Of a stretch of 64,000 nt of DNA, positions 1 through 64,000 are shown in pieces. The notes beneath the pieces are model-generated. The model saw only the letters and a program-made list of their open reading frames with translations, searched no databases and had not been told where the DNA came from. Source of the DNA: a virus. Taxonomy: Duplodnaviria > Heunggongvirae > Uroviricota > Caudoviricetes. Made by a program: the position numbers and the translations under genes. The stretch spans positions 1 to 64,000 of the IMG/VR virus record IMGVR_UViG_3300037258_000931. The stretch is one strand, 5' to 3'. The number at the start of each line of letters is the position of its first letter. Position 1 is the first letter of the stretch.

Positions 1-108
1 CTTCGCTCAGGATGACAACCGATTTAGGTGCTCAGGATGACAGTTTTTTTCTGATCCCTGATCTCTGATCCCTGATCTCTGATCCCTGATCTCTGATAAC
101 TGATCCCT
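1..108. repeat. GGGATCAG-family element, right half (core end plus CTGATCCC arm), truncated by the window edge
   Basis: gctcaggatgaca x2, T-run, then (CTGATCCC/CTGATCTC) x6. Confidence 0.8.
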
Positions 109-195
109 GGAAACCGGGAGAAGACGATGCACAGGATGATTTTGGTCACGCCAGATTTGAAGGTGATTTTCAGGGTGGCGGTGGCCGCGAAGAAG

Positions 196-271
196 GCTGG
201 CGTAGCTCAGGTGGGAGAGCGGCTGAATCGTAATCAGCAGGTCGGGGCTTCGAGCGCCTCCGCCAGCTCCA
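196..271 (+). tRNA. tRNA-Thr (anticodon CGT)
   Basis: Cloverleaf read by eye: acceptor GCTGGCG/CGCCAGC, D-arm TAGCTCAGGTGGGAGAGC, anticodon stem GCTGA/TCAGC with loop ATCGTAA, T-loop TTCGAGC, encoded CCA. Confidence 0.7.
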
Positions 272-340
272 AATGTACGCAGCGCAACGAAGAGGATACG
301 AATCGCGCTGGCAGCGGCGAGGGATGCGCTGCGTAACCGG

Positions 341-414
341 GCCGGGATAGCTCAGTGAAAGAGCCCACCCTTGGTACGGGTGAGACCGGAGTTCAATTCT
401 CCGTCCCGGCCCCA
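341..414 (+). tRNA. tRNA-Thr (anticodon GGT)
   Basis: Acceptor GCCGGGA/TCCCGGC, D-arm GCTCAGTGAAAGAGC, anticodon stem CACCC/GGGTG loop TTGGTAC, T-arm CGGAG-TTCAATT-CTCCG, encoded CCA. Confidence 0.7.
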
Positions 415-420
415 AAGACA

Positions 421-558
421 GGTTTCAGGGATCTGGGGTCAGGGATCAGTTAGAAGCAAGAGCAAGAGCCAATGTAGGTGCTTCGGCTTCCTTTGGACGC
501 TCAGGATGACAGGTTTTTACTGATCCCTGATCCCTGATCTCCGATCTCTGATCTCTGG
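421..558. repeat. GGGATCAG-family element, full (left arm, core, right arm)
   Basis: GGGATCAG-type units, core ttagaagcaagagcaagagc...gctcaggatgacaggttttt, CTGATCCC-type units. Confidence 0.85.
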
Positions 559-571
559 TACCATTGCGGGC

Positions 572-1006
572 ATGATCGACTCGTTCACGCGGGCGCATGA
601 TTACCTCTCCAACTTTTACGGGTGTCCGGTGTTCTATAACGGCCTCTTGTTTCGCAGCGCTGAAGCCGCCTACCAGGCGCAGAAGACGGCGGACGAAAAG
701 CTGCGGGTGCGGTTTACCTACCTCCGGTCCGGCATCGCCAAGCGGGATGGGCGGCGGTTGATTCTGCGGGCCGACTGGGAAGACGTCAAGATTCAGATCA
801 TGTCGGAAGTGGTGCATGCCAAGTTTGCCCAGAACAAAGACATCTGTAATAAGCTGGTGGAGACCGGGGTGGAACACCTGGTGGAAAACAACACTTGGGG
901 AGACTGCTTTTGGGGCGTGTGCAGGGACGTGGGGCAGAACTGGCTGGGCCGGTTGCTGATGGCCGAGCGAGTGTACTGGCGGCTGCTGATTCATGCCGCG
1001 GCGTGA
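572..1006 (+). CDS. NADAR-domain protein (YbiA/DUF1768-like)
   Basis: 144 aa; motifs DYLSNFY, SAEAAYQAQK, ADWEDVK, KFAQN, LVETG..LVE, WG.G as in the NADAR/YbiA family. Confidence 0.7.
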   Translation: MIDSFTRAHDYLSNFYGCPVFYNGLLFRSAEAAYQAQKTADEKLRVRFTYLRSGIAKRDGRRLILRADWEDVKIQIMSEVVHAKFAQNKDICNKLVETGVEHLVENNTWGDCFWGVCRDVGQNWLGRLLMAERVYWRLLIHAAA

Positions 1007-1017
1007 GCGGAGACCGG

Positions 1018-1093
1018 GCCGGCGTAGCTCAACTGGCAGAGCTGCTGTTTTGTGAACAGCCCGTTGCAGGTTCGACTCCTGCCGCCGGCTCCA
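1018..1093 (+). tRNA. tRNA-Thr (anticodon TGT)
   Basis: Acceptor GCCGGCG/CGCCGGC, TAGCTCAACTGGCAGAGC D-arm, anticodon stem GCTGT/ACAGC loop TTTGTGA (G37 unusual), T-arm GCAGG-TTCGACT-CCTGC, CCA. Confidence 0.6.
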
Positions 1094-1122
1094 AAAGTTT
1101 GATGGTGCTCTTAGGTTTTTAT

Positions 1123-1198
1123 GGTGCCCGTAGCTCAATGGTAGAGCGCTCGGCTGTGGCCCGAGTCGTTGAGGGTTCAACTCCCTCCGGGCACCCCA
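1123..1198 (+). tRNA. tRNA-His (anticodon GTG) with encoded G-1
   Basis: Extra 5' G before acceptor GTGCCCG/CGGGCAC (His hallmark), anticodon stem CTCGG/CCGAG loop CTGTGGC, T-arm GAGGG-TTCAACT-CCCTC, CCA. Confidence 0.7.
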
Positions 1199-1261
1199 AT
1201 TGGAAGGAGGATCATGCCATGCCGATCAAGTAGCACGCCGCACGAAGGGGGCGGCATCGAC

Positions 1262-1513
1262 ATGAAGCATCCTACCAATCGCGCCGCGCGCCGGCATGAG
1301 CGCGACCGAATCATCGCCCGCAGGACGTTTGTGGATTCTCACATCTTTTTCCGCTCCGGGATTCAGCGCATGGCAATGAATCCGGTTTCAGGGAAGTACG
1401 CGAAGTGGAATCTCGGTTGCGGCTGCATCGGATGCCATTTTGAGAAGATCTTCGCAAAGCATAAACGGCGCGCGCGGCTGAAGCGCGCAGATTTTGAAGA
1501 AGTGGGCCTTTAG
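1262..1513 (+). CDS. small basic hypothetical protein
   Basis: ATG just after tRNA-His; 83 aa; CGCIGC motif; 3' end overlaps tRNA-Ala by about 10 nt. Confidence 0.25.
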   Translation: MKHPTNRAARRHERDRIIARRTFVDSHIFFRSGIQRMAMNPVSGKYAKWNLGCGCIGCHFEKIFAKHKRRARLKRADFEEVGL

Positions 1514-1579
1514 CTCAGATGGGAGAGCGCCGGTTTTGCACTCCGGAGGCGGCGAGTTCGATTCTCGCAGGGTCCACCA
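1504..1579 (+). tRNA. tRNA-Ala (anticodon TGC)
   Basis: Acceptor GGGCCTT/AGGGTCC with G3:U70 wobble (Ala identity element), anticodon stem CCGGT... loop TTTGCAC, T-arm GCGAG-TTCGATT-CTCGC, CCA. Confidence 0.7.
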
Positions 1580-1598
1580 AAGTTTAAGGCGGTAAACC

Positions 1599-1889
1599 AT
1601 GACGCAGCGATGCCGGCAGACCACCAAAGACGAGAGGGTAGACGCTTTTGTGGTGCGGTGGTGGGTGCCGTATGGAGATGCCACCGCTGCGATTTTCTGC
1701 AACGAGTGCGGAGAAACTTTCTATACCCATCCGGCCAACCTAGAACTGGTCCGAGAACGGGGAATGTTAATTCTCTGCACGGTCTGCTTGGAGCGCGTGG
1801 TGGAAGAACAGCACGGCGGCGAGATGCGCGTGGGCGGCCGGGTCCGCGCGGGCCAGATTTTACCGGCGGAGCCAGGGGCAAAGTGGTAA
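1599..1889 (+). CDS. hypothetical zinc-ribbon protein
   Basis: 96 aa between tRNA-Ala and tRNA-Phe; CNECG and CTVC Cys pairs. Confidence 0.35.
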   Translation: MTQRCRQTTKDERVDAFVVRWWVPYGDATAAIFCNECGETFYTHPANLELVRERGMLILCTVCLERVVEEQHGGEMRVGGRVRAGQILPAEPGAKW

Positions 1890-2114
1890 GGCGGGAAGTG
1901 GGGATGCCATGGCCTGGAGAGCATACTTTAGTGAAAAGCGTTGGCGCATCGCCAGGTGGACAGGCATGGCGGAGGTAGTGATCTGGTATCTGACGCATCC
2001 TGGTCCGGGACACGCGTTGCGGGCGCTGGTGTGCGGGGAAGGCTGGCTGTGCTTCATCGGGCTGCTGATGCTGATTGAATTTTTGTGGCGATCGCGCCAG
2101 AAGAGGAAAGACAG

Positions 2115-2190
2115 GGCCCTGTAGCTCAGAGGGTAGAGCGTCACGTTGAAGGCGTGAGCGTCGCGGTCTCGAAAGCCGCCAGGGCCACCA
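2115..2190 (+). tRNA. tRNA-Phe (anticodon GAA)
   Basis: Acceptor GGCCCTG/CAGGGCC, TAGCTCAGAGGGTAGAGC, anticodon stem TCACG/CGTGA loop TTGAAGG, T-arm GCGGT-CTCGAAA-GCCGC (C54 unusual), CCA. Confidence 0.6.
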
Positions 2191-2210
2191 AAGTGAACCG
2201 AGGAGGAAGT

Positions 2211-2717
2211 ATGGTTTGTCCGGATTGCGGAAAAGCGGAGCTGACCGACCGGGAACAGGAAGTCGAGTTCGTGTTAGGTCGCCGCAAGCCGGTCACCCTG
2301 AAAGCTAAGGCGCCGGTGGCTAGCTGCCCGGAGTGCGGCCTGAGGCTGACCGATTGGCGGATGGAGCGGGCCCAGTGCCTGGCGATATCGGCTTACCTGC
2401 ACCGCGAGGAAAAGCCGGACGAGGTCCCGGAGCCGTATCGATCGGCGCACGCGCTTAGTTTGCGCCACAGGAAACAGCTCGAACGCGCCGGCCGCGCGGG
2501 CTGTTTCTATTGCCTGGCGGTCTTCGATATTGCGGCGATCAAGGATTGGACTGACGATGAGCAGACGGCCCTGTGCCCGAAGTGCGGAATTGACGCGGTG
2601 CTTCCTGCCGGCCAGATGCCGGAAGGTGACATTGAATTCCTGCCGGATCTCCCTGGGGCTGCGTCGTTTCTAAGAGCGATGCGCCAGGAGTGGTTTGCGA
2701 TTGCGAAGACTTTATAA
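2211..2717 (+). CDS. hypothetical zinc-ribbon protein (CPDCG, CPECG, CPKCG motifs)
   Basis: SD GAGGAGG then ATG at 2211 directly after tRNA-Phe; 168 aa. Confidence 0.4.
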   Translation: MVCPDCGKAELTDREQEVEFVLGRRKPVTLKAKAPVASCPECGLRLTDWRMERAQCLAISAYLHREEKPDEVPEPYRSAHALSLRHRKQLERAGRAGCFYCLAVFDIAAIKDWTDDEQTALCPKCGIDAVLPAGQMPEGDIEFLPDLPGAASFLRAMRQEWFAIAKTL

Positions 2718-2718
2718 A

Positions 2719-2794
2719 CGGGGCGTAGCCTAGTGGCTCAGGCACTGGTTTCGGGAACCAGATGACGTGAGTTCGATTCTCACCGTCCCGACCA
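2719..2794 (+). tRNA. tRNA-Pro (anticodon CGG)
   Basis: Acceptor CGGGGCG/CGTCCCG, anticodon stem CTGGT/ACCAG loop TTCGGGA, T-arm GTGAG-TTCGATT-CTCAC, CCA. Confidence 0.7.
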
Positions 2795-2809
2795 AAATTC
2801 TGACAGGGT

Positions 2810-3349
2810 GTGGCCATGATTCGGGTGATCGTATGGATGGCGATGTACGACCTGCGCTGCGATCTGAACTTGTCGCGCCTTCTGCTCTGGTGCGAGGAGT
2901 TCCTATCGCTCAGCCAGGCGAACGTGGAGCGGGCGCTGTGTGTTCTTTACGCGATCGGAGTGGAGATTCCTACCCTGTCGGAGCGCCGCGCGGCCGGAAC
3001 CGTGGCTGCGGTCCTGTTCCTGCTGCCGATCTATCTGGTGTGGCGGATGCACCGCACTCCGGTGGCGCGCCGCGGCGGACTCCATAAACACCCGATTCGA
3101 CGGCTGGGCCGTGTCCTGGTGCAATTCTGTTTTTTAGGATTGACTGTTTTGATTGTGGCGGAGCCTCCGCACCGCTGGGAAGACGGGTTTTTTGCCGCGG
3201 CGCAGTTGGCGTACGTCGTCCATTTGTACGTTACCGATCTGAAGATCGATGGGGAGAGAGGCCGGCGCAGGAAACTGGCCTGGGACAAGTTGAAGGCGTT
3301 GTTTGGACCGCTGGAGTGGATTCCGCGGCCGGTCCAGGTAGAGCGCTAG
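2810..3349 (+). CDS. hypothetical membrane protein
   Basis: 179 aa, several hydrophobic segments; lies between tRNA-Pro(CGG) and tRNA-Pro(TGG). Confidence 0.35.
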   Translation: MAMIRVIVWMAMYDLRCDLNLSRLLLWCEEFLSLSQANVERALCVLYAIGVEIPTLSERRAAGTVAAVLFLLPIYLVWRMHRTPVARRGGLHKHPIRRLGRVLVQFCFLGLTVLIVAEPPHRWEDGFFAAAQLAYVVHLYVTDLKIDGERGRRRKLAWDKLKALFGPLEWIPRPVQVER

Positions 3350-3457
3350 AAGCGGCTGAAGAAGCCAATCCGGACGGCATGGCGCATAGGGCCGTTCGGG
3401 CTAGGGGACACGGGGCGAGTGCGACGCAATCCGACTCCACCAAAATTTGAGTGTTAT

Positions 3458-3535
3458 CCGGGTGTAGCGTAGTCTGCTTAACGCACTCGCTTTGGGAGCG
3501 AGGGATCGCAGGTTGAAATCCTGCCACCCGGACCA
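3458..3535 (+). tRNA. tRNA-Pro (anticodon TGG)
   Basis: Acceptor CCGGGTG/CACCCGG, anticodon stem CTCGC/GCGAG loop TTTGGGA, T-arm GCAGG-TTGAAAT-CCTGC, CCA. Confidence 0.7.
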
Positions 3536-3544
3536 GAAAAGCCG

Positions 3545-3706
3545 GAGATCAGTAGTCAGGGATCAGTTGTCAGGGGTCAGGGATCAGTTAGAAGCAAGAG
3601 CAAGAGCAAGAGCAACCGCGGGTCCTTCGGCTTCGGTCGCTTTGCTCCCTGCGCTCAGGATGACAGGTTTTTTCTGATCCCTGATCTCTGATCTCTGATC
3701 TCTGAT
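3545..3706. repeat. GGGATCAG-family element, full
   Basis: Left arm x5, canonical core, right arm x5. Confidence 0.85.
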
Positions 3707-3717
3707 ATTATGCGCGC

Positions 3718-4005
3718 ATGGGACTTTTCAACGACAGCGCGGAAGACGAGATCCGGCGGCTGCGCGCGATGATTGCCAGGCTGGAGCAGGAAAAAGGCGT
3801 TCGCCTGGTGACGGTGGAGATCCAGCGTAAGCCGGGATATGGGTACCTGTTTTACATCACCGCGCCGACTACGGCCAGCGAAGCGGAGTTCGGCATGGCG
3901 ATGGCGGAGACGATCGCCCGATCGTTCAAGGTGATTGGGGCGGATATGACGCCCGGGGACGTTTCGATGAATCAGGTGGCGCCGCCGAAAGGTGGGGTTC
4001 ATTGA
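3718..4005 (+). CDS. hypothetical protein
   Basis: 95 aa ORF starting right after a repeat element; coding-like composition. Confidence 0.35.
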   Translation: MGLFNDSAEDEIRRLRAMIARLEQEKGVRLVTVEIQRKPGYGYLFYITAPTTASEAEFGMAMAETIARSFKVIGADMTPGDVSMNQVAPPKGGVH

Positions 4006-4229
4006 CAGAAGACGAGGGGATGTCCATTGAGAGCGCCGAGCAGAAGCTGGTGGAAAAAGCCGTAGAGGCGGCCGACCGGATGATCTGTACTGAGGCGGCC
4101 AACGAAGACCGGCTGCTGTTGCTGACGCTGCGGGTAGGCGAAGCGTTTATGGCCAAGGTCCGGATGATGGTGGAGGCCAAGGTGCAGCGGGATATCTTTC
4201 TCCGTGAATTCAAGAAGACGGGGCTGTAG
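4002..4229 (+). CDS. hypothetical protein
   Basis: 75 aa; ATGA start/stop overlap with the preceding ORF (operon-like). Confidence 0.35.
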   Translation: MTEDEGMSIESAEQKLVEKAVEAADRMICTEAANEDRLLLLTLRVGEAFMAKVRMMVEAKVQRDIFLREFKKTGL

Positions 4230-4331
4230 CTCAGCCGGATAGAGCAGTTGGCAGAGCGGGGCCCACCGACAGGATTTTACCGGTGGGGCGGCAATCAGCA
4301 GGCCGGGGTTCGACTGCCTTCGGCCCCTCCA
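4220..4331 (+). tRNA. atypical tRNA-like gene (about 112 nt; tRNA ends with an about 35-nt internal insertion)
   Basis: Acceptor GGGGCTG/CGGCCCC plus T-CCA, canonical TAGCTCAGCCGGATAGAGC D-arm and GGTTCGACT T-loop-like segment, but the interior (4247-4300) contains an extra 7-bp hairpin CCCACCG...CGGTGGG; anticodon not assignable. Confidence 0.3.
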
Positions 4332-4349
4332 GATTTAGGGTGATCCGCC

Positions 4350-4544
4350 ATGGAAAAATCCGCGACAAAGAGACGACCAGGGCGGCCAGCGATGGCGAAG
4401 AAAAACCTGAAGTGGAGGTTCATCATTACCCGGGTTACCGCCGGGGAACGGCGTAGAATTCTTGAAGCCGCTCGGAGATCGCGCCGGAGCGTGTCGCAAT
4501 GGATACGCGAATCTCTGGAGAAGGCGATGGAGAGTGGTTTTTGA
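4350..4544 (+). CDS. ribbon-helix-helix (CopG/Arc-like) DNA-binding protein
   Basis: 64 aa; basic N-terminus then pattern T..E...I..AA...G.S.S..IRE typical of RHH domains. Confidence 0.45.
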   Translation: MEKSATKRRPGRPAMAKKNLKWRFIITRVTAGERRRILEAARRSRRSVSQWIRESLEKAMESGF

Positions 4545-4894
4545 CGCCTAGAATCTGTACGACCAGGACCTCTTTGCGGAATGGGTTCTATCCGTTGATG
4601 CAGGTATGCTGGACCGAGGACGCGGATGGGTTGGGCTGGACCGGCGACGCGGTATTTTGGACCGACGGGAATACCCGGGAGCCGCCCGATCACACCCTTT
4701 CTCTTCGCCAGGGAATGCCGTTGGGGTCAATCAGCCTGGCGGTGGATGAAATTTCGCACGGGGCCTGGGCCTATACTCATTTTGAGGGCGCGGGGCTGAC
4801 CGAGCGAGACCTGCAGTGGGCCGCGGCCTATGCTTCAGAGGCGTTGAAGCGGAAGCGGGAGCTCAGCCGAGCGGAAAGCGGCACTCTTGATTGA
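4499..4894 (+). CDS. hypothetical protein
   Basis: 131 aa ORF overlapping the end of the RHH gene; weak support. Confidence 0.25.
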   Translation: MDTRISGEGDGEWFLTPRICTTRTSLRNGFYPLMQVCWTEDADGLGWTGDAVFWTDGNTREPPDHTLSLRQGMPLGSISLAVDEISHGAWAYTHFEGAGLTERDLQWAAAYASEALKRKRELSRAESGTLD

Positions 4895-5255
4895 GTCGCT
4901 GCCCTGCGGGTCGTGCACGGCTCTGTGCTGCGGCCCGGTTTCTCTGTCTCGCGATCGGCTGGTAAAGATCGAGACCTATATTGCGCAGATGCCGGCGCCG
5001 GAGCGCAACCGGTTGAGGAGGCAGAAGCGCGGACCGCTGGATTGCGGTTTCCTGGACATGAGCAACCATCGCTGTGCCATCTATCCGGTGCGGCCATGGG
5101 TGTGCGAAGCCTTCGGACGTGTGGAGGGGATGCGGTGCCCGAAGGTTGCGAAGCTGGTGCAGATTATTCCCGCGTTTCTGGCCGACCAGGCGGTAAGGGA
5201 TGAGGGCGCGAGTGGGATCGTCGGCAACTCCGGCGAATATCTGTGGCGTAAATAA
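4887..5255 (+). CDS. YkgJ/UPF0153-like Cys-rich (CxxCxxCC) metal-chelating domain protein
   Basis: 122 aa; CGSCTALCC motif near the N-terminus plus additional Cys/His. Confidence 0.45.
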   Translation: MIESLPCGSCTALCCGPVSLSRDRLVKIETYIAQMPAPERNRLRRQKRGPLDCGFLDMSNHRCAIYPVRPWVCEAFGRVEGMRCPKVAKLVQIIPAFLADQAVRDEGASGIVGNSGEYLWRK

Positions 5256-5343
5256 TTCTGCGGGCGTGGACCGAAATGGGTGCAGGCTGCCTAAGTTGAG
5301 TTTGAGTTTCCGCGAGCTGGCCGAGTTGGAGGCAGTCTAACCG

Positions 5344-5371
5344 TTGACAAACCTTCCGCAACCGATATAAG
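5344..5371 (+). promoter_or_regulatory. sigma70-like promoter (TTGACA, 16 nt, TATAAG) in lower-GC spacer upstream of the tRNA-Trp/Met/Lys cluster
   Basis: Read directly: cgTTGACAaaccttccgcaaccgaTATAAGgtgg; followed by two GC-rich hairpins. Confidence 0.4.
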
Positions 5372-5568
5372 GTGGTTGCATTCGACGAGTGTGTTATGCA
5401 GATAAGATCCCTTAAACCCGTTCCCCCGATTGCCGGCGTCAGGATGAACCTGAAGCGGGTATGGGGAAGCGTGTCTTAGGGGTCTCGTCTGAGTTTTGGC
5501 TCGACCAGACCCCCGGCTCAGGCTGGGGGTTTCTGTTTCTAGATCTTTGACAATCGAAATTGCGTTAC

Positions 5569-5644
5569 AGGGGCGTAAGCTCAGCGGCTAAACTGTCGGT
5601 CTCCAAAACCGAACTCGGGGGTTCGAATCCCTCCGCCCCTGCCA
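5569..5644 (+). tRNA. tRNA-Trp (anticodon CCA)
   Basis: Acceptor AGGGGCG/CGCCCCT, anticodon stem TCGGT/ACCGA loop CTCCAAA, T-loop TTCGAAT, CCA. Confidence 0.65.
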
Positions 5645-5649
5645 TTTGT

Positions 5650-5725
5650 CGCGCCGTAGCTCAGTTGGCAGAGCAAGCGGCTCATAATCGCTAGGTCGGA
5701 CGTTCGATCCGTCCCGGCGCGACCA
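5650..5725 (+). tRNA. tRNA-Met (anticodon CAT; elongator vs initiator vs Ile2 not resolved)
   Basis: Acceptor CGCGCCG/CGGCGCG, TAGCTCAGTTGGCAGAGC, anticodon stem AGCGG/TCGCT loop CTCATAA, T-arm GGACG-TTCGATC-CGTCC, CCA. Confidence 0.7.
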
Positions 5726-5767
5726 GAATGCGCTGCGTAAGCGCAGCGGGTGCAGGTAGCAGAGTGT

Positions 5768-5843
5768 GCGGGCGTAGCTCAGTTGGCAGAGCAAGTGACT
5801 CTTAATCACGAGGTCGGGGGTTCGATGCCCTCCGCCCGCACCA
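5768..5843 (+). tRNA. tRNA-Lys (anticodon CTT)
   Basis: Acceptor GCGGGCG/CGCCCGC, anticodon stem AGTGA/TCACG loop CTCTTAA, T-arm GGGGG-TTCGATG-CCCTC, CCA. Confidence 0.7.
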
Positions 5844-5851
5844 GAAAAGCA

Positions 5852-6020
5852 GAGATCAGGTTTCAGGGATCAGTAGTCAGGGATCAGGGATCAGTTAGAA
5901 GCAACGGCAAAAGCAAAAGCAACCGCAGGTCCTTCGGCTCCCTCCGGTCGCTCAGGATGACAGTCGAGGCAAGGATGACAGGTTTTTTCTGATCCCTGAT
6001 CTCTGACCCCTGATCCCTGT
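5852..6020. repeat. GGGATCAG-family element, full
   Basis: Canonical arms; core with gcaaaagcaaaagcaa and duplicated aggatgaca box. Confidence 0.85.
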
Positions 6021-6032
6021 TATTATGCGGGC

Positions 6033-6416
6033 ATGAGCGAGGATGTACATCAGAGCGGGAGCGAACCGATTTCGGACCGGCTCTGTTTTGTCTTTCGCAA
6101 CCCCTTGGGGCGCTGGGTGATCGGCAATGTTCTCCGGCCGGGGCTGGCCTGGAGCGGATCGCGATGGGTGCCACACCACGACGGGCTGCCCGCGGGGGAC
6201 GCGCAGGTGTCGAACTGGGAGAGCAGAGAGGCCGCCTGGAAGGCGGCCGACGCGTTGCGGTTGGCGATTGCGCTGTTCGGCTGTCATGTGGACGACTTGA
6301 GCATCACCTGTTTTCAGTGCGGGCTGATCAGCTTCCATCCCGAGGATGTGCACAACCGGTATTGCGGGAACTGTCATGTATTTCACGGAGACGAGCCGAC
6401 TCAAGTGTACGGGTAG
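6033..6416 (+). CDS. hypothetical Cys/His-rich protein
   Basis: 127 aa; starts right after a repeat element; ITCFQCG...HNRYCGNCHVFH. Confidence 0.35.
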   Translation: MSEDVHQSGSEPISDRLCFVFRNPLGRWVIGNVLRPGLAWSGSRWVPHHDGLPAGDAQVSNWESREAAWKAADALRLAIALFGCHVDDLSITCFQCGLISFHPEDVHNRYCGNCHVFHGDEPTQVYG

Positions 6417-6454
6417 GGATATGGGTGAGTCTAGAAACTGGACTGGCAGACTTA

Positions 6455-6530
6455 GGGAGCGTCGCATAGCGGCAACTGCACTCGACTTTTAATCGAAAAG
6501 ACGTGGGTTCAAATCCCACCGCTCCCACCA
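6455..6530 (+). tRNA. tRNA-Lys (anticodon TTT)
   Basis: Acceptor GGGAGCG/CGCTCCC, anticodon loop CTTTTAA between TCGA stems, T-arm GTGGG-TTCAAAT-CCCAC, CCA. Confidence 0.65.
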
Positions 6531-6536
6531 GGAAGG

Positions 6537-6751
6537 CAGGGGTCAGGGATCAGGGATCAGTTAAGTGCAACGGCAAAAGCAAAGGCAACCGCGGGTCCTT
6601 CGGCTCCCTCCGGTCGCTCAGGATGACAGCTCTGGGGCAGGTCGCTCGGGATGACAGCTTTTTGCTGGTCCCTGACCCCTGACCCGTGATCCCTGATCCC
6701 CGACCCCTGATCTCTGATCGCTGATCCCTGATCTCTGATCGCTGATCCCTG
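6537..6751. repeat. GGGATCAG-family element, full, extended right arm
   Basis: Core variant with gctcaggatgacagctctggggcaggtcgctcgggatgacagc; right arm about 10 units. Confidence 0.85.
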
Positions 6752-6755
6752 TTTT

Positions 6756-6832
6756 GGCCCCGTAGCTCAGGCGGATAGAGCAGTCGTTTCCTAAACGATT
6801 TGTCGGGAGTTCGAATCTTCCCGGGGCCACCA
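6756..6832 (+). tRNA. tRNA-Arg (anticodon CCT)
   Basis: Acceptor GGCCCCG/CGGGGCC, TAGCTCAGGCGGATAGAGC, anticodon stem GTCGT/ACGAT loop TTCCTAA, T-loop TTCGAAT, CCA. Confidence 0.65.
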
Positions 6833-6871
6833 GTTCTGTCGCCCGCTCTAAGGGGGCAGGCACCGGTTTCG

Positions 6872-6947
6872 GCGCGCGTAGCTCAAGCGGATAGAGTGCT
6901 GGCCTCCGAAGCCAGGGATTGCAGTTCGAGTCTGCACGCGCGCACCA
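6872..6947 (+). tRNA. tRNA-Arg (anticodon CCG)
   Basis: Acceptor GCGCGCG/CGCGCGC, anticodon stem CTGGC/GCCAG loop CTCCGAA, T-arm TGCAG-TTCGAGT-CTGCA, CCA. Confidence 0.7.
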
Positions 6948-6970
6948 TAAATGCTCTAGGATGGAGAGCT

Positions 6971-7159
6971 ATGATTGAGATTGTGTATTTGCGAAAGAAC
7001 CGGAAGGGTGAGGTTGTCTCCATGCGCCAGGGCCACTGGGAAAGCTGGCAGCAGATGATGGGCGAAGTCCAGAGGGCCGTCGACGGCGAGATAAAAAAGA
7101 CCTCAAGCGCAGTTAGAAAAAGCACAGTTAAAAAGCGAAGCTCAAAAAAGCGGAGTTAA
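6971..7159 (+). CDS. small lysine-rich hypothetical protein
   Basis: 62 aa after tRNA-Arg(CCG); basic C-terminal tail KKRSSKKRS. Confidence 0.3.
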   Translation: MIEIVYLRKNRKGEVVSMRQGHWESWQQMMGEVQRAVDGEIKKTSSAVRKSTVKKRSSKKRS

Positions 7160-7225
7160 TTCAGCGGCTAGAATGCTTGTCCTACACACAAGACGTCGGG
7201 GGTTCGAGTCCCTCACTCCGCACCA
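7150..7225 (+). tRNA. tRNA-Val (anticodon TAC)
   Basis: Acceptor GCGGAGT/ACTCCGC, anticodon stem CTTGT/ACAAG loop CCTACAC (C at position 33), T-loop TTCGAGT, CCA. Confidence 0.6.
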
Positions 7226-7237
7226 ATTCTGTTGTCG

Positions 7238-7290
7238 AGTTTCAGGGGTCAGTTGTCAGGGGTCAGTGGAAGCGAGAGCAAGAGCGCTCA
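7238..7290. repeat. GGGATCAG-family partial (left arm plus core start)
   Basis: gtttcaggggtcagttgtcaggggtcag...agcgagagcaagagc; lies just upstream of the 7300 GTG start. Confidence 0.6.
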
Positions 7291-7299
7291 GAGGGAGAC

Positions 7300-7503
7300 G
7301 TGATCTTGAAAGACGTTTATCTAGGGGACGGCCTGTATGCTCACTTTGACGGCTACCAGATTGAGTTGTATGCGTTCAACGGGGTAGGCAAGACGGCCAG
7401 CGTGTTTCTGGAACCGGCAGTGCTGAAGAGTTTTCTGGCGTACGTCGAAGACTTGAAGCGCCGGATTGCGGCCGACCCGGCGGGAAGTTTTTTGCAGCAG
7501 TGA
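7300..7503 (+). CDS. small hypothetical protein
   Basis: GTG start preceded by GAGGGAG; 67 aa. Confidence 0.35.
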   Translation: MILKDVYLGDGLYAHFDGYQIELYAFNGVGKTASVFLEPAVLKSFLAYVEDLKRRIAADPAGSFLQQ

Positions 7504-7510
7504 TTCACGA

Positions 7511-7585
7511 GCCGGTATAGCTCAAGCGCAGAGCACTCGACCGATAATCGAGAGGTTGCAGCCTCAGAAGCTGCTACCGGCACCA
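7511..7585 (+). tRNA. tRNA-Ile (anticodon GAT)
   Basis: Acceptor GCCGGTA/TACCGGC, anticodon stem CTCGA/TCGAG loop CCGATAA (C33), T-arm GCAGC-CTCAGAA-GCTGC, CCA. Confidence 0.6.
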
Positions 7586-7601
7586 GGTTTATAATGCTTT
7601 C

Positions 7602-7937
7602 ATGCTCTGGGAAGTAAGCGTCGAAGGGTCGCTCGTAAGCTATGGAGAAGATGAGGATGGCCGGGCGATTCCGTGTTTGTCTGAAGACACGATTGCGTTC
7701 ATCGAAGAGGGTCGAGACCTGATCGAGATCATGATGCTGGTGCAGGCGAAACTGGATGTTTTGAACGGAAAGCTCAAGCAAAAATATCCAGACCTGTACA
7801 AGGACGACCTGGACTGGGAGTACAAGATCGTGGGGATCGGGAGAACCGATCTGGTTCGCTTCGATGACCGGTGGATAGAGGAATTTGTGGACAAGGAAGT
7901 GATGACCTGGAACAGCAATGAGGAAGAAAATTCCTAA
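7602..7937 (+). CDS. hypothetical acidic protein (lower-GC segment)
   Basis: 111 aa; region 7.6-8.45 kb is visibly more AT-rich than its surroundings. Confidence 0.4.
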   Translation: MLWEVSVEGSLVSYGEDEDGRAIPCLSEDTIAFIEEGRDLIEIMMLVQAKLDVLNGKLKQKYPDLYKDDLDWEYKIVGIGRTDLVRFDDRWIEEFVDKEVMTWNSNEEENS

Positions 7938-8012
7938 GCGAGCGTGGTATAGCGGCTGGTGCCCTGGGCCTCCAACCCAGAGACGCGGGTTCGACTCCCG
8001 CCGCTCGCTCCA
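7938..8012 (+). tRNA. tRNA-Gly (anticodon TCC)
   Basis: Acceptor GCGAGCG/CGCTCGC, anticodon stem CTGGG/CCCAG loop CCTCCAA (C33), T-arm GCGGG-TTCGACT-CCCGC, CCA. Confidence 0.6.
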
Positions 8013-8027
8013 TCATTCGAGGTAGGG

Positions 8028-8405
8028 ATGACAAACAAACGCGCTCCTTCTGTATCGAGTTGGCATGATATCCCGGACTCGGTTGTAGATGAGTTTAGTA
8101 AAAAGGTTCGGCAGCTTCAGCGAGAGATGATTCCGCTCGATGGCGATGGAGATATAGCTGTCGAGATAATCATTGTCGACCGGAGGAAGTTTGAGCCACT
8201 TCACTTCCAACCTATACCCTATAACCACCCGCCTTACGGAACGAAATGGACGCCAGAAGAAGAGGCTGCTGTCCATGAGGAGCGATTGCGCTGGCTATCC
8301 TGCAACGCGGATATGGCAAATCGTTCGCTTGAGACTTTTCTGTCTCTGGAACTATATCGCCTGGCTTCTGAGCGTGAAAAAGGTGCCAAAAACTTTCAAA
8401 AATAG
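8028..8405 (+). CDS. hypothetical protein (lower-GC segment)
   Basis: ATG right after tRNA-Gly; 125 aa. Confidence 0.4.
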   Translation: MTNKRAPSVSSWHDIPDSVVDEFSKKVRQLQREMIPLDGDGDIAVEIIIVDRRKFEPLHFQPIPYNHPPYGTKWTPEEEAAVHEERLRWLSCNADMANRSLETFLSLELYRLASEREKGAKNFQK

Positions 8406-8645
8406 CGCGCATGATTTTACATAGGACTATGATATAGTCGTTTTCACGTGCCAGTTCTCCGCTTGAAAACCCCGCGTACCATCCCCCGCCTGCAACTCTC
8501 TCCTTCTTTCCCCAATCTGCCTCGCAAGCTGGCCCCCGGGCCGGGAGGAATCCCGGCCGCGTGTTTCCAAAGCAACAATTTGCGCCCGTGGGCCGCAAAG
8601 GGGTAGACTCGGCTTCGATTCCAAGTTCTATTTTGAGGAGCAACG

Positions 8646-9407
8646 ATGACCAAGATGCATGAGCTGCTGGCCGTACAGACGAACCTGAACGGCCAGGCAA
8701 CCAAGACCCGCACCGGCTTGATGGACACCTTCAGAACCAAGCGGCACCTGTTTGAGAAGAAGGTGAAGGCGTTTCAGCCTCTCGGCGAAGGCGCCGACCT
8801 GACCATCGAAGAGCAGTCCGATATCCAGACCACGGTGCCTAAGGAGATCGAGTGGCTGAAGGGCCACCTGGTGAAACAAATCGATGTGGGTTTGCGCGTA
8901 GACGTGGGCAACCGGATCGCCGAGGCTGACGTGGTGGACGAAGAAGACACCAAGATCCTGGCCAAAATGCCGGCCACCACGCTGCTGTGGCTGGAAAAAC
9001 GGGTGCAGGAGGTAAAGGAGCTGATCGAGGCCATTCACACCCTGGACCCGGCCAAGGGATTTACCGAGGACCGGGATGCGGGCGTGGGGTACTGGAAGGC
9101 GCGCGAAGTGAAGAAGGAGCGCACCAAGAAAAAGAAAGTGGTGATCGTGAAGTACGACGCTGTGGATAAGCACCCGGCGCAGACCGAGCTGGTGGACGAG
9201 GACGTGGTGGTAGGCACGATTCGCGAGCAGGAGTGGAGCGCGCTGATCACGCCGGCGATGAAAGCGGAGCTGTTGAACCGGGCGGAGATGCTGATTCGGG
9301 CGGTGGCCAAGGCTCGCTCCAAGGCCAACGAGCAGGAAGTGGACATCAAGGACGCCAAGATCGGAGACGTGCTGCTTGACTACGTCTTCAAGCCTCTGCT
9401 AGGGTAA
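8646..9407 (+). CDS. hypothetical protein
   Basis: 253 aa; upstream promoter-like TTGCGC..17..TAGACT and RBS GGAGGAG; charged, coiled-coil-like composition. Confidence 0.45.
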   Translation: MTKMHELLAVQTNLNGQATKTRTGLMDTFRTKRHLFEKKVKAFQPLGEGADLTIEEQSDIQTTVPKEIEWLKGHLVKQIDVGLRVDVGNRIAEADVVDEEDTKILAKMPATTLLWLEKRVQEVKELIEAIHTLDPAKGFTEDRDAGVGYWKAREVKKERTKKKKVVIVKYDAVDKHPAQTELVDEDVVVGTIREQEWSALITPAMKAELLNRAEMLIRAVAKARSKANEQEVDIKDAKIGDVLLDYVFKPLLG

Positions 9408-9558
9408 TCGCGGGTGGGGTCGGCCTTGACCGGCCGGCCCGATTCCAGGTTAAGGCTGAGGCTGAGATTCAGCGGACGCGCGAGCGCGAGCGTGAGGCTC
9501 AGGTTGACACCCCAGGCTTATCGCGGAGAACGATAGCTCGACAGACGAGACTCTTTTT

Positions 9559-9595
9559 ACGGTGGTCGTCGGTTCGAATCCGGCGGGAGCCCCCA
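9559..9595 (+). tRNA. orphan tRNA 3' half (anticodon-stem 3' strand, variable loop, T-arm, acceptor 3' strand, CCA)
   Basis: ACGGT-GGTC-GTCGG-TTCGAAT-CCGGC-GGGAGCC-C-CCA; no matching 5' half upstream; perfectly complementary to the 5' half found 11 nt downstream. Confidence 0.3.
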
Positions 9596-9605
9596 AAATA
9601 TTCAT

Positions 9606-9642
9606 GGCTCCCTAGCTCAGCGGTAGAGCAGCCGTCTCAGGT
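9606..9642 (+). tRNA. orphan tRNA 5' half (acceptor 5' strand, D-arm, anticodon-stem 5' strand and loop)
   Basis: GGCTCCC-TA-GCTC-AGCGGT-AGAGC-A-GCCGT-CTCAGGT; no T-arm or acceptor 3' strand downstream; GGCTCCC pairs with GGGAGCC of the upstream 3' half; candidate anticodon CAG (Leu) if the loop is CTCAGGT. Confidence 0.3.
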
Positions 9643-9683
9643 TAAAAGTTTCGGGTTGAAGAGCGAGGCGTTGCCGCACCGTA

Positions 9684-9757
9684 CTTGAGATAGCTCAGAT
9701 TGGTAGAGCATTCGACTTGTAATCGAAGGGTCTCTGGTTCAAATCCAGATCTCAAAC
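9684..9757 (+). tRNA. tRNA-Thr-like (anticodon TGT), C1:A72 mismatch, no encoded CCA
   Basis: Acceptor CTTGAGA/TCTCAAA (terminal C-A mismatch), TAGCTCAGATTGGTAGAGC, anticodon stem TTCGA/TCGAA loop CTTGTAA, T-arm TCTGG-TTCAAAT-CCAGA. Confidence 0.45.
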
Positions 9758-9821
9758 ATTGGGGCCGTCCGCGTGGTAGCGGGCGGCCCTTCATATTTTG
9801 GCAAGCAACCGAGGAGGCGCG

Positions 9822-10535
9822 ATGCTGAAAACTGTGACCATGACCGGGGCGGACGACGATACCCGCGTCGAAGATCTGGTGGGTTTGTCGAAGCGGTTTC
9901 CTTTTGTGGAGTGGGGGATTCTGGCCAGTCGGATGCAGATGGGCGCCAAGCGCTTTCCTACCGCTGAATGGGCTAATCGCTTTGCCGGTTTTGCGTCTGA
10001 AAATGAACTGAGGGTGAGCATGCACCTGTGCGGGGGGTGGGTGCGGGAGCTGCTGTTGGGAGAGTTGAAATGGTCGGAGCTACCGCACGTTTTGCTGGGG
10101 GTTGCGCAGCGAGTGCAGATCAACACCCACGCCGAGGCTCATGTGTCGCGTACGGCGATGATGGCTAATCTGATCGGCTGGCCGCTGAAGACCTTCATCT
10201 TCCAGTGGGATGGGGTGAACGACCATCTGGCCTATGCCGCGCAAGCCTACGGGATACGGGTGAACGCTTTATTCGACACCAGCCATGGGGCTGGCGCTCT
10301 GGCTGGCAGTTGGCCCCGCTCTGTGCTTTCTCTGCCTTGCGGCTATGCGGGGGGTCTGAGCGCTGACAACGTGGCCGAGCAGCTTGGGGAGATCGAAAAG
10401 GCGAGCGGAGGCTTAGACTACTGGATCGACATGGAGGGCCGGATTCGCGACCGCAACGGCTGCTTCGATCTGGAAAAGGTTGAACAGGTGTTGACGATCT
10501 GCGAACCTCTGGTGGCGAGGGAACCTCCCTTATAA
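9822..10535 (+). CDS. hypothetical protein
   Basis: about 238 aa from ATG after SD AGGAGG (the ORF track uses an upstream TTG); motifs VEWGILAS, DTSHGAG, CGYAGGLSADN; no family assigned. Confidence 0.4.
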   Translation: MLKTVTMTGADDDTRVEDLVGLSKRFPFVEWGILASRMQMGAKRFPTAEWANRFAGFASENELRVSMHLCGGWVRELLLGELKWSELPHVLLGVAQRVQINTHAEAHVSRTAMMANLIGWPLKTFIFQWDGVNDHLAYAAQAYGIRVNALFDTSHGAGALAGSWPRSVLSLPCGYAGGLSADNVAEQLGEIEKASGGLDYWIDMEGRIRDRNGCFDLEKVEQVLTICEPLVAREPPL

Positions 10536-10577
10536 AATATCTTGCGCCGAAAAGGGGCAATAGGATAAATTGCGCGC

Positions 10578-11387
10578 ATGGCGACACAGTCAACCTGGAT
10601 GGCGGTGCAGGAGCTGCACGAGGTGGCGCGACCCCGCGAGGATCTGGCTGACGTGCGCAATCCGGATGACTCGCACGATCCAGCTCAAGGCGACTTCAAG
10701 TTTGATCCGCCGCGCGGGGTGCGGACCGAGCTGATCTGCTCCTACGAGATTCCGCGGATGATGTACAAGGTGATGCCTCATCGTTCCGCGGCCAAGAAGC
10801 TGGAAACGTTAGGCATGCTGATCTGGTACGGGAATCTGCGGTGCTCGATGAGCCGCAAGCGGAGGACGCCGATGGATGTGGATGCTCTGGTGAAGCGCTG
10901 GCACGAGGTGGTGGTGGGGCTGGCGATTGCCCATGACAAGGACGCAGCCGACCGCTACGAGGCGGCCATCGAGGAGTGCCTGACCCCGATTCTGGCGGCG
11001 CCGATCAAGCAGGTGCGAGAGTTCTACCCGAAGCTGCTGGAGGCGCTCAAGCAAGACCAGCGGGTGCCGTTTCTGGTGTGGCGCAGCTATGAGGTTTGGG
11101 TGAACCAGGTGATTGCCAAGGCTCCGGATGAGGATATTAAACAGTTGAAGACCGACCTGGCCCGGGAGATTACCGAGATGGTGGAGCGGGAGGTCAAGGA
11201 CCAGCTTCCCCAGGCCATGATCCGGGCGCTGCAGTGGCGGTCGCCTTCGCAGCTTGAAGAGGTGAAAAAGGTGGTGGCGCGGGAGCAGGCGGCAGGGCGG
11301 GGGGTGCGGCTGAAGGGCAGGGAGAGCTGCCTGTTTCTGGAGGCCGGCGGGGAAGAGGGCGAGCCGGAAGTGTGCGTGCAGATCTGA
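10578..11387 (+). CDS. hypothetical protein
   Basis: 269 aa, coding-like composition, ends at a solo repeat arm. Confidence 0.45.
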   Translation: MATQSTWMAVQELHEVARPREDLADVRNPDDSHDPAQGDFKFDPPRGVRTELICSYEIPRMMYKVMPHRSAAKKLETLGMLIWYGNLRCSMSRKRRTPMDVDALVKRWHEVVVGLAIAHDKDAADRYEAAIEECLTPILAAPIKQVREFYPKLLEALKQDQRVPFLVWRSYEVWVNQVIAKAPDEDIKQLKTDLAREITEMVEREVKDQLPQAMIRALQWRSPSQLEEVKKVVAREQAAGRGVRLKGRESCLFLEAGGEEGEPEVCVQI

Positions 11388-11388
11388 G

Positions 11389-11450
11389 GAACAGGGGTCA
11401 GAGAACAGGTTTCAGAGAACAGAGAACAGAGATCAGAGATCAGTAGTCAG
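11389..11450. repeat. GGGATCAG-family solo left arm (degenerate)
   Basis: aacaggggtcagagaacaggtttcagagaacagagaacagagatcagagatcag. Confidence 0.6.
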
Positions 11451-11469
11451 AAAAAAACGAGGAGGGACG

Positions 11470-11712
11470 ATGGCGACGATGGAGATGGAAGGGACGCTGG
11501 CGGTGCTGGACAAATCGGGCGACAGCCGCATGCAATGGAACCCCAACAGCCCGGAAGAGGTGGCCAAGGCGCGGGCTCGCTTTGACGAATTCAGAAACAA
11601 GGGCTACCTGGCCTATAAAGTGAGCCCCTCCGGTGGCCAGGGGGAAGTGATCTCGGCCTTCGATGAGGCTGCGGCGCGAATCATTCTGCATAGCCCGATG
11701 GTAGGAGGATAA
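11470..11712 (+). CDS. hypothetical protein
   Basis: 80 aa; SD GAGGAGGGACG upstream. Confidence 0.35.
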   Translation: MATMEMEGTLAVLDKSGDSRMQWNPNSPEEVAKARARFDEFRNKGYLAYKVSPSGGQGEVISAFDEAAARIILHSPMVGG

Positions 11713-11715
11713 GCG

Positions 11716-12195
11716 ATGTGTCTTTCTTCCGTCACTGAGTTGTACGACCGGCCGTCGTCGCTGATTGTCGATGGTTGGAAGTCGATCGGCGCGGCGAAAC
11801 CATCCTTCCAGCTCAGCGTGAACGGTAAAACAGCGATCCCCTTCGATGAGTGGATTACCGCAACTACCGAGCATGCTAAAGGCGGCAAGATCCGGGCCGA
11901 CGACGGCAAACACTATCCCTGCGGCTTTCACTGCTACAGCGACGAGAAGGAGTTGAAGGAACTGCAGCCAAAGAGCCGGGTGTTTGTACGCGGCATCCTT
12001 GCCCTGGGCAAGCAGAACGGAAAAGCTGTGGTGATTGCGAGCGAGATCTATCTGCCGTCGAAGCAGGATGGGTGGCCGCCGCTGGAGGCGGCCGGAGTTC
12101 CGCCGGCCGATCCCGCGCCAGGCGCCGCTGCGGGCGGCGGTCCAGCACAGGCGAAAAACAAGCTGACCCGGTTATTGGGTGGAAAGAAGCAGTGA
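11716..12195 (+). CDS. hypothetical protein
   Basis: 159 aa; tightly packed after the previous ORF; Pro/Ala/Gly-rich C-terminus. Confidence 0.4.
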   Translation: MCLSSVTELYDRPSSLIVDGWKSIGAAKPSFQLSVNGKTAIPFDEWITATTEHAKGGKIRADDGKHYPCGFHCYSDEKELKELQPKSRVFVRGILALGKQNGKAVVIASEIYLPSKQDGWPPLEAAGVPPADPAPGAAAGGGPAQAKNKLTRLLGGKKQ

Positions 12196-13052
12196 TGCCT
12201 GACAACAAGACTATGGTCTGGACGGCGCGGCTTGGGGGCGGTCTCCAGCCGGCCGCCCAGGGTGTGCAGGCGGCGGGGACGGCCCGGGTGCTTTACGCGG
12301 GCAATCAAGCTGGTTGCAATCTAGCTGGTTCTGGCCTGACTGGTTCTAGCCTGACTGGTACTGACGCAACTGTTTTTGCTGTAACCGGAGGATCGGCGAG
12401 TATGAATTACTCGGAGCCAGTGGTTTGGTATGACGGGTGTCGGGCGCCAAAAATCGCCAATAAATATGCCTATGCGCAATGGTGCACGAGTTTGGGCTAC
12501 CTGAATCAGACGCCCAGCAGCTTGTGGGCCAGCAAGCCGTGGCACTGGTATACGGGGACGACGCAGAGTGACTCGATGGCATGGTCTGTTCTGCCGTCCA
12601 CTTCAGTGCCTCCATTCTATGTGAACACGCTCATCGACGCGCCTCTGGAAACCGAGGCACAGAAGGCAGAGCGGCAGCAGCGGCTGGACAAGCTGCGCGA
12701 AGCGGAGCGGGCGGCTGAGCTGCGCGCGGAAGAGGTTTTGCTGATGTGCCTGAATCCGGTGCAGGAAATGGAGTACAGGCAGCACGGCTGTTTCCATTTG
12801 CAGGTGAATGAGCGGCGCTATCGGATCAATAAAGGACGTACGGGCAACGTGGAGCTGATTCACGAAGGGCTGCCGGTCTATCGTTACTGCGCGCATCCGG
12901 ATCTGTGGACGCCGGACCAGGACGTAATGCTGGCGCAGATGTTGATGCTGCAGACCGACGAGAAACGGTTTCTGGCAACCGCCAATCGGACGGTGCTGAC
13001 GCGAAACCTGCCGGCATCAGGGAACGATGAATTACTGGAGCTGGCCGCATGA
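12195..13052 (+). CDS. hypothetical protein
   Basis: ATG at 12195 overlapping the upstream stop (TGATG); 285 aa; contains short tandem nt repeat encoding LAGSGLTGSSLTG. Confidence 0.4.
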   Translation: MPDNKTMVWTARLGGGLQPAAQGVQAAGTARVLYAGNQAGCNLAGSGLTGSSLTGTDATVFAVTGGSASMNYSEPVVWYDGCRAPKIANKYAYAQWCTSLGYLNQTPSSLWASKPWHWYTGTTQSDSMAWSVLPSTSVPPFYVNTLIDAPLETEAQKAERQQRLDKLREAERAAELRAEEVLLMCLNPVQEMEYRQHGCFHLQVNERRYRINKGRTGNVELIHEGLPVYRYCAHPDLWTPDQDVMLAQMLMLQTDEKRFLATANRTVLTRNLPASGNDELLELAA

Positions 13053-13348
13053 GCGACGAGAGCGAAAAGACGGGCCATTTTTGGGTCAACGGGGTGGTCG
13101 CCCAGCGCGACGAAAAGCCCTATGTGCAGCTTTCCAATGAGAAGGGCATGGTGGCTCAGTTCTCGATCAGCGAGGCACGGCAGGTGGCCATGGATATCCT
13201 GCAGATGAGTGCCCGCACGGAAGCCGACGCGATGATTCTGAAGTTTTTCAAAAAGGCGGAACTCCCGATGGGGGCCGCGGCGGCGCTGATGGCCGAGTTT
13301 CGGGATTTTCGGGCCGAACTGGATGCCGAGGAGGCGGAGCGGACATGA
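13049..13348 (+). CDS. hypothetical protein
   Basis: 99 aa; ATGA overlap with the upstream ORF; immediately upstream of the cas12-like gene. Confidence 0.35.
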   Translation: MSDESEKTGHFWVNGVVAQRDEKPYVQLSNEKGMVAQFSISEARQVAMDILQMSARTEADAMILKFFKKAELPMGAAAALMAEFRDFRAELDAEEAERT

Positions 13349-13449
13349 GCTTCGACGATTGGCTACCAGACCCCGGACGAGATCGAGGCGGAGCTTAGAA
13401 AACACATCGAAGACAAAATACCGGGGACAAAAAGACCGAGGTAAAAACC

Positions 13450-15687
13450 ATGATTGAGCGGTTGACGGTGGGCAAAGATGGCGCGGTGGAAGTGCATCTG
13501 ACTGGCATCTCTTTGCAGGCGACCAAGGCGTTTACGCATGGCACGCTGGGGTTCGATCTTCAGGCGCGCACCGTGACTTTCGGCAAGCTGGCGCCGGTGG
13601 CGCTCCCCGCAGAACTGCAGCCGTCGGCGGGCGCCGCAGTGCATTTGCGGCTGCTGGGCCCGGATGGAGAGCTGCGCAAGCAGACGCGATCTGGAACGTG
13701 GACGGCGGTGGGCAAGCAGCCGCATCTTTTGCGCATCGGCGGCCACGCGCAGACGGCGCGCAAGTTCCCGGCCGAGGAGGGCTGGAGCAACCGGACGTAC
13801 AAGTATCGCGCGTACTTCAGCCATCCCGGGGCCGAGACCGATGGGGAACTGCCGGAGTGGCTGCGCGGGTCGATCGCGCGGCAGCGGGCGTACTGGAATC
13901 GCCTGGCATGGCTGTGCCGGGATGCGCGCCGCAAGTGCTCGACGGAGTCTCCAGAGCAAGTGGCGGAGTTTGTAGGTCAAGTGATTGTGCCGGCGATCGA
14001 TGCGTTTAACGAGGCGATCGGGCCGGATCGGCGTCGCGCCAAGGAGCGGCTCAAGCATCCGCAGAAGCTGAAGGACCGGCCCGGGATCGACGGGTTGTGG
14101 GCCTTTGCCGGGCTGCTGCGCGCCTGGGAGGGGAAGGGGCATCCGGTTCCCGAGGGGCTGATGGACCGGGTGCTCGCGTTTGCCAAACAGTTCCAGCCCG
14201 ATTACGCTCCGCTGAACGAGTTTATGCGAGATCTGAGCCAGATTGCGGCGGCGGAGGCCGAGCGGCTGGAGCTGAAATGGTTCGAGGTGCGGCCGGAGCT
14301 GAGCAGCTTCAAAGCCACCCTTGACCGTCGCAGGACTGTGCAGGCGTCCTGGTCGGACGGCTGGCCGATGCTACGTTTTGCGCAGCTCGGGAAGGATCTC
14401 GACTGGGGGCTGCATTACTACCTCAGGAAGGCTGGGGTGGGCACGGAGTTACTGGAGACCGGCAAAGGGGTGCCGGGGCTCAGTCTCGGGGCGCCGCTGA
14501 GCCACGCTGAAACCGGCCATCCTCACCTTTGTGGGGCGGCGGCCAAGCGGGCGCTGCGCGAGGCCCGGATTTCGATTCCTGGGGAAGGGAAAGACCGCTG
14601 GATCTTCCGGTTTGCGGTGCTGGAACATCGGCCGCTGCCGGCCCATGCGCATGTGAAGGAGTGGAAGCTGGTGTTCAAGGGAGGCGAGCTGTGGCTGTGC
14701 CTGGTGGTGGAGATGCAGCAGCCGCTGCCGGAGCCCAGCGCCCAGGCCGCGGGGCTGGATATCGGCTGGCGGCGGACGGCGGAGGGCATTCGCTTCGGGA
14801 CTCTCTACGAGCCGTTGGCGGGGACGGTGCGGCTGCTGGAGATGGATTTCGGGCGCTCGCCGCGCGATCCTGCCGACAGGGTACCGTTCCGGATCGATCT
14901 GGGACCGAGCCGGTGGCAGAAGCGCAACCAGAAACGGCTGTTTCCGGAGCCGGTGGCTGAGGGGGAGAGCGCGGCGGCGCGCCCGCATGACGGGGCGGAA
15001 GTGCCAGGGCTTTTAGAGACTGGGATTCAACTGCAGACGCGGCGCGACTACGAGAAGGATACGGTGAAGATTCTGCTGCGGCGGTATCTGGGAGAACGAA
15101 CTCCGCCGTGGCTGGACAGGGCCGGACTCTCGGGATTGCGCAGGCTGCGGGAAGAGTTGAAAGACGATGCCGGCGCGTGGGCTATTTTAGAGGCGTGGCG
15201 GTTGAAGGACGACGAGATTGGGGCATTGACCGCTTTTTATTTTGCGCGCTCGACGCGGCGCATCGAGTACGGGCATCTGCAGGTGGCGCACGATGTCTGC
15301 CGGCACCTGCGCGACCAGGGAGTATCCCGGTTGGCAGTGGAAACCAGTTTTCTAGCCAAGCTGGCGCAGAACCAGAGCAGTGAGGTCCCGGTAGCCCTGA
15401 AGCGTTCGCAGAAATACCGGCAGGTTGCGGCACTGGGAAAGTTTGTGGCCGTGCTCCGGAATACGGCGATCAAGTACGGCGTGGCCGTGGATGAGCATGA
15501 CGCGGCCAATACAACCCGGATCTGCCGGTACTGCAACCATCTGAATGAGGCGACAGAGCGGGAGAAGTACAACTGCGCGGCCTGCGGCCGGGAGCTGAAG
15601 CAGGATGAAAATGCGGCGGTGAACCTGTCGCGGTTCGCGGCCGATCCGGAGCTTGCGGAGATGGCGTTGCAGGCGGGGAGGAAGTGA
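13450..15687 (+). CDS. cas12: Cas12/TnpB-family RuvC nuclease (745 aa), putative type V CRISPR effector
   Basis: The C-terminal third carries RuvC-I (AAGLDIGWRR, about aa 436), RuvC-II (RLAVETSF, about aa 629), a CxxC...CxxC zinc finger (CRYCNH...CAACG) and RuvC-III (DENAAVNL, about aa 718), in the order typical of Cas12/TnpB; a CRISPR array starts 56 nt downstream. Confidence 0.75.
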   Translation: MIERLTVGKDGAVEVHLTGISLQATKAFTHGTLGFDLQARTVTFGKLAPVALPAELQPSAGAAVHLRLLGPDGELRKQTRSGTWTAVGKQPHLLRIGGHAQTARKFPAEEGWSNRTYKYRAYFSHPGAETDGELPEWLRGSIARQRAYWNRLAWLCRDARRKCSTESPEQVAEFVGQVIVPAIDAFNEAIGPDRRRAKERLKHPQKLKDRPGIDGLWAFAGLLRAWEGKGHPVPEGLMDRVLAFAKQFQPDYAPLNEFMRDLSQIAAAEAERLELKWFEVRPELSSFKATLDRRRTVQASWSDGWPMLRFAQLGKDLDWGLHYYLRKAGVGTELLETGKGVPGLSLGAPLSHAETGHPHLCGAAAKRALREARISIPGEGKDRWIFRFAVLEHRPLPAHAHVKEWKLVFKGGELWLCLVVEMQQPLPEPSAQAAGLDIGWRRTAEGIRFGTLYEPLAGTVRLLEMDFGRSPRDPADRVPFRIDLGPSRWQKRNQKRLFPEPVAEGESAAARPHDGAEVPGLLETGIQLQTRRDYEKDTVKILLRRYLGERTPPWLDRAGLSGLRRLREELKDDAGAWAILEAWRLKDDEIGALTAFYFARSTRRIEYGHLQVAHDVCRHLRDQGVSRLAVETSFLAKLAQNQSSEVPVALKRSQKYRQVAALGKFVAVLRNTAIKYGVAVDEHDAANTTRICRYCNHLNEATEREKYNCAACGRELKQDENAAVNLSRFAADPELAEMALQAGRK

Positions 15688-15743
15688 AGCGCATCGGACC
15701 AGTGCAACAGATTTAGTCTCTACCGATTTCGCGGGGCGCAGTC

Positions 15744-16933
15744 GTCGCAACCGAGTTTGAGTGCACTGGGTAAGTGCAACCGGCGCCTTCACTCAGTCTT
15801 GCCTGCGCGGCAGACGTCGCCACGGGGCCAAGTGCACTGGGTAAGTGCAACGTGATGTTGTTCGTCATTTGGGCCTCGCCTCTTCCGTCGCAACGGGGTC
15901 CAAGTGCACTGCGTAAGTGCAACAATTTGGCTCGTACGTTCCACCCGAGGCAATCCGGTCGCAACCAGGACAAAGTGCACTGCGCAAGTGCAACTGCGAT
16001 TGTCTTCGCTAATGACTGTCAACAGCGCGTCACAACGGGAACCAAGTGCACTGAGCAAGTGCAACAGCTATACCTAAACTTTAGTGTCAAGCAAATGGAG
16101 TCGCAACGGGGTCCAAGTGCACTGAGTAAGTGCAACCTTATTGGCTGTCATGGAAGCACGCCGGAGGTTTAAGTCGAAACCGGGACCAAGTGCGCTGCGT
16201 AAGTGCAACGTTCCCCTCCAGCGTGTGAACACAAATTCGTGCGTCGCAACAAGGACGTAGTGCACTGGGCAAGTGCAACCGCAACCCTGGTGTTTATTGA
16301 ACCGCCGTTTGCCGTCGTCGCAACGGGCAAGTAGTGCGCTGAGTAAGTGCAACTCTACAGGACAGACGCGCAAGCTGAAGTCTGGCGGGTCGCAACGGGC
16401 GCCAAGTGCACTGGGCAAGTGCAACCTTGCACCGCCGCGCTATATGCCGCTCCAATACGTCGCAACGGGGTCCATGTGCACTGGATAAGTGCAACTTTTG
16501 CTTGGCACCGCAGAAAGCCCAAATCTCGTCGTCGCAACGGGGACCAAGTGCACTGAGTAAGTGCAACCACCATGTTATCGCAGGTTCTCGCCATACCGAT
16601 CAGTCGCAACGGGCGCCAAGTGCACTGGGCAAGTGCAACTTTGCCCCTTCGACTCGTACACGGTTGAGGTCGTGCCGCAACGGGGTCTAAGTGCACTGGA
16701 TAAGTGCAACGACTCCCCCACTCGCCGCCAGACCAATGTAATCTATCGTCGCAACGGGCGCCAAGTGCACTGGGCAAGTGCAACTCAAGTGAAATGGAAC
16801 AGCGAGCTATATCACTAGGTCGCGACGGCCGCGAAGTGCACTGGGTAAGTGCAACACCTAACCGCTGCGCCTATGCGGAAATTTAGAGTCGTCGCAACCG
16901 GAACGTAGTGTGCCGCGGAGGCGCAACTTTGCG
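15744..16933 (+). CRISPR. CRISPR array, about 17-18 repeats of 36-37 nt (consensus GTCGCAACGGGGTCCAAGTGCACTGGGTAAGTGCAAC) with unique 31-37 nt spacers
   Basis: Repeats share a 5' GTCGCAAC and 3' AGTGCACTGGGTAAGTGCAAC (hairpin TGCAC/GTGCA) but differ in the central about 9 nt; terminal repeats degenerate; an extra truncated repeat fragment (CCAGTGCAAC, 15700-15709) overlaps the cas12 stop region. Confidence 0.8.
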
Positions 16934-17344
16934 AGTTCGAAGTCGCCGCCGTTATGCCGGGCGGCCGTCTGCATGCAACGGCCGATTCAGGAGAACGCAT
17001 TGATCCGATTGATCCGATCGATCGATTGCTCGACCCGTCTGGCCAGATCGAGCCGCCCCATTTTTATGCAGAATCTATGCGCCTTTTGGGGAATGTCGAA
17101 AGATCCTTGCGACCGGTTGGCGGTATTTGTGGCGTTCGGCGCGCGCGGCGCCAACGCATGGCTGGATAAAGTAAAAATCTCCAACTCCGATGTGCACCTG
17201 CGATGGGCGCTGGTGCTTTACCGGATGCTGAACCATATTGCGAGGTTCGATGTGCTGCAGGAACCGCTGGGCGGCCTTAAAGAGACCCATCAGCTTTACA
17301 GGCGGCTGAAAGGCATTCTCGATCCCAACGGAAAACTTCGCTGA
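16910..17344 (+). CDS. hypothetical protein (true start probably downstream, near 17066)
   Basis: 144-aa ORF beginning inside the degenerate array end; the C-terminal half has normal composition. Confidence 0.25.
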   Translation: MPRRRNFASSKSPPLCRAAVCMQRPIQENALIRLIRSIDCSTRLARSSRPIFMQNLCAFWGMSKDPCDRLAVFVAFGARGANAWLDKVKISNSDVHLRWALVLYRMLNHIARFDVLQEPLGGLKETHQLYRRLKGILDPNGKLR

Positions 17345-17361
17345 GGCGCACGCGCCAGGTT

Positions 17362-17646
17362 TCACGGTTGCTTCTTCGGCCTTCCTCCATGGTACTCGGC
17401 GCGAGGATGGGACTTTTTGGCCAGCTTGGAAAAGTAGTCGGTGCCCTTTTTACGGGCCAGCTTCTGGCCGGCCAGTTTGGCGATCTTGGAATAAAATTCC
17501 GGATCGGCTTTGGTCAACTTTTCCGGTTCCCGTTTCTTGGGCTTATTGAGTTGAGTCACGCGCGCAGTATGGAGAATATCCGGCTGCGTGTCTAGTGCAA
17601 TTTTAGAGTTGACGCCGGACCAAAAGGGGGCTATCAGTGGAACCAC
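17362..17646 (-). CDS. possible KGG-repeat stress-protein-like small protein
   Basis: C-terminal DPEFYSKIAKLAGQKLARKKGTDYFSKLAKK resembles KGG-repeat stress-protein motifs; lone leftward gene; start uncertain (GTG near 17563 possible). Confidence 0.3.
   Translation of the reverse strand: MVPLIAPFWSGVNSKIALDTQPDILHTARVTQLNKPKKREPEKLTKADPEFYSKIAKLAGQKLARKKGTDYFSKLAKKSHPRAEYHGGRPKKQP
17609..17637 (+). promoter_or_regulatory. candidate promoter for the erf operon (TTGACG, 17 nt, TATCAG)
   Basis: Read directly 40 nt upstream of the ERF start codon. Confidence 0.3.
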
Positions 17647-17652
17647 TGACCT

Positions 17653-18864
17653 ATGTCCGACAGCCTGCGCTCACCCGACATTCCCGAAACACTTCCTGAC
17701 CGGCAGCCGAAGTTTCATCACTCGGCGGAGTTCGACCAGATATACGCCGCTTTCATCGACGCCCAGGCTGAATTTACGCCCGTGGCGAAGAACAAGACCG
17801 CTACCGTCTACAGCGCCAAAACCGGCAAGAGCTACACCTACAAGTTTGCCGACCTGGCCGACGTGCTCGGCATGGCGCTGCCGGTGCTGACCCGGCACAA
17901 GATCGGTCTGATGCAGCCGCACCTGATGGTGAGTGGCCGGCTGCGAGTGGTGACTCGGCTGATCCACGCCTCAGGCCAATGGATGATGAACGACGGTTTG
18001 GATATGGTGGAAGCTCAGGCGCGGCAGGATTTCGGCGGCGACTCCAGTTACAACCGGCGCTACGACGTGTGCAGTTTTCTGGGCATCGTGGCCGACGAGG
18101 ATACCGACGTTCAGCATCAGGGGATGGATTCCGACAAAGCTTCGGTACGGCAGCCAAAGCCGGTAACGCCGGCCCAGGCTCTGGCGCAGACCTCCGCGCA
18201 GACCTCCGCGCAGAATGGATCGGACAGCGCGGCCGGGAATTCGCGGGGCAATGCCTCTGCGAGCGATCGGAAGGGTTCGCCGGCAGCAGAGGAGCTGCTG
18301 GGGGCGCGCGCGGCGCTGGTGAACAAGCTGAAAGAGCTGGCGCCGGGGCCCGAACTTGGCAAGCGGGCCGGCGCCATGTTTCCGCAGCATAAGAGTACCC
18401 GGACGCTGACCGTGGCAGATCTGGAACAACTGCATGCGGTGCTGCTGCGCGAAAAACTGGACAACCAGAAACGGGAGCAGGAAAAGCTGGATCGGGAGAA
18501 GCGAGATCAGGAGAAGCTGGAAAGCGCGAAGCCGGAGCCGGCGGCTGCGAAGCCTGAGCAGCCAAAGCCGGGGCAAGCCGACGTGGTGCGCGATGCCGGC
18601 GACGAGGTGGCAGAGATGTTTGACGACGCAATGAAGAAACCGCAGACGCCGACCGCCGGAGAGACCATCGGCAAGGGTCTGGGACATCGGCTGCATAAGC
18701 TGATCGGGATTCACAAGATCCACACCGAGCAGGAACTCAAGGACGACTATCTGACGCCGTACGGTGTGGAACACGTATCGGATTTGCCGCGCGATCTCTA
18801 CGAGCGGTTATGCGCGTGGGCAGAGGGAACGCTGGAAGAAGGGAAGTCGATTGGCGATGCGTAG
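17653..18864 (+). CDS. erf: ERF-family single-strand annealing protein (recombinase)
   Basis: N-terminal AAFIDAQAEF..V.KNKTA...YKFADLADVL....PVLTRHKIGL matches the ERF signature; acidic and Lys/Glu-rich C-terminal extension. Confidence 0.7.
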   Translation: MSDSLRSPDIPETLPDRQPKFHHSAEFDQIYAAFIDAQAEFTPVAKNKTATVYSAKTGKSYTYKFADLADVLGMALPVLTRHKIGLMQPHLMVSGRLRVVTRLIHASGQWMMNDGLDMVEAQARQDFGGDSSYNRRYDVCSFLGIVADEDTDVQHQGMDSDKASVRQPKPVTPAQALAQTSAQTSAQNGSDSAAGNSRGNASASDRKGSPAAEELLGARAALVNKLKELAPGPELGKRAGAMFPQHKSTRTLTVADLEQLHAVLLREKLDNQKREQEKLDREKRDQEKLESAKPEPAAAKPEQPKPGQADVVRDAGDEVAEMFDDAMKKPQTPTAGETIGKGLGHRLHKLIGIHKIHTEQELKDDYLTPYGVEHVSDLPRDLYERLCAWAEGTLEEGKSIGDA

Positions 18865-19063
18865 AAAGCTGGTAGGCAATGTGGCGATGTCGAAGACTCC
18901 TTTAGATCGCTCCGCCGGGTCGAAACCGACGCCCGATGCGGAGACGGAGCCGGATTGGGAAGGCGAATGTGAAGTGTGCGGCGCCAGCCCGATAGTTCCG
19001 GCGACCGGTATGTGCGGCCCCTGCACCTTTGGCGAGGCGGACACCGCCGACGGGAACTGGTAG
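18857..19063 (+). CDS. small zinc-ribbon protein
   Basis: 68 aa; CEVCG...CGPC Cys pairs. Confidence 0.35.
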   Translation: MRRKLVGNVAMSKTPLDRSAGSKPTPDAETEPDWEGECEVCGASPIVPATGMCGPCTFGEADTADGNW

Positions 19064-19155
19064 CGGCCGGGAACCGGTAGAAATGTTCTTTCTTTCACAA
19101 GCGCGCGCAGGTTATCATCTCTTCCGTAGCAGAAATCCTACCGAGGAGATGATGT

Positions 19156-19530
19156 ATGAAGATGATGGACTGGTCCGAAGCGTTCCCGCGCAAGGTAAAC
19201 ATGGACCAATATCTGCCGCTGATCGAGAGCGCGCTGAAGGCGGCCACCGGCAAGGACAGTCGGCCTCGCGTGGTGTTTGAGGACTATCCCGATAAGAAGT
19301 CCGCGACCCGGGCCGCCAACGCGATGCGTAATCACGTCCGGCATAAGAAGCTGGAGCTGGTAGTAGCGCAACCCAACGAATCGACCCGGGTGTTTGTGTA
19401 CAAGGGCACGCCGGACGTACGGCCACGGAAGAAGAATGCACAGCAGCCTCTCAGCTCCGAAGCTCCTGAAGCCTCAGCCGGAGATGGCGCGGCCGGGGGA
19501 GACAGCGGAGAAACTGAGCCCACGGCTTGA
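19156..19530 (+). CDS. hypothetical protein
   Basis: 124 aa; SD GAGGAGATGATGT then ATG. Confidence 0.4.
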   Translation: MKMMDWSEAFPRKVNMDQYLPLIESALKAATGKDSRPRVVFEDYPDKKSATRAANAMRNHVRHKKLELVVAQPNESTRVFVYKGTPDVRPRKKNAQQPLSSEAPEASAGDGAAGGDSGETEPTA

Positions 19531-20167
19531 GATAGCCGGCGGATGGTTTGAGCCGGACGGCCATATTTATCGTGACGCTCTGGGCAATCGGGTCCTGAGC
19601 GTCACGCAGGTCTTGCAATCGATGGGGCTGGTGGATTATCGCGGCGTCCGCCCGGACGTGCTGCAGCATAAATCCGAGATCGGCATCGCAGTCCACAGGT
19701 CTGTGGAACTGCTTCTTCAAAAAAATCTGGACTGGGATACGGTGGACGAAGCCGCCATGAACTATGTGGTGGGCACCGAGCTATGGTTGCGCGATATGCG
19801 CTTTGAGTTGGAAAGCTGCGAGCAGCAGGGTGTTCTGGACGTGTATGGGATGAAGATCGGCTACCAATACGACCTGCTGGGCCGGATCTGGTATCAGGGA
19901 AATCTGCGACCGGTGATTGTGGACCTGAAGACGGCTGTGCAGACCAGCGTGTCCTGGGCGTTGCAGACCGCGGCCTATGCGCTGGCGGCGAGGCGCCGGG
20001 GTAGGATAAAGACCGGCGAAGCTTGTCTGCGGGTGGTGCTGCATCTGCAGAAAGACGGCCGTGTCAAGCCGCTTTACTACGACGACCCAGACGATGAACG
20101 GACATTTTTATATATGGCATATTGTGCGACCTGGAAGCAGAATCACGGGTATGAGGCGGCGGCATGA
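19484..20167 (+). CDS. RecB-family PD-(D/E)xK nuclease, likely recombination exonuclease partner of ERF
   Basis: Motifs EIGIAVHRSVE, GYQYDLLGRI, VIVDLKT ((D/E)xK) and QTAAYALA (QxxxY); no C-terminal 4-Cys cluster, so not Cas4-like. Confidence 0.55.
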   Translation: MARPGETAEKLSPRLEIAGGWFEPDGHIYRDALGNRVLSVTQVLQSMGLVDYRGVRPDVLQHKSEIGIAVHRSVELLLQKNLDWDTVDEAAMNYVVGTELWLRDMRFELESCEQQGVLDVYGMKIGYQYDLLGRIWYQGNLRPVIVDLKTAVQTSVSWALQTAAYALAARRRGRIKTGEACLRVVLHLQKDGRVKPLYYDDPDDERTFLYMAYCATWKQNHGYEAAA

Positions 20168-20334
20168 GTGAGAAACAGATCAAGGGACCATGCGGTCGCG
20201 GTGGAAAGGCAGCGCAGGTGGCTCGCACTGCTTACTCCTTTGGCCAGCAGTCGAAGAATTGCGGCTAGAAGCGGTATAGCGCCGCAGGCGCAGTTGCCCG
20301 TGCGGCCAGCACCCGAGGGGAAAGTGACGGGAGT

Positions 20335-21048
20335 GTGGAGGAGATTGATTTTGAACCGGCGCCGGCAAGTGAGTTATCGGAGCTGACGCAGTTGGAGATT
20401 ATCGAACCGGATCTGGTAATGCCTTCCAGCTTTGACCGGCGGGCGGCCAGCTTGCGCGCCGGCGTCGCCATGGTGCTGCGCCACGCGGAAATGGTGCTGG
20501 CGTCCGAGATGATTACGGCCGAAGATCAGCAGCGGGCGATCGAGGCTGGACAGCTCCTGCAGGCTACGACCAAGGCAGTCGCTGAGTTCTACAAGCCGGT
20601 CAAACAGCGGATCGATCAGATCAAGCAGCCGATCCTGGACGCAGAACGAAGCGAGACCGAGTCGCTGAAGAGCGCCAAAGACCGGTTGGGGGCGGCAATC
20701 CTGGAGTTCGACCGGCGCCAGCAGGAGGCGCAGCAACTGGCCCAGGAGTTGGCCCGGGATCGCGCGCAGGACGACGGGATGACGATCGAAGGCGAGCTGC
20801 CGCTGCCGGTGATCGTGCCAATCCAGGCGCCGGGAAAGACGCGAGGGAAGGTCCCGCGGGCGACCTGGCGTGCGGAGGTAACCGATTTCATGAAGCTGGT
20901 ACAGGCGGTGGCCGCCGGCCACGTCCTGCCTAAGGCGCTGCTGCCGAACGGAAGCTGGCTCGACAAGCGTGCCGACACGGATCGGGAGGGGATGAGTATT
21001 CCCGGTGTGGAGGCCCGCGAAACCAAGAAGGTCCATTTTCGCACTTGA
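20335..21048 (+). CDS. hypothetical protein
   Basis: 237 aa, charged and helical composition; the 232-aa opposite-strand ORF is Arg/Leu-rich and rejected. Confidence 0.4.
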   Translation: MEEIDFEPAPASELSELTQLEIIEPDLVMPSSFDRRAASLRAGVAMVLRHAEMVLASEMITAEDQQRAIEAGQLLQATTKAVAEFYKPVKQRIDQIKQPILDAERSETESLKSAKDRLGAAILEFDRRQQEAQQLAQELARDRAQDDGMTIEGELPLPVIVPIQAPGKTRGKVPRATWRAEVTDFMKLVQAVAAGHVLPKALLPNGSWLDKRADTDREGMSIPGVEARETKKVHFRT

Positions 21049-21057
21049 GGAGAAGCT

Positions 21058-21396
21058 ATGAAGCTGAAACATACGCTGTTGCTGATTTGTCTGTTGGCCG
21101 GCTGCGAAGCAGCGGCGTCCCGGGCGCGGGGCCAGTCGGCGGCCGCCCCGCAGCTAGTGCCTGTGGCCGTAGCCCCGGAGCAGCAGAGTCAGATCGACCT
21201 GGCCTGGAAGGATGTCCAGATCGCGCAGCTTGAGCTGCAGATGGCGGTTCAGCAAGCATTGGCGGGGCTGGGCAAGGATGCCGAGTACGACGCCAGTCGC
21301 CGCCAGTTCTTTCGTAAGGTAACCCCTGCGGCGCCGCCTAAAACAGCGGCCGGAGGAGCGGCTCCGAAAACAGAACCGGGAGCGAAACGGAACTAA
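21058..21396 (+). CDS. putative lipoprotein
   Basis: Signal peptide with lipobox LLAGC; 112 aa. Confidence 0.45.
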   Translation: MKLKHTLLLICLLAGCEAAASRARGQSAAAPQLVPVAVAPEQQSQIDLAWKDVQIAQLELQMAVQQALAGLGKDAEYDASRRQFFRKVTPAAPPKTAAGGAAPKTEPGAKRN

Positions 21397-21551
21397 CCTG
21401 CTTGCTGGGTTAGTCCAGAATCTGGATCGCGGGCAGCAGGCCCCGGGGGCGCCCGAGGCGCTGATCCAAAAAGGGGCTTGACAGGGAGAGCCGGCCGCCG
21501 TAGGAATGCGAGTGGCGCCCGTAGGCAGGAGTTCGCCGCGGGAGCCGCTCT

Positions 21552-21595
21552 GCGGCGGCTCGTTTCCTCCTCGGTTTCCGAGCCGCCGTTTTATT
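21552..21595 (+). terminator. rho-independent terminator candidate
   Basis: 9-bp perfect stem GGCGGCTCG...CGAGCCGCC followed by GTTTTATT. Confidence 0.45.
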
Positions 21596-21697
21596 CCGGC
21601 GAAACCGGGCGGTCTGGGACTTTTCCACATTTTGCACCGCCAACTTTCTGGCAATTCTAAAAAACGGTCATTGCGCTCTGGTCCAAAAAGGGGTACA

Positions 21698-21727
21698 TTG
21701 CGGAAATTGATTCACCACGCATATTTA
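21698..21727 (+). promoter_or_regulatory. candidate promoter for xis-int (TTGCGG, 17-18 nt, TATTTA)
   Basis: Located about 30 nt upstream of the xis ATG; duplicated CCAAAAAGGGG motif at 21467 and 21683. Confidence 0.35.
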
Positions 21728-21755
21728 AGTTTTGATGTCTCCACAAAGGGTGTGT

Positions 21756-22022
21756 ATGAAGACTGTTTACATTGATCGACCGATGGAGCCTTTGATTGGG
21801 GCCGACGAGGCCGCAGATTACCTTGGATTCTCCGCAAGCACAGTGCGCAAGATGGCGCGGAAGGGGAGCCTTCCGTCCTACGCTTATCCTCGCGGGAAGG
21901 GTAAATTTCTCCACCGCTACAAGGTCTCCGAGCTGAAGCAATATCTGACCTCGATTCAACGCAAGCCGGTTGGCGGCGAAGATGCCGATCCGCAGGAACC
22001 TCTTGCCATGCGGGCGGGTTAG
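21756..22022 (+). CDS. xis: excisionase / AlpA-like helix-turn-helix protein
   Basis: 88 aa; LIGADEAADYLGFSASTVRKMARKG helix-turn-helix; immediately upstream of the integrase. Confidence 0.5.
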   Translation: MKTVYIDRPMEPLIGADEAADYLGFSASTVRKMARKGSLPSYAYPRGKGKFLHRYKVSELKQYLTSIQRKPVGGEDADPQEPLAMRAG

Positions 22023-22075
22023 CCCTAGAGTTAGATTATGGCGCATTGCGCCAATTTAACTGTGAGGGGGAGTCC

Positions 22076-23263
22076 GTGAAGAGACCGAGGAAGCGGGTAG
22101 AGCAGTTTGGGTACGTGGAAGGACCTAAAAACGGGTCGTATTTTCTGCGTTATTGGGGCTCGCCGGATGGTGAGGGAAAGAGAAGCCGGTGCGCGATTGA
22201 AATTGGCTTGAAGGGGCAGTTCAACAGCAAAGAGGAAGCTTCTTATTCGATCGAAGCAGCGAAACTGCGGCGTCGCATCAACGCCGGAGCGATTGGCCGC
22301 ACCGTGGGCCAGATTGCGGCGGAGTTTGAGCGCGACGCGATGCCAAAACGGGCTAATACTCGCGCTACCGATCTGACCTGCCTGCGGCATATCGTGAAGA
22401 AGTGGGATACAGAGCCCATTGCCGGGCTGACCGAGACCACGGAATCGAAGCGGCTGGAGGGCTGGCTGGACCGCATGCGCAGGTTCGATGGCTCGCAGGA
22501 GCTGAGCTATTCGGCCAAGAAGAATGTGCGCCAGCAGATGGCGACTCTGTTTGATTTTGCGATGAAGCAGGGTTACATTCCTACCAACGTAAACCCCATG
22601 GAACGGGTTCACCTGGTGCAGCGGGAAGAGCCCCGGCGCCGGCAAAAGTTATCGCCTAAGCTGCTGGATCTGTTTTTTGCCAGCCCGGATATCCCGGAGT
22701 ACGTAAAGGTCATCGCGCACGTCGCCAAACGCACCGGGTTCCGCATCAGCGAAATTCTAGGACTGAAAAAAGAGGATTTTGATCTGGACAGCAATTTGGT
22801 AACGGTGCGGCGTCGGATCTATCGGGAGGAGATCGCGGGACCTAAAAGCAAGAAGTCCGGAGACCCGGTGCCCTTCGACGAGGAGCTGTTTCGGATTCTA
22901 AGCGCGTGGCTGAAGTCGCCGGGCAACTACCCCAACTTCGAAGGCTGGCTGTTTTGTTCACCCATGACGCGCCGCCCCTACTCCGCCGATGGGATGCAGT
23001 TGAGCCACCTCCGCCCCTTCGGGCTACGGCACGGGATCGAGAAGTTCGGCTGGCACAGTTTCCGGCACGGCTTTAAGGACTACCTGAAAGAAGCGGAGAC
23101 GCCGCTCGATGAGATCAAGCGCCTGATGCGGCACTCCAAGATCCAGACCACTGACGGGTATGGCTCTGAAAGCAGTATGGAGACGTTGCGCCGGCGCCAG
23201 GCCGCTGCGATTGCGCTGATGGAACGGCCAGCGGTTGAACCGAAGAAGCGGAAGTGGGCGTGA
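22076..23263 (+). CDS. int: tyrosine integrase (site-specific recombinase)
   Basis: GTG start after GAGGGGGAG; C-terminal catalytic region with RISEILGL, HSFRHGF, RLMRHS...TDGYG (R..H..R..Y). Confidence 0.8.
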   Translation: MKRPRKRVEQFGYVEGPKNGSYFLRYWGSPDGEGKRSRCAIEIGLKGQFNSKEEASYSIEAAKLRRRINAGAIGRTVGQIAAEFERDAMPKRANTRATDLTCLRHIVKKWDTEPIAGLTETTESKRLEGWLDRMRRFDGSQELSYSAKKNVRQQMATLFDFAMKQGYIPTNVNPMERVHLVQREEPRRRQKLSPKLLDLFFASPDIPEYVKVIAHVAKRTGFRISEILGLKKEDFDLDSNLVTVRRRIYREEIAGPKSKKSGDPVPFDEELFRILSAWLKSPGNYPNFEGWLFCSPMTRRPYSADGMQLSHLRPFGLRHGIEKFGWHSFRHGFKDYLKEAETPLDEIKRLMRHSKIQTTDGYGSESSMETLRRRQAAAIALMERPAVEPKKRKWA

Positions 23264-23800
23264 AGCGGTTCAGCATGATTTTATTTTTTGGACACCAACG
23301 TGGACTACATGGATTGGTAAGTTGTAGAAAAATTAGGAGTTGTTTGATGTCTTGTTAGAGCGCCTGAATAACCATGTTTTGATAACACTGGATTTAATTG
23401 CTCAGTAACGACTTTTTTGGTCGTTTGTTATCAGTGGTTTAGAGGGTGGCCGCTGGGCGGTGGACTATAACTGGACTCTGGGATTTATAGGCTGGAGTCT
23501 GGTTGCAGGTCCACCGAACACCTGGCGGCGCGGATGGGGAATGGCTCGATTTGCTTCCCCTGCCGGGCTCTGACCGGACCTCTCTCCTTCCTGTTTTCTC
23601 CCCTTCCTTTCCACTCCGAATTCATACCGGCCGGCGCGCGGTTGCGCCGGTCTCAAGGGAAGATCTTTGCGCTGTTTTTATGCCGTTTTTCATTCGCTGG
23701 GCGATTACCGGGTGAGCCCGGAGCTGGCCCGGGGCTGTATGGGGCCTGCATAAAACCGGAACAAAATTTGAACGAAATTTGAACGAGGCTCGGACGAGGC
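23264..23800. other. AT-rich non-coding region downstream of int, candidate attP and regulatory region
   Basis: Lowest GC in the window; direct repeats GTGGACTA (x2) and AAATTTGAACG (x2), GAGGCTC (x2); no ORF. Confidence 0.3.
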
Positions 23801-23809
23801 TCATGAGAC

Positions 23810-24841
23810 TTGATGGAACCCAAGGTCGATATCTGGATGCCGCTCGCGATTGGAGATTACCTGGCGGACACCTCGCATTTAGACACCACCCAGCACGGAG
23901 CCTACCTGCTCATGCTGATGCACTACTGGCGGAAAGGTCCGTTGCCTAACGACATGAAGCAGCTCGCCTCCATCTCGAAATTGCCCCCCGATGCCTGGAG
24001 CATCAACCAGGCAGTGCTTATGCAGTTCTTCGGCGTAGGAGACGACGGGATGCTGCACCAGAAGCGCTGCGACCTGGAACGCGAAAGATGGATGCAGAAA
24101 AGAACCAATGCCCAGGGCAAAGCCCTGCGCGCCGCGGAGACCCGGTGGGCTAAAACGCGAAGCATTCTCCCGATCCATGCTCCAAGCATTCCTTTAAGCA
24201 AAGCTTCAAGTCTTACTCCTGGCATTGCTTCAGGGATTGCTTCAGGTTTTGCCGCGAGCACTGCCGCGGGCATCGATCAAGCAATGCCTGGCTCATGCCC
24301 GTCACCATCACCGTTACCAATACCTGCACCACTACCTGCATCGGCACCGATGCCGATAGCCGCGGCGGCAACCGGAGCCAAGGCGCCGGAATCAGCACAG
24401 AACGCTGATTCCTCGTCCAGCTTGCCGCTGGACGGTCTGAGACTCGACGGCCTGAGACTGGACGGTCTGGAGCCGGCCGAGGAAGCCAACGGGCGGCCGG
24501 AGCGGCTGCGCACGGTGCGCGGGATCTTTGCCTACTACTGCGAGCAGATGGGGCGCAACGCAAAGATCTACACCCTGACTCCGCTGCGTACCAAAAAAGC
24601 CATGGCGCGGCTGGAAGAGACGCTGCGCATCACCGACGGCGATCTGGGGCGGGCCGCGGTGCTGGTGAAGGCAGTGATCGACCAGGTGGCGGCCTCGGAC
24701 TTTCACATGGGTCTCGATCCCAAAACCGGGGGCAAGAGCTATTGCGACTGGGAAGACCACATCTTTCGCAGCCCCGAACAGTTCCAGAAATGGCTGCAGC
24801 GGGTGCAGGAAGCGATTGCCCGGGAGGAACAGAATGCCTGA
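23810..24841 (+). CDS. DUF1376-domain protein (phage replication-associated) with low-complexity C-terminal half
   Basis: N-terminal IGDYLADTSHLDTTQHGAYLLMLMHYWRKGPLPND matches the DUF1376 signature; internal tandem repeat encoding LDGLRLDGLRLDGLE. Confidence 0.5.
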   Translation: MMEPKVDIWMPLAIGDYLADTSHLDTTQHGAYLLMLMHYWRKGPLPNDMKQLASISKLPPDAWSINQAVLMQFFGVGDDGMLHQKRCDLERERWMQKRTNAQGKALRAAETRWAKTRSILPIHAPSIPLSKASSLTPGIASGIASGFAASTAAGIDQAMPGSCPSPSPLPIPAPLPASAPMPIAAAATGAKAPESAQNADSSSSLPLDGLRLDGLRLDGLEPAEEANGRPERLRTVRGIFAYYCEQMGRNAKIYTLTPLRTKKAMARLEETLRITDGDLGRAAVLVKAVIDQVAASDFHMGLDPKTGGKSYCDWEDHIFRSPEQFQKWLQRVQEAIAREEQNA

Positions 24842-24844
24842 ACG

Positions 24845-24896
24845 CAGGGATCAGGAAACAGGGGTCAGAGATCAGAGATCAGGGGTCAGGGATCAG
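24845..24896. repeat. GGGATCAG-family solo left arm
   Basis: gggatcaggaaacaggggtcagagatcagagatcaggggtcagggatcag. Confidence 0.7.
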
Positions 24897-25030
24897 TCTT
24901 TGAGAGTTGTAGTCATCCACCGCCGATTTATCCCGGCGATGAACCGCACGCTGATCACCGAGACCGATCTAGATCCAGCACAGGTGCTGCCCGCGCTTGG
25001 CTTGCGCGGGCAGCCAGAGGGAGAAGTCGA

Positions 25031-25243
25031 ATGGCAGAAGTGAATGTGACGGTGACTCTCAATCCGCTGGAGCTGAAGCTGCTGCGCCGGGCGCTGGCTA
25101 AGGCTGTCGATGACGGCGATCTGGAAGTGCGGACCGCGGCTGCCCGGATCTGCGAGCTGGATATGCTGCGCTGGGCCGAGCAAGACAGGCAACAAGACCA
25201 GCTCAGCCAGGGCGGCCGGCTGCCGGTAGGGGAGGCCGCGTGA
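25031..25243 (+). CDS. small hypothetical protein
   Basis: 70 aa after a solo repeat arm. Confidence 0.3.
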   Translation: MAEVNVTVTLNPLELKLLRRALAKAVDDGDLEVRTAAARICELDMLRWAEQDRQQDQLSQGGRLPVGEAA

Positions 25244-25539
25244 GCCTGCCCGCCACCCTCTTCGGGTACGTGCATCGGAGGCCGTCAGGGGCGATGGACC
25301 CCGGCACGGAGCTGGCGGCCGTGCAGCCCGATCCGCGGCTGACGTTTCGCCTGGAGCGGCGCACGGTGGTGGGCTACATCTGCATGGACTGCCTGATGCG
25401 GGGGGCACACAAGGACGACTGCCGCAGTCCGGAGTGGGAATACGACGGCGGCGTGGAATACCGCCAGAGCGTGCCGGACGAAGTGATGGACTGGGTGAAC
25501 CGGCATGGGCGGCAGCATGCATTTTGGGGGGGGCGATGA
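25240..25539 (+). CDS. small hypothetical protein
   Basis: 99 aa; ATGA-type overlap with the upstream ORF. Confidence 0.35.
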   Translation: MSLPATLFGYVHRRPSGAMDPGTELAAVQPDPRLTFRLERRTVVGYICMDCLMRGAHKDDCRSPEWEYDGGVEYRQSVPDEVMDWVNRHGRQHAFWGGR

Positions 25540-25542
25540 AGG

Positions 25543-25738
25543 ACAGAGATCAGGGATCAGTTGTCAGGGGTCAGTTAAGGGCAAGGGCAAAAGCAAGAGC
25601 AACCGCTGGTTCTTTGGCTTCGGTCGCTCTGCTCCCTTCGCTCAGGATGACAACCGATTCAGACGCTCAGGATGACGGGTTTTTGCTGCTGCGCTCAAGG
25701 CTGGTTTTTTCTGACCCCTGTTCTCTGACCCCTGACCG
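25543..25738. repeat. GGGATCAG-family element, full
   Basis: Canonical arms; core with two gctcaggatgac boxes and a T-run. Confidence 0.85.
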
Positions 25739-25758
25739 CTGCGGCCGGAGGGAGCGTC

Positions 25759-27567
25759 ATGTCTGAATCGAGTTTCAATCCCGGCTTCGATGCTTGCTAC
25801 CGGTACTTTGCCTACCGTCTGCCGCTGGAACGGCTGACCAAGCAGGACGCACAGAATGTGCACTGTCCGTTCCACGGCGACAAACATGCATCGATGAGCC
25901 TGAACCTGGCCAAGGGGGTGTGGCACTGCCATGTGTGCGAACTGGCCGGGGGGATGCTGGACTTTGAAAAGCGGATGATGGCCTGCGATCAGGAGGCGGC
26001 CTGGGAGCAGATCTACCGCATTACGGGCCTCGAAAAGCCGAAACAGACGCGCCGGGTGATCGCCAGCTACGACTACACCGATGTGTCGGGCAAGGTGCTG
26101 TTCCAGAAGTTGAGATACGAGCCCAAGGAGTTCGCCAACCGCCAGCCGGACGGCAAGGGCGGCTGGTTTTACAACCTGCACGGGGTGAAGAAGGTTCTCT
26201 ACCGGCTGCCGGAACTGGTAACCGCCAAGCTGGTGTTTGTGGTGGAGGGCGAGAAGGACGCCGACAATCTCCGCGAGGCGCTTTTGGCTGCCGACGTAAA
26301 GCACTGCGCGACGACCTGCAACTTTGACGGCGCCGGGCACTGGAAGGCGGAGTATGCGCCCTACTTCACCGGCAAGCTGGTGGTGGTGCTGGCTGACAAC
26401 GACGCCAAGGGGCGCAGCCACCAGCAGACGGTTTGTGCCAACGTGAAGCCCTATGCGGAGAAGGTGAAGGCGGCGGAGCTGCCCGGGCTTAAAGAGAAGG
26501 ATGACGTCTCGGACTGGCTGGCGATCGCGGCCAACACGGTGAAAGCACTGCTGGCGCTGGTGAAGGCTACGCCGATCTGGGAGCCGGAGCAGACCGAGCA
26601 TGTGTTGCTGGAAGAGATGCGCGACTTTCTGGACCGGGCGCCGGTGGAGATCGAGTGGCTGGTGGAGGGACTGATACCGGCCCGGACGCGGGGCCTGATG
26701 GTGGCCGATCCCAAGGTGGGCAAGAGTCCCCTGTCGCTGGACCTGGCGCTGGCGCTGGCCTCGGGATCTTCGTTTCTGGGCCATGTGGTGCCGCTGCGCA
26801 GAAGAGTGGCGATCATCTCCCGCGAAGACTCGCCGCAGGAGACCGCCCGTAGACTGCGACTCTTCTCCGAGGGGAGCGCCGCACGCAGTGCCTACAACTG
26901 GGGGCAGATCTGGGTGAACACCATGACCCAGAGCGCGGTGCTGCATCTGGACAATCCGGAGCACCTGGAGGGGCTGATCCAGGAGCTGAAGATGGAGCAG
27001 TTCGATCTGGTGATCTTTGATGTGCTGCGCGAGATGCACACCCAGGACGAGAACGACAACACGGCGATTGCCAACACCGTGCTGGCGGCGACCAAACGGA
27101 TTCAGGTGGAGTGCCAGTGCGGGGTGCTGGTGCTGCACCACATCTCGAAGGCGCAGAGCACCAACATTTTTAGGGACGCGCGCGGGGCCGGTGCCATTCA
27201 CGGCTGGACGGAGTGGGGACTGGGCTTGACGGTGGTGGACGAGACCGCGCCGCGGCGGGAATGGGTGCGCAAGGTGACGGCGGAGTGCAAGTACGCCTGC
27301 CCGGCGGAGGATGTGTTTTTCCGCATCGTTTCAGACGACGCGGAAGGGGTCAGGGATCAGGGATCAGGGATCAGCCCGAGTGGCGGCGGCGTGCCCTGGC
27401 TGCGCATTGAGTTGACGGATGCTCCGGAGACGCCGCGCAAACGGAATTTGAGTGAGGCCAAGCAGGCGCTCTCACCCCGGGAACGAGGACCTGTTCCCGG
27501 GGACTCCGTCGCCGGCAAGGTGACTTCGATGCCGGCGCGGCACTGGTATGAGCGGGATGAGGGATAA
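25759..27567 (+). CDS. bifunctional DNA primase / helicase-like protein (zinc finger, toprim, RepA/DnaB-like P-loop)
   Basis: CPFHGDKHASM...HCHVCE zinc finger; toprim VVEGEKDADN and LADNDAKGR; P-loop MVADPKVGKS; a GGGATCAG-repeat tract is translated in frame near aa 533. Confidence 0.75.
   Translation: MSESSFNPGFDACYRYFAYRLPLERLTKQDAQNVHCPFHGDKHASMSLNLAKGVWHCHVCELAGGMLDFEKRMMACDQEAAWEQIYRITGLEKPKQTRRVIASYDYTDVSGKVLFQKLRYEPKEFANRQPDGKGGWFYNLHGVKKVLYRLPELVTAKLVFVVEGEKDADNLREALLAADVKHCATTCNFDGAGHWKAEYAPYFTGKLVVVLADNDAKGRSHQQTVCANVKPYAEKVKAAELPGLKEKDDVSDWLAIAANTVKALLALVKATPIWEPEQTEHVLLEEMRDFLDRAPVEIEWLVEGLIPARTRGLMVADPKVGKSPLSLDLALALASGSSFLGHVVPLRRRVAIISREDSPQETARRLRLFSEGSAARSAYNWGQIWVNTMTQSAVLHLDNPEHLEGLIQELKMEQFDLVIFDVLREMHTQDENDNTAIANTVLAATKRIQVECQCGVLVLHHISKAQSTNIFRDARGAGAIHGWTEWGLGLTVVDETAPRREWVRKVTAECKYACPAEDVFFRIVSDDAEGVRDQGSGISPSGGGVPWLRIELTDAPETPRKRNLSEAKQALSPRERGPVPGDSVAGKVTSMPARHWYERDEG
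27346..27374. repeat. GGGATCAG tract translated in frame inside the primase-helicase gene
   Basis: ggggtcagggatcagggatcagggatcag encodes GVRDQGSGIS. Confidence 0.8.
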
Positions 27568-27569
27568 AG

Positions 27570-27609
27570 GCAGGGATCAGGGGTCAGGGATCAGTAAAAA
27601 GCAGGGATG
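27570..27609. repeat. GGGATCAG-family solo left arm
   Basis: cagggatcaggggtcagggatcag then aaaaagcagggatgag. Confidence 0.65.
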
Positions 27610-27614
27610 AGTTT

Positions 27615-27905
27615 TTGGAGGCGAGGGTGAATAAGCCGATCTATATTGCGCGGGAGCTTGAGAGCAGCCTGGCGGAGGAGATCGATGACGAGCTTGTTCG
27701 AGCGCGCCGGCATGGCGCCGTTTTCGCCAGTCTGCATGAAGCCTACGCGGTGATCTTGGAAGAGCTGGACGAGATCTGGGAGATCGTGCGCGAGAAGCGG
27801 CGCGACCGGGATGGAGACAAGCTGCGCCGGGAGCTGGTGCAACTGGCGGCAATGGCGATCAAGGCGATTCATTCGATGGAGAACTTTACCGGCGGACAGG
27901 TCTAG
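27615..27905 (+). CDS. small helical protein, possibly MazG-like NTP pyrophosphohydrolase fold
   Basis: 96 aa; LHEAYAVILEELDEIWE resembles the EExxE motif of all-alpha NTP-PPases; weak. Confidence 0.3.
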   Translation: MEARVNKPIYIARELESSLAEEIDDELVRARRHGAVFASLHEAYAVILEELDEIWEIVREKRRDRDGDKLRRELVQLAAMAIKAIHSMENFTGGQV

Positions 27906-27935
27906 TGAGCTACCGATGCTGAATGAGGAACAGTC

Positions 27936-28415
27936 ATGCCGATCTTGAACTATTCAACCGAAGTGCCACCGGAGCGGACGATTGGGGAGATCACGTCTCT
28001 GCTGATTCGCAAGCAGGCGCGGTCTATCACCAGCGAGTTCGACGAGGGTGGCGAACTGACGGCGGTTTCGTTTGTGCTGCATGTGGGCGGCTTGCCGGTG
28101 CGGTTTCAGTTGCCGGCCAATGTGGAGGGCGTGGCGGGAGTGCTGCTGCGCGATGAGCCCTGGAACTCGCGCCGGGCGCCGCCCGGCCCGGAGGCTTACA
28201 AAGCCAAGCTGAAGGCGCGCGCCAAGTGGGTGGCGTGGCGAATTCTAAAAGATTGGGTAAGCGCCCAGATGGCGCTGATCGAGAGCGGGCAGGCCAATGT
28301 GGCGCAGGTGTTCATGCCCTACGCGCAGCACGGCAACGGGACCACGACCATGTACGAGTTATGGGTAGAGAACAACCAGCGGCAGTTGACGGCGGGGAGT
28401 TCCGATGCTGCATGA
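27936..28415 (+). CDS. hypothetical protein
   Basis: 159 aa; SD-like AGGAACAG upstream. Confidence 0.4.
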   Translation: MPILNYSTEVPPERTIGEITSLLIRKQARSITSEFDEGGELTAVSFVLHVGGLPVRFQLPANVEGVAGVLLRDEPWNSRRAPPGPEAYKAKLKARAKWVAWRILKDWVSAQMALIESGQANVAQVFMPYAQHGNGTTTMYELWVENNQRQLTAGSSDAA

Positions 28416-28641
28416 CGAGACGCACGAGAGTTTAAGCAACGAGGATGCGTGCAGCCAGATTGCGTTTCGGATTGTGGAGACCGCCGAGCAGATCGACCAA
28501 CTGCTGGTGTTGACCCTGCGCAAGGACGGAAGCGGCCGGTCGATGGACAACGGATTGACGGCGGACGAAGCGAAAAATCTGGTGATGAGTTTTCACTCCT
28601 GGGTGGACCAGAGCCTGGGCCGGGATATGGAGCGGAGCTAG
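28405..28641 (+). CDS. small hypothetical protein
   Basis: 78 aa overlapping the preceding stop. Confidence 0.35.
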   Translation: MLHDETHESLSNEDACSQIAFRIVETAEQIDQLLVLTLRKDGSGRSMDNGLTADEAKNLVMSFHSWVDQSLGRDMERS

Positions 28642-28648
28642 AAGCTGA

Positions 28649-28688
28649 GACAGAGAACAGGTTTCAGGGGTCAGTTGTCAGGGATCAG
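28649..28688. repeat. GGGATCAG-family solo left arm
   Basis: acagagaacaggtttcaggggtcagttgtcagggatcag. Confidence 0.65.
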
Positions 28689-28741
28689 AACGGATGGACA
28701 GGTAAAGGGGTCAAAGGAGAAATCGTGACGGGGGAGAAATC

Positions 28742-29593
28742 ATGACGGGACTGGTGTTGGTGGGGACGCGGCCGGAGCCTTTGGTTCCGGTGGACTTCGC
28801 AACGGCTGAAGAAGCCTTTAACCGAGCCGAGGCTGGGCAGGCAGAGGCTCAAGAAGAAACCGCTTCGCAGCCTGAGCCGGCGAATCTGGATGAGCGGCTG
28901 CGGGAGTGCGAGCAGGGCATCGACGAGGCGTGGACCGGGGTGAACCGGCTTTCCATGCAGATGGGCTGGGACGGGAACTTTATCAAGCGGCATGAGGGCT
29001 GGGCGCGGCTGGGGTACGAAGACGAGAAGGACTTTCGGGCCAAGAAACATATTGCCCGCTCGACCTGGTACAAGATGGTCGGCCTGGCGGAGCGGTTCCC
29101 GGATCTGACCCGGGCGCAGTTCTGTTCCATGCTGATCGAGAATGCGGTGAAGTTGGCGGAGGCGCCGCGCGAGGTGCGCCACGATCTGAAGCTGGTGGCG
29201 GCGGCGGCGGCCAGCAGCGAGCGCGAGTTTGAAGGCGAGCTGGTGCTGGAGCAGTCGGCCCGGGAGCAGAAGCCGGTGGGCGAGGTGTACGTGACCATGA
29301 AGTGGCGCATCAAGCAGGCCCAGCGCGAGGTGATTCAGCGCGGTCTTGAAGACTGGCAGCGGGAGCACGGCATCGACGACGAAGGCTATGCGCTGGAGCT
29401 GTTGATCGCCGAGTACCGGGAGCGGCCGACGCTGGTGGGATTCATGACCGAATCGATCAGCCGGCTTTCGCGGGAACTGACTCGGGCGCAGACCGCGGAG
29501 GATCTGGAGGAGCTGCGCAAGGGGATGGCGCAACACATTTTGGATATGGCCGAGATTTTGAAGATCTGCTGCGGGGAGGAACGAGCGGCGTAG
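28742..29593 (+). CDS. hypothetical protein
   Basis: 283 aa, Glu/Ala-rich helical; the opposite-strand 283-aa ORF is Arg/Leu/His-rich and rejected. Confidence 0.4.
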   Translation: MTGLVLVGTRPEPLVPVDFATAEEAFNRAEAGQAEAQEETASQPEPANLDERLRECEQGIDEAWTGVNRLSMQMGWDGNFIKRHEGWARLGYEDEKDFRAKKHIARSTWYKMVGLAERFPDLTRAQFCSMLIENAVKLAEAPREVRHDLKLVAAAAASSEREFEGELVLEQSAREQKPVGEVYVTMKWRIKQAQREVIQRGLEDWQREHGIDDEGYALELLIAEYRERPTLVGFMTESISRLSRELTRAQTAEDLEELRKGMAQHILDMAEILKICCGEERAA

Positions 29594-29599
29594 CGGCTT

Positions 29600-29700
29600 G
29601 TTTCAGGGGTCAGGTGTCAGTTGTCAGGGATCAGGGGTCAGTTAAAAGCAAGAACGAAGGCAGGCCCCTTCGGCTTCGTTCAGGATGACAGGTTGCTCGG
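29600..29700. repeat. GGGATCAG-family element, left arm plus short core, no right arm
   Basis: Left arm x5, core ttaaaagcaagaacgaaggcaggccccttcggcttcgttcaggatgacagg. Confidence 0.7.
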
Positions 29701-29701
29701 G

Positions 29702-29911
29702 ATGGCAAAGCAGAGGAGAAAGACGATGCGGGAGTTCAAGATTACCCCGGAGCGGGGCGAGTTGCAGACGGTGAAGGGCCACGAGCTGGTGGTGGATGAG
29801 GCCGGTTCTCAGGTCTACGTGGAGATTCAGGATGAAGACGAAGAGACCTTGTTCCTGATCCCGCTGGCCAATTTGAAATACGTGACGGCGCGGGAAGTTC
29901 AGGATCACTGA
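29702..29911 (+). CDS. small hypothetical protein
   Basis: 69 aa, ATG at 29702 right after a core-only repeat element. Confidence 0.35.
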   Translation: MAKQRRKTMREFKITPERGELQTVKGHELVVDEAGSQVYVEIQDEDEETLFLIPLANLKYVTAREVQDH

Positions 29912-30112
29912 GAAAGTGCTGTCTGGGCGGGTTGAGATCTGTGGTCTCCCGCACCCGGGTGCGTGTAGAAAGCTGATTTTTCTTTTCCTGCTCTGCATTT
30001 CTTTTCGCTGGAAGAGAACGGTACTGGGCGCTGCCGGCGGCCGGGTATCGCAGGAGCGGGGAAGCTCTGGGAGTTCTCGACTGAGTGGGAAAGAGCTCCC
30101 GGATTTTTTTAA

Positions 30113-30293
30113 CAGGGAACAGAGATCAGGGGTCAGGGGTCAGGGGTCAGGGGTCAGTTAGAAGCAAGAGCAAGAGCAACGGCAACCGCGGGTCCTTCGA
30201 CTTCGGTCGCTCTGCTCCCTTCGCTCAGGATGACAGTCGAGGTAAGGATGACAGGTTTTTTCTGATCCCTGATCCCTGACAACTGTTCTCTGA
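30113..30293. repeat. GGGATCAG-family element, full
   Basis: Canonical; immediately upstream of the flotillin-like gene. Confidence 0.85.
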
Positions 30294-30321
30294 AACCGGT
30301 CCCAACTGAAAGGAGCGAACC

Positions 30322-32352
30322 ATGACAACCGAGGTTTTATTGCATTACGCGTGGGTGATTCCGGTGGCGCTGGTGGTGGTGTTTCACAAGCTGGCGCTGC
30401 GGCTGTGCCTGGGCATGGTGATCATCAACCAGGACCAGGTGGGGATTGTGAACAAGAAGTGGGTGTTGCTGGGCAAGAACCGCACTCTGCCCGACGGCGC
30501 GATTGTGGCCATGAACGGCGAGGCCGGAATACAGGCCGACACGCTGGCGCCGGGCAGCCATTTTGGATTGTGGCCGTGGCAGTATGCGGTCAGCCGAGTT
30601 CCGTTTGTGACCATCGAGCGGAACAAGATCGGGCTGGTGCAGTCGCTCGACGGCCGTCCGCTGAAGAACGGCCGGGTGCTGGCCAAGACGGTGGACTCGA
30701 ACTCCTACCAGAACGCGCGCCAGTTTTTAACCAACGGCGGCGAGCGCGGGCCGCAGATCGGAATTATTCCGCCGGGAACCTATCGCATCAATACGCAGCT
30801 CTTTCAGGTGACGGCCGCCGACGTGCTGGACGTGGCGGACAACTCGGTAGGCATTGTGACCACCCGGGAAGGGGCGGCGCTGCCGGCCGGAGAGATCGCA
30901 GGCAAGAAGGTGGCGGGGCATAACGGCTTTCAGGACGGCGAAGCCTTTCTGGCTGCGGGGGGACAGAAGGGGCTGCAGGAGCAGGTGATTCTGGCCGGCC
31001 GGTACTTCATCAATCCCAGATTCGCATCGGTGGAAGTGAAGCCGATGACCGAGGTGCCGATCGCCAGCGTGGGGGTGGTGATTGCCTACGTGGGCGAGGA
31101 GGGCGTGGACCAGAGCGGAGACGGCTTCCAGCACGGCAACCTGGTGATGAAGGGCCAGAAAGGGGTATGGGTGAATCCTCTGGACCCGGGGCGGTATCCG
31201 ATCAACACCTATACCCACAAGGTGGAAGTGGTGCCGACCGCCAACATTGTGCTGAATTGGGCCAGCGGCAAGAGCGAGGCGCACCATCTGGACGAGCGGC
31301 TATCGACCATCACGGTGCGCTCCTCGGACGGGTTCACCTTCAACCTGGACGTGAGCCAGATTATTCACGTGCCCAGCAACGACGCGCCCAAAGTGATTGC
31401 CCGTTTTGGGACCATGGCCAACCTGGTAACTCAGGTGCTGGAGCCGACCATCGGCAACTACTTCCGCAACGCCGCCCAGGACTCCGACGTAATCGAGTTT
31501 TTGAAGGGCCGCACGGAGCGCCAGAAGCAGGCCAAGGAGGCCATTCAGGCGGAACTGGTGAAGTGCAATGTGAACGCGGTGGACACGCTGATCGGAGACA
31601 TTGTTCCGCCGGCGGATCTGATGAAGACCCTGACCGACCGCAAGATTGCCGAGCAGGAGCAGGTGACGTACAAGACTCAGGAGCTGGCCGAGAACACCCG
31701 CAAGGAGCTGCAGCAGGCCAAGGCCATGGCCGACACCCAGGCGACGGTGGTGGCCAGCGAGCGGCAGGTATCGATTGCCGAGTTCCAGGCCCAGGCGGCG
31801 GTGAAGAAGGCTGAAGGCGAGGCCCGGGCCAGCGTACAGAATGCCGATGGCGCCGCGCAGTCCAATGTGCTGAAGGCGGACGGTGAGGCCAAGGCGTCGA
31901 TTCGCAAGGCGGAGGGCGAGCGGCAGGCGCAGATCAACCTGGCCGAGGGGCAGAGACAGGCGCGCATCAACCTGGCCGAAGGCGAGGCGCGGGCCAACGT
32001 GGTGATGGCCGAAGCCGATGCCGAAGCCGCGGTGAAGAGCGCCACCGGGCAGGCCGAGGCCAAGAAGCTGAACGGCGAGGCCGACGCCAACGTGGTCATC
32101 ACGGTGGGCAAGGCGGAGGCCGACAAGACACTGGCCGTAGGCGAGGCGGAGGCGGCGGTGATCAAGAAGAAGATCGAGTCAATGGAAGCGGGCAACTATG
32201 CGGCCATCCAGGTGGCGCGGGAGCTGGCCACCAATCACACCAAGATGGTTCCGGACATCATGGTGGGCTCCGGCGCCGACTCCAACAACGGGCTGATGAA
32301 TGTGCTGCTGGCGCGGCTGGTGCAGTCGCCCAACGGAGTGGCGAAACCTTAA
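30322..32352 (+). CDS. flotillin/SPFH (band-7)-like membrane protein
   Basis: 676 aa; N-terminal transmembrane segment, central domain, and a long C-terminal coiled coil of AEGEA/KAEGE repeats as in bacterial flotillins (YqiK-like). Confidence 0.55.
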   Translation: MTTEVLLHYAWVIPVALVVVFHKLALRLCLGMVIINQDQVGIVNKKWVLLGKNRTLPDGAIVAMNGEAGIQADTLAPGSHFGLWPWQYAVSRVPFVTIERNKIGLVQSLDGRPLKNGRVLAKTVDSNSYQNARQFLTNGGERGPQIGIIPPGTYRINTQLFQVTAADVLDVADNSVGIVTTREGAALPAGEIAGKKVAGHNGFQDGEAFLAAGGQKGLQEQVILAGRYFINPRFASVEVKPMTEVPIASVGVVIAYVGEEGVDQSGDGFQHGNLVMKGQKGVWVNPLDPGRYPINTYTHKVEVVPTANIVLNWASGKSEAHHLDERLSTITVRSSDGFTFNLDVSQIIHVPSNDAPKVIARFGTMANLVTQVLEPTIGNYFRNAAQDSDVIEFLKGRTERQKQAKEAIQAELVKCNVNAVDTLIGDIVPPADLMKTLTDRKIAEQEQVTYKTQELAENTRKELQQAKAMADTQATVVASERQVSIAEFQAQAAVKKAEGEARASVQNADGAAQSNVLKADGEAKASIRKAEGERQAQINLAEGQRQARINLAEGEARANVVMAEADAEAAVKSATGQAEAKKLNGEADANVVITVGKAEADKTLAVGEAEAAVIKKKIESMEAGNYAAIQVARELATNHTKMVPDIMVGSGADSNNGLMNVLLARLVQSPNGVAKP

Positions 32353-32386
32353 CTTGCGATTCAACCAAATCTGAAACGAGGAATTC

Positions 32387-32809
32387 ATGGCAGATGAAAC
32401 GAAAAAAGGCTCGGTGGAGTTCTGGGCGTCGGTCCGCTCCCAGGTGGATGCGAAAAAAAACGGGGTAGCGGGCACGGTGATCGAGCACTATGTGGAGCGG
32501 GAGATCAACAGCCGGGTGGAGAAGACCATCCAGGCCATCGACATGCTCGACGATCTGGAGAAGCAGTTGCGGAAGCTCAAACCGGACCAGGAGCAGTGGG
32601 ATGCGGACGGCAAGCTGGTGAGCGCGTTCTACAGCAAGGCGAAGCTGGAAGAGCGCAAAAAGATTACCGACAAGTCGGACCGGATCGAAGCCGCGTTGCT
32701 GGACGTATTCGAGAAAGCGGACTTTGAAAAGTTCAAGAAGCTGGATCTGGGCAAGGGATCGGCCAGGGAGATGTCGAGCCGGGAAGAGGGGGAAGCGGGT
32801 GCTGCTTGA
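32387..32809 (+). CDS. hypothetical protein (flotillin-operon partner)
   Basis: 140 aa, 35 nt downstream of the flotillin-like gene. Confidence 0.4.
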   Translation: MADETKKGSVEFWASVRSQVDAKKNGVAGTVIEHYVEREINSRVEKTIQAIDMLDDLEKQLRKLKPDQEQWDADGKLVSAFYSKAKLEERKKITDKSDRIEAALLDVFEKADFEKFKKLDLGKGSAREMSSREEGEAGAA

Positions 32810-33227
32810 GCAGCTAGCGGCGCAGGTGGAAAGGGGAGTGGAGGCGGACTTCGACCGGTTCGTCCTCCGCTTTCTGCAGCGCGGCCAGGCGCATTGCAGC
32901 GGCAATGCCCGGCTGGTGGTGGAGTTCATGCGCGGGCACCTGGTGAGCACGATGCCGCGGTTGCGCAAGCTAGCGGCAGAAGTTCGAGACCCTCTGCTTA
33001 TGGCGGCGGTGGACCAATATGCGCAATGGATGCGGCGCGTGGGCTTTGACGAACAGGGCGGGGGCGGTCCTTGCCGGATGGCGAAGATGAGCCAGTGGGA
33101 GCTGGGGAGCCTGCTGGGGGAACTAGAGGAGCTGGCGCCGCGGCTGCAGGAGTTGGTAAACGCGGCGCGGCGCGCTCAACCGCGGTACGTGTACGCGATT
33201 TGGCGCCCTGGGGAAAAGCCATGGTAA
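32799..33227 (+). CDS. hypothetical protein
   Basis: GTG start overlapping the upstream stop; 142 aa. Confidence 0.3.
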   Translation: MLLEQLAAQVERGVEADFDRFVLRFLQRGQAHCSGNARLVVEFMRGHLVSTMPRLRKLAAEVRDPLLMAAVDQYAQWMRRVGFDEQGGGGPCRMAKMSQWELGSLLGELEELAPRLQELVNAARRAQPRYVYAIWRPGEKPW

Positions 33228-33286
33228 CTCGCTGATCAGAGCGCGGCGCAGGCGGCAGCATCGCGAACGGAATCTCAGGAGCGCAA

Positions 33287-33643
33287 TTGACCAGGAGCAC
33301 AATACCGGCGGTGAAGGTGCTTCGCGATGGGCGCGAGATCTGCAACCTGCTGATCAAGGCGGGACGCGATGAGTACGAGCGGCGCAAGCGGGCGATGTGG
33401 GAGAGACAGAAGCGGCGTTGCTGCCTGGAGGGAAAGATCAAAGAGTGTCCGGGGGCTTTGAAGATTGCCGAAGCGGTGTTTGAGCACCAGGACAGCCGGG
33501 GCATGAACGGCGGCCACCGGGATGACCGGATCGAGCGGCCGGACAAAGCGACCGGCGAGATGAAGCCGTACAACGGGGCGGCCCACCCGCGGTGCAATTT
33601 CTTAAAGGGCAGCAGGCGGATGGATTACCACGCGGTGCCGTGA
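33287..33643 (+). CDS. HNH endonuclease-like protein
   Basis: 118 aa; CCLEGKIKECPG...EHQDSRGMNGGHRDD...HPRCNFLKGS resembles HNH zinc-finger nuclease spacing. Confidence 0.4.
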   Translation: MTRSTIPAVKVLRDGREICNLLIKAGRDEYERRKRAMWERQKRRCCLEGKIKECPGALKIAEAVFEHQDSRGMNGGHRDDRIERPDKATGEMKPYNGAAHPRCNFLKGSRRMDYHAVP

Positions 33644-33646
33644 GGG

Positions 33647-33770
33647 CAGAGAGCAGGGATCAGGGGTCAGGGGTCAGTTAGAAGCAAGTGCAAGTGCAGG
33701 TGCTTCGGCTCCGCTGCGGCGGCCGGGTTTTTACTGATCCCTGACCCCTGATCTCTGATCCCTGATCTCT
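33647..33770. repeat. GGGATCAG-family element, full (short core variant)
   Basis: Core ttagaagcaagtgcaagtgcaggtgcttcggctccgctgcggcggccgggttttta; separates HNH and GIY-YIG genes. Confidence 0.8.
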
Positions 33771-33782
33771 GAATACTGGCAA

Positions 33783-34199
33783 ATGGAGCGAAGCAACATG
33801 ATTGTGTACCTGCTGCGGAACCGGATCAACGGGATGGGCTATGTGGGCAAGACGCGGCAGCCGTTGAAGGCGCGCTGGCGGCAGCACAAGACCGAGGCCC
33901 GGATCGGAAGGTTGACCGGGCTGCTGTATCGAGAGATGCGCAAGTACGGGGCTGAAGTTTTTGAAGTGACGGTGCTGGGGGAACGCAAGTGCGAGCGGGA
34001 TCTGAATCGGCTGGAGCGGCAGATGATCCGACACCACAACACCGTGGACCACGGATACAACCAGGCGGTAGCCGCGTTTGGGGGACGGCGTCGGCCCAAG
34101 CAGGCGTATCACCGGATGCACTCGGAGCAACACAAACAGAAGATTGCGGCCAGCGTGTGCGCGAGCTGGATAGCGAGAAGGGCAGCGAGCAGCGGTTAG
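33783..34199 (+). CDS. GIY-YIG endonuclease
   Basis: N-terminal MIVYLL.N..NGMGYVGKT.....R..QH matches the GIY-YIG motif. Confidence 0.6.
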   Translation: MERSNMIVYLLRNRINGMGYVGKTRQPLKARWRQHKTEARIGRLTGLLYREMRKYGAEVFEVTVLGERKCERDLNRLERQMIRHHNTVDHGYNQAVAAFGGRRRPKQAYHRMHSEQHKQKIAASVCASWIARRAASSG

Positions 34200-34225
34200 T
34201 GAACAGGGAGTAGTTTTCGTGCTGG

Positions 34226-34325
34226 GTTGCGGTTTGTGCTTTCCCACCCATCGCAGAAGACGCGATGGATGGGGCACCCAGAGGCTTGTTTTTGACTGAC
34301 CCCTGACCCCTGTTCCCTGATCTCC
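34226..34325. repeat. variant core (CCCACCCATC...GGATGGATGGGGCACCCAGAGG...TGTTTTTGAC) plus right arm
   Basis: Shares about 60 nt with the extended core at 40128-40190. Confidence 0.7.
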
Positions 34326-34336
34326 TAAGGAGATGT

Positions 34337-34609
34337 ATGGCGGTAAAGACGGCGTATACCTGCGATGTGTGCGGGGCGGAGCGGAAGGAAGCCAACCACT
34401 GGTTTGTGGCGTGCCAGACCCACGCGGGGCTGGACTTTCACACCTGGGGCTGGGCGTTGCGCGAGGAAATGTTGAACGAAGAGCGGTTGATGCACCTGTG
34501 CGGGCGATTGTGCGCGCACAAGAAGCTGGACCAGTTTTTGGCCAGCGTGAGTTTTACGACGACAGAGACAGAGACAGAGATCAGGGGTCAGGGGTCAGGG
34601 GTCAGTTAG
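34337..34609 (+). CDS. small zinc-ribbon protein; C-terminal residues encoded by a repeat arm
   Basis: CDVCG...CGRLC; ORF runs into the GGGATCAG tract. Confidence 0.35.
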   Translation: MAVKTAYTCDVCGAERKEANHWFVACQTHAGLDFHTWGWALREEMLNEERLMHLCGRLCAHKKLDQFLASVSFTTTETETEIRGQGSGVS

Positions 34610-34750
34610 AAGCAAGAGCAAAAGCAAGAGCAAGAGCAACCGCAGGTCCTTCGGCTCCGGTCGCTTTGCTCGCTTCGCTCAGGATGACAGGTTTTTGCTG
34701 ATCGCTGATCCCTGACCCCTGACCACTGTCTCTGAGTTCTGACCACTGTT
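34563..34750. repeat. GGGATCAG-family element, full
   Basis: Left arm is the coding tail of ORF 34337-34609; canonical core; right arm. Confidence 0.85.
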
Positions 34751-34765
34751 TTGAAGGAGAGAGAG

Positions 34766-34987
34766 ATGCCTAAGGGAAAGCTGTTTGAGTATGCGGTGAT
34801 TCACCATCCCAAACCGACCAAGGACGCGGCGGGCAACGAGACCGCGGGGAAGTCGAAGCTGGTGACGGACCTGAAGCGGGAGCTGGCTACGGAGCCTGGC
34901 GAGGTGTCGATTCTGGCGGCGCGCTCGATTCCGGAGGAGTATCTGGACAAGCTGGAAGAGATCGAGATCGTGGTGCGGTCTTTTTAG
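34766..34987 (+). CDS. small hypothetical protein
   Basis: SD GAAGGAGAGAGAG then ATG; 73 aa. Confidence 0.4.
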   Translation: MPKGKLFEYAVIHHPKPTKDAAGNETAGKSKLVTDLKRELATEPGEVSILAARSIPEEYLDKLEEIEIVVRSF

Positions 34988-35293
34988 GGTCCCACGAGCG
35001 AGGGCCTGCTCGTGGGGTTGAGACGAAGGCGACTCCGGCCGCACGAAGGTTGGACATTCCGGCCAAGGCGCTGCCCGGGGAGTTGAATCAAGCTGCGCTT
35101 ATCTACGGACGCCCGCAGGCTGGTTTGTCGATGCCCGGCTTTGAGGTTCAATCGTTGGCGAGCTGGGGATTGGGCAACGCGGTCACGGGAGTGAATACGA
35201 CGACCTCGCCTTACAACGTGACCTATACGACTTGCGCTTCTCCGGAGTCGGTGAGTTACAACGCGGCGCAGATTGGGAAGTGAGAAGGGCGGA

Positions 35294-35450
35294 GAACAGG
35301 GATCAGGGATCAGGGGTCAGGGATCAGTTAGAAGCAAAAGCAAGAGCAAGAGCAGCCGCGGGTCCTTCGACTCCCTGCGGTCGCTCAGGATGACAGGTTT
35401 TTTTCTGATCCCTGATCCCTGATCCCTGACAACTGATCTCCGACCCCTGC
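35294..35450. repeat. GGGATCAG-family element, full
   Basis: Canonical. Confidence 0.85.
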
Positions 35451-35507
35451 TTTTATAACCCCGGGCCGGCAGCCCGCAACCTTTTTTTGAGATTGAGGAG
35501 AACGAAT

Positions 35508-36059
35508 ATGTGTGAAAACGCAACCAAGACGGCGGCGGAGTTGATGGCGGCGATCGAGCCGACCCTGCAGTCGCTTTTGACCTTTACCGGATTGGCCAGC
35601 ACCCCGCAGGGCGAGGCGGCGGTGGCGGCCTACAATGCGGCGCTTACAGCTTTGCAGAACTGGCAGAGCGGCACAGCGGCTGAAAACGTGATTGCCCTGA
35701 TCGGAGACTTCCAGACCGTGTTTGCCACCCTGCCGGTGCCGGAGGAGGTAAGCACGCTGGTGGACCTGATTTCGGCCGGGGTGATTGTAGTCATCCGGGT
35801 GGTAACCGGCAACTCGCCTGCGCCCGCGGCCAGCGTGATGGAGGCGGTGGCGGCGGGGGCAACTCCGGAAGCGGCTCAGAAGGCTCATGAGGCGCACCAG
35901 ATTGCCGAGGCCACGGCCGAGGTGCAGAAGCTGGTTCCGGAGTTTAAGCCGAGTGTGTGGAAGAGCATTCTGCCCGGTCATTCCCCGGCCGACCAGTACC
36001 GCAAGGCATGGAAGCAGGCAGTGGAGAAGGGCGGCTTCCCGGAGACGATGGCGGCGTAA
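35508..36059 (+). CDS. hypothetical Ala-rich protein
   Basis: 183 aa; SD GAGGAGAACGAAT then ATG. Confidence 0.4.
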   Translation: MCENATKTAAELMAAIEPTLQSLLTFTGLASTPQGEAAVAAYNAALTALQNWQSGTAAENVIALIGDFQTVFATLPVPEEVSTLVDLISAGVIVVIRVVTGNSPAPAASVMEAVAAGATPEAAQKAHEAHQIAEATAEVQKLVPEFKPSVWKSILPGHSPADQYRKAWKQAVEKGGFPETMAA

Positions 36060-36063
36060 AGGC

Positions 36064-36285
36064 AGGGAACAGGGATCAGTTGTCAGGGGTCAGGGATCAG
36101 TTAAGGGCAAAAGCAAAAGCAAGTGCAACCGCGGGTTCTTCGACTTCGGTCGCTTTGCTCCCTTCGCTCAGAATGACAACCGATTTAGGTGCTCAGGATG
36201 ACAGGGGTTTTGTTTTTTCTGATCCCTGATCTCTGAAACCTGACCCCTGACCCCTGATCCCTGTTGCCCTGATCTCTGAAACGAA
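36064..36285. repeat. GGGATCAG-family element, full
   Basis: Core with duplicated gctcag(g/a)atgaca boxes; upstream of the AAA ATPase gene. Confidence 0.85.
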
Positions 36286-36299
36286 CGAAAGGGAACACG

Positions 36300-37271
36300 A
36301 TGGACGAAAACGAAGAGTTGAACCGGATTCTGGAGACCGAGCCGCCGCGGGCGCCGGCGACGTCCGCGCAGAGCGACCAGTCCATGCAGGCGCCGGTGCA
36401 GGTGGCCTCGCAGATGCCGGGCGGAGATTTCACGCAGTGGCGGATCGAGCCCAACGACTGTTTCCGGGCGAGCGGCCACACCACGCCGGAGCTGCCGGTG
36501 GGAGTGTACCGGTTCGCCGATGACCAGTACGGAACCATCCTGCAGCGGGTGAAGGTGGTGACCGATAAGCTGATGGAGTTGCCGGATATGGCCGGCGAGC
36601 GGCTGCTGGCGGGAATGCGGAAGTTCTGGAACAGCGAGCAGAGATATAAGGATCATGGGCTGCTGTACAAGCGTGGAGTGCTGATGTGGGGACCGCCGGG
36701 GGGCGGCAAGACGGCGACGCTGGGGCTGCTGATGAACGAGTTGATGGCCGCGGGCGGCATCGTGGTGCTGGTGGAGCATCCCAGGCTGGCAACCTGTGGG
36801 CTGGAGCAGTTGCGGCGCATCGAGCCCAAACGGCGGCTGATCTGCGTGCTCGAAGATATCGACGAGCTGATCGACCGGTACGGGGAGCATCTGATTCTGG
36901 CGTTGCTGGATGGCGAAAACCAGGTAGGCAATATTGTGAACATCGCAACCACGAACTATCCCTCGCGGCTGGGCGCGCGCATTGTGAATCGGCCTTCCCG
37001 GTTTGACGAACGCATTCTGGTGGGGATGCCTGCGGAACGGGCGCGGCGGGCGTATCTGGAACGGGCCCTGCCGGGCGATATGGCGTGGGACCTGGATGGA
37101 TGGGTGAAGGACACCGAGGGCCTGAGCATTGCGCACCTGCGCGAGCTGATTGCCGGAGTGTTCTGCCTGGAACAGGAGTACGGCGCGGTGCTGGCCAGGT
37201 TGAAGAGCATGCGGGTGGCTCCGCGAGAGCGGGACGGGGAAGGGCTGTTGGCGAGCGGCTTTGGGGCGTAA
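36300..37271 (+). CDS. AAA+ ATPase
   Basis: Walker A GPPGGGKT, Walker B LICVLEDID, sensor TTNYP, arginine finger region RPSRFDE. Confidence 0.8.
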   Translation: MDENEELNRILETEPPRAPATSAQSDQSMQAPVQVASQMPGGDFTQWRIEPNDCFRASGHTTPELPVGVYRFADDQYGTILQRVKVVTDKLMELPDMAGERLLAGMRKFWNSEQRYKDHGLLYKRGVLMWGPPGGGKTATLGLLMNELMAAGGIVVLVEHPRLATCGLEQLRRIEPKRRLICVLEDIDELIDRYGEHLILALLDGENQVGNIVNIATTNYPSRLGARIVNRPSRFDERILVGMPAERARRAYLERALPGDMAWDLDGWVKDTEGLSIAHLRELIAGVFCLEQEYGAVLARLKSMRVAPRERDGEGLLASGFGA

Positions 37272-37274
37272 AGG

Positions 37275-37490
37275 CAGAGATCAGGGGTCAGTTGTCAGGG
37301 GTCAGGGATCAGTTAGAAGCAAGTGCAAAAGCAAAAGCAAGAGCAACCGCAGGTGCTTCGACTTCGGTCGCTTTGCTCCCTTCGCTCAGGATGACAGCTC
37401 TGGGGCGGGTCGCTCAGGATGACAGGCTTTTGCTTTTCCCTGACCCCTGATCCCTGATCTCTGACCCCTGATCCCTGATCCGGTTCGTAC
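37275..37490. repeat. GGGATCAG-family element, full
   Basis: Core variant with gctctggggcgggtcgctcaggatgacagg. Confidence 0.85.
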
Positions 37491-37607
37491 GTGTAAAATT
37501 TACTAGACAATCCGGGATAGTGCTTTTAGAGTGTTCGCAGTCACCCTTTTTGAGCCGGAAAAGCCTGCGTGCTCATGGAACATGCGGGGTCCGGTTGCAG
37601 AAAGGAA

Positions 37608-37650
37608 AATCTTGAAGGAAATCTTCAACCCGAATCTTCAATCCAAATCG
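37608..37650. repeat. three direct AATCTT(C/G)AA iteron-like repeats in an AT-rich leader
   Basis: aaaatcttgaagg / aaatcttcaaccc / gaatcttcaatcc immediately upstream of the 37659 start codon. Confidence 0.3.
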
Positions 37651-37658
37651 AGGGACCT

Positions 37659-38942
37659 ATGAGAATTGCATCCGCAAAAAATTCGTTGCCGTCCAGCAAA
37701 AACCCGGTAATGAAAGATCAGTTAACCAAGTTGTTCGAAGCTCATCCGATGCCCGCGGAACTGGCTTTGGACAAGGCAATCCAGAGCGGCGCCCGATTGG
37801 GTGCTTATAACGCCGAGGCGTCGACTCGAACGCAGGGAAAGACTATCCGCAAGATAAAAGAATCGTTACTGACAAGAAACTCCTCTTCCATTTCCCCTTC
37901 CAATTCTCCTTCCGGTTCCGCTTCGGGCGCAAAGGCCAAGTTATCAGAGGCCGCCAACATCGCCGATTACGGGCCCCGTTATGTTCCTCCCCAGCGCCAG
38001 TCCAATCCCTTCTCGATTCGAGGCCATCACTTTGGCCCGGGAGTGATAGAGGACGAGACTGAGGCTCTGCCCCGGGAAGAAGAAACATCCGCGGCGGCGG
38101 CGGAGGCCCAAAAACAAATTGAGAACCAGATTGACAGCCAGATTGAGAACCAGATTGGTAACGGCGCGGTGCTTGAGTCCGGTGAATCAGTCTCCGCTGC
38201 GCCGGCGGTAGCAGCCGGGATTTCCTCGCCGTCTAGAGAGGTTTTAGAAGCGGTTGCGCCGGCCGCTGTTCCGGTGGCGTTGGCGACGTCGGACGCGGGG
38301 CCGATCGGGCTGGGCGCTGCGGGGGCTTCGCTTTCGCCGGCCCAGTTTCAGCAGCCGGGTTTGCCGCCCAGCCTGGCGTGGCTGGAGAAGCCGTCTCCCT
38401 TTTCTGTGAACCTGAACGCGATCGTGGAGAGCCTGAGGGATGCGCGAACGCGCGCCAATTTCACCTTAGGAGAGCATCTGGCGCGGGCTAAAGAGTATCG
38501 TGGCAGGCTGGAGGCGGAGGAGTTCGGAATCGAGACGCAACGGGAAAACCTGAAGGTTCTGGATGACACGATCTCAGCGTGCGCGCTGGTGGCCGAGCAG
38601 AGCCTGGGGATCGAGCCGGCGCTGCTTTCGACCGGACACGCGAAAGTGGCGTCGGCGCCGCGTGAGCATCGCTATCACCGGCCGGCTACCAACGATCCGA
38701 GCATTCTGCGCATCAAGGACGTGAGCAAATTTTTTGAGAACAACCGGGAGACCAACTGGACCGTGGCGGAGATTTTGCCGCTGCTGCCGGCAGCCAAGCG
38801 CCAGCATGCCAAGTCTTATCTGCCCAACGTGCTGAGCACCTTGTGCGACGCGAAGGAAATCCTCAGGGTGTCGCGAGGCATTTACCGGGCCAGCTCCGAG
38901 GCCCATGGGGCCGGAACCAATGGCGATGGCGTGAAGATTTGA
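37659..38942 (+). CDS. hypothetical low-complexity protein
   Basis: 427 aa; Ser/Ala/Pro-rich; internal tandem repeat encoding QIENQIDSQIENQIGN. Confidence 0.45.
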   Translation: MRIASAKNSLPSSKNPVMKDQLTKLFEAHPMPAELALDKAIQSGARLGAYNAEASTRTQGKTIRKIKESLLTRNSSSISPSNSPSGSASGAKAKLSEAANIADYGPRYVPPQRQSNPFSIRGHHFGPGVIEDETEALPREEETSAAAAEAQKQIENQIDSQIENQIGNGAVLESGESVSAAPAVAAGISSPSREVLEAVAPAAVPVALATSDAGPIGLGAAGASLSPAQFQQPGLPPSLAWLEKPSPFSVNLNAIVESLRDARTRANFTLGEHLARAKEYRGRLEAEEFGIETQRENLKVLDDTISACALVAEQSLGIEPALLSTGHAKVASAPREHRYHRPATNDPSILRIKDVSKFFENNRETNWTVAEILPLLPAAKRQHAKSYLPNVLSTLCDAKEILRVSRGIYRASSEAHGAGTNGDGVKI

Positions 38943-38943
38943 G

Positions 38944-39588
38944 ATGCGGGCGCATTTTTCCTGGTACGAAGACGAGATGCTGCGCCGCTTTTACCCCGAC
39001 CATCGGACCGACTGGCTGGCGGTCTGGCTGGGCTGGCCGGTGAACAGCTTGTATCGCCGGGCGAACTGGCTGGGGTTAAAGAAGTCGGTGGCATTTATGG
39101 CCAGCGATGAGGCATGCTATCTGCGCCGCCATCCCGAAGCGGGCCTGGCCGGGCGATTCCGGAAGGGCCAGCCGCCCTGGAACAAGGGCCTCAAGCATCC
39201 GCCGGGATGGGGGCCGGGGCGAATGCGGCGGACACAGTACAAGAAGGGCAACCATCCGCAGACCTGGCGCCCGCTGGGCACGACCCGTTTCAGCAAGGAT
39301 GGCTACCTGCAGCGCAAGGTGCGAGAGACCGGGCGTCCGGCGCGGGACTGGGTGGGGGAGCATGTACTGGCGTGGGAGAAGCGCAATGGCCCGGTGCCCG
39401 CCGGTCACGCGGTGGCATTCAGAGACGGAGACAAGAGCCACATCCGTATCGGCAACCTGGAACTGGTGAGCAGGAGCGAACTGATGCGGCGCAACTCGGT
39501 GCACAACCTGCCCAAGGATCTGCAGCTCGTGATTCAACTGGCGGGGGCGCTCAATCGGCAGATCCGAAAGCGCCGGAGGTTGATTTGA
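38944..39588 (+). CDS. HNH endonuclease (phage HNH_3-like)
   Basis: GHAVAFRDGDKSHIRIGNLELVSRSE core; Trp/Arg-rich N-terminal region. Confidence 0.6.
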   Translation: MRAHFSWYEDEMLRRFYPDHRTDWLAVWLGWPVNSLYRRANWLGLKKSVAFMASDEACYLRRHPEAGLAGRFRKGQPPWNKGLKHPPGWGPGRMRRTQYKKGNHPQTWRPLGTTRFSKDGYLQRKVRETGRPARDWVGEHVLAWEKRNGPVPAGHAVAFRDGDKSHIRIGNLELVSRSELMRRNSVHNLPKDLQLVIQLAGALNRQIRKRRRLI

Positions 39589-39592
39589 GAAT

Positions 39593-39690
39593 CCCTCAGG
39601 GGCTGAAGCCCCGCGTTTATTGCTGGCTGAATGTACGGGCTAAAGCCCGTACCCTTCACCTGAAGCCCGTGCCCTTCATCTGAAGCTGGA
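39593..39690. repeat. CCTCAGGGGCT(A/G)A(A/T)GCCC hairpin-cluster element, copy 1
   Basis: CCCTCAGGGGCTGAAGCCCC...ACGGGCTAAAGCCCGTACCCTTCACCTGAAGCCCGTGCCCTTCA. Confidence 0.5.
39599..39622 (+). terminator. rho-independent terminator candidate
   Basis: GGGGCTGAAGCCCC hairpin followed by GCGTTTATTG, 10 nt after the HNH stop. Confidence 0.4.
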
Positions 39691-39730
39691 TGTTTTAAGC
39701 TGAGCACTATTAGGAAACTGAGGGAGATGC

Positions 39731-40075
39731 ATGAAGCGTAATCTGGTGGATCTTTACGATGTGCTGTTCGACCAGTTGGAGAGTTTGAAGACGGTGAGCT
39801 ACACCGGGCTGGAGGCGACGATCAAGCGGTCCGAGTCGATTCGCAGGACCGCGCAGACGATTATCGATGCCGGCAAGTTGGAGGTAGCGATCCACAAGGC
39901 TCGGGGCAAAAACGGAGCGGTGGATGGGCTGCTGACGGAAAAGCAGTTGGCGGAAACCAGTGATCAGGGGTCGGGGAACAGGGATCAGGGTTCAGCGATC
40001 AGGGATCAGTCAAGTGCAAGTGCAAAAGCAAAGGCAACCGCGGGTCCTTCGGCTCCCTCCGGTCGCTCAGGATGA
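39731..40075 (+). CDS. hypothetical protein, C-terminal tail encoded by a repeat arm
   Basis: about 75 aa of ordinary sequence then SDQGSGNRDQGSAIRDQ translated from the GGGATCAG tract. Confidence 0.4.
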   Translation: MKRNLVDLYDVLFDQLESLKTVSYTGLEATIKRSESIRRTAQTIIDAGKLEVAIHKARGKNGAVDGLLTEKQLAETSDQGSGNRDQGSAIRDQSSASAKAKATAGPSAPSGRSG

Positions 40076-40207
40076 CAGCTCTGGGGTGGGTCGCTCAGGA
40101 TGACGGCGGGTTGAGATTTGTGGTCTCCCACCCATCCACGATGGAGCTGTGGATGGATGGGGCACCCAGAGGTTTGTTTTTGACTGATCCCTGATCCCTG
40201 ATCCCTG
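39960..40207. repeat. GGGATCAG-family element, full, with extended core
   Basis: Core includes GGCGGGTTGAGATTTGTGGTCTCCCACCCATCC...GGATGGATGGGGCACCCAGAGGTTTGTTTTTGAC; flanks the serine recombinase gene. Confidence 0.85.
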
Positions 40208-40210
40208 CCT

Positions 40211-40843
40211 TCACGACGCCATGGCCTTGCGGGGGATCTCTCTCTGGACCGTCCTTTTTTCTTTTGCCTTAAAGAAACGTACTATGACCGATTTAGAGGC
40301 GCTACAGGCGACGGCGATCTGGGCATACGACTTTCCCTCAGTGCGCAGGCGCAGAGCTTTGTTTTCGTTCCATTGCGCGCGCGGCCGGCCGGGGGGCGGC
40401 CCTCCTTCCATGCGTTGCAGGTTCATGGCGGCTTTGGTTCGCTGCGAGATGTGGTTATGCTGGCGGCGCGCCATGCGGGTGAGGGCCAGGTGCAGAGACT
40501 CGGTGAGCAGCTTGTAGGAGTCAACCCAGGGTTCCTCATAAGAGCGGAAGCCAATGCCTTGACAAGCAAGATCGCACAGCAGGGGATAGACTGCCTGGGG
40601 ACCTTCGACCGAAAGCCTTTTCACCTCCCAGAACAGCAACAGATCGAAACGGCGCGCCATAGCATCGGAGCGCACGCGCTCCAGCGCCGGGCGGCGATCG
40701 TTTTTGGCCGAGGCGCGGTCGCGGTAGATCTGGGTAATCTGCCAGCCTTCAGCCGGCGCGGCCTGCTGGATGGCGGCAAGCTGATCTTCCATGACCCGAT
40801 CGCCGGCGCGCTTGGAGACGTTGAGATAGACGGCGACCCGCAT
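40211..40843 (-). CDS. serine recombinase (resolvase/invertase family)
   Basis: N-terminal MRVAVYLNVSKRAGD...GWQI..IYRD...RP.L with catalytic Ser, C-terminal helix-turn-helix; lone leftward gene in a rightward block. Confidence 0.7.
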   Translation of the reverse strand: MRVAVYLNVSKRAGDRVMEDQLAAIQQAAPAEGWQITQIYRDRASAKNDRRPALERVRSDAMARRFDLLLFWEVKRLSVEGPQAVYPLLCDLACQGIGFRSYEEPWVDSYKLLTESLHLALTRMARRQHNHISQRTKAAMNLQRMEGGPPPGRPRAQWNENKALRLRTEGKSYAQIAVACSASKSVIVRFFKAKEKRTVQREIPRKAMAS

Positions 40844-40964
40844 GCGGCTTCTCCCTTATGGAGCTCCTGGCGGAGCTTCAACCATGTGGCACACTGTACC
40901 ATGTTTGCCACATTGCGCCAAGTTATTTTTGCAGGAAAGAAAGGCCGTAGGTTAGATTGGGGGG

Positions 40965-41195
40965 GTGATCATTCTGGGAAAGATCTGCATTTGCGATGTT
41001 TGCGGGAAGGACGACGCGCATGGGCGGTGGATTTATGACCCGTCCGCGCCGAAACCCAGACGGTGCAAAAACCGCAAATGCCGCAGCACCCGCTGGGATA
41101 CGGGGGGCATGGATAAGCGTACCTGGGAGCGGCTGCAGAAGGTTGCCGGCGCGGCGCCGCGCTCTCAAAAAAAGAGACCGGAGCCAGTCGGTTAG
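40965..41195 (+). CDS. small Cys-rich protein
   Basis: 76 aa; CICDVCG...CKNRKC. Confidence 0.3.
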   Translation: MIILGKICICDVCGKDDAHGRWIYDPSAPKPRRCKNRKCRSTRWDTGGMDKRTWERLQKVAGAAPRSQKKRPEPVG

Positions 41196-41299
41196 CGGGC
41201 CGGGACGGGCGCAATTATTTCCCTAGATTTTCCGTTTCTAAAAGGGTAAGGTGCGGGCAGGCGTTGCCTTGCCGGCGCCCGGTCTGAAAGGGAGATTTT

Positions 41300-41791
41300 A
41301 TGCCTGCAACCGTATTTACTCCCGAAGAAGTTTATTCCCTCAACGGATACCAGAACGCCGGAGTGATGCACCCGTTTACCTGTGGGGGCGGCCACCGCAC
41401 CGAGCATCCGGATGGAGAAGGATTACTGGTGGCGACCGTTTACGGCTGGGTGTGCCCTTACTGCGACTACCGGCAGGATTGGGCGCACCCGTTTATGACA
41501 AATGGCGGCTGGCGAAACAGCCCTCTGCTCAGAATTGAAAAAGACTTGCACAAGTTGGTGGTGTTGAAGGATGAGTTTTTCGAGCCTTTGGCGCTGGGCC
41601 TGGAGGCGGCTCTGGAGAGGATCGAGCTGCTGTATCAGGCGCTCGATCTCTATGCCCCCGGTCACCAGGTGCCCCCTTCGAAAGCCGTGTCTCATCTGAA
41701 AGCCACACTGGCGAATCTGCGGGGGCTGGGCATCATGCCGGCGCGAACGAGCATTGAAAAGGAGGGCGGGGATGCAGCCACGGAATCCTGA
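41300..41791 (+). CDS. hypothetical protein
   Basis: 163 aa; FTCGGGH...CPYCDY metal-binding-like motifs. Confidence 0.4.
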   Translation: MPATVFTPEEVYSLNGYQNAGVMHPFTCGGGHRTEHPDGEGLLVATVYGWVCPYCDYRQDWAHPFMTNGGWRNSPLLRIEKDLHKLVVLKDEFFEPLALGLEAALERIELLYQALDLYAPGHQVPPSKAVSHLKATLANLRGLGIMPARTSIEKEGGDAATES

Positions 41792-42128
41792 GATCACGGA
41801 CGGAGAGTGGATCGTCGAGCTGCGCCAGGAGCTGAGCGACAGCGAGGAGCTGGTGATCAAGCTGGGCGATCTGTTATCGAAGACTGCGATTGCGCTCCAT
41901 GGCGGCCGGCTCAAAAACGGCTTGTGGTCTACGCACGACCTGGCTGAGATTGCGGCCCGGCATCGCAGGCTGCTGGTAGCCGCGCTGCACGCGCTGCGCA
42001 GCTACCAGTATGAAAACGCTTCTACTGAGCTGGCCGAGGAGATGGCCGAAGAGCTGGAGCGAGTGTTGAACGGGCGACGGAGCGAGACGGAGCCGGTGGC
42101 GGAGTTGAAAGCGGATGGCAAGGGCTGA
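41754..42128 (+). CDS. hypothetical protein
   Basis: 124 aa overlapping the upstream gene end. Confidence 0.35.
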   Translation: MKRRAGMQPRNPEITDGEWIVELRQELSDSEELVIKLGDLLSKTAIALHGGRLKNGLWSTHDLAEIAARHRRLLVAALHALRSYQYENASTELAEEMAEELERVLNGRRSETEPVAELKADGKG

Positions 42129-42131
42129 GCG

Positions 42132-43241
42132 ATGAAGACGATTGTGGCGGGCAGCCGGACGGTGAAGGATCGAGCGATTGTGGACCGGGCGATTGAAGAG
42201 TCCGGTTTTGCGATTACCGAAGTGGTATCCGGCGGCGCGGTGGGTGTGGACCAGATGGGAGAGCAGTGGGCCGACGATCACCGGGTGGCCAAGAAGCGGT
42301 TTCTTCCCGACCGCCAGAAATATGGCTGGCCACGGGCGGCGTTTGTGCGCAACGAAGCCATGGGCGATTACGCCGGGGCGCTGATTGCGGTATGGGACGG
42401 GGCCAGTAACGGCACCCGGCACATGATCGAGTACGCGCGCCGCAGGGGATTGCGGGTGCACGTGCATCTGTGTGCTCCGGAGCAAGGGGCTCAGCAGAAT
42501 CTGTTTCAGAGCGGCGATGCGGTGAGCTGCCGCCCGCTGAGCTTTATCGGCGAAAATTGCGCCAGCATAGCCCGCGGCCTGAAGACTGAAACCCGCCGGG
42601 TAGCCTATCCGCAGCCGTTGAACGACGGCGTGTATGCGCGCGTGGCTGCGGGGAGTTCCTCTGGAAGCTGGGGCAACGGGCTGTTGTACGCTCTCGACGG
42701 GCAAGGGCCGCCCCACTGGCGCTGCCCCTATGGCAGACCGGGTGAGCAGATCTATGTGCGCGAGGTCTGGGCGCGGGTGGAACCGTTCCCGAGCGCGCAG
42801 GAGGATTACCGGATGCCGCTGGCACATCGGGTAGCGAAGAATCCGGTGCTGTTGAAATACTGGCTGCGGCGAGTGATTTTTCTGGCTGATTTTCCCGGCA
42901 AGCAACCCGAGCAGTGCGGCCGCGGGGCGACCGACAACCAGTGGCGCAGTCCGGTGACGATGCCGCGGTGGGCCTCGCGGCAGTTGCTGACGGTGCTCGA
43001 TGTAAGCCTGGAGCGACTGCAGGCGATCACCGAGGAAGGGGCGCATGCTGAAGGCGTGCTTGAACCTGCGCCGGTTCATGGACGCTGGTGCGATCTGAAG
43101 CTGGGGCGCGAGGGGCACTGGAGCTATCGCAAGCCGTTCAGCGAGCACTGGGACAAGTTGAATGGGGAGAAGCATCCATGGAGTTCCAACCCTTTTGTAT
43201 GGGTGGTGAAGTTTCGGAGGCTGGACACGGATGGACGATGA
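42132..43241 (+). CDS. SLOG/DUF2493-like (DprA/LOG-like Rossmann) N-domain protein with C-terminal extension
   Basis: IVAGSRT..DR..V...VVSGGAVGVDQ.GE.WA ... IAVWDGAS.GT pattern typical of SLOG/YspA-type domains; 369 aa. Confidence 0.4.
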   Translation: MKTIVAGSRTVKDRAIVDRAIEESGFAITEVVSGGAVGVDQMGEQWADDHRVAKKRFLPDRQKYGWPRAAFVRNEAMGDYAGALIAVWDGASNGTRHMIEYARRRGLRVHVHLCAPEQGAQQNLFQSGDAVSCRPLSFIGENCASIARGLKTETRRVAYPQPLNDGVYARVAAGSSSGSWGNGLLYALDGQGPPHWRCPYGRPGEQIYVREVWARVEPFPSAQEDYRMPLAHRVAKNPVLLKYWLRRVIFLADFPGKQPEQCGRGATDNQWRSPVTMPRWASRQLLTVLDVSLERLQAITEEGAHAEGVLEPAPVHGRWCDLKLGREGHWSYRKPFSEHWDKLNGEKHPWSSNPFVWVVKFRRLDTDGR

Positions 43242-43605
43242 GATCTTTTGTTTTGGCAGCAATCTGCGTGGAATTCACGGGAAAGGCTCGGCGCTCTATG
43301 CGCGCATGCATTACGGGGCCAAGATGGGCGTAGGCGAAGGCCGCTGCGGGCAAGCTTACGCGATCCCCACCAAGACCACTCCCTGGGAGCGGCGCGAGAT
43401 TGGCGCGATCGCCGCCAGCGTAAACCGGTTTTTGAGTTATGCGCGCCGCCATCCGGAGCTGCGCTTCAAGGTAGTGCGGATCGGCTGCATGAACGCCGGC
43501 TTCAGCGATGACCAGATGGCGCCCTTGTTTGAGGGAGCGCCGGAGAACTGTTTTTTCGATCCTTTATGGGAGCGCTTTGGATTGAAGTGCTGGGAGAATG
43601 GGTGA
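43231..43605 (+). CDS. hypothetical protein
   Basis: 124 aa; FGSNLRGIHGKGSALYA motif; no family assigned. Confidence 0.4.
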   Translation: MDDEIFCFGSNLRGIHGKGSALYARMHYGAKMGVGEGRCGQAYAIPTKTTPWERREIGAIAASVNRFLSYARRHPELRFKVVRIGCMNAGFSDDQMAPLFEGAPENCFFDPLWERFGLKCWENG

Positions 43606-43639
43606 TGGCCGGCAACGCGGCCGGAAACGGGGCTGAGGC

Positions 43640-44284
43640 ATGAAGATCGTGGCGCTGTCTGACACCCACGGCCAGCATCGCATGGTTTCGGTCCCGGACG
43701 GCGACATCCTTATTTTCTCCGGGGATATGACCATGGGCGGGGAACCATGGGCACTCAACGATTTCAGCGAATGGCTGGCGGCCCTGCCGCACGAACACAA
43801 GCTATGGACCTACGGCAATCACGAGTGGACCTGCGATCCGCGTAACGCGCACTACGTGCCTGGCTTCGATTGCATTGTGCAAAGCGGCCGCCGGCTGGGC
43901 GATCACCAGAGCGGAACCCTGGTGAAGGTGAACGGATTGCGCATCTGGGGTTCTCCCGTGCATCCGCGCTTCCATGGTTGGGCTTTCGGCCGCGAGAAAG
44001 GCTCCGACATTCGCCGCTATTGGGAACAGATTCCCCTTGACGCCGACGTGGTGGTAACCCATGGGCCGCCCCAGGGGATTCTGGACGCCAATGGCGCCGG
44101 GGAGCAATGTGGCTGTCCGGCGCTGCGGGACAGGCTGAGTGCGGTTCGGCCGGCCGTGCACATTTTCGGTCATATCCATACCCGCTACGGTGTGGAACAG
44201 AGAGGTGCGACGCGCTTTGTAAACGCGGCGCTGCTGGATGACAAGTACGAGCTGGTTCGAGAGCCGATTGTGCTGGAGGTCTGA
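43640..44284 (+). CDS. metallophosphoesterase (calcineurin-like)
   Basis: Motifs LSDTHG, GDMTMGG, GNHE, VVTHGPP, GHIH in canonical order. Confidence 0.8.
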   Translation: MKIVALSDTHGQHRMVSVPDGDILIFSGDMTMGGEPWALNDFSEWLAALPHEHKLWTYGNHEWTCDPRNAHYVPGFDCIVQSGRRLGDHQSGTLVKVNGLRIWGSPVHPRFHGWAFGREKGSDIRRYWEQIPLDADVVVTHGPPQGILDANGAGEQCGCPALRDRLSAVRPAVHIFGHIHTRYGVEQRGATRFVNAALLDDKYELVREPIVLEV

Positions 44285-44289
44285 GATCC

Positions 44290-44745
44290 ATGATCATCAA
44301 GATTGGCGAAGTGGAGTGGCACGATCTGCAGCGGCAGTTCACTTTTGCGCGGCCGGGCAGATGCGCACACGCACGGCTGCAATATATCGACCACGGGGAG
44401 CTGCTGAAGTGCCTGGACTGCAACGACCAGGTATCGGCGGTGTGGGCGCTCAAACATTTCTTTACTCAATACCAGCGTGAACAGGAGCGGTTGGATGGGG
44501 TCCGGGCCGGAATCAAAAAAGACGAGACTCGCTTAGTGATCCACCGGGCCGCGCTGGCGGTGCAGGACGCATGGCGAAAGCGGACGCTGGTGCCGACCTG
44601 TCCCCATTGCCACCAGGGGATTTTGCCGATGGACGGTTTTGGCAGGACGGGCGGAGTGAGCCGGGAGTATTACAAGACCGCGCCGCTGCGGCTCAAGCGG
44701 GTGATCGAACTGACGATACCGTTGAAGGACGAGAGCGGGGAATGA
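44290..44745 (+). CDS. hypothetical Cys/His-containing protein
   Basis: 151 aa; LKCLDCN...CPHCHQG. Confidence 0.4.
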   Translation: MIIKIGEVEWHDLQRQFTFARPGRCAHARLQYIDHGELLKCLDCNDQVSAVWALKHFFTQYQREQERLDGVRAGIKKDETRLVIHRAALAVQDAWRKRTLVPTCPHCHQGILPMDGFGRTGGVSREYYKTAPLRLKRVIELTIPLKDESGE

Positions 44746-44813
44746 GGCGGTCCGAATTCTGGCTCGCTGGGCGGTTCCGAAGCGCGGGTGATGGCTCGGT
44801 TGGAAGGGAGTAT

Positions 44814-44895
44814 TCCCTCAGGGGCTAATGCCCAACTTGTTTCCGGCTCTTTACGGCACGGCTGAAGCCGTGCCCTTTCAAAGCACGGGCAAATT
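44814..44895. repeat. CCTCAGGGGCTAA-type hairpin-cluster element, copy 2
   Basis: CCCTCAGGGGCTAATGCCC...CACGGCTGAAGCCGTGCCCTTTCAAAGCACGGGC. Confidence 0.5.
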
Positions 44896-45006
44896 AGGAC
44901 ACTGCTGACGCGCGCAATTTTTGACTTGGAGGCACCCGCAGCCTGTATGCTGCTGGTGACGTCTCGAAGCCGGATAGAAAGGCGCGGGCGCGGAGGAGAA
45001 AGCACG

Positions 45007-45498
45007 ATGCCAAGAAAAGCGACGACTAAAGGGAATCCGAAGACTGAGGGGAAATCAAAGAAAACTGCGAACGTTACCGAAGCGGAGAAAAAACTGATTT
45101 GTCCGGAGTGCGGCGCCGGGCCGTATCAAGACAAGCGTGGCTGGGCTACGCATCGCTTCAACGTGCATAAGATCCACGGAACATCGGCCTCGACAATCGC
45201 TTACCACAGAAAGCAGGACCGGGCCCGGCTGGCGGGGCTGGCAGGGAAGGATGTTGCGCCTGCGGCGCCTGAGCGTAAACCGCGAGCATCCGCTCCGGCC
45301 CGTGCCGCGGCTTCAGACGGGACGGCGGCCTACGATGTTCCAGCGAGCCTGGTGGGGTACACCGCGGCCAAGTTCGAGCTGGCCCTGCATGCAATAGCGA
45401 TCGAGCACTCGCTGCCGAAGCAGCAGTTTGTCCAGGCGGTGGCGTTCTACCTCTCCGCGATATCAAGGGAACAGAAGAGCTCTGAAGAGCAGAACTAG
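45007..45498 (+). CDS. hypothetical zinc-ribbon protein
   Basis: ATG at 45007; 163 aa; CPECG...HRFNVH. Confidence 0.4.
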   Translation: MPRKATTKGNPKTEGKSKKTANVTEAEKKLICPECGAGPYQDKRGWATHRFNVHKIHGTSASTIAYHRKQDRARLAGLAGKDVAPAAPERKPRASAPARAAASDGTAAYDVPASLVGYTAAKFELALHAIAIEHSLPKQQFVQAVAFYLSAISREQKSSEEQN

Positions 45499-45507
45499 GG
45501 CGTTGCG

Positions 45508-45753
45508 ATGGTTGATTCTTTTCATCCTCCTTCTGAGGTGCTCTCATTGTGGGTGGTCTACGCGCATCCGCTGGACTACCCACAGAACTTTGTGCTGCGG
45601 CGCTGGGAGTTGCGCGATAGGGTGTTACTGCCCACCAACGAGGTGTCGCTGGGAATGACTTTCGAAGAGATTCGCGCCGCGCTGCCGCCGGGGCTGTATT
45701 GGCTGCCCCGTTTCGCAGGCGACGATCCGTGTATTGTGGAGGTGTGGCTGTGA
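45508..45753 (+). CDS. small hypothetical protein
   Basis: 81 aa. Confidence 0.3.
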   Translation: MVDSFHPPSEVLSLWVVYAHPLDYPQNFVLRRWELRDRVLLPTNEVSLGMTFEEIRAALPPGLYWLPRFAGDDPCIVEVWL

Positions 45754-46001
45754 GCGACGATCGGCTGCAGGACCTTGAACTCTACGCCTGGGTGGGCGAA
45801 GATGAGTTCGGCAGCGGCGCGGTTGGGTTGAAGCAAGGCGTGGTGCCCGCTGGGACCATTCCCATGGTGGCCATCGAGCGGGAGAAGCTGGACCGGTACT
45901 GGGCAAACGCGGAGCGGCAAGCCGCGGCCTTTGGCAAGCGAATCTCGCTGGTGCGATTCAGGGCGGTAGAAGTGGTGAGGCGGACGGCTGCGGGGGACTA
46001 A
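45750..46001 (+). CDS. small hypothetical protein whose stop codon abuts the mini CRISPR array
   Basis: GTG overlapping the upstream stop (GTGA); 83 aa; TAA at 45999-46001. Confidence 0.3.
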   Translation: MSDDRLQDLELYAWVGEDEFGSGAVGLKQGVVPAGTIPMVAIEREKLDRYWANAERQAAAFGKRISLVRFRAVEVVRRTAAGD

Positions 46002-46163
46002 GTGCACTGGGCAAGTGCAACTCAACGGAGGCAGGTTTGCCCTCTTCGGCAAGCGTTGCAACGAAGACAAAGTGCGCTGGAGAAGTGCAACAGTTCATGG
46101 TGATATGAATTGCGGGCGAAGGCGGGGTTGCAACCAGCTCCGAGCGCACTACGCGCGTGCAAT
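46000..46163 (+). CRISPR. mini CRISPR array (3 repeats / 2 spacers) of the same repeat family, first and last repeats degenerate
   Basis: AAGTGCACTGGGCAAGTGCAAC (46000-46021), GTTGCAACGAAGACAAAGTGCGCTGGAGAAGTGCAAC (46055-46091), GTTGCAACCAGCTCCGAGCGCACTACGCGCGTGCAAT (46127-46163); spacers 31 and 34 nt. Confidence 0.55.
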
Positions 46164-46188
46164 GCAATTGATTGGAGAGCGGGGCGAT

Positions 46189-46665
46189 ATGCCGAACCGA
46201 TGGACCAAAACCGCTTCGAGGCTGATGACCGGCCGGGTAGCGCTGAGCCATGAAATTATGATTACGGTGTGGCCGTTTTTTCTGGGCGCGCTGTGCGCCT
46301 GGGACGTGGAGAGACATCTCTGGGTGATGGTGGCACTGAATGGCGCGCTGAGCGTGGTGCTGGCGGCGGCGGCGGTTTATTTGCACCGCGCGCGCCGGCT
46401 GGCGCTGGAGGTTGTGATGCACGTGCGGGAGGCGACGGAACAGCGGGCGCTGGCCGCGGAGGCGGAGCGGGGAAGATTGCGCCAGGTGGCGCTCTCGGCC
46501 CTGGCTTTGAAGCTGACGATCGAGCACGGATTTCCCCCCAATCTCGATGCGCTGACCCGGGACCTGGCCGCAGTGGTTGAAGTGCAGAGCGTGACAGTGA
46601 CTCGGGCCCCTGCCGGGCAGCCTGAAACCGGCTGGACCAAAACGGACCGGTCCAAAATAAACTAG
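46189..46665 (+). CDS. hypothetical membrane protein
   Basis: 158 aa from ATG 46189 (the ORF track N-terminal extension runs through the mini-array); two hydrophobic helices. Confidence 0.4.
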   Translation: MPNRWTKTASRLMTGRVALSHEIMITVWPFFLGALCAWDVERHLWVMVALNGALSVVLAAAAVYLHRARRLALEVVMHVREATEQRALAAEAERGRLRQVALSALALKLTIEHGFPPNLDALTRDLAAVVEVQSVTVTRAPAGQPETGWTKTDRSKIN

Positions 46666-46677
46666 AATGGCTGGACG

Positions 46678-46870
46678 GAGAACAGGGATCAGAGGTCAGA
46701 GATCAGGGGTCAGGGGTCAGTTAAGAGCAAAAGCAAAAGCAAAGGCAACCGCAGGTCCTTCGACTTCGGTCGCTTTGCTCCCTGCGCTCAGGATGACAGT
46801 CGAGGTAAAGGTGACAGGTTTTTTCTGACCCCTGATCTCTGATCCCTGAAAACTGACCCCTGACCCCTGT
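46678..46870. repeat. GGGATCAG-family element, full
   Basis: Canonical; immediately upstream of ssb. Confidence 0.85.
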
Positions 46871-46886
46871 TGTCTGAAGGAGAACC

Positions 46887-47390
46887 ATGGCCAAGAGCAT
46901 GAACAAAGCGATTCTGCTGGGCAACGTGGGCAAGGACCCCGAGATCCGCACCCTGAGCAACGGTACCAAGATAGCCACCCTGGCGCTGGCCACCAGCGAG
47001 CGCATCAAGGACAAGCAGGGCAACTGGGAGGACCGGACCGAATGGCACACGTTGGTGGCTTTTGCGCGGCTGGCCGAGGTGATCGAACAGTACGTGCGCA
47101 AGGGCAGCAAGCTGTGTATCGAGGGCCGGATCGCGACCCGGAGCTGGGACGACAAACAGTCGGGCGAGAAAAAATATGCGACCGAGATCAAGATCGACGA
47201 TCTGGTGCTTTGCGATGCCAGGGGTCAGAGATCAGAGGTCAGGGTTCAGGGATCAGGGATCAGAGATCAGGGATCAGTTGTCGGGGATCAGGGCCGCTCG
47301 GGTCAGCCCGCAGGTCAACTCGCGGGGGGGCGCGGGGGCAGCGTGGTGGATGAGCGCGACCCGACCGACGACTGGGCCGATTTCCGGTAA
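46887..47390 (+). CDS. ssb: single-stranded DNA-binding protein
   Basis: N-terminal OB fold MNKAILLGNVGKDPEIRTLSNG...WHTLVAFARLAE...ATRSW...KYATEIKIDD; linker contains an in-frame GGGATCAG tract; acidic tip DDWADF. Confidence 0.8.
   Translation: MAKSMNKAILLGNVGKDPEIRTLSNGTKIATLALATSERIKDKQGNWEDRTEWHTLVAFARLAEVIEQYVRKGSKLCIEGRIATRSWDDKQSGEKKYATEIKIDDLVLCDARGQRSEVRVQGSGIRDQGSVVGDQGRSGQPAGQLAGGRGGSVVDERDPTDDWADFR
47220..47292. repeat. GGGATCAG tract translated in frame inside ssb (linker region)
   Basis: About nine tandem units encoding RGQRSEVRVQGSGIRDQGSVVGDQG. Confidence 0.8.
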
Positions 47391-47402
47391 GGAGAGCGAA
47401 AG

Positions 47403-47627
47403 ATGCAAACGGGCGTCGATTATCCGACCGAAGAAGAACTGGCTGCGTGGCCAAACTGCGCAACGCCGGACTGCCCGCACAAATGCTGTCGCATCATGGA
47501 TTCGATCTACTGCTCGCCGTGCAATATGCACATGCGCCGTCTGACCCGAGACCAATGGAGCGCGCTGATCGCCCAACGGCGGAAGGAACTTTTTGGTGAG
47601 GAGCCATGCCGGCCGGCAGAGTCGTAG
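47403..47627 (+). CDS. small Cys-rich protein
   Basis: 74 aa; CATPDCPHKCC...CSPCNMH. Confidence 0.35.
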   Translation: MQTGVDYPTEEELAAWPNCATPDCPHKCCRIMDSIYCSPCNMHMRRLTRDQWSALIAQRRKELFGEEPCRPAES

Positions 47628-47737
47628 ACGGACATCTGACAACTGAAAATTAAAAAGAAACTGGACCGGCAGTCCAGCTTCTGGACCATCTTTGCGCGGC
47701 TGCGCCCACCGGGGCGGCCGGGACCTGGTGCGGAGCT

Positions 47738-48436
47738 ATGACTGACCGGATGGTGGCGGGACGTATTTCGAAGCGGGCTGAGGCGAAAGACATCCGCCCC
47801 TTTTTGGACAGGATCGCGCTGTACCGGCGGGAGCTGGCCGGCAAGCCCTGCCGGCGGGTGGCGCGGGGCGAGGATCTGAGCGGGCTGCTGGCGGAGCTGG
47901 AGCGGGTGGGCCGGGGGCTCGACGGAGTGGGCATTGCCGCGCCGCAGATCGGGGTGTTTCTGCAGGTGGCGCTGCTGTTTCCAGAGATCAGGGACCAGTT
48001 GTCAGGGATCAGGGGTCAGCGATCAGGGGTCAGGAAGGGCAGGAAGGGAGCGGTCCAGCCGTCATCCGTGGTGCTGGTGAATCCGGAGATTGAGAACCTG
48101 CGCGGGAAAGACATTCTGGAGTACGAGGGATGCTTGAGCCTGCCGCCTTTCCCGGGATGCGAGTCGCACCTGCAAGCATCCAGGCGCATGGCGGAGGCGC
48201 GGGTGTGGCGCAGCGAGGTGATCGAGATCCGCAGCGGCACGGTGGACGATCCCGCGGCCGGACTGAAGCACACCTTCCGCGGCTACCTGGCGCGGATTGT
48301 GCAGCACGAGATGGATCACCTCAAGGGAGTGTTCTTTATCGACCACTGCGGGCCGATCGGCCGGGAGCAGGTGTTAAAGCGGTTTGGGGAGTATTTGAAA
48401 GCCAGGGATCAGTTGTCAGGGGTCAGGGGTCAGTGA
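47738..48436 (+). CDS. def: peptide deformylase with an in-frame repeat insertion
   Basis: Motifs GIAAPQIGV (GxGxAAxQ), EGCLSLP, HEMDHL in order; about 16 aa translated from a GGGATCAG tract between motif 1 and the beta region; C-terminus also runs into a repeat arm. Confidence 0.65.
   Translation: MTDRMVAGRISKRAEAKDIRPFLDRIALYRRELAGKPCRRVARGEDLSGLLAELERVGRGLDGVGIAAPQIGVFLQVALLFPEIRDQLSGIRGQRSGVRKGRKGAVQPSSVVLVNPEIENLRGKDILEYEGCLSLPPFPGCESHLQASRRMAEARVWRSEVIEIRSGTVDDPAAGLKHTFRGYLARIVQHEMDHLKGVFFIDHCGPIGREQVLKRFGEYLKARDQLSGVRGQ
47983..48035. repeat. GGGATCAG tract translated in frame inside def
   Basis: gagatcagggaccagttgtcagggatcaggggtcagcgatcaggggtcagg encodes EIRDQLSGIRGQRSGVR. Confidence 0.8.
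48403..48434. repeat. GGGATCAG tract forming the C-terminal codons of def
   Basis: cagggatcagttgtcaggggtcaggggtcagtga. Confidence 0.75.
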
Positions 48437-48813
48437 AAGCCGCGTACTACAATGAGCCTGACCCGCAGAAGGCTGCGTGGCTTACTGAGCTGATGCGGCG
48501 TGACGTGGTGGCCGCGGGCGAGATGATCTGGCGAGTATTGGAACAGGGAGAAGCGGCGATGAGGCATGAGACGCAGATACGGAACCGGGAGCTGGGCAAT
48601 GAGATCCTGTTGCCCGTGACCATCGAGGTGGAACTGGAACGGCAGGAAGAGGAGAGCGCGATCCGCCTGGAACGCGTGCGCTGTCACCACTACCACTTTA
48701 CGGAGGAGTTCGGAGTAGATATTTTTCTGGTGGAGGCCGGCCGGCTGGTGCGGAAAGCAGCCTACAACGGAGTCTTAGGAGTGCGCGAGCTGGAACCCGA
48801 CGAGGGGGGGTAG
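48433..48813 (+). CDS. hypothetical protein
   Basis: GTG overlapping the def stop (GTGA); 126 aa. Confidence 0.35.
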   Translation: MKAAYYNEPDPQKAAWLTELMRRDVVAAGEMIWRVLEQGEAAMRHETQIRNRELGNEILLPVTIEVELERQEEESAIRLERVRCHHYHFTEEFGVDIFLVEAGRLVRKAAYNGVLGVRELEPDEGG

Positions 48814-48818
48814 CAAGC

Positions 48819-49058
48819 ATGTGGAGCAAACGGCCTAAGCTCGGCGCGAAGGGCTTGCGCTGCAAGATTCTGATTTTGGATGCAGGCAAGCGGGCTTATT
48901 TTTGCGAGCGACCGGCGCGCAGATATGCTTGCTCCAAAAAGGGGCTGGACGGTTCGGTGTATGATTTGGGCACCATCGATTGCTGCGTGAATCATGCCCG
49001 CAAGGTGGAGCGGCAAGGAGTGACTCTGATGCTCATGGACCGGCGCAGGAAGACGTAG
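48819..49058 (+). CDS. small hypothetical protein
   Basis: 79 aa; CERPARRYAC...CCVNH. Confidence 0.3.
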   Translation: MWSKRPKLGAKGLRCKILILDAGKRAYFCERPARRYACSKKGLDGSVYDLGTIDCCVNHARKVERQGVTLMLMDRRRKT

Positions 49059-49098
49059 GGCTGCGCGGGATGGGCGTGCGGCGATGAGGGGGGTCCGG

Positions 49099-49362
49099 AT
49101 GCAACACACGATTGAGTTCAAGCCTTCGGGGCGGGGCCAGGCGCGGGGGCGGCCCAACCCGGAGTACCCCCATGGAATGCGGATGCCGGCGCCGCCAGGA
49201 GTGGAGAAAACCTGCCGGATCGAGCTGCCCTATCCGGCGCCGGCGTGCGGAATGTTTCTGGTCCGCTGCGACATCTGTGGACGGAAGACAGCGGTCACCA
49301 CACTGGGCAGAGCGGACGACCTGGTGAGCTTTGAAATGCCCTGCGGCGAGGAACAGCCGTGA
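49099..49362 (+). CDS. small hypothetical protein
   Basis: 87 aa; CDICGRK...CGEE. Confidence 0.35.
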   Translation: MQHTIEFKPSGRGQARGRPNPEYPHGMRMPAPPGVEKTCRIELPYPAPACGMFLVRCDICGRKTAVTTLGRADDLVSFEMPCGEEQP

Positions 49363-49383
49363 GCTGCTTTCAGCCATGAGAAG

Positions 49384-49602
49384 GTGTCAGGCATGAACTG
49401 GTTTACGGAGCAGCGCCAGCACTGGATCGCGGAGACGGTGTGGATCTTCGGCTCGATCAACCGCGGGCATATCCAGCGCAAGTTCGGGGTGTCGCGGATG
49501 GTGGCCTCGACCGATCTGCGGCGGTTTATGGAGAGCCATCCCGGAGTGCTGGTGTACGACATGAGTGGGAAGCGGTATGTGGTCGACGAGGGAAAAAGCT
49601 AG
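49384..49602 (+). CDS. small winged-helix/helix-turn-helix-like DNA-binding protein
   Basis: 72 aa; GHIQRKFGVSRMVASTDLRRFME helix-turn-helix-like. Confidence 0.35.
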   Translation: MSGMNWFTEQRQHWIAETVWIFGSINRGHIQRKFGVSRMVASTDLRRFMESHPGVLVYDMSGKRYVVDEGKS

Positions 49603-49627
49603 GGCGCAGTGGAAACGGAGAGCAGAT

Positions 49628-49810
49628 ATGGACCTGAACGGTCTGAAATTTCTGGCGGCGGCCAGCCTTTTAAGCGGCTCGGTACGGGCCAAGCTGGCCG
49701 GTAAAAGCGATCGATGGACGGCATCGGAACCGTTGGATGTGGAGATTCAAGCGGCGGTGAAGGTGGCCGGACGCATCTGGGACGAGGTGGTGGAGCAAGA
49801 TCCGGACTGA
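49628..49810 (+). CDS. small hypothetical protein
   Basis: 60 aa. Confidence 0.3.
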   Translation: MDLNGLKFLAAASLLSGSVRAKLAGKSDRWTASEPLDVEIQAAVKVAGRIWDEVVEQDPD

Positions 49811-49838
49811 ACTGGGCCCGAGCGGGAGCGGGAATCTT

Positions 49839-50207
49839 ATGGCGATGGCATGCAAAACCGGAAGTCCGTACAAGCTGTTTGTGTGGCGTTGCCAGCCGCT
49901 CTACGTGGTGATGGCTCACGCCCGGACGGTGGCCGAGGCTCGCAAGCTGGCGCTGGAAGAGTGTCGCGGAACCGGAGACGAAAGCACCCCGGTGCGCCGG
50001 CGGGCGTATATCGCTGTCGAGACTACCACCCCGGAGATTCACTACCGGGAGAATGCCGAGTTTGTGCTGACCGACTCGGCGGAGCTGGAAGAGATGGAAG
50101 CCTATGCCCGGGTGCTGGCGGAGCGAATTAGAGAACTGACCGGGATAGCCGGCATCTCGATGGAGCAGTACCGGGAAACCGCTAAGGCAGTTTTCAGGGA
50201 ACGGTAG
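49839..50207 (+). CDS. hypothetical protein
   Basis: 122 aa; ends at a full repeat element. Confidence 0.4.
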   Translation: MAMACKTGSPYKLFVWRCQPLYVVMAHARTVAEARKLALEECRGTGDESTPVRRRAYIAVETTTPEIHYRENAEFVLTDSAELEEMEAYARVLAERIRELTGIAGISMEQYRETAKAVFRER

Positions 50208-50209
50208 CC

Positions 50210-50417
50210 AGAGATCAGGGGTCAGTTATCAGGGGTCAGGGATCAGTTAGAAGCAAGAGCAAAAGCAACGGCAACCGCGGGTCCTTCGACTTCGGTCGCT
50301 CTGCTCCCTGCGCTCAGGATGACAGCCGATTTAGGTGCTCAGGATGACAGGTTTTTACTGATCCCTGATCTCTGACCCCTGATCTCTGAAACCTGATCTC
50401 TGAAATCTGATCCCTGG
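50210..50417. repeat. GGGATCAG-family element, full
   Basis: Core with gctcaggatgacagccgatttaggtgctcaggatgacagg; long right arm. Confidence 0.85.
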
Positions 50418-50433
50418 TCCCCGTGGAGACTTT

Positions 50434-51123
50434 ATGCTGATTCAGTCGCGGTTCAAGGACTATTACGACTTTGTGGCGGCCCAATACGGGGGCGGCGACC
50501 CCAAGGTGCGCTACCTGCGCGGGGGGTTGCGGCGGACCGAAATCTTTGTGGACCGGTTCCCGCTGGCCGACCCGCTGAGCTGGCCGCACTTGGACGCGGA
50601 TTATGAGCTGGCTTATCTGATCGTCGCCGGGAAGGCGTATCTGCTGCGGCGGGATAAGAAGCCGGGGCGGAAGTTCTCCGATTTCCGGGTGGCGGATGCG
50701 GAAGCGGTAAGCGAGGCAGACCGAAAGACCCGGACCGCGGGCCGCCGGTATCTTGCCCAGCGCCGGGTCTTTGGCGGCCGCGACTTCGATTTCACATTCG
50801 GCAGGCAGTATGACTTTCTGGTGAGCTTGCACCGCGCCGCCGGAGCGCCCGCGCTGGTGATTGACCAGGTGTGGCGGCCGGCCAGCCGGGACCGGATGCA
50901 GGATCGCATTCAGATCGATCTGTGGGAGCGGTGTCCGGTGCTCAAGCATCTGGGCATGGCGGCGGTGGTTTCGCCCGAGCAGATGTACCAGGAGCTGGCC
51001 TATTTCGTGGGCAATCTGATGAAGGTTTCTCCGGATATCGCTCCGCCGGTGGAAGTGGACAACCAGCACAAGATTCTGGCCGCGGGGTTCGATCTGAAGA
51101 CTTCGTTCCGGCACCGGAAGTGA
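50434..51123 (+). CDS. hypothetical protein
   Basis: 229 aa, ordinary composition (Tyr/Phe/Asp/Arg-rich). Confidence 0.45.
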   Translation: MLIQSRFKDYYDFVAAQYGGGDPKVRYLRGGLRRTEIFVDRFPLADPLSWPHLDADYELAYLIVAGKAYLLRRDKKPGRKFSDFRVADAEAVSEADRKTRTAGRRYLAQRRVFGGRDFDFTFGRQYDFLVSLHRAAGAPALVIDQVWRPASRDRMQDRIQIDLWERCPVLKHLGMAAVVSPEQMYQELAYFVGNLMKVSPDIAPPVEVDNQHKILAAGFDLKTSFRHRK

Positions 51124-51181
51124 GGAACAGGGGTCAGAGAACAGTTATCAGGGATCAGTTGTCAGGGGTCAGTTGTCAGGG
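51124..51181. repeat. GGGATCAG-family solo left arm
   Basis: aacaggggtcagagaacagttatcagggatcagttgtcaggggtcagttgtcaggg. Confidence 0.7.
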
Positions 51182-51189
51182 AGGGCGTT

Positions 51190-51627
51190 GTGGCGGAGAA
51201 TCCGGCAACCTGGAATGAAGATGTGAGGGCCATCTTTGCGGTGATGAGCGAGGCGTCCCGGATGGTCCAGCCGGGCGGTGATTTAGTCTTCGGGCATTCG
51301 GTCTACGTGGAGATTGAGCAGGCGGTGGTGGCGCCGCTGCGGGCCCAGCTTGCAGCGGACGCAACTGAGATCGCCCAGTTGAAGGCGGAGATTACGGATC
51401 TGAAGCGGTTCGGACAGCAGTTGGTCGATTCGCCGATTGTTGCCGAGGCCGGGCGGCTGGTGGCTGGATGGAACGGAAAAGAGGGGCAGAAATATCCGCC
51501 GCACCCATTTGAACTGGGTTGCCGGATCGACACTGTGTGCGGCGAAGTCTATGCGCTCGATCTGTACGCAAGCAACTTCCAGCTAGTGCTGGTCAGGTTA
51601 CCGGGAAAAGTGAAGGAGGCCGAATGA
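51190..51627 (+). CDS. hypothetical protein
   Basis: 145 aa. Confidence 0.4.
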   Translation: MAENPATWNEDVRAIFAVMSEASRMVQPGGDLVFGHSVYVEIEQAVVAPLRAQLAADATEIAQLKAEITDLKRFGQQLVDSPIVAEAGRLVAGWNGKEGQKYPPHPFELGCRIDTVCGEVYALDLYASNFQLVLVRLPGKVKEAE

Positions 51628-51800
51628 GAGCCAAGGCACAGCGGACGCTGGAAGAGCGGGAACGGTTACGGAAGATCAAGCGAGACGAAAAACGCACCAC
51701 GGGCGATTGGGGCGGAAGTGCTCGGGACCGGCGTAAACAGCGGCGCGCCCGGGGTCCGGGACAGGCTGGGGTACAAGCTGAGACAGGGATGGTGGCATGA
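51624..51800 (+). CDS. small basic hypothetical protein
   Basis: ATGA overlap with the upstream gene; 58 aa. Confidence 0.3.
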   Translation: MRAKAQRTLEERERLRKIKRDEKRTTGDWGGSARDRRKQRRARGPGQAGVQAETGMVA

Positions 51801-51970
51801 CTCCCGAGGAGATTCGCGCGATCTATGTGGCGGTAGGTCCGGAGAGTACGCGCGTGGCGCAGAACGCGATCCTGCGGGAGTTTACCGCCCAGTTTGCGAC
51901 TCTTGTGGATTGCGTGCAGCGGCTGACCGGGCTGGTGGAAGCGGCGGCCGCGGAAGAGCGAAAAGCGTAA
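51797..51970 (+). CDS. small hypothetical protein
   Basis: ATGA overlap; 57 aa; last rightward gene before the strand switch. Confidence 0.35.
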   Translation: MTPEEIRAIYVAVGPESTRVAQNAILREFTAQFATLVDCVQRLTGLVEAAAAEERKA

Positions 51971-52016
51971 TCTAAGCGCATCTTGAGCGCAGGATATTTG
52001 CCGGGTGGTGGGGACC

Positions 52017-52240
52017 AGAGATCAGGGGTCAGGGGTCAGGGATCAGTTAAGAGCAAAAGCAAGTGCAAGTGCAAGAGCAAAAGCAACCGCGGGTCCTTCG
52101 GCTTCGGTCGCTTTGCTCCCTGCGCTCAGGATGACATCTCTGGGGTAGCTCGCTCAGGATGACATCTGATTTACGCGCTCAGGATGACAGGTTTTTGCTT
52201 TTCCCTGATCTCTGATCCCTGATCCCTGATCTCTGGTCCC
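52017..52240. repeat. GGGATCAG-family element, full, at the convergent strand-switch point
   Basis: Core with three gctcaggatgaca boxes; the right arm doubles as the C-terminal coding tail of the leftward serine recombinase gene. Confidence 0.85.
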
Positions 52241-52890
52241 AGCTTCCGGCTGAGAATTTTGGCGACTGTGGCATGGTGCCAGGGTTTGCCGCCGCGGCTG
52301 GGAATCCGGTCCTGGTTGAGCCAGTCGGCGATCTGGCGGGGGTTGAGACCGCCCTCGTAGACCCGGCGCATGCGGTTGAGTATCTCCAGCTCGCCAGGCT
52401 TTTCTCCATAGGCGTGGCGGCCCTCGGCGCGCTCGCCGCGGGCCTTTTTGCGCTGCCGGGCGCCGCGCAGCTTGAGCACGATCATGGCCTTGTCGTACTG
52501 GGCGATGGCGCCGAAGATCTGACGCATGAGCACTCGGGTGGGATCGGTGGAACAGAGATCCGGCTCGCAGGTGGAGATGAGCGCGTATCCGGATTTCTGA
52601 AAGTCGGCGATCATGGTTTCCTGCACCATGAGGTCGCGGGCCAGGCGATCGAGCCGCTCTATCAAAATGGTTTTTGTGCCGTTTTCTTCCAGAGCATTAA
52701 AAAGTTCGGCCAGCTTGGGACGATCTTCCAGCTCGGTACCGCCGGAGATCCCGCGCTCTTTGAAGATGCGTACGATGCGCAGATTGTGAGCGGCGCAGTA
52801 TTTGCGGATGGCGATGAACTGGCGGCGGAAGCCGTCGCCGTGGACCTGGGATTTTCCGGAGACGCGCAGGTAGGCGAAGACGGTGGTCAT
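52171..52890 (-). CDS. serine recombinase (resolvase family); C-terminal tail encoded by a repeat element
   Basis: N-terminal MTTVFAYLRVSGKSQ...with catalytic Ser, RLDRLARD, C-terminal helix-turn-helix; last about 20 aa EIRDQGSEIRE translated from a CTGATCCC tract. Confidence 0.7.
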   Translation of the reverse strand: MTTVFAYLRVSGKSQVHGDGFRRQFIAIRKYCAAHNLRIVRIFKERGISGGTELEDRPKLAELFNALEENGTKTILIERLDRLARDLMVQETMIADFQKSGYALISTCEPDLCSTDPTRVLMRQIFGAIAQYDKAMIVLKLRGARQRKKARGERAEGRHAYGEKPGELEILNRMRRVYEGGLNPRQIADWLNQDRIPSRGGKPWHHATVAKILSRKLGPEIRDQGSEIREKQKPVILSA

Positions 52891-52977
52891 GAGGTTTCTT
52901 TCTGGGCGATGCCCGGTTGGAGGGTTGATCGGTTGAGGTCTCCGATTTCCCGGTCGTAGTTGAGTCTTGAAGGGGCA

Positions 52978-53035
52978 TTGCCTCAGGGGCTAAAGCCCGT
53001 ACCCTTCACCTGAATCCCGTACCCTTCAAGCTGTA
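52978..53035. repeat. CCTCAGGGGCTAA-type hairpin-cluster element, copy 3
   Basis: GCCTCAGGGGCTAAAGCCCGTACCCTTCACCTGAATCCCGTACCCTTCAAG. Confidence 0.5.
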
Positions 53036-53065
53036 GCCGCTTTCGGTTCCCCATCTATTTTGGTG

Positions 53066-53281
53066 CTACTGCCCGGTGTCTGGCGGCTGGTCTATGTCTT
53101 CCGGGATTGCGTAGGGAATGAAGTTGGGGCTGCTGCGGCCGACGGCGTTGGCGATGCGTAGAAAGCTGCAGGCCAGCTTGCTGCCACCTTCTTTCATGGC
53201 GGCTCCGGTGGCGTAGCCCAGCAGCAGCAGCAGCCCCTCGTATTCTTCGCTGGTCAAGTTGACCTGAATGGTTTTAGTCAC
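53066..53281 (-). CDS. small hypothetical protein
   Basis: 71 aa, first of a run of short leftward ORFs. Confidence 0.3.
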   Translation of the reverse strand: MTKTIQVNLTSEEYEGLLLLLGYATGAAMKEGGSKLACSFLRIANAVGRSSPNFIPYAIPEDIDQPPDTGQ

Positions 53282-53531
53282 GGGGAAACCTCTTTTCGTT
53301 GTGCAGCCATCGGGTCCAGCTCTGGGGCTCGGTTACGCCGTCGTCTTCGGGGTCCCCGGCGACGGCTCCATGTTGCTGGGGTGGTGGGCCCGGCAGGTCA
53401 ATGTGCAGCTCGAAGCCGGGATCGTGGCGGGCCACGCTAAGGCCGAAATACTCGCTGCGGGTGCGGCAGGCTTTGAGCATCTTGTCGAAGTCGGCCAGGG
53501 GGAGCTGGCGAATGATGGGGGTGAGGTTCAT
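53274..53531 (-). CDS. small hypothetical protein
   Basis: 85 aa, overlapping neighbours. Confidence 0.3.
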   Translation of the reverse strand: MNLTPIIRQLPLADFDKMLKACRTRSEYFGLSVARHDPGFELHIDLPGPPPQQHGAVAGDPEDDGVTEPQSWTRWLHNEKRFPRD

Positions 53532-53533
53532 AG

Positions 53534-53773
53534 CTAAGCTCTCCGTTTCGATTTCGGTTGTTTGGCGCGGGCGGCGTGCACGGCTGCTTCGACTGCTTTT
53601 TTAGCCAAGCTCTCGGTCACGTAGTCGCCGATGTGAGGAACTTTGGCGCCGCGCAGAAAGGCTCCCCACTCGGCTCCGGGATCGTAGGTGGAACCATCGC
53701 AAACTACCTCCCCGACGATTTTGCCGGATGGATGCTCGACATAGCGATGCTCGGTGCGGAGGACTCGGCGCAT
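53534..53773 (-). CDS. small hypothetical protein
   Basis: 79 aa. Confidence 0.3.
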   Translation of the reverse strand: MRRVLRTEHRYVEHPSGKIVGEVVCDGSTYDPGAEWGAFLRGAKVPHIGDYVTESLAKKAVEAAVHAARAKQPKSKRRA

Positions 53774-53814
53774 CTGCTCCCATGTATGACTGCTGGTCGA
53801 AGTCTGGGTGCCGG

Positions 53815-54066
53815 TTATGATTCGAGGCTCCGTACCTGGTGAGGTTTGGGCAAGGTGAGTTTGCCGCCGGTGCCGGGCCGGTTGGCGGTATAGCGCTGGT
53901 CTTCATGGTTCCAGGTATAGCGCTTGCACCAGTTGCAGCGGGTGGGGAGGGTGGCGTCTTTAGACTCCCACGGGCGCGGCTTGCCGGTCTTGGGATCGCG
54001 GCCGGGGCAGCCGGGGAGCAGGCAGGTGCAGACCCATACGGTTTTCTTTTTCTTGAACGCAGGCAT
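53815..54066 (-). CDS. small Cys-rich zinc-ribbon protein
   Basis: 83 aa; CTCLLPGCPG...CNWCKRY. Confidence 0.35.
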   Translation of the reverse strand: MPAFKKKKTVWVCTCLLPGCPGRDPKTGKPRPWESKDATLPTRCNWCKRYTWNHEDQRYTANRPGTGGKLTLPKPHQVRSLES

Positions 54067-54094
54067 GATTTGGGGCTCCTATCAAAGCAGTTTT

Positions 54095-54152
54095 CAGAGA
54101 ACAGAGAACAGGGATCAGGTTTCAGGGAACAGGGGTCAGGGGTTAGAGATCG
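54095..54152. repeat. GGGATCAG-family solo left arm (degenerate)
   Basis: cagagaacagagaacagggatcaggtttcagggaacaggggtcaggggttagagatcgg. Confidence 0.6.
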
Positions 54153-54358
54153 GTTTTAGCATGCGCCGGGGGCAGGTATTGGCCGGAAGATTCGAGCAGT
54201 ACGGTAGCCTGCAAGGCGGTGGCGAGGTCGGGACGGAAACACATGACTTCGCCGCGCAGCCGGTCGCGCACCACGTAGCTTGCCCCCAGTGGTTCTACGG
54301 TGAAGTGAAGGGTGCCGGTTATGGGCGCGGATTCTGGGGAAGATCTGGGATTACTCAT
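54143..54358 (-). CDS. small hypothetical protein
   Basis: 72 aa from the internal ATG of the 113-aa track ORF. Confidence 0.3.
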   Translation of the reverse strand: MSNPRSSPESAPITGTLHFTVEPLGASYVVRDRLRGEVMCFRPDLATALQATVLLESSGQYLPPAHAKTDL

Positions 54359-54591
54359 TGGCTTTGATCCTTTCCGCTCCGGGCAGCGGCGGCGCCCTTG
54401 AAGCAGCCTTCGTGGGCGCGGGCTCCGTAGCCACGGTCGCGGAACTGCTGGCCAAGGGTGATGGGTTGGGCGCACAAGACGCACTCGTGCAGGGTGCGGC
54501 AGGTGCGCAGGGGAGCGAGCGCCAGGCGGTTGATCATCTTCTGGCGTTGGCGGCCGGCTTCACGGCTGGCGGACTGGGCGGCGTAGGGCAT
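54355..54591 (-). CDS. small hypothetical protein
   Basis: 79 aa from the second ATG; ATGA overlap with the downstream gene; lies just downstream of promoter motif P1. Confidence 0.3.
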   Translation of the reverse strand: MPYAAQSASREAGRQRQKMINRLALAPLRTCRTLHECVLCAQPITLGQQFRDRGYGARAHEGCFKGAAAARSGKDQSQ

Positions 54592-54601
54592 GGTGTCTCC
54601 T

Positions 54602-54630
54602 ATTGTCTCGTTTTGCCACTGCGGTGTCAA
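54602..54630 (-). promoter_or_regulatory. conserved leftward promoter/operator motif P1 (TTGACA-CCGCAGTGGCAAAACGA-GACAAT)
   Basis: The plus strand reads TTTTGCCACTGCGGTGTCAAT; one of three near-identical copies. Confidence 0.4.
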
Positions 54631-54694
54631 TGTGTCCAGTGCACAGCCGGCAGTGAACAGCGACCGGTTTCCGGTGTTGGTCCGGCTATCAAGC

Positions 54695-54741
54695 CAGGGG
54701 TCAGGGATCAGGTTTCAGGTTTCAGGGATCAGGGATCAGGC
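54695..54741. repeat. GGGATCAG-family solo left arm preceded by the GGTCCGGCTATCAAG motif
   Basis: ccaggggtcagggatcaggtttcaggtttcagggatcagggatcagg. Confidence 0.7.
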
Positions 54742-55506
54742 GTAGATGCCGCGCCAGCCGCGCGGGGATTGGATGCTGAGCATGCGGCTGCCGAGCGCCG
54801 GACACTCGCGGCGAATCTCCTGGGTATAGATTTCGTCACCGACCTGCCAGCGGGCGACCTGAACCGGCTGCTCGATGAGCGCGCTTCCCCACTTGGAGCG
54901 GAGAAACCGGCGTATCTCGACAAGACGTTTACCGGTGTGCCGAGTGGCCCAGAGGTGGCCGCATTTGTAGCCCAGCCGGCGCGCGCCTCCACTGCTTTCA
55001 AAGTGCCAGGCGCCGTGCAGGAGCCGGTCGAGTTCCGGCGCGCGATCGATCCAGCGGTAATCGCCGTCGCCCCAGGCGGCCATCCAGAAGACGGTCCACT
55101 GGGCCGGGATTACGGCGGGGATGTTCATGTCGGAATAGTTGCCACGAATGCGGCCGCTGAAGTCGAGCGCCAGGCCGTAACGGATCAAGGCCAGGTCATC
55201 GGCGTCGAACCGTTCGAGATCGCGGCGGCGGCGCAGGATGTGAGAGCTGTTGAACTGCTCGGGGCGCAGACCGGAGACGTGGATGTGAGGATTGTGGCGA
55301 CGGCGATAAAGGCCGTCTCCGATGACTCCGAGGCGGTCTACGGCGACGACGGCCCGGCGATTGTAGCCGTTGGCCTGGGCGTCGATGACCAGGGCGCAGG
55401 GAGCCGGGTAGTATTTGCTCTTGGAGCGCAGCTCGAAGACGCGGCCTTCTGCGATTTGAGAGCGCCAGGATGGACGATGCGGGATGGGGCTGATTGTGGA
55501 CGGCAT
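54736..55506 (-). CDS. hypothetical protein
   Basis: 256 aa, ordinary composition; the 439-aa opposite-strand ORF is Gly/Ala-rich and rejected. Confidence 0.4.
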   Translation of the reverse strand: MPSTISPIPHRPSWRSQIAEGRVFELRSKSKYYPAPCALVIDAQANGYNRRAVVAVDRLGVIGDGLYRRRHNPHIHVSGLRPEQFNSSHILRRRRDLERFDADDLALIRYGLALDFSGRIRGNYSDMNIPAVIPAQWTVFWMAAWGDGDYRWIDRAPELDRLLHGAWHFESSGGARRLGYKCGHLWATRHTGKRLVEIRRFLRSKWGSALIEQPVQVARWQVGDEIYTQEIRRECPALGSRMLSIQSPRGWRGIYA

Positions 55507-55540
55507 GATGGGCCTTTCTGGTTTTTGGTCCGGCTATCAA

Positions 55541-55690
55541 GACAGAGAACAGGGGTCAGGGGTCAGGGATCAGTTAAGGGCAAGTGCAAGAGCAAAAGCA
55601 ACCTCAGGTTCTTCGACTCCGGTCGCTTTGCTCCCTGCGCTCAGGATGACAGGCTTTTGCTTTTCTCTGACCCCTGACCCCTGATCCCTG
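55541..55690. repeat. GGGATCAG-family element, full (same orientation as all others although in the leftward gene block)
   Basis: Canonical arms and core; preceded by TTTTTGGTCCGGCTATCAAG. Confidence 0.85.
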
Positions 55691-55701
55691 CAAACTGCTT
55701 T

Positions 55702-56997
55702 TCAGATGCGCATGGGCATGAGCACGTAGCTGTAGCCGGGGATGGCCTCGGTTTCAAACAGGATGGCATTCTGGGCGTCTTTCATGCGCAGGGTGACCGG
55801 GTTTTTGCCGGCGGTTTTGAGAAAGTCGAGCACGTACTCGGAAGACAGGCCGGTGACGATCTCCGGGGCTGTCTGCGAATCGCTCTGCGGAGAAGTGGTT
55901 TTAGTGTCATGGGTGATGCTGGCCGGGACTTTGGCGGTGGCTTTGCCGGTCTCAGTGGATTGGGCGGAGAGAATGCAGGAGCCGTTGACCCGCCAGGTCA
56001 CAGCTCCGCTGCGCTCGTCGGCCATGCGCGCGACTTTGGCCAGGGATTTAGCCAGCTCATCGGCGGCGGGGAAGAGGGCGACGGTGTGCAGCGCATCGCG
56101 GCGGGGCATGACGGCTTCAAAGTTGGGGAACTGGCCAGCCAGCTTGCGGTTGATGAGGGTGGTACGGAGTTCGGGAACCTCCCAGAAAGCGGAGTCCTGC
56201 GTGAAGGCGATGGCCACGGGCTGCTTGCCTACGGATTTGGCCAGCCAGGCTAGGGCACAGGTGGGAATAAGGGTCTGGCAGTCGGGAGCGGCGATCTCGT
56301 GGCGGGCGAGGGCCAGGCGATTGCCGTCGGTGCCGACCAGGCTGAGTTCAGAGTTGGCCACGCGGAGCAGCGCGCCGTTGAGGGTGTAACGGGATTCCTC
56401 GTGGGAGATGGCGAAGCGGATACGGGCCAGCATCTCTTTGAGGGTGGTGCCGGAGACGGCGAAGGTTGGTTCGGGGATCTCGGGATGCTGGGGGAAGCTG
56501 TCCGGCTTCACGATGGGCAGGTCATAGAGGCAACCGCCGCCGCCTTCTTCAGGGCCGACCTGCATAGACAGAGTGGTTGTGACGCGCTGCTTTTCGATCT
56601 CGGGGCCGGGGACGTACTTGTCGTCGACGTACTGGCCGCGCTCCAACTCGGTATAAGTCTCGGTAGTTTCGACCAGCGAGAGCGTGACCAGGCCGGTTTC
56701 GCCCTTGAGCAGCATGAGCACGGTCTGGTGGGGAAGCAGGATGGGCTGGTCGGTTTCGAGGGCCGCCTCGACTTCGGTAATGGCCCACAGGTCAAGATCG
56801 GTGGAGAGCACGCGCAGGCCGGCGGGGCTGGGTTCGAGCTGGACGTGAGTCAAAACGGGGATGGTGGTTTTCTTTTCGGTGACGGCGATGTCGAGGGCGG
56901 CGCGCAGCGCGGCGGCCGGTACCAGGATGCGCTGCAGGATCGCGGTTTGGGAATTGGAGGTTTGGTTCGAGGCGGTGGTTTGGGTGCTGGAGGTCAT
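55702..56997 (-). CDS. dnaN: DNA polymerase III beta sliding clamp
   Basis: N-terminal ILQRILVPAAALRAALDIAV....IPVLTHVQLE...LRVLSTDLDL aligns with the DnaN N-terminal domain; about 370-aa core plus a Thr/Ser/Gln-rich N-terminal extension. Confidence 0.7.
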   Translation of the reverse strand: MTSSTQTTASNQTSNSQTAILQRILVPAAALRAALDIAVTEKKTTIPVLTHVQLEPSPAGLRVLSTDLDLWAITEVEAALETDQPILLPHQTVLMLLKGETGLVTLSLVETTETYTELERGQYVDDKYVPGPEIEKQRVTTTLSMQVGPEEGGGGCLYDLPIVKPDSFPQHPEIPEPTFAVSGTTLKEMLARIRFAISHEESRYTLNGALLRVANSELSLVGTDGNRLALARHEIAAPDCQTLIPTCALAWLAKSVGKQPVAIAFTQDSAFWEVPELRTTLINRKLAGQFPNFEAVMPRRDALHTVALFPAADELAKSLAKVARMADERSGAVTWRVNGSCILSAQSTETGKATAKVPASITHDTKTTSPQSDSQTAPEIVTGLSSEYVLDFLKTAGKNPVTLRMKDAQNAILFETEAIPGYSYVLMPMRI

Positions 56998-57043
56998 GGC
57001 GGGTCTCTTCTCTGCGGCGGGGCCGCGGTTGATGGGTTAGTAG

Positions 57044-57110
57044 TCAGAAATCAGGGTTCAGGGATCAGGGATCAGAGATCAGGGATCAGAGATCAGGGAT
57101 CAGAGATCAG
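57044..57110. repeat. GGGATCAG-family solo left arm (about 8 units)
   Basis: gggttcagggatcagggatcagagatcagggatcagagatcagggatcagagatcag; followed by GCGCGCTATCAAG. Confidence 0.75.
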
Positions 57111-57149
57111 AACCCCGAATTGGGCGCGCTATCAAGTAGTGAAGACCAG

Positions 57150-57497
57150 TTATCGCAAGACTAGGCAGTCGGTATATTGGCGCTGGGTTGCCGGATAGGG
57201 AGTGCCGAAGGCCCAGGCAAAGTCGTGAATGACCGACGCGTTGACAGCCGTGCCGGCGGCGAGGTCGGGGCCCATGAACACGTGGAGAGTGGTACTGCTG
57301 TGATTGGCCACGCACAGGGCCGACGCGGCCTGATCGGGAGCGGGCAGCGCGACGGTGGTGGAGGGTTGGGCCGGCGACTGCGAGCCGCGATGCGGCAACG
57401 CGATTCTAGGCAGCGACGGGAGAATGCAGATGGCCAGGAATATGGCCACGGTGAGGGCCGCCGCGCGGGGCGTTATGCGATTCAGGACGGGAGGCAT
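57150..57497 (-). CDS. small secreted protein (signal peptide)
   Basis: Hydrophobic N-terminal leader AAALTVAIFLAICILPSLP; 115 aa. Confidence 0.35.
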   Translation of the reverse strand: MPPVLNRITPRAAALTVAIFLAICILPSLPRIALPHRGSQSPAQPSTTVALPAPDQAASALCVANHSSTTLHVFMGPDLAAGTAVNASVIHDFAWAFGTPYPATQRQYTDCLVLR

Positions 57498-57764
57498 GGG
57501 TTTTTCTTTCTAGGCGCGGGGCGCCGGTTGATGGTGAGCGGTTGGGACTAGGCGAAGAATGCGGCCAGGTCAACGGGAGCGGGTGGGGGAGTTGGTCCTT
57601 ATGGGTTGATGGTTACAGCCTATTTGCGGGTCTGCCAGCAGACGCAGAAGCGACCGGACTCAGTTGGGGTTAAACGCGCCCACGGGACATCGGCTCCGAG
57701 CGTCCAGAAAAATTGCTCGGCATCCGCTCGGTTATCGAAGAATCGGGTTTGGCGAAGATGGCGA

Positions 57765-58007
57765 TTACTCATTCAGATTTTCCTGATGCGGCGTGGAACG
57801 GACGATTGCGAAGTCGCGGCGCACGATCACAGACGTAGTGCCGTCGCCGGGACCGTACAGATAGGTGTTGGGGAACGGGGAAGCGTAGCGAGAGTTTCCC
57901 GCATACTCTGCAGCGGCCTGCATGGCGGCCTCTTTAGACGGGAACTCCTTTTCAGTATCGCTATTCAGAAAATGGCAGCTCCAAGTATCTGCGTAGACGA
58001 CTGTCAA
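57765..58007 (-). CDS. small hypothetical protein
   Basis: 80 aa. Confidence 0.3.
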   Translation of the reverse strand: MTVVYADTWSCHFLNSDTEKEFPSKEAAMQAAAEYAGNSRYASPFPNTYLYGPGDGTTSVIVRRDFAIVRSTPHQENLNE

Positions 58008-58016
58008 GAGTCACCT

Positions 58017-58529
58017 CTACTTTCTGACCTGCAGAGCGCAGGCGGCGGATACGGCGTTGATGAAGACCAGCACGGCCAGTGCGGCCAGGGAGAGCGCGCG
58101 GGTGTGGCCAAAGGTAAGAATACCTTCCAGCAGGACGCAGAAGCCCGATGCTTTGAAGGCGTTGCCGAAGGCCGCTTGTCCCCACTGGAAGACGGTTAAA
58201 GCGCTGTACAGGAGACCGCCGCCGACCAGCAGCCACAGAGCGGGCATGGCCGCCACTTCAAGATGGACGATAGTCCAGGTGGCGACCGGGACAAAGCCGC
58301 CGATGACCAGGCCGATGAATCCGGCCAGCCGCGCTCCGGGAAGGAATGCGCGTTTGACCTGATGGATGACGGTCAGCCTATCAAACTGGGCAGTGCTGAT
58401 GGTGATCTGGGCGGGGCCGGGGCGGCGCGGGGAGTTGGCTGGCCGGGCCGAACCGGAGCGGCGTTTGGATCGGGGCCGCAGCGGGGCCGGGGCGGTGAGT
58501 TCGCGGGGAGCGGTGACAAGGGTTGCCAT
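58017..58529 (-). CDS. hypothetical membrane protein
   Basis: 170 aa; four predicted hydrophobic helices; preceded by the conserved leader CCAACCGGGCATCGCCCAGAAAGAA. Confidence 0.4.
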   Translation of the reverse strand: MATLVTAPRELTAPAPLRPRSKRRSGSARPANSPRRPGPAQITISTAQFDRLTVIHQVKRAFLPGARLAGFIGLVIGGFVPVATWTIVHLEVAAMPALWLLVGGGLLYSALTVFQWGQAAFGNAFKASGFCVLLEGILTFGHTRALSLAALAVLVFINAVSAACALQVRK

Positions 58530-58561
58530 AGAGCCGGTTCTTTCTGGGCGATGCCCGGTTG

Positions 58562-58622
58562 GGAGATCAGGGATCAGTTATCAGAGATCAGAGATCAGAG
58601 ATCAGGGGTCAGGGGTCAGGGA
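58562..58622. repeat. GGGATCAG-family solo left arm in the leader between P2 and the 58529 start codon
   Basis: gggagatcagggatcagttatcagagatcagagatcagagatcaggggtcaggggtcaggg. Confidence 0.75.
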
Positions 58623-58640
58623 AAAGCTACGACTGGAATC

Positions 58641-58669
58641 AGCGTAACGCATTGTCACTGCGGTGTCAA
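58641..58669 (-). promoter_or_regulatory. conserved leftward promoter/operator motif P2 (TTGACA-CCGCAGTGACAATGCGT-TACGCT)
   Basis: The plus strand reads CATTGTCACTGCGGTGTCAAT; good -35/-10 spacing of 17 nt. Confidence 0.45.
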
Positions 58670-58715
58670 TAGAATTCTGGTGATCTGGTTACCCTTTTTG
58701 GTCCGGCTATCAAGC

Positions 58716-58752
58716 CAGGGGTCACGGAACAGAGATCGGAGATCAGTTGTCG
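58716..58752. repeat. GGGATCAG-family solo left arm (degenerate) preceded by the GGTCCGGCTATCAAG motif
   Basis: ccaggggtcacggaacagagatcggagatcagttgtcgggg. Confidence 0.55.
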
Positions 58753-59105
58753 GGGCTGGGCTCCGGCGCTTGCTCGTCGGCAAAAAATCCGGGTGCGATC
58801 TGGTCCAGCTTGGCTTGCAGCTCGTCGGCAAAGGCGCTGGCGTCGTCTCCGGCCCAGTCCGCCGGGTTTTCGCCTGCCGCGCAAGCGTCACAATTGCAGG
58901 TACAGGAGCCGGTGCCGGTGCGATAGAGACTGGCCAGGCTGCCGTCGTCCCGTTGCAGCCAGGTATTGGAGTCGGGTTGAGCGTCCCAGAAGACATCGCC
59001 ATCGGAGTCGACGTACAGAGTCTCGATCATGCGCTCATGCTGCTTGATGGCGGCGGCGGCGGATTCCTCGGCGAGTTTTTCGCTGACTTGCTCACGGATG
59101 GTCAT
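58743..59105 (-). CDS. hypothetical acidic protein
   Basis: 120 aa; CTCNCDAC motif. Confidence 0.35.
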   Translation of the reverse strand: MTIREQVSEKLAEESAAAAIKQHERMIETLYVDSDGDVFWDAQPDSNTWLQRDDGSLASLYRTGTGSCTCNCDACAAGENPADWAGDDASAFADELQAKLDQIAPGFFADEQAPEPSPDN

Positions 59106-59157
59106 ACTGCTTTTCCTTTCCGGTGCGGTTGCGGGTTTTTGGTCCGGCTATCAAGAC

Positions 59158-59203
59158 GGGGATCAGAGAACAGGTTTCAGGGATCAGGGATCAGGGATCA
59201 GAG
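59158..59203. repeat. GGGATCAG-family solo left arm preceded by the GGTCCGGCTATCAAG motif
   Basis: gggatcagagaacaggtttcagggatcagggatcagggatcagagg. Confidence 0.7.
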
Positions 59204-59491
59204 GGCGGGGCGGGGCGCGTGGCGGATGGCCCAGCCATAGCCGCAGGTGAGGCTACAGAAACGGTTGTCGCCGTAACCGCCATAGGTGCCCTTGAACTGC
59301 TTCGGGTTGGCCTTGCTCCAGGCGCGTTTAGCCTGCGGGTTGCCGTAGACCGCGAAGGGCATTTCGGGGTTGCGGTAGTTGGGGCGGAGTTCTTTGCGGC
59401 AGAACAGGCAGAGCGGGCGCTGGCCGGTGGGCGCGGGGCCAGGCGCGGGGGAAGCCGTTTCGGGCATGTTTTCGGGCCGGTTTTCGGGCAT
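59198..59491 (-). CDS. small zinc-ribbon protein
   Basis: 97 aa; CLFC...CSLTC. Confidence 0.35.
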   Translation of the reverse strand: MPENRPENMPETASPAPGPAPTGQRPLCLFCRKELRPNYRNPEMPFAVYGNPQAKRAWSKANPKQFKGTYGGYGDNRFCSLTCGYGWAIRHAPRPAL

Positions 59492-59584
59492 GGGCGGGAT
59501 CTCCTGAAAAGCGTTTGCAGGGTGATAGGTTTGGCGCTCCGGAGTCTAGGTTCTGGACTCCGGAAGGGTTTGCAGTTTCGGGGT

Positions 59585-60106
59585 TCACTTACGCGAGCCA
59601 GCGGCTTCTTTTTCAGCGCAGGCCAGGCAGAGGCCGTCCCAGTCTTCGCTGCTTATAACCGGGGTGCGGCAATCGCGGCACAGGCCCGCGCGCTCGTTGC
59701 CGATGTAGACCCATGCGGCGACAAATACCCCTTCGTCTCCAACGCTTAGCAAGGGTGCGTCGTCAATCTCCAGCTCATTGTTGGAAGGGGCGGCGAAATC
59801 CTCGCGGGCGGCGGTGATGAAACGTTCGGCAACTTCCGGCGGCAGCCCGTGGGGGTTGGGTACTTCGATAGTGTGGGATTCGATGGAATAGGTGTCGATG
59901 GGATCATGGTCGACGCCTTCGATGTCGTCGAGATACAGCGGAAATTGTCCGGCGTCGATCTTAGTTTGGGTGGCGGCGCGCGCGGCGTCGAATCCGGAGC
60001 AGGCGTTGTCGGCCCAGGCTTCCCAGGCGGCTTTCTCGGTGGTAAAGACTTCGGTGCGGGTGCCGCAATTGTCGTCGGTAGAGAGTGTCCAGATGGTCAT
60101 TTGCAT
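59585..60106 (-). CDS. hypothetical acidic protein
   Basis: 173 aa; C-terminal CRDC...CLAC. Confidence 0.4.
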   Translation of the reverse strand: MQMTIWTLSTDDNCGTRTEVFTTEKAAWEAWADNACSGFDAARAATQTKIDAGQFPLYLDDIEGVDHDPIDTYSIESHTIEVPNPHGLPPEVAERFITAAREDFAAPSNNELEIDDAPLLSVGDEGVFVAAWVYIGNERAGLCRDCRTPVISSEDWDGLCLACAEKEAAGSRK

Positions 60107-60187
60107 GGGTGATCCTTTCGTGACCGGGAATGGGTGTGTGTGGCGCTGGGGTGGTGGAGAATGCTTGTGAACGGGGCGGGGCTGGGG

Positions 60188-61558
60188 CTAGGGCTGGGGC
60201 TGGGGCTTGGCTCTAGCAATGCAGTCTGAGCATACGTCGTTCTCGTCCAGGCTCTCGGAACACTTGCCGCACTCGGCACAGTTCATGCAGTCTTCTCCGG
60301 GCGCGTGCTGGCAGGTTGACCAGCCGGGGAGGTCCGCGGGCTCGCTCATGCCTTCCGGCCAGCCGGGGTTGTCGCCATCGGCGGTCAACAGGTCGTCGCC
60401 CAGGCCGGGATCGAAGTCCGGGCCTGCGTGGAGAGTGGTTTCTCCGTGTTGATCTTGGCTGGCGTAGGGTTCGATTTCGGCGTTGCAGACCGGGCAGCGG
60501 TCATTGTGCATGCTGTCTCCGTCCACTTCCCAGGTCTGGCGGCAGTGAACGTAATAGTTAGTGAAGCGGGTTTCGGATTCTTCGGCGGCGTCCTGCGCTT
60601 GCTCGATCTGCGCTTGCTCGATCTGTGCGCTTACCCAGTCGCGATAGCCGCGTTGGGTGTCGCCTGCGTTTACTTCGGCCTGCCAGTCGGCGCGGGTGTA
60701 CTTGGCGTGTTCGGCCCAGGCGTCGGCTGGCTCTTGGCTGGAGGCGGTTGGATTGCACGGATAAGCGGCGGCGAGTTGATCGATGAGATGGTCTACGTCT
60801 TCGGAGCCCAGCGGGGGGGCTTGCTGGCCGTTGACGGGGGGGAACAGATGCGGGAAGGCTTCGTATATGTCGCGGGCCTCGCAGTCTTCGAAGCGCTCTT
60901 TGAAACAGAGCAGCGCGGCCACAATGGTTTCGCGGTTGCTTTCGTCGGCCAGGATGGGATCGGAGATGGGCATCTTGGCAGCAGTGGTTTCCTGATGATT
61001 GGCAAGCGCAGCTTCCAGGCTGGCCAGGTCGCGCAGCATTTCGCAGTCGGGCTGAAAGGGATTGGAGCCGTCGCGGTCGGGGAACTTGGCGGCGTGCCGG
61101 ATGGAATCGCCATACGTGGCCAGGAATTGGACGGCCAGCGGGACGGCAGTGGGGATCGGGGGCGCGGCCTGCGCAGGTATGGACACGCCTTCGCAGTTGA
61201 GGCGCTCGCACAGCTCGTCGATCTCCTCATTGGCCATCTCGTCGACTTCGGCGAAGTGGTCACAGTCGCCGGCGGCGCAGCCTTCGATGCGGCCTTGGCA
61301 TTGGATCATACGCAGGCCGTGGAGCAGGATAGCGGTCTCGCGGTCATTGAGCGGCGCGCCGGTGTGGCTGAGGCTGGGGCGAGTCGGTATCTCGATACGC
61401 CGGTCTGCGCTGCGCAGAGCGTTGCCGTTTTTGCCACGCCGGTAAACCAGTAGGGGAACGGTGCGGCTAGCGTGAAGGATGGCCGCGACGCGCTGTGCGG
61501 CCTCGTCGGCGGTGGTGGCATTGTAGACGCTCTGTTCCCAGCAGATGTAATAATCCAT
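60188..61558 (-). CDS. hypothetical protein with Cys-rich C-terminus
   Basis: 456 aa from ATG 61558 (MDYYICW); the C-terminus CQHAPGEDCMNCAECGKCSE...CSDC; overlaps several rejected alternative-frame ORFs. Confidence 0.45.
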   Translation of the reverse strand: MDYYICWEQSVYNATTADEAAQRVAAILHASRTVPLLVYRRGKNGNALRSADRRIEIPTRPSLSHTGAPLNDRETAILLHGLRMIQCQGRIEGCAAGDCDHFAEVDEMANEEIDELCERLNCEGVSIPAQAAPPIPTAVPLAVQFLATYGDSIRHAAKFPDRDGSNPFQPDCEMLRDLASLEAALANHQETTAAKMPISDPILADESNRETIVAALLCFKERFEDCEARDIYEAFPHLFPPVNGQQAPPLGSEDVDHLIDQLAAAYPCNPTASSQEPADAWAEHAKYTRADWQAEVNAGDTQRGYRDWVSAQIEQAQIEQAQDAAEESETRFTNYYVHCRQTWEVDGDSMHNDRCPVCNAEIEPYASQDQHGETTLHAGPDFDPGLGDDLLTADGDNPGWPEGMSEPADLPGWSTCQHAPGEDCMNCAECGKCSESLDENDVCSDCIARAKPQPQP

Positions 61559-61616
61559 GGCGATTCTCGATTCTGTGGCGGGGCCACGGTTGTGGAGTTG
61601 ATCTTTGGGCGCGCTA

Positions 61617-62030
61617 TCAAATGCCTTCAATGACGGTAGGCGCGGCAGCGGCCAGGTCGGCAACGATTTGCAGCCACGCGCCGCATTGCGGGCAGCGACC
61701 CTCTTGGGTGATGTTAGCCAGGCCGTTGCTCCCATACTCGATACTGGCCGGTTCCCAGGTTATGGCCAGCTCGCCATCATGCGTGCATTGCTTTGGACGT
61801 GTTTCCGGATCGGGAAGCTCTTCGTCCAGGTCCAGCAGGTCTAGCAGGTCAATGCGTGCTGAAGGCTTGATGACGGCGGCGCGCGCGGAAACAATCTCGG
61901 TTACGTCAAAGACGGTTGCGGTGGTGCCGGGGCGGGTTTGATGTTCGCGGGCTTGCCGCGCGGCGGCTTGCGGCGAATCGGCATCCAGGTCGATCTCCCA
62001 GATGATGTGATATTGCGGCATGGCTTGTGT
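61617..62030 (-). CDS. small hypothetical protein
   Basis: 137 aa from ATG 62030 (SD GAGGAGA); CTHDG...CPQCG; the 298-aa track ORF N-terminus is Pro/Arg/Thr-rich and rejected. Confidence 0.35.
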   Translation of the reverse strand, partial: TQAMPQYHIIWEIDLDADSPQAAARQAREHQTRPGTTATVFDVTEIVSARAAVIKPSARIDLLDLLDLDEELPDPETRPKQCTHDGELAITWEPASIEYGSNGLANITQEGRCPQCGAWLQIVADLAAAAPTVIEGI

Positions 62031-62088
62031 CTCCTCGGTTGGGTTGCGGGTTTGGGTTCTTGTGGCGCGTGGTTTACGTGTGTTGGCG

Positions 62089-62598
62089 CTAGAATTCGGC
62101 GGATTGGGTGCCCTTGTGACTGGTCTCCTCGCGGTAGTGGGCGCGCGCGCGGATGAGCATGGCGGGGAAGCTGGTTTGATTGCGGTCGGCCCAGTGCATG
62201 AGGTCGCACAACAGGTCTCCCAGGGCGTCTTCCAGGTCGGTGCCGGTTTCGCGTTTGAATGCTGCCAGAGCGGCCCAGGCCCAGGCGGCGCGGGCGTCGT
62301 TCTGACTCTCGGGATCGGGCGGAAGGGCTTTCTGGTTGCGCTTGGCGGTTTGCTCTTGTAGCGGGTGGGCGGGGCGTGTTGCCGGGTGAGTGCCAGAGGT
62401 GCGGCGGATTTCGAGCAGGGCTTCATAGGCGAGTCGCGCGGTCTTGCGGAATTGGACTTTTGGTACCCAATCCAAGGTGGAGTGAAGAATATCGTGGCGC
62501 ATGATCTCTTCAATCTGGTAGAGGTCCGCGTCGGCGGCTTGGGGTACGGCTGCTTTAATGCTGGCGGCGTAGCCGGTTAATCCTCTGACTTCAGGCAT
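62089..62598 (-). CDS. hypothetical protein
   Basis: 169 aa, SD AGGAGAAACC then ATG. Confidence 0.45.
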   Translation of the reverse strand: MPEVRGLTGYAASIKAAVPQAADADLYQIEEIMRHDILHSTLDWVPKVQFRKTARLAYEALLEIRRTSGTHPATRPAHPLQEQTAKRNQKALPPDPESQNDARAAWAWAALAAFKRETGTDLEDALGDLLCDLMHWADRNQTSFPAMLIRARAHYREETSHKGTQSAEF

Positions 62599-62750
62599 GG
62601 TGGTTTCTCCTCAGTTGCTTATGGTCGGTCGGTTGAGTGCACGGGACTTCCAAAAAGTCATAGGGCCGCAAGTGTGGATGATGGCGCAGAACTCTCCACC
62701 GGCCACGTGGCAGCGGAAGGCGTGAGCTTCGGTTAAAGACATCGGGATCA

Positions 62751-63407
62751 TTAGGCGCTTTCGCCGTCTTCGTCGAATTCATATTCGTTGGTGCGGATGG
62801 ATTCGTCGACATTCTCATCGCTCATGCGGTAGTCGTATTCGGCCTCTAGGCCGTCGTATATCCATTGGGCGAAATCGCGCATGAGTTCGAGCAGGTTGTT
62901 AGAGATTTGAACGTCTTCAATCTCTTGACCGGTGGTTTCATCGGTGACTTCCACGCTCATGGTGAACTTGTGGACGTAATGACCGTCTTGGGTGACTTTG
63001 ACATCGAACCAATGGCCGGTGAGCAGCCGGTACTGTACGCGCAGCGCGTGTAAAGCATCGGCCAGGTCATGAAGGGTTTGATCTTGCGGGAATTCGGCGC
63101 GCAGGACTGCGGGCAATGGCTGCGTCTTGCTGGAATAGGTGCCCACAAACGATGCACCGTCGCCTTGCGAGCAGAATCCGGAGTAACGTATATCGGGTTC
63201 GGTGCGGGTTTTGCCGCCGTGGAGCGGGATTCGATTGTAGTCAAACGCTATGCCCAGGAGCGCGGCGGCGGTTTCGGCAGGCTCAAAGATTTCACCGAAT
63301 GCGCCAAACTCCTGTGACTCGGATTCCCTCCACCATTCGCGGGCGGTTTCTTTGGCGCGGTCGGATAGTTCATCGAACGTGAATACGGATGTTTCTACGG
63401 TTCGCAT
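62751..63407 (-). CDS. hypothetical acidic protein
   Basis: 218 aa from ATG 63407 (SD GAGGAGATGCC), directly downstream of promoter motif P3; very acidic C-terminus. Confidence 0.4.
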   Translation of the reverse strand: MRTVETSVFTFDELSDRAKETAREWWRESESQEFGAFGEIFEPAETAAALLGIAFDYNRIPLHGGKTRTEPDIRYSGFCSQGDGASFVGTYSSKTQPLPAVLRAEFPQDQTLHDLADALHALRVQYRLLTGHWFDVKVTQDGHYVHKFTMSVEVTDETTGQEIEDVQISNNLLELMRDFAQWIYDGLEAEYDYRMSDENVDESIRTNEYEFDEDGESA

Positions 63408-63443
63408 GGCATCTCCTCGGTTCGTTCCTATGGCTTGCTTGCC

Positions 63444-63472
63444 AGTATGCATCATTGTCACTGCGGTGTCAA
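63444..63472 (-). promoter_or_regulatory. conserved leftward promoter/operator motif P3 (TTGACA-CCGCAGTGACAATGATG-CATACT)
   Basis: The plus strand reads CATTGTCACTGCGGTGTCAAT; third copy. Confidence 0.45.
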
Positions 63473-63526
63473 TAGGACAATGCAGGAAACAGAAAGCGCG
63501 GCCCGGCGGGAAGCCGGGCGCGGGCT

Positions 63527-63877
63527 TTAGGCGCTGCGGCGCTTCTGGAATCCCAGCACTTCGCCGCTGGCGATGCGGGCTTGCATGCTGGTGCGGCTGG
63601 CTATGGACCGGCGGCGTTTGGTGAGCGCTTCTCTTTGGGACGCGATGAGGTTGGCGACTTTGGGCGGCAAAGCCAGGCGGGTAACGCCGGTTTCGTCCAT
63701 GACTTCGACAAAGACGTAATCGCCGTACTCCTCGTGGCGGCAAGTCTGAATGACAAATGTGTCAGTCTTGCCGGTGACCGGTTGCACGGTCTTGACGGTT
63801 GACGGTTTGGTGACCAGGCTCACGTCGAGAATGGAGCCATAGAGGCGGTCATATTTGCTGAGGGTTTCTTCAGGCAT
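63527..63877 (-). CDS. hypothetical protein
   Basis: 116 aa. Confidence 0.35.
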   Translation of the reverse strand: MPEETLSKYDRLYGSILDVSLVTKPSTVKTVQPVTGKTDTFVIQTCRHEEYGDYVFVEVMDETGVTRLALPPKVANLIASQREALTKRRRSIASRTSMQARIASGEVLGFQKRRSA

Positions 63878-64000
63878 GGTTGTTTCCTCCTGTCTCTATT
63901 GTTTCATCCGGGTTGGGCGAAAGCCGCTATTCATGCGGGTTTGGCGGGTTTCCAGTGCGGCAAGTGGCGCGCTGTCAATCGAAAATAAATTGCTTGACAC

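What the first reader, a model, noticed from the sequence alone, without database searches (positions are those of the whole stretch)
15744..16933. CRISPR repeats with a conserved 5' octamer and 3' hairpin but a hypervariable centre
Across the array the first 8 nt (GTCGCAAC) and the last about 21 nt (AGTGCACTGG(G/A)(T/C)AAGTGCAAC) are nearly invariant, while positions about 9-17 differ in almost every repeat (GGGGTCCAA, GGGCGCCAA, CAGGACAAA, AAGGACGTA, CCGGGACCA ...). Typical CRISPR arrays keep repeats near-identical through gene conversion. Such patterned divergence suggests only the two ends are functionally constrained (effector binding and processing), or that the array is old and no longer homogenised, which fits the absence of cas1/cas2.
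Basis: seen in the sequence. Interest (0 to 1): 0.6.

Follow-up and report, generated by a model that had tools for sequence, protein, structure and literature searches.

The report
Phage CRISPR array with non-identical repeats
A phage-like element carries a CRISPR array next to a small Cas12m-like gene, and almost every repeat differs except at the positions the guide RNA needs, most likely because the element has no cas1/cas2 machinery to keep re-copying one repeat.

Summary
Window 15744-16927 holds 17 repeats of 37 nt (one of 36), and 15 of them are distinct. In the 16 non-terminal repeats, 51 of 58 non-consensus letters fall in positions 9-16 and in the hairpin loop (26-28). The 5' octamer and the hairpin stem are almost fixed. 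An independent assembly reproduces the first ten repeats exactly.

The array follows a 745-aa Cas12 gene whose predicted fold is closest to Cas12m. The conserved 3' 21 nt (A-G, 6-bp helix, loop, A-C) has the same layout as the core of the solved Cas12m2 crRNA scaffold. Across 195 distinct repeats from related loci the helix is 97% paired, with compensatory changes.

Among relatives, the three arrays that follow a cas4-cas1-cas2 module have uniform leader-side repeats. Arrays without the module are heterogeneous in the same positions (one, L002, starts with ten identical repeats). The effector tree suggests the module's presence changed at least three times.

Uniformity, however, normally comes from Cas1-Cas2 copying the first repeat, not from gene conversion, and "old array" is doubtful because related arrays turn over quickly. 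The role of the 5' octamer is unresolved. I rate this a new variant of a known kind, of moderate interest.

The parts
13450..15687 (+). Effector gene: a 745-aa Cas12m-like type V protein with RuvC residues D437/E631/D719 and a CxxC...CxxC zinc ribbon (TNB domain)
   Evidence: Pfam Cas12f1-like_TNB, E 1.4e-10. PADLOC Cas12u1 (V-U1), E 1.5e-29, and a Cas12f-labelled model, E 2.2e-31. Family profile against the PDB: Cas12m, E 5.7e-20. AF2 model with pLDDT 84; best Foldseek match is Cas12m2 8HHL, E 2.5e-21. Catalytic columns.
15688..15708 (+). First unit of the array, scaffold half only (AGCGCATCGGACCAGTGCAAC). It starts one base after the effector stop codon, has no 5' octamer, and its stem is weakened to 4 of 6 pairs. 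A 35-nt spacer (15709-15743) follows.
   Evidence: Repeat family D2; nhmmer hit in register with the array; fold. Related arrays also start with a hairpin-only unit (L001, the L009 group, L030, the array upstream of the effector gene in L002).
15744..16927 (+). CRISPR array: 17 repeats (37 nt, the second 36 nt) and 16 unique spacers of 33-37 nt. It is read in the same direction as the effector gene.
16389..16396 (+). 5' octamer GTCGCAAC, shown for repeat 10. It occupies positions 1-8 of every repeat; each repeat has at most one change, with 5 changes in total across the repeats.
   Evidence: In the pooled family G1, G4, C5, A6 and A7 vary least within arrays; A6 and A7 are the most constant between arrays.
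16397..16404 (+). Variable centre, positions 9-16, shown for repeat 10 (GGGCGCCA). It acts as a linker whose sequence is free and whose length is kept (8 nt, 7 in repeat 2).
   Evidence: No covariation with the octamer or the loop.
16405..16425 (+). crRNA scaffold, positions 17-37, shown for repeat 10: A17 G18, stem 19-24 (UGCACU), loop 25-29 (GNNNA), stem 30-35 (AGUGCA), A36 C37. The spacer follows directly.
   Evidence: The MFE fold shows the 6-bp hairpin in 11 of the 12 array repeats folded. Family covariation. Layout identical to Cas12m2 A(-24) G(-23) / 6 bp / A(-2) C(-1).
16891..16927 (+). Terminal repeat. The octamer is intact (GTCGCAAC). The hairpin has a different sequence but still pairs (UGUGCC/GGCGCA, 6 bp).
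45985..46163 (+). Second mini-array of the same repeat family, with the same design. The first unit is hairpin-only (46001-46021) and its first base overlaps the TAA stop of ORF 45699..46001. Then come a full repeat (46055-46091, octamer GTTGCAAC) and a terminal repeat (46127-46163) that keeps the octamer but has a degenerate hairpin. There are two spacers.

Best explanation
This is most likely a working guide-RNA array of a phage-borne, Cas12m-like type V system that has no spacer-acquisition genes of its own.

Inferred from the gene direction and the type V rule that the repeat lies 5' of the spacer: the array is transcribed with the effector gene. Each guide RNA would consist of the last 21 nt of a repeat followed by the spacer.

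Shown by covariation and by layout identity with the solved Cas12m2 crRNA: those 21 nt form A-G, a 6-bp hairpin with a 5-nt loop, then A-C. In Cas12m2 the equivalent G.A pair, the terminal C and the flipped-out A are read by the protein. This would explain why A17, G18, A36 and C37 are invariant although unpaired, and why the stem changes only in compensated pairs.

Positions 9-16 and loop positions 26-28 appear not to be needed, so they vary freely.

Shown as a correlation among relatives; the causal step is inferred from established Cas1-Cas2 biology: no Cas1-Cas2 integrase duplicates the first repeat at each acquisition, so repeats are never renewed from one template. Mutations, and probably recombination between arrays, therefore accumulate wherever selection allows.

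The 5' octamer is also under selection. It travels with the spacer upstream of it: the first unit lacks it and the last unit keeps it. I think it most likely marks the 3' boundary or processing site of the preceding guide RNA. It could instead be the recognition end for a type I-C-like Cas1-Cas2 supplied in trans. This last step is not settled.
For: - Anatomy and statistics of the array.
- Effector identity.
- No anti-repeat or tracrRNA candidate in the window: the 21-nt pattern matches only the repeats themselves, and the inverted-repeat scan finds nothing relevant.
- Hairpin: 97% of cells paired over 195 distinct repeats against 19-48% with slid partners. Pair 23:31 is U-A 138 / C-G 52. Pair 24:30 is C-G 136 / U-A 40 / U.G 13. 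Pair 22:32 is A-U 170 / G.U 18 / G-C 3. The highest mutual information in the whole repeat is at 23:31. G18/A36 co-occur in 187 of 195 and A17/C37 in 182 of 195.
- Cas12m2 scaffold AG-CUUGGC-GGGCGAAG-GCCAAG-AC, with protein contacts to G(-23).A(-2), C(-1) and A(-24) and a disordered 5' end (PMC10442227).
- Adaptation genes: cas4-cas1-cas2 sit between the effector and the array in L058, L005 and L006 (Pfam). tblastn finds them only in L005/L022, L006, L058, L065 and L069 and not in the window.
- Uniformity tracks the module: 41 of 45 adjacent repeat pairs are identical with it, 19 of 161 without it. A run of at least 8 identical repeats occurs in 3 of 3 arrays with it and 1 of 16 without it (Fisher P = 0.004).
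- The three cas1-positive loci are scattered in the effector tree, each with cas1-negative neighbours.
- Within-array variation in other cas1-negative arrays falls in the same positions.
- Octamer behaviour at the first and last units of both window arrays.
Against: - No expression, processing or interference data exist. No target was found for any window spacer, so activity is inferred only from the selective pattern.
- The first unit's hairpin in the main array is weakened to 4 of 6 pairs.
- The uniform-versus-heterogeneous contrast rests on three cas1-positive arrays. One cas1-negative array (L002) starts with 10 identical repeats. 'cas1-negative' is known only within 6-kb flanks, except for the window.
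- The closest solved relative is only about 16% identical. Cas12m2 has an extra pseudoknot stem that finds no counterpart here.
- Simple drift does not explain how closely related strains (98-99.8% identical effector genes) differ so much inside their arrays.
Confidence: 0.7

Rival explanations
1. The variability is sequencing or assembly noise, for example a chimera of strain variants collapsed by the assembler. The true array would have uniform repeats.
For: The sequence comes from a metagenome, and repeats are hard to assemble. The Logan contig L092 breaks inside repeat 10, the first of three identical repeats.
Against: - L092, made by a different assembler, is identical to the window over 5,005 nt including the first ten repeats.
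- Errors would not avoid the octamer and stem (P = 3.5e-15) or preserve base pairing (the A22-to-G changes keep a G.U pair; the terminal repeat is compensated).
- Heterogeneous arrays of relatives recur with identical repeat series in 3-4 independent metagenomes.
- A 37-nt repeat with both flanks fits inside a single short read.
Confidence: 0.03
2. The array is an old relic that decays neutrally after loss of the adaptation module. The pattern would be left over from past function rather than maintained now.
For: There is no cas1/cas2 in 64 kb. No spacer target was found. The first hairpin is weakened. The centre diversity of 0.40 per site is high.
Against: - Neutral decay would hit all 37 positions alike. 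Instead 23 positions stay almost fixed, while the variable positions reach a per-site pairwise diversity of up to 0.73.
- The intact 745-aa effector ORF with a complete D-E-D triad and zinc ribbon lies directly upstream.
- A second mini-array with the same constraints exists 30 kb away.
- Related cas1-free arrays gain and lose interior units between near-identical strains, so such arrays are dynamic.
Confidence: 0.1
3. The heterogeneity is mainly produced, or even favoured, by recombination. In one version, units are exchanged between arrays of different co-infecting phages, giving mosaics. In the other, diversified repeats are selected because they shorten the stretches of identity and so protect spacers from recombinational deletion in a genome that encodes its own single-strand annealing recombinase.
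For: - Within single related arrays two hairpin versions alternate (UGCACU/AGUGCA and UGCAUC/GAUGCA). They differ by four coordinated letters, and each dominates in other arrays (L001, L009, L056).
- Strain variants share end spacers but differ in interior blocks, and centre and loop variants assort independently.
- An Erf-like annealing protein gene lies about 725 bp downstream of the array (17653-18864).
- By inspection of the repeats, most repeat pairs share no identical run longer than about 10 nt.
Against: - All 16 regular repeats in the window carry one hairpin stem version (two with an A22-to-G wobble change). Their G/C-rich centres were seen in no other locus, so import from sampled arrays is not evident.
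- Recombination shuffles variants but does not create them.
- Selection for dissimilarity is not needed to explain the pattern and was not tested.
- This rival complements the main explanation rather than excluding it.
Confidence: 0.15

Closest known systems
Type V-M (Cas12m / former V-U1) CRISPR-Cas, in particular the Cas12m2 and GoCas12m crRNA scaffolds (PMC10442227, PMC11013384)
   Same: - Closest fold (8HHL E 2.5e-21, 8PM4 E 6e-18) and closest profile matches.
- The window has no adaptation genes and no tracrRNA candidate.
- The repeat is 36-37 nt.
- The scaffold core is A-G, a 6-bp helix, A-C, directly before the guide.
   Different: - Only about 16% identity, and the sequence match covers only the C-terminal half.
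- 745 aa against about 600 aa.
- The loop is 5 nt, and no second stem or pseudoknot is supported.
- Some relatives carry cas4-cas1-cas2 with a type I-C-like Cas1.
- The context is phage-like.
- Whether it binds DNA without cutting, as Cas12m does, is unknown. The window protein has a D-E-D triad, but so do some non-cutting Cas12m proteins (PMC11013384).
Cas12a (type V-A) arrays, where the 5' part of each repeat is cut off during guide maturation and only the 3' hairpin stays in the guide (my own knowledge; the processing site is mentioned in PMC10442227)
   Same: The guide is the 3' hairpin of the repeat plus the spacer. The 5' part of the repeat serves as a spacer-side separator. Between orthologues the repeat ends are conserved and the middle varies.
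   Different: Cas12a arrays are uniform within a locus and are normally linked to cas4-cas1-cas2. Here the separator differs from repeat to repeat within one array. The proteins are not closely related (Cas12a is not among the top fold matches).
Compact phage-encoded type V systems without adaptation genes (CasPhi/Cas12j, CasLambda) and huge-phage arrays (PMC7162821; PDB 7M5O, 8DC2, 9IZM)
   Same: A small single effector next to an array on a phage-like genome rich in tRNA genes, with no cas1/cas2.
   Different: The fold matches are much weaker (E 1e-6 to 1e-8, TM about 0.2-0.3) and there is no sequence match. I did not find a report of within-array repeat heterogeneity for those systems; my literature search was limited.
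Degenerate terminal repeats and orphan or decaying CRISPR arrays (general knowledge)
   Same: Repeats that are no longer copied accumulate changes. The last repeat loses its spacer-distal part, as seen here in L003 and L006.
   Different: Here every repeat differs, not only the last. The changes respect a precise functional mask, which points to an array in use rather than to decay.

Membership tests
CRISPR array | Direct repeats of constant length, regularly interspaced by unique spacers of similar length | tested here: met
   17 repeats of 37 nt (the second 36 nt) with a period of 70-74 nt, and 16 unique spacers of 33-37 nt
CRISPR array | Near-identical repeats within one array | tested here: not met
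   15 distinct sequences among 17 repeats. Mean pairwise difference is about 8 of 37 over 18 units, including the hairpin-only first unit. 23 of the 37 positions are nearly fixed.
CRISPR array | Linkage to a cas effector gene | tested here: met
   The array starts 57 nt after the stop codon of a Cas12-type gene. The first hairpin-only unit starts one base after the stop codon.
Type V (Cas12) system | Single large effector with a C-terminal split RuvC domain and a zinc-ribbon (TNB) insertion | tested here: met
   Pfam PF07282. D437/E631/D719 and four Cys are conserved in 36-37 of 38 homologues; position 437 is D in 27 and E in 10. The top 50 fold matches listed are Cas12, TnpB or related RNA-guided proteins.
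Type V (Cas12) system | Repeat-derived handle lies 5' of the guide, with its structured part next to the spacer | tested here: inconclusive
   The hairpin occupies the 3' end of the repeat in the effector's reading direction, and the leader-distal repeat is the degenerate one. No RNA data exist.
Type V-M (Cas12m) | Effector belongs to the Cas12m protein family | tested here: inconclusive
   Cas12m is the best fold and profile match. However, identity is about 16%, the sequence match is limited to residues of about 360-730, and the protein is 745 aa against about 600 aa. No phylogeny with reference Cas12 families was made.
Type V-M (Cas12m) | Guided by crRNA alone, without a tracrRNA | tested here: inconclusive
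   No anti-repeat in the window: the 21-nt pattern with up to 3 mismatches hits only the repeats, and the inverted-repeat scan finds nothing relevant. Absence of evidence only.
Type V-M (Cas12m) | crRNA scaffold with a pseudoknot: two interleaved stems, plus the G.A pair and the terminal C | tested here: not met
   The A-G/6-bp/A-C core is present. A second stem between the centre and the loop has no support: no covariation, and the loop is only 5 nt.
Type V-M (Cas12m) | Locus lacks adaptation genes | tested here: inconclusive
   True for the window and most relatives. Five related loci carry cas4-cas1-cas2.
Type V-M (Cas12m) | Binds target DNA and silences it without cutting | not testable with these tools
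   The window protein has a D-E-D triad, and 10 of 38 relatives have E at the first position. Cas12m proteins with D-E-D also fail to cut (PMC11013384), so the sequence does not decide.

The most novel reading that the evidence does not exclude
This may be a distinct, mostly phage-borne subtype of type V, related to Cas12m but larger. Its guide handle would be a minimal 21-nt hairpin. Its arrays would stay functional and keep exchanging spacers without Cas1-Cas2. In that case the repeat is not one unit but two short signals (a 5' octamer and a 3' scaffold) around a free linker, and spacer turnover would occur in the array interior by a route other than leader-end integration, either recombination between arrays or trans-acting integrases acting at internal repeats. 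In about a quarter of relatives the same hairpin sits 16-24 nt upstream of the effector's start codon. This hints that the effector also binds its own mRNA leader to regulate itself.
Probability: 0.25. Interest if true: 0.8.

Novelty: new variant of a known kind. Interest (0 to 1): 0.55.

Why it matters
The array works like a natural mutational scan. Seventeen repeats in one genome, and 195 distinct repeats in the family, show which letters a compact Cas12m-like effector needs in its guide RNA: A-G, six base pairs of free sequence, A-C, and possibly a 5' motif. This is directly useful for designing minimal or non-repetitive guide arrays.

The comparison with relatives that still carry cas4-cas1-cas2 gives unusually clean comparative evidence that repeat uniformity is a by-product of acquisition, not a requirement of interference.

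The strain comparisons raise a testable question: how do phage arrays without adaptation genes renew their spacers?

Tried and rejected
- **Other RNA structures in the repeat.** Pairing of the 5' end with the 3' end (1-5 with 33-37) is rejected: position 3 never pairs, and changes at 2, 4 and 5 are uncompensated. A small hairpin in the 5' half (4-8 with 12-16), suggested by some folds and by L009 and L002, is rejected: only 24-81% paired and no mutual information. A Cas12m2-like second stem between centre and loop is rejected by inspection of the window repeats and by mutual information.
- **tracrRNA.** No anti-repeat was found.
- **Rfam.** No CRISPR-DR or other family matches the array, even at E up to 1.
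- **Spacer targets.** Nothing in the window, in 92 related loci, in INPHARED phages, or in IMG/VR for three spacers.
- **Partial self-match.** An 18-of-20 complementarity between 16514-16533 (the 3' end of a spacer plus three repeat bases) and the effector gene at 15208-15227. The repeat-proximal 18 nt of the spacer (the Cas12 seed side, by general knowledge) lie outside the match, so I treat it as probably chance.
- **Direct protein search.** The single protein found nothing in IMG/VR or INPHARED. The alignment-based search did find loci.
- **Literature.** A search for the repeat sequence itself gave only unrelated hits. CasDelta (867-936 aa) was checked and is a different family. CasLambda and CasPhi are only weak fold matches.
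- **Alignment method.** hmmalign trimmed the diverged 5' halves of repeats, so the statistics use fixed 37-nt units anchored at the 3' end.
Full report
**1. What is there**

Window 15744-16927 contains 17 direct repeats with a period of 70-74 nt, separated by 16 unique spacers of 33-37 nt. The repeats are 37 nt long; the second lacks one base in its centre.

The array begins 57 nt after the stop codon of a 745-aa ORF (13450-15687, + strand). One base after that stop codon lies a further, partial unit (15688-15708). It has only the 3' hairpin half of a repeat and is followed by a 35-nt spacer in correct register. The last repeat (16891-16927) keeps the 5' octamer exactly. Its hairpin has a different sequence that still pairs (UGUGCC/GGCGCA).

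A second mini-array of the same family lies at 45985-46163. It has the same design: a hairpin-only first unit whose first base overlaps the stop codon of an upstream ORF, one full repeat, and a terminal repeat that keeps the octamer.

**2.

Fifteen of the 17 repeats are distinct. Mean pairwise diversity per site is 0.07 in positions 1-8, 0.40 in 9-17, 0.08 in 18-24, 0.29 in 25-29 and 0.03 in 30-37. In the 16 non-terminal repeats, 51 of 58 non-consensus letters fall in 14 of the 37 positions (binomial P = 3.5e-15; the set was chosen after inspection). The octamer has 5 changes against 36 in the adjacent centre (P = 2e-6).

Position 17 is a fixed A. The hairpin loop is variable as well, at positions 26 (G/C/A), 27 (G/A) and 28 (U/C).

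The pattern is not an assembly artefact:
- A Logan assembly of run SRR11832711 reproduces window 11414-16418, including the first ten repeats, without a mismatch. It may derive from the same reads.
- Heterogeneous arrays of relatives recur with identical repeat series in contigs from three or four different metagenomes.

**3. The neighbouring gene and the wider context**

- Sequence: the 745-aa protein carries the Cas12f1-like TNB zinc ribbon. It matches the V-U1 (Cas12m) model of PADLOC over residues 364-730. As a family profile it matches Cas12m chains in the PDB best (E 5.7e-20).
- Structure: an AlphaFold2 model built on 38 homologues (pLDDT 84) is closest to Cas12m2 (8HHL, E 2.5e-21, TM 0.56 normalised by the target's length) and GoCas12m (8PM4). 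Cas12f, TnpB, Cas12g, CasLambda and CasPhi are clearly weaker.
- Catalytic residues: the RuvC positions are D437, E631 and D719. In the family the first is D in 27 and E in 10 of 38 sequences.
- Family size: at least 92 proteins of 40-62% identity. They come mostly from peat metagenomes, IMG/VR viral contigs and Acidobacteria (Terracidiphilus) MAG contigs.
- Window: it looks like a phage or prophage. It has 18 tRNA matches in Rfam (17 called by ARAGORN), one-strand coding, an Erf-like annealing protein at 17653-18864, an integrase and a primase/helicase.
- It contains no cas1, cas2 or cas4 detectable with the family's own adaptation proteins.
- It contains no anti-repeat that could mark a tracrRNA.

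**4. What the conserved 3' part is**

I extracted repeats from about 30 distinct related arrays with an HMM, which gave 195 distinct 37-nt units. Positions 19-24 pair with 30-35 in 97% of cells, against 19-48% when the partner is slid by one or two positions. The upper pairs covary:

| Pair | Observed types |
|---|---|
| 23:31 | U-A 138, C-G 52 |
| 24:30 | C-G 136, U-A 40, U.G 13 |
| 22:32 | A-U 170, G.U 18, G-C 3 |

Pair 23:31 has the highest mutual information of any position pair in the repeat, and 24:30 ranks third. A17, G18, A36 and C37 are nearly invariant yet cannot pair canonically.

This is the layout of the solved Cas12m2 guide. Its repeat-derived scaffold, recovered from the paper's template oligonucleotide and checked against every residue the paper names, is GUGUCAUAGCCC-AG-CUUGGC-GGGCGAAG-GCCAAG-AC. 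According to the paper (PMC10442227):
- G(-23) forms a non-canonical pair with A(-2).
- C(-22) to C(-17) pair with G(-8) to G(-3).
- A(-24) is flipped out and held by the protein.
- C(-1) is read base-specifically.
- The first seven nucleotides are disordered.

The repeat here reads AG-UGCACU-GGGCA-AGUGCA-AC. The 3' 21 nt is therefore most likely the effector-binding handle, and the invariant unpaired letters are the ones the protein is expected to read.

The extra stem that makes the Cas12m2 scaffold a pseudoknot has no counterpart here. The loop is only 5 nt, and centre and loop do not covary.

**5. Why the repeats differ**

Five related loci carry cas4-cas1-cas2 directly after the effector gene (L058, L005/L022, L006, L065 and L069). 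The Cas1 scores as type I-C-like (TIGR03640, 468 bits). Three of these loci include a sizeable array:

| Locus | Repeats |
|---|---|
| L058 | 22 of 22 identical |
| L005 | 11 of 11 identical |
| L006 | a block of 8 identical, then 4 that differ by one letter, then older variants |

In arrays without the module the repeats differ from one another in the same positions as in the window. Identical adjacent repeat pairs number 41 of 45 with the module and 19 of 161 without. A run of at least eight identical repeats occurs in 3 of 3 arrays with the module against 1 of 16 without (Fisher P = 0.004). The exception is L002, whose first ten repeats are identical.

In a neighbour-joining tree of the effectors the three cas1-positive loci are scattered, each next to cas1-negative lineages. 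The contrast has therefore arisen several times.

By established knowledge, each Cas1-Cas2 integration duplicates the leader-proximal repeat. This renews uniformity from the leader end, and the L006 and L002 gradients fit it. Without the integrase nothing resets the repeats.

In several cas1-free arrays (the window, L001, the L009 group, L030, and the array upstream of the effector gene in L002) the first unit has lost its 5' half. By general knowledge of Cas1-Cas2, that would make it a poor integration site. In L058, L005 and L006 the first repeat is intact.

**6. Not simply an old relic**

Five contigs (L009, L042, L056, L064, L066) are strain variants. Their effector genes are 98-99.8% identical. 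The arrays share the leader-side spacers (S01 to about S04), and the three that extend far enough (L009, L042, L056) share the last spacer. Their interiors differ by many units. The repeat in front of one and the same spacer differs between strains at centre and loop letters.

In L001, L009 and L056 two hairpin versions alternate within one array (UGCACU/AGUGCA and UGCAUC/GAUGCA). They differ by four coordinated letters, and each dominates in other arrays.

This points to exchange of units between arrays, or to acquisition at internal repeats, in addition to point mutation. For the window's own array no close strain was available; the nearest effector is 62% identical. Its history therefore cannot be read directly. 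All its regular repeats share one hairpin version, and its G/C-rich centres were seen in no other locus.

**7. The 5' octamer**

The octamer is under constraint in the window. In the pooled family G1, G4, C5, A6 and A7 vary least within arrays. Between arrays A6 and A7 are the most constant; G1, G4 and C5 also change. It shows no covariation with any other part of the repeat.

It is absent from the first unit and present in the last unit of both arrays in the window. Functionally it therefore belongs to the spacer on its 5' side. Two readings remain:
- It may be a signal for cutting or trimming the guide that ends there. In Cas12m2, processing takes place upstream of the scaffold by an unresolved mechanism. 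The octamer ends in GCAAC, as the scaffold does.
- It may be the integrase-recognised end of the repeat, kept because adaptation is borrowed in trans.

Nothing here decides between them.

**8. Comparison with what is known, and verdict**

The system works like a Cas12m or Cas12a-type crRNA array, with a handle at the 3' end of the repeat and a dispensable 5' separator.

I do not file it as a Cas12m member:
- The fold and part of the sequence agree.
- Identity is about 16%, and the protein is a quarter larger.
- The pseudoknot is not met.
- Some relatives carry adaptation genes.

The within-array heterogeneity, restricted to non-essential positions, was not found in the papers I could search. 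That search was limited, and decay of uncopied repeats is known in principle.

I therefore call it a new variant of a known kind. The interest is moderate. Its value lies in the natural map of guide requirements, the clean link between adaptation genes and repeat uniformity, and the open question of how such arrays renew their spacers.

Noticed in passing
window 45985-46163: A second mini-array of the same repeat family, 30 kb from the effector gene. It has a hairpin-only first unit whose first base overlaps the TAA stop of ORF 45699..46001, one full repeat with octamer GTTGCAAC, a terminal repeat with a degenerate hairpin, and two spacers without known targets.
   Followed up: partly
L001 5957-5977, L009 504-524, L010 5959-5979, L058 5957-5977, L030 5963-5983, L037, L062, L019, L070 (not present in the window upstream of 13450): A lone copy of the 21-nt hairpin scaffold lies 16-24 nt upstream of the effector start codon in 9 of 41 distinct related loci. 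The 'guide' that follows it is the effector's own ribosome-binding site and start codon. This suggests the effector may bind its own mRNA leader (autoregulation), or it may be the remnant of an upstream array. In the window only a decayed trace, at most, is visible at about 13395-13415.
   Followed up: partly
L009, L042, L056, L064, L066 (arrays downstream of the effector gene): These are strain variants with 98-99.8% identical effector genes. They share leader-side spacers, and the three that extend far enough share the last spacer, but they differ by many interior units. Spacer turnover is therefore interior rather than at the leader end, and it occurs without a linked cas1-cas2.
   Followed up: partly
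L058 8197-10147, L005 8263-10207, L006 8293-10237: A cas4-cas1-cas2 module sits between the effector and the array in a minority of relatives. The Cas1 scores above the curated cut-off of the type I-C Cas1 model (TIGR03640, 468 bits), which suggests the module was captured from a type I-C system.
   Followed up: partly
window 17653-18864: A gene for an Erf-like single-strand annealing protein lies about 725 bp downstream of the array. An integrase (22046-23263), a primosomal protein and a primase/helicase follow. The recombinase could act on the repeats, but this was not tested.
   Followed up: no
window 196-9757: A cluster of 17-18 tRNA genes, all on the + strand, just upstream of the CRISPR locus. 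This is typical of large phages.
   Followed up: no
window 16514-16533 versus 15208-15227: The 3' end of one spacer plus the first three bases of the next repeat is 18-of-20 complementary to a site inside the effector gene. The repeat-proximal half of the spacer (the expected seed side) does not match, so this is probably chance.
   Followed up: partly
L059 7271-7289 and 7480-7502: Spacers from two related arrays (L073 and L015) match nearby sites in L059 (19 of 19 and 22 of 23). L059 is another contig that carries a homologous effector. This hints that these phages target one another.
   Followed up: no
L002 1681-2142, L033 40-649, L041 3383-3560: Some relatives have arrays on both sides of the effector gene. 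The upstream array is read in the same direction and ends a few tens of nucleotides before the start codon.
   Followed up: no

Follow-up and report, generated by a model that had tools for sequence, protein, structure and literature searches.

Heptameric repeats lie inside several conserved genes of this phage, and the genes remain open across them. This raises the question of where the repeats came from and why the reading frame is kept. The window analysed (64,000 nt; coordinates refer to the + strand unless marked otherwise) is the early/replication region of a ~133 kb phage. The phage infects a Terracidiphilus-like member of the Acidobacteriaceae and, given its tyrosine integrase, is probably temperate. 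The anatomy of the repeats, their orientation and their insertion relative to homologues can be read directly from the window and its relatives.

Repeat unit and coding properties

The initial annotation described an 8-nt unit that repeats in frame every 24 nt (8 aa). Tandem Repeats Finder instead gave a period of 7 at every tract. With a unit of 7 nt, the codon pattern recurs every 21 nt, or 7 aa; the peptide period of 8 aa is likewise replaced by the heptapeptide G-I/V-R-D/G-Q-G-S (GIRDQGS). The main units are TCAGGGA, TCAGGGG, TCAGAGA and TCAGTTG. Because 7 is coprime with 3, the same repeat is encoded in every frame, and "in frame" means only that the total insert length is a multiple of 3.

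The key property, overlooked in that annotation, is that one orientation is stop-free and the other carries TGA in all frames. As computed for all major units, all three frames of the G-rich orientation are open, each encoding the identical hydrophilic, low-complexity heptapeptide; in the C-rich orientation, TGA occurs in all three frames within each 21 nt. It is the stop-free orientation that allows copies to sit in frame in genes.

Heptamer arrays occur far above chance expectation. The window contains 32 forward and 20 reverse arrays (32 and 17, respectively, with at least 4 units); for arrays of at least 4 units, 50 Markov simulations produced none. Array length spans 3 to 10 units, with a mode of 5. 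The order of unit variants ..TTG-GGGx-GGGx-TTA recurs across different arrays, including both def tracts, which argues for copying over independent expansion. Arrays at distant loci also share the terminal unit TCAGTTA(G/A).

Distribution and orientation of arrays

The majority of arrays are intergenic and belong to a composite, host-type palindromic element described below. Only 7-8 of 51 array segments are genic, though coding sequence makes up 74% of the window (binomial 4e-19). Arrays begin 1-17 nt past a stop codon, and the gap from their end to the next start codon or tRNA gene is 0-32 nt. All seven in-gene tracts have the sense, stop-free orientation (7/7; p = 0.008 under random orientation). 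Antisense overlaps with genes are at most 8 nt long, and their sole contribution is a stop codon.

Solitary G-rich arrays fill the intergenic spacers at 11392..11454 and 51128..51183; the latter lies 4 nt past a stop codon and 6 nt before a start codon. Those at 24845..24900 and 27571..27598 each start 3 nt past a stop codon, in the second case that of the primase-helicase. Another is found at 28651..28692, and at 29604..29695 a G-rich array is joined to a degenerate core without a C-rich arm. The ORFs beside solitary arrays are separate genes in the tract-free related phage L022 as well. Even where the genes lie on the minus strand, the G-rich strand of solitary arrays is the + DNA strand, a bias for which the survivorship filter proposed below does not account. 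The array at 54088..54143 runs antisense to minus-strand genes and shares 1 nt with the 3' end of a gene that was weakly called. Two minus-strand ORFs each overlap an array by 8 nt: ORF 54736-55506 has its stop codon inside the array at 54695..54743, and ORF 59198-59491 takes its stop from the array at 59164..59205. Further solitary arrays lie at 58568..58623 and 57045..57114, the latter being the longest solitary array in the window (10 units, Tandem Repeats Finder).

Composite palindromic elements

Fifteen array pairs form palindromic elements of 136-233 bp. Each is ordered as G-rich array, (RGCAA)n, conserved core, T-run and C-rich array, and they occupy the spacers from stop codon to next start codon. 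The core is a conserved REP-like hairpin.

Three elements are associated with tRNA genes: 3550..3708, whose G-rich arm starts 14 nt past tRNA-Pro; 5850..6023, after tRNA-Lys; and 6537..6755, between a tRNA-Lys (end 6530) and tRNA-Arg (start 6756). The element at 25544..25745 is upstream of the primase-helicase, and the one at 46683..46880 is directly upstream of ssb, its C-rich arm ending 6 nt before the ATG. The element at 33647..33782 has a short core variant and takes up exactly the distance between the preceding stop codon and the following start codon. Two lie between convergent genes (39979..40211 and 52016..52239, the latter with three core modules), and one (55543..55701), among the minus-strand genes, lies directly against the stop codon of dnaN. 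The G-rich arm of 34575..34752 is the tail of ORF 34337. The others are at 30113..30296, 35297..35439, 36063..36267, 37275..37481 and 50209..50420. Folded as RNA, 37275..37481 forms a single long hairpin (-107 kcal/mol, z = -6.6). A core with a C-rich arm is also found at 1..113, in an element cut by the window start, and at 460..540, where there is no G-rich arm. Neither a transposase nor a target-site duplication nor any other sign of mobility was identified for the repeat family.

Insertions in the primase-helicase, ssb and def genes

Tracts had been reported within the primase-helicase, ssb and def genes, all in frame, and they are indeed present there. The host ORFs are open across them, the sequence on either side matches homologues in one and the same frame, and no tract shifts the frame or splits a gene. 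Tract residues are not shared by homologues of the primase-helicase, deformylase, SSB, resolvase or the two ORFs with repeat-derived tails; these insertion comparisons use homologues at 40-72% identity. A search for an empty-site/filled-site pair for the same phage found none.

The primase-helicase gene (25759..27567; 602 aa; Pfam Zn_ribbon_DnaG and AAA_25) matches its L022 homologue at 72% identity both before and after the tract. In its C-terminal region it carries a 54-nt in-frame insertion, GVRDQGSGISPSGGGVPW (27346..27399), opposite an exact, clean 18-aa gap in the L022 protein. The heptamer array (27345-27374) accounts for 29-30 nt, and the remaining 24-25 nt are non-heptamer.

The ssb gene (46887..47390; 167 aa) encodes a protein with a Pfam SSB domain at residues 5-106, as PDB and homologue alignments also indicate. 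Its array (47219..47293) consists of 10.7 units by Tandem Repeats Finder, and its 75 nt make up 25 codons. It begins directly past the OB fold (..CDARG) and forms the start of the disordered linker, which is ~22-25 aa shorter in phage-clade relatives. The C-terminal tip (D/E)W..FR (DxxW..FR) is common to the relatives and is in frame past the tract.

Peptide deformylase (def, 47738..48436; 232 aa) is recognised by Pfam Pep_deformylase (residues 26-206) and PDB alignments, and all three catalytic motifs (GVGIAAPQ, EGCLS and QHEMDH) are intact. Alignment with 17 clade relatives places an insertion (47981..48058) in the loop between motifs 1 and 2, which has 4-6 residues in the relatives versus ~25 aa here. 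It comprises a heptamer array (47982-48037) and two copies of the 9-nt repeat CAGGAAGGG (48031-48048). This repeat and the non-heptamer part in the primase-helicase mean that the inserts are not simply "n units". PDB alignments of deformylase break at the insert. In the AlphaFold (AF2) model, residues 85-106 have pLDDT <50 and lie between two well-predicted strands, and block means are 86-96 across most of the core; the insert is thus predicted to be disordered. This fits the earlier suggestion that the repeats are tolerated where flexible linkers are acceptable.

Element-encoded C-terminal tails

The annotation had also assigned repeat-derived C-terminal tails to def, ORFs 34337-34609 and 39731-40075 and the recombinase gene 52171-52890 (-), and these are present. 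A solitary G-rich array (48403..48436) encodes the deformylase tail ARDQLSGVRGQ; the TGA stop lies in the last array unit, and the next gene starts inside the array at 48433. In ORF 34337-34609, a (GACAGA)n repeat and a G-rich arm encode the tail (34561..34609), and the stop is the TAG of the terminal TCAGTTAG unit. The L022 homologue is 57% identical over aa 1-72, ends earlier and has an unrelated tail. The C-terminal ~38 aa of ORF 39731-40075 (39958..40075) derive from a G-rich arm, (RGCAA)n and core, with the stop provided by the TGA within the conserved GGATGAC; the homologue in the related phage L019 aligns to aa 1-84 only and ends there. The last ~22 aa of the serine recombinase (resolvase) (52171..52239, - strand) come from a C-rich arm read on the other strand and the reverse-complemented end of the core (GPEIRDQGSEIREKQKPVILSA, then stop). 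In alignment, three homologues (60-70% identity) end before this tail.

Distribution in relatives and in the host

The repeat family is of host origin. Cores and arrays of the same family are also found in Acidobacteriaceae chromosomes, and 13 of the 14 loci matching the core-plus-arm pattern are Acidobacteriota MAGs. The closest named SSBs are from Terracidiphilus, Acidobacteriaceae and Pseudacidobacterium. Among 87 loci scanned, 83 have no arrays; of the syntenic related phages, L016, L020 and L022 have none and L017 has one. L019 has a different heptamer flavour.

The host also carries in-gene copies. In the uvrC genes of two MAGs, an in-frame array with a reverse-complemented core splits the Pfam UvrC_RNaseH domain. 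The inserts occupy one site, are ~43 and 84 aa long, and are both in frame. The two proteins are 80% identical overall and nearly identical beyond the repeat-derived segments, where most differences fall. When 5.8 billion proteins were searched with the peptide, all matches were short ORFs without domains, so long tracts inside recognisable proteins are not obviously common.

Origin of the repeats

These observations make it likely that a host repeat family colonised the phage and that in-gene copies survive where they are tolerated. The homologue and frame comparisons thus support the initial reading of a coding-compatible repeat. That the phage tracts are mobile or expandable is suggested by the recurring order of unit variants, their absence from related phages and the differing uvrC insert lengths. 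The host-native family would have colonised the phage genome, where it occurs as lone arrays or as the two inverted arms of the palindromic element. Copies may spread by duplication of arms or elements, probably through a host function in trans or recombination, and array length may change through slippage. Selection would purge most copies that land in genes. Survivors would combine the stop-free orientation, a length that is a multiple of 3 nt, and a structurally permissive place such as the deformylase surface loop, the disordered SSB linker, the C-terminal region of the primase-helicase or the extreme C-termini of four proteins. That frames are preserved reflects a survivorship filter and is not a property of the repeat.

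Alternatively, each tract could have arisen independently in place, a chance seed having grown by replication slippage, with arms and elements neither copied nor transferred. In many bacteria, heptanucleotide repeats reportedly outnumber all other classes of long SSR, and they were proposed to come from slippage (Mrazek 2007, as summarised in PMC4679880). Varying unit number fits this explanation, as do arrays that reach exactly to coding and tRNA boundaries, as though grown until stopped. However, slippage should homogenise units, and the arrays have mixed variants in a recurring order with a common terminal unit; 15 are attached to a near-identical non-repetitive core of 50-120 nt; and the family is missing from syntenic relatives but present in host chromosomes. 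Independent origin is therefore unlikely.

Slightly less probable still is that arrays are functional nucleic-acid signals, with in-gene copies maintained rather than tolerated. Candidates are sites for a CsrA-like RNA-binding regulator, RNase III or terminator hairpins, and G-quadruplexes. The constant placement of arrays with respect to stop and start codons and the strong hairpin potential of the composite elements favour such a role, and the C-rich arm that precedes ssb could be a pairing partner for a G-rich tract within a gene. The sequence CAGGGAU resembles the core of the CsrA motif. GGGNATC heptamer repeats with the same positional bias form G-quadruplexes (Rehm 2015), and binding of S1, Csp or CsrA has been proposed for TAACTGA repeats (MacGregor 2015). 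Against this, canonical G4 motifs are not enriched on the + strand (9 observed, 8.9 expected), and the modal array has 5 units, not 4. Arm complementarity is no higher for cognate (0.860) than for non-cognate pairs (0.859). Solitary arrays hold one DNA-strand orientation where transcription is reversed, so that opposite sequences end up in the mRNAs. Neither CsrA nor RNase III, nor anything comparable, was found among the proteins of the window, there is no Rfam match, and simple terminator and promoter scans were negative.

Phase variation, in which gain or loss of 7-nt units would act as an on/off or tail switch in def, ssb, the primase gene and the C-termini, is improbable. Each unit gained or lost does change the frame, with the tract itself staying translatable, and insert length does differ at the uvrC site. 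However, both uvrC variants are in frame, the affected genes belong to core replication and translation rather than surface or host-range functions, and imperfect unit mixtures slip poorly. No tract-length variants of the phage were seen: the def and SSB clusters have one member each, and the sole second assembly (L015), which may come from the same sample, is 100% identical over 3 kb. Mis-joins at repeats are very improbable: both ends of the short-read contig L015 fall within arrays, a sign that assemblers do break there, but homologous protein sequence flanks every tract in the same frame, gene order agrees with relatives, the def tracts are exactly reproduced in an independent Logan assembly, and unrelated MAG assemblies have the same phenomenon.

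Survival of host-derived copies where tolerated remains the preferred explanation. The phage repeats resemble both Rickettsia palindromic elements and heptameric simple-sequence repeats, and we infer that the inserts are not adaptations but neutral passengers. They provide a further clear case of an already known phenomenon, selfish DNA in genes, here in a large phage of soil Acidobacteria.

The heptanucleotide unit

Tandem Repeats Finder reported dozens of arrays in the window, all with a period of 7 and with TCAGGGA or the complementary CTGATCC as consensus; no array has a period of 8. The repeat was initially annotated as an 8-nt unit returning to frame every 24 nt (8 aa), which is incorrect because the period is 7 throughout. 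Three units span 21 nt and encode seven amino acids, as in GGG ATC AGG GAT CAG GGA TCA, which reads GIRDQGS. A phase-locked search (CAG or CTG every 7 nt) located 52 arrays in the window: 32 are G-rich on the + strand and 20 are the C-rich complement. They contain 3-10 units, with a mode of 5, and arrays of at least four units did not appear in any of 50 first-order Markov simulations of the window. The major units are TCAGGGA (43 copies), TCAGGGG (37), TCAGAGA (17), TCAGTTA (17) and TCAGTTG (11). TCAGTTA makes up 17 of the ~190 forward units and is nearly always a single terminal unit of the G-rich arm.

For every major unit, all three frames of the G-rich strand are free of stop codons (computed for eight unit types), and each frame encodes the same heptapeptide, as 7 and 3 share no common factor. 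The C-rich strand has a TGA in each frame per 21 nt. Arrays are depleted in coding sequence: when any two adjacent canonical units are counted as a segment, 7-8 of the 51 segments lie inside genes, and 74% of the window is coding (binomial probability 4e-19). The segments within genes number eight, spread over six genes and seven loci, and every one has the sense (stop-free) orientation. Antisense overlaps with genes are no longer than 8 nt and are confined to 3' ends, with the stop codon provided by the array.

The window has ~60% G+C and a positive GC skew throughout. Genes are on the + strand up to ~52 kb and on the - strand beyond, according to a gene map made with a codon-usage model (calls in 53-59 kb are weak). 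Even among the minus-strand genes, and especially at 52000-60000, it is the + strand of the solitary arrays that is G-rich. This strand bias suggests an asymmetry at the level of DNA, related to replication, and not an RNA signal.

Composite elements

Fifteen pairs of G-rich and C-rich arrays share one architecture of 136-233 bp; together these complete elements make up 4.4% of the window. Each begins with a G-rich array ending in TCAGTTAG or TCAGTTAA, followed by 3-6 RGCAA repeats, the conserved core CCGCGGGTCCTTCGRCT...CGCTCAGGATGACAG containing 1-3 copies of the GCTCAGGATGACAG module, a T-run and finally the C-rich array. The cores can be aligned nearly base for base, and a 15-nt core motif is present in 26 copies, every one on the + strand, compared with 0.16 expected. 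The predicted RNA fold of one composite element is a single long hairpin (-107 kcal/mol, z = -6.6). Besides the complete elements, the window contains roughly twelve solitary G-rich arrays and a small number of partial elements.

Elements fill the spacers between genes. The G-rich arm starts 1-17 nt (mostly 3-4 nt) 3' of the upstream stop codon, and the C-rich arm ends 0-32 nt 5' of the next start codon. The window has 18 tRNA genes (+ strand, 196-9757), and elements abut tRNA ends just as closely. Between tRNA-Lys (end at 6530) and tRNA-Arg (start at 6756), for example, the G-rich arm begins at 6537 and the C-rich arm runs to 6755. Element boundaries are ambiguous because array ends vary in length. 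Elements of the RPE or MITE type would be expected to show target-site duplications and a cognate transposase acting in trans; no transposase linked to the element was identified in the window, and no target-site duplication is known for it.

Copying of arrays is favoured over independent slippage because the order of unit variants and the terminal unit recur across arrays, and because 15 arrays are joined to a near-identical core. Slippage or recombination probably modulates the number of units.

Arrays within conserved genes

The initial annotation held that repeat tracts had been inserted in frame into conserved genes, and alignment with homologues bears this out: the tract residues are missing from the primase-helicase of a relative, from 17 deformylases and from the SSBs of the phage clade. 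No frame-shifting tract or split gene was found among the in-gene tracts. A split-gene reading was also considered for ORFs flanking solitary arrays; it was ruled out, as these are separate genes in the relative L022 too.

L022 is a 129-kb metagenomic contig with 53% G+C and zero heptamer arrays. Its primase-helicase is 72% identical to that of the window over 556 aa, with one clean 18-aa gap exactly at GVRDQGSGISPSGGGVPW. The insert occupies 27346-27399; heptamers make up its initial 29-30 nt, and the remainder is non-heptamer sequence.

In the peptide deformylase (def), PDB homologues align on either side of residues ~82-108 and not across them. In place of the window's EIRDQLSGIRGQRSGVRKGRKGAVQP, the 17 clade members (39-51% identity) have 4-6 residues. 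Unrelated insertions occur at this loop in two relatives, so it can be considered permissive. In an AlphaFold model made from the alignment of the 17 relatives, residues 85-106 have pLDDT <50 and are flanked on both sides by well-predicted strands; all three catalytic motifs are intact. The C-terminus, ARDQLSGVRGQ, replaces the tail of the relatives and is a complete canonical G-rich arm whose last unit, TCAGTGA, is the source of the stop codon. A second, non-heptamer insertion (FPGCESHLQASRRM; 48149-48190, residues ~138-151) is found just after EGCLSLP when def is compared with most clade members; different insertions are found at this site in two relatives.

The OB fold of the SSB is 65% identical to that of a syntenic relative with a 16-aa tail; other SSBs of the phage clade have 25-35-aa tails with a (D/E)W(D)xFR end. 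The tail in the window is 54 aa long, and the 25-codon array is its first part. Since the tail still ends in DDWADFR, the frame is restored after the tract. The top SSB match, P0209, was examined as a possible tract variant and is a tandem SSB instead.

Element sequence also forms C-termini. Three homologues (60-70% identity) of the serine recombinase at 52171-52890 (- strand) end 8-13 aa past KILxR; the tail in the window, GPEIRDQGSEIREKQKPVILSA, is the C-rich arm and the core end read on the other strand. For the ORFs at 34337-34609 and 39731-40075, homologues in related phages align up to the element and then stop.

Phage context

Pfam matches in the window include ERF, PD-(D/E)XK, tyrosine integrase, primase-helicase, SPFH, GIY-YIG, HNH, AAA, two serine recombinases, SLOG, metallophosphatase, SSB, deformylase and DnaN. 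The tyrosine integrase is at 22046-23263 and the two serine recombinases are at 40211-40843 and 52171-52890 (both - strand); the integrase suggests that the phage is temperate. Two relatives (L017 and L020) also have IS1595-type transposases in the vicinity. Exact copies of the def and SSB proteins are found on a 132,674-bp JGI metagenome contig. The phage is large, since def relatives sit on 84-140-kb contigs with the same ssb-def-lysozyme-resolvase order and are found in IMG/VR viral contigs as well. A blastn search of GenBank phages with a 6.6 kb query returned only a 69-nt primase match.

A CRISPR-like array at 15744-16935 has 17 copies of a ~37-nt repeat (GTCGCAACGGGGnCCAAGTGCACTGnGTAAGTGCAAC) with a start-to-start spacing of 70-74 nt. 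Directly upstream is a 745-aa ORF (13450-15687, + strand) with a Cas12f1-like TNB domain at its C-terminus; its best solved relatives are Cas12m proteins (E = 4e-9). By sequence, 13450-16935 looks like a phage-encoded compact type V CRISPR-Cas locus. A 33-nt tandem repeat (2.4 copies, 31908-31986) is present in a gene for a 676-aa SPFH/Band 7 protein, where it encodes a repeated AEGE(A/R)..N(L/V) segment.

Distribution in hosts and related phages

A search with the core-plus-arm pattern gave 0 matches in IMG/VR and 14 loci in the genome collection, 13 of which are in Acidobacteriota MAGs (Terracidiphilus, Acidobacteriaceae, Terriglobia). These loci share the heptamer units and the core with the window, in many cases as a core with one arm. 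In the host, copies of the core have TCCTTCGAC...GTCGCTCAGGA as a conserved base of the stem, and the hairpin that it encloses varies. The nearest named SSBs also come from Terracidiphilus or Acidobacteriaceae-type bacteria.

Related phages were compared through 87 def-bearing loci (metagenomic relatives and IMG/VR viral contigs). The window, with 0.64 arrays per kb, is the sole dense locus, and 83 of the 87 have no arrays. Arrays of another flavour (CAGTTCT/CAGCTAT) are present in one relative, and a second relative contains one array only, detected in two copies of that locus; the match at one further locus is A-rich and unrelated. Because Acidobacteriota carry the family and 83 of the 87 related loci are without arrays, these sequence comparisons indicate that the repeat family is a host trait acquired by this phage lineage. 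A related 124-kb phage (L019, contig Ga0643848_0000037) has a different heptamer family (CAGTTCT, CAGCTAT, CAGCGAT), and the C-terminal tail of its def, QLPVVSSQPQSQGS.., may likewise be repeat-derived.

The element is also found in a host gene. In two Acidobacteriaceae MAGs, uvrC carries an array and a reverse-complemented core in frame (L001, minus strand, ~820-1010; L009, 1820-2140), and both ORFs stay open. The insert is read as DRDQGSEIRDQ...PVILSE.. in one and as DRDQGSGVRGQG...PVILSD.. in the other, and the Pfam UvrC_RNaseH domain is matched as two pieces on either side of it. The two proteins are nearly identical apart from the inserts, which measure ~43 and ~84 aa. The expandable tracts proposed at the outset thus find support at the host uvrC site. 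The proposal found none for the phage tracts, for which no length variants turned up; the def region was recovered in just one other assembly, which matches it at 100% identity and may share its sample of origin. Both uvrC genes contain a second repeat-like peptide, LKGHDFSRAEN..ALAPE, which looks like a different palindromic Acidobacterial repeat. In another host MAG (L007, ~5050-5400), a 607-aa PMT_2-like membrane protein ORF is open through an array and core (EQGTGNSEQGTGGRDQGSGEKPANSNHCHPERN); this may be one gene or two.

A 49-aa tract peptide compared with the protein universe gave 87 matches. All are short (34-86 aa) and without a Pfam domain, and they are not supported as real proteins carrying tracts. 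These "hypothetical proteins" (P0121-P0207) are composed of GIRDQGS-type repeats, and those with a named source include MAGs of Candidatus Accumulibacter, Tenacibaculum and Candidatus Viridilinea; heptamer arrays are therefore also present outside Acidobacteria, and these short ORFs are probably mis-called genes.

Comparison with known repeat families

In the literature searched, the core and array sequences turn up as primers only, and nothing links heptanucleotide repeats with Acidobacteria. REP/BIME sequences of proteobacteria are intergenic, highly repeated and hairpin-forming, and STRRs of heterocystous cyanobacteria are tandem heptanucleotides. REP/BIME sequences are further characterised by a conserved tetranucleotide at the 5' end and by their association with a RAYT transposase (IS200/IS605-type Y1). 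The core described here is similar to REP/BIME in its conserved stem base and variable apical hairpin in host copies; the sequences of both classes are unrelated to it. In-frame coding insertions are not known for REPs.

Rickettsia palindromic elements (RPEs; Ogata et al. 2000, as reviewed in PMC10969869) are the classic palindromic repeats found in frame in conserved genes. As far as the review describes them, RPEs, along with MITE, ERIC and BOX elements, are similar to the family here: ~100-250 bp, multi-copy, palindromic and non-autonomous, both intergenic and in frame in unrelated conserved genes. The family here forms short multi-copy palindromes with inverted ends (15 elements, 26 cores and a hairpin) and lies in frame in intact, unrelated genes. 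As in the reviewed RPEs, a peptide is added and the protein is not destroyed; arms are found in def, ssb, primase-helicase and resolvase, and an arm plus core in host uvrC, whose Pfam domains are intact to either side of the insert. It differs in that the arms are variable-length tandem 7-nt arrays rather than fixed terminal inverted repeats, phage genes hold one arm and no core, and the carriers are a phage and a bacterial lineage, Acidobacteriaceae. No sequence relationship to RPEs is expected.

G-rich heptamer repeats with a GGGNATC unit, positional bias and many inverted pairs have been described in Xanthomonas and Nostoc (Rehm et al. 2015, PMC4692102). The arrays here are likewise tandem 7-nt repeats that are intergenic and depleted in coding regions, with the G-rich strand <50 bp after a stop codon, the C-rich strand <50 bp before an ORF, and many convergent inverted pairs. 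However, the units are GGGATCA/GGGGTCA with AGA and TTG variants, and no rotation fits GGGNATC. There is no four-unit preference (the mode is 5) or excess of canonical G4 motifs, and the pairs enclose a conserved core.

The TAACTGA repeats (reverse complement TCAGTTA) of Beggiatoaceae, Cyanobacteria and Bacteroidetes (MacGregor 2015, PMC4679880) share the stop-codon asymmetry: stops in all three frames one way, and an open, frame-independent peptide the other. In both families the stop-bearing orientation lies just upstream of start codons, gene ends are overlapped by a few nt, and the open orientation is found occasionally in ORFs, mostly at their periphery; here, 100% of in-gene copies are in the open orientation. 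TCAGTTA itself is what usually closes a G-rich arm in the family here. The differences are in the unit (TCAGGGA, TCAGGGG and TCAGAGA dominate), the peptide (hydrophilic, not LSVISYQ), the inverted pairs around a core, and one insert in a catalytic domain (def) rather than only at the protein periphery. The family is undescribed and combines features of all three systems, in Acidobacteriaceae and a phage; it is no new kind of system.

Possible functions and significance

The best-supported account, reached by inference, is that of a selfish host repeat combined with a selection filter. Survival in genes would require a stop-free orientation, a net length of 3n and a permissive site.

A more ambitious reading seems to us improbable. 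According to it, the composite element would be a hitherto undescribed mobile element of Acidobacteriaceae that is active and non-autonomous, and its stop-free, "frame-agnostic" arms would encode one disordered peptide in all frames. It would colonise temperate phages during host residence and repeatedly remodel the essential proteins def, SSB, primase and UvrC; the phage might also use intergenic copies, lying between genes and tRNAs, as hairpins for RNA processing or termination. If this were true, the element would be a general generator of new linkers and C-termini.

Functional readings gained no support from the searches made. Rfam (the whole window at the gathering threshold, and 33.6-37.5 kb at E<=1) returned tRNAs and chance miRNA hairpin matches on arms, and scans of four elements for sigma-70 promoters and intrinsic terminators found nothing above shuffles. 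GGA motifs in the arrays presumably resemble sites bound by CsrA-type regulators; no CsrA or RNase III genes are present in the window. Pairing between arms has no covariation support, as cognate and non-cognate arms are equally complementary. A G-quadruplex role is not supported, as canonical G4 motifs are not enriched (9 versus 8.9 expected).

Annotators should regard short "hypothetical proteins" composed of GIRDQGS repeats as probable non-genes, treat gene ends near arrays with care, and bear in mind that assemblies break at arrays. The repeat can be used as a host-assignment marker for uncultured Acidobacteria phages. Repeat DNA is documented here in frame in three core replication and translation genes of a phage, with boundaries based on homologues, and in one case inside the catalytic domain of peptide deformylase. 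The phage repeat is tied to a host chromosome family which behaves in the same way in uvrC. Insert survival can be put as a simple rule at the level of sequence: one strand of the 7-nt unit lacks stops and the other is saturated with them.
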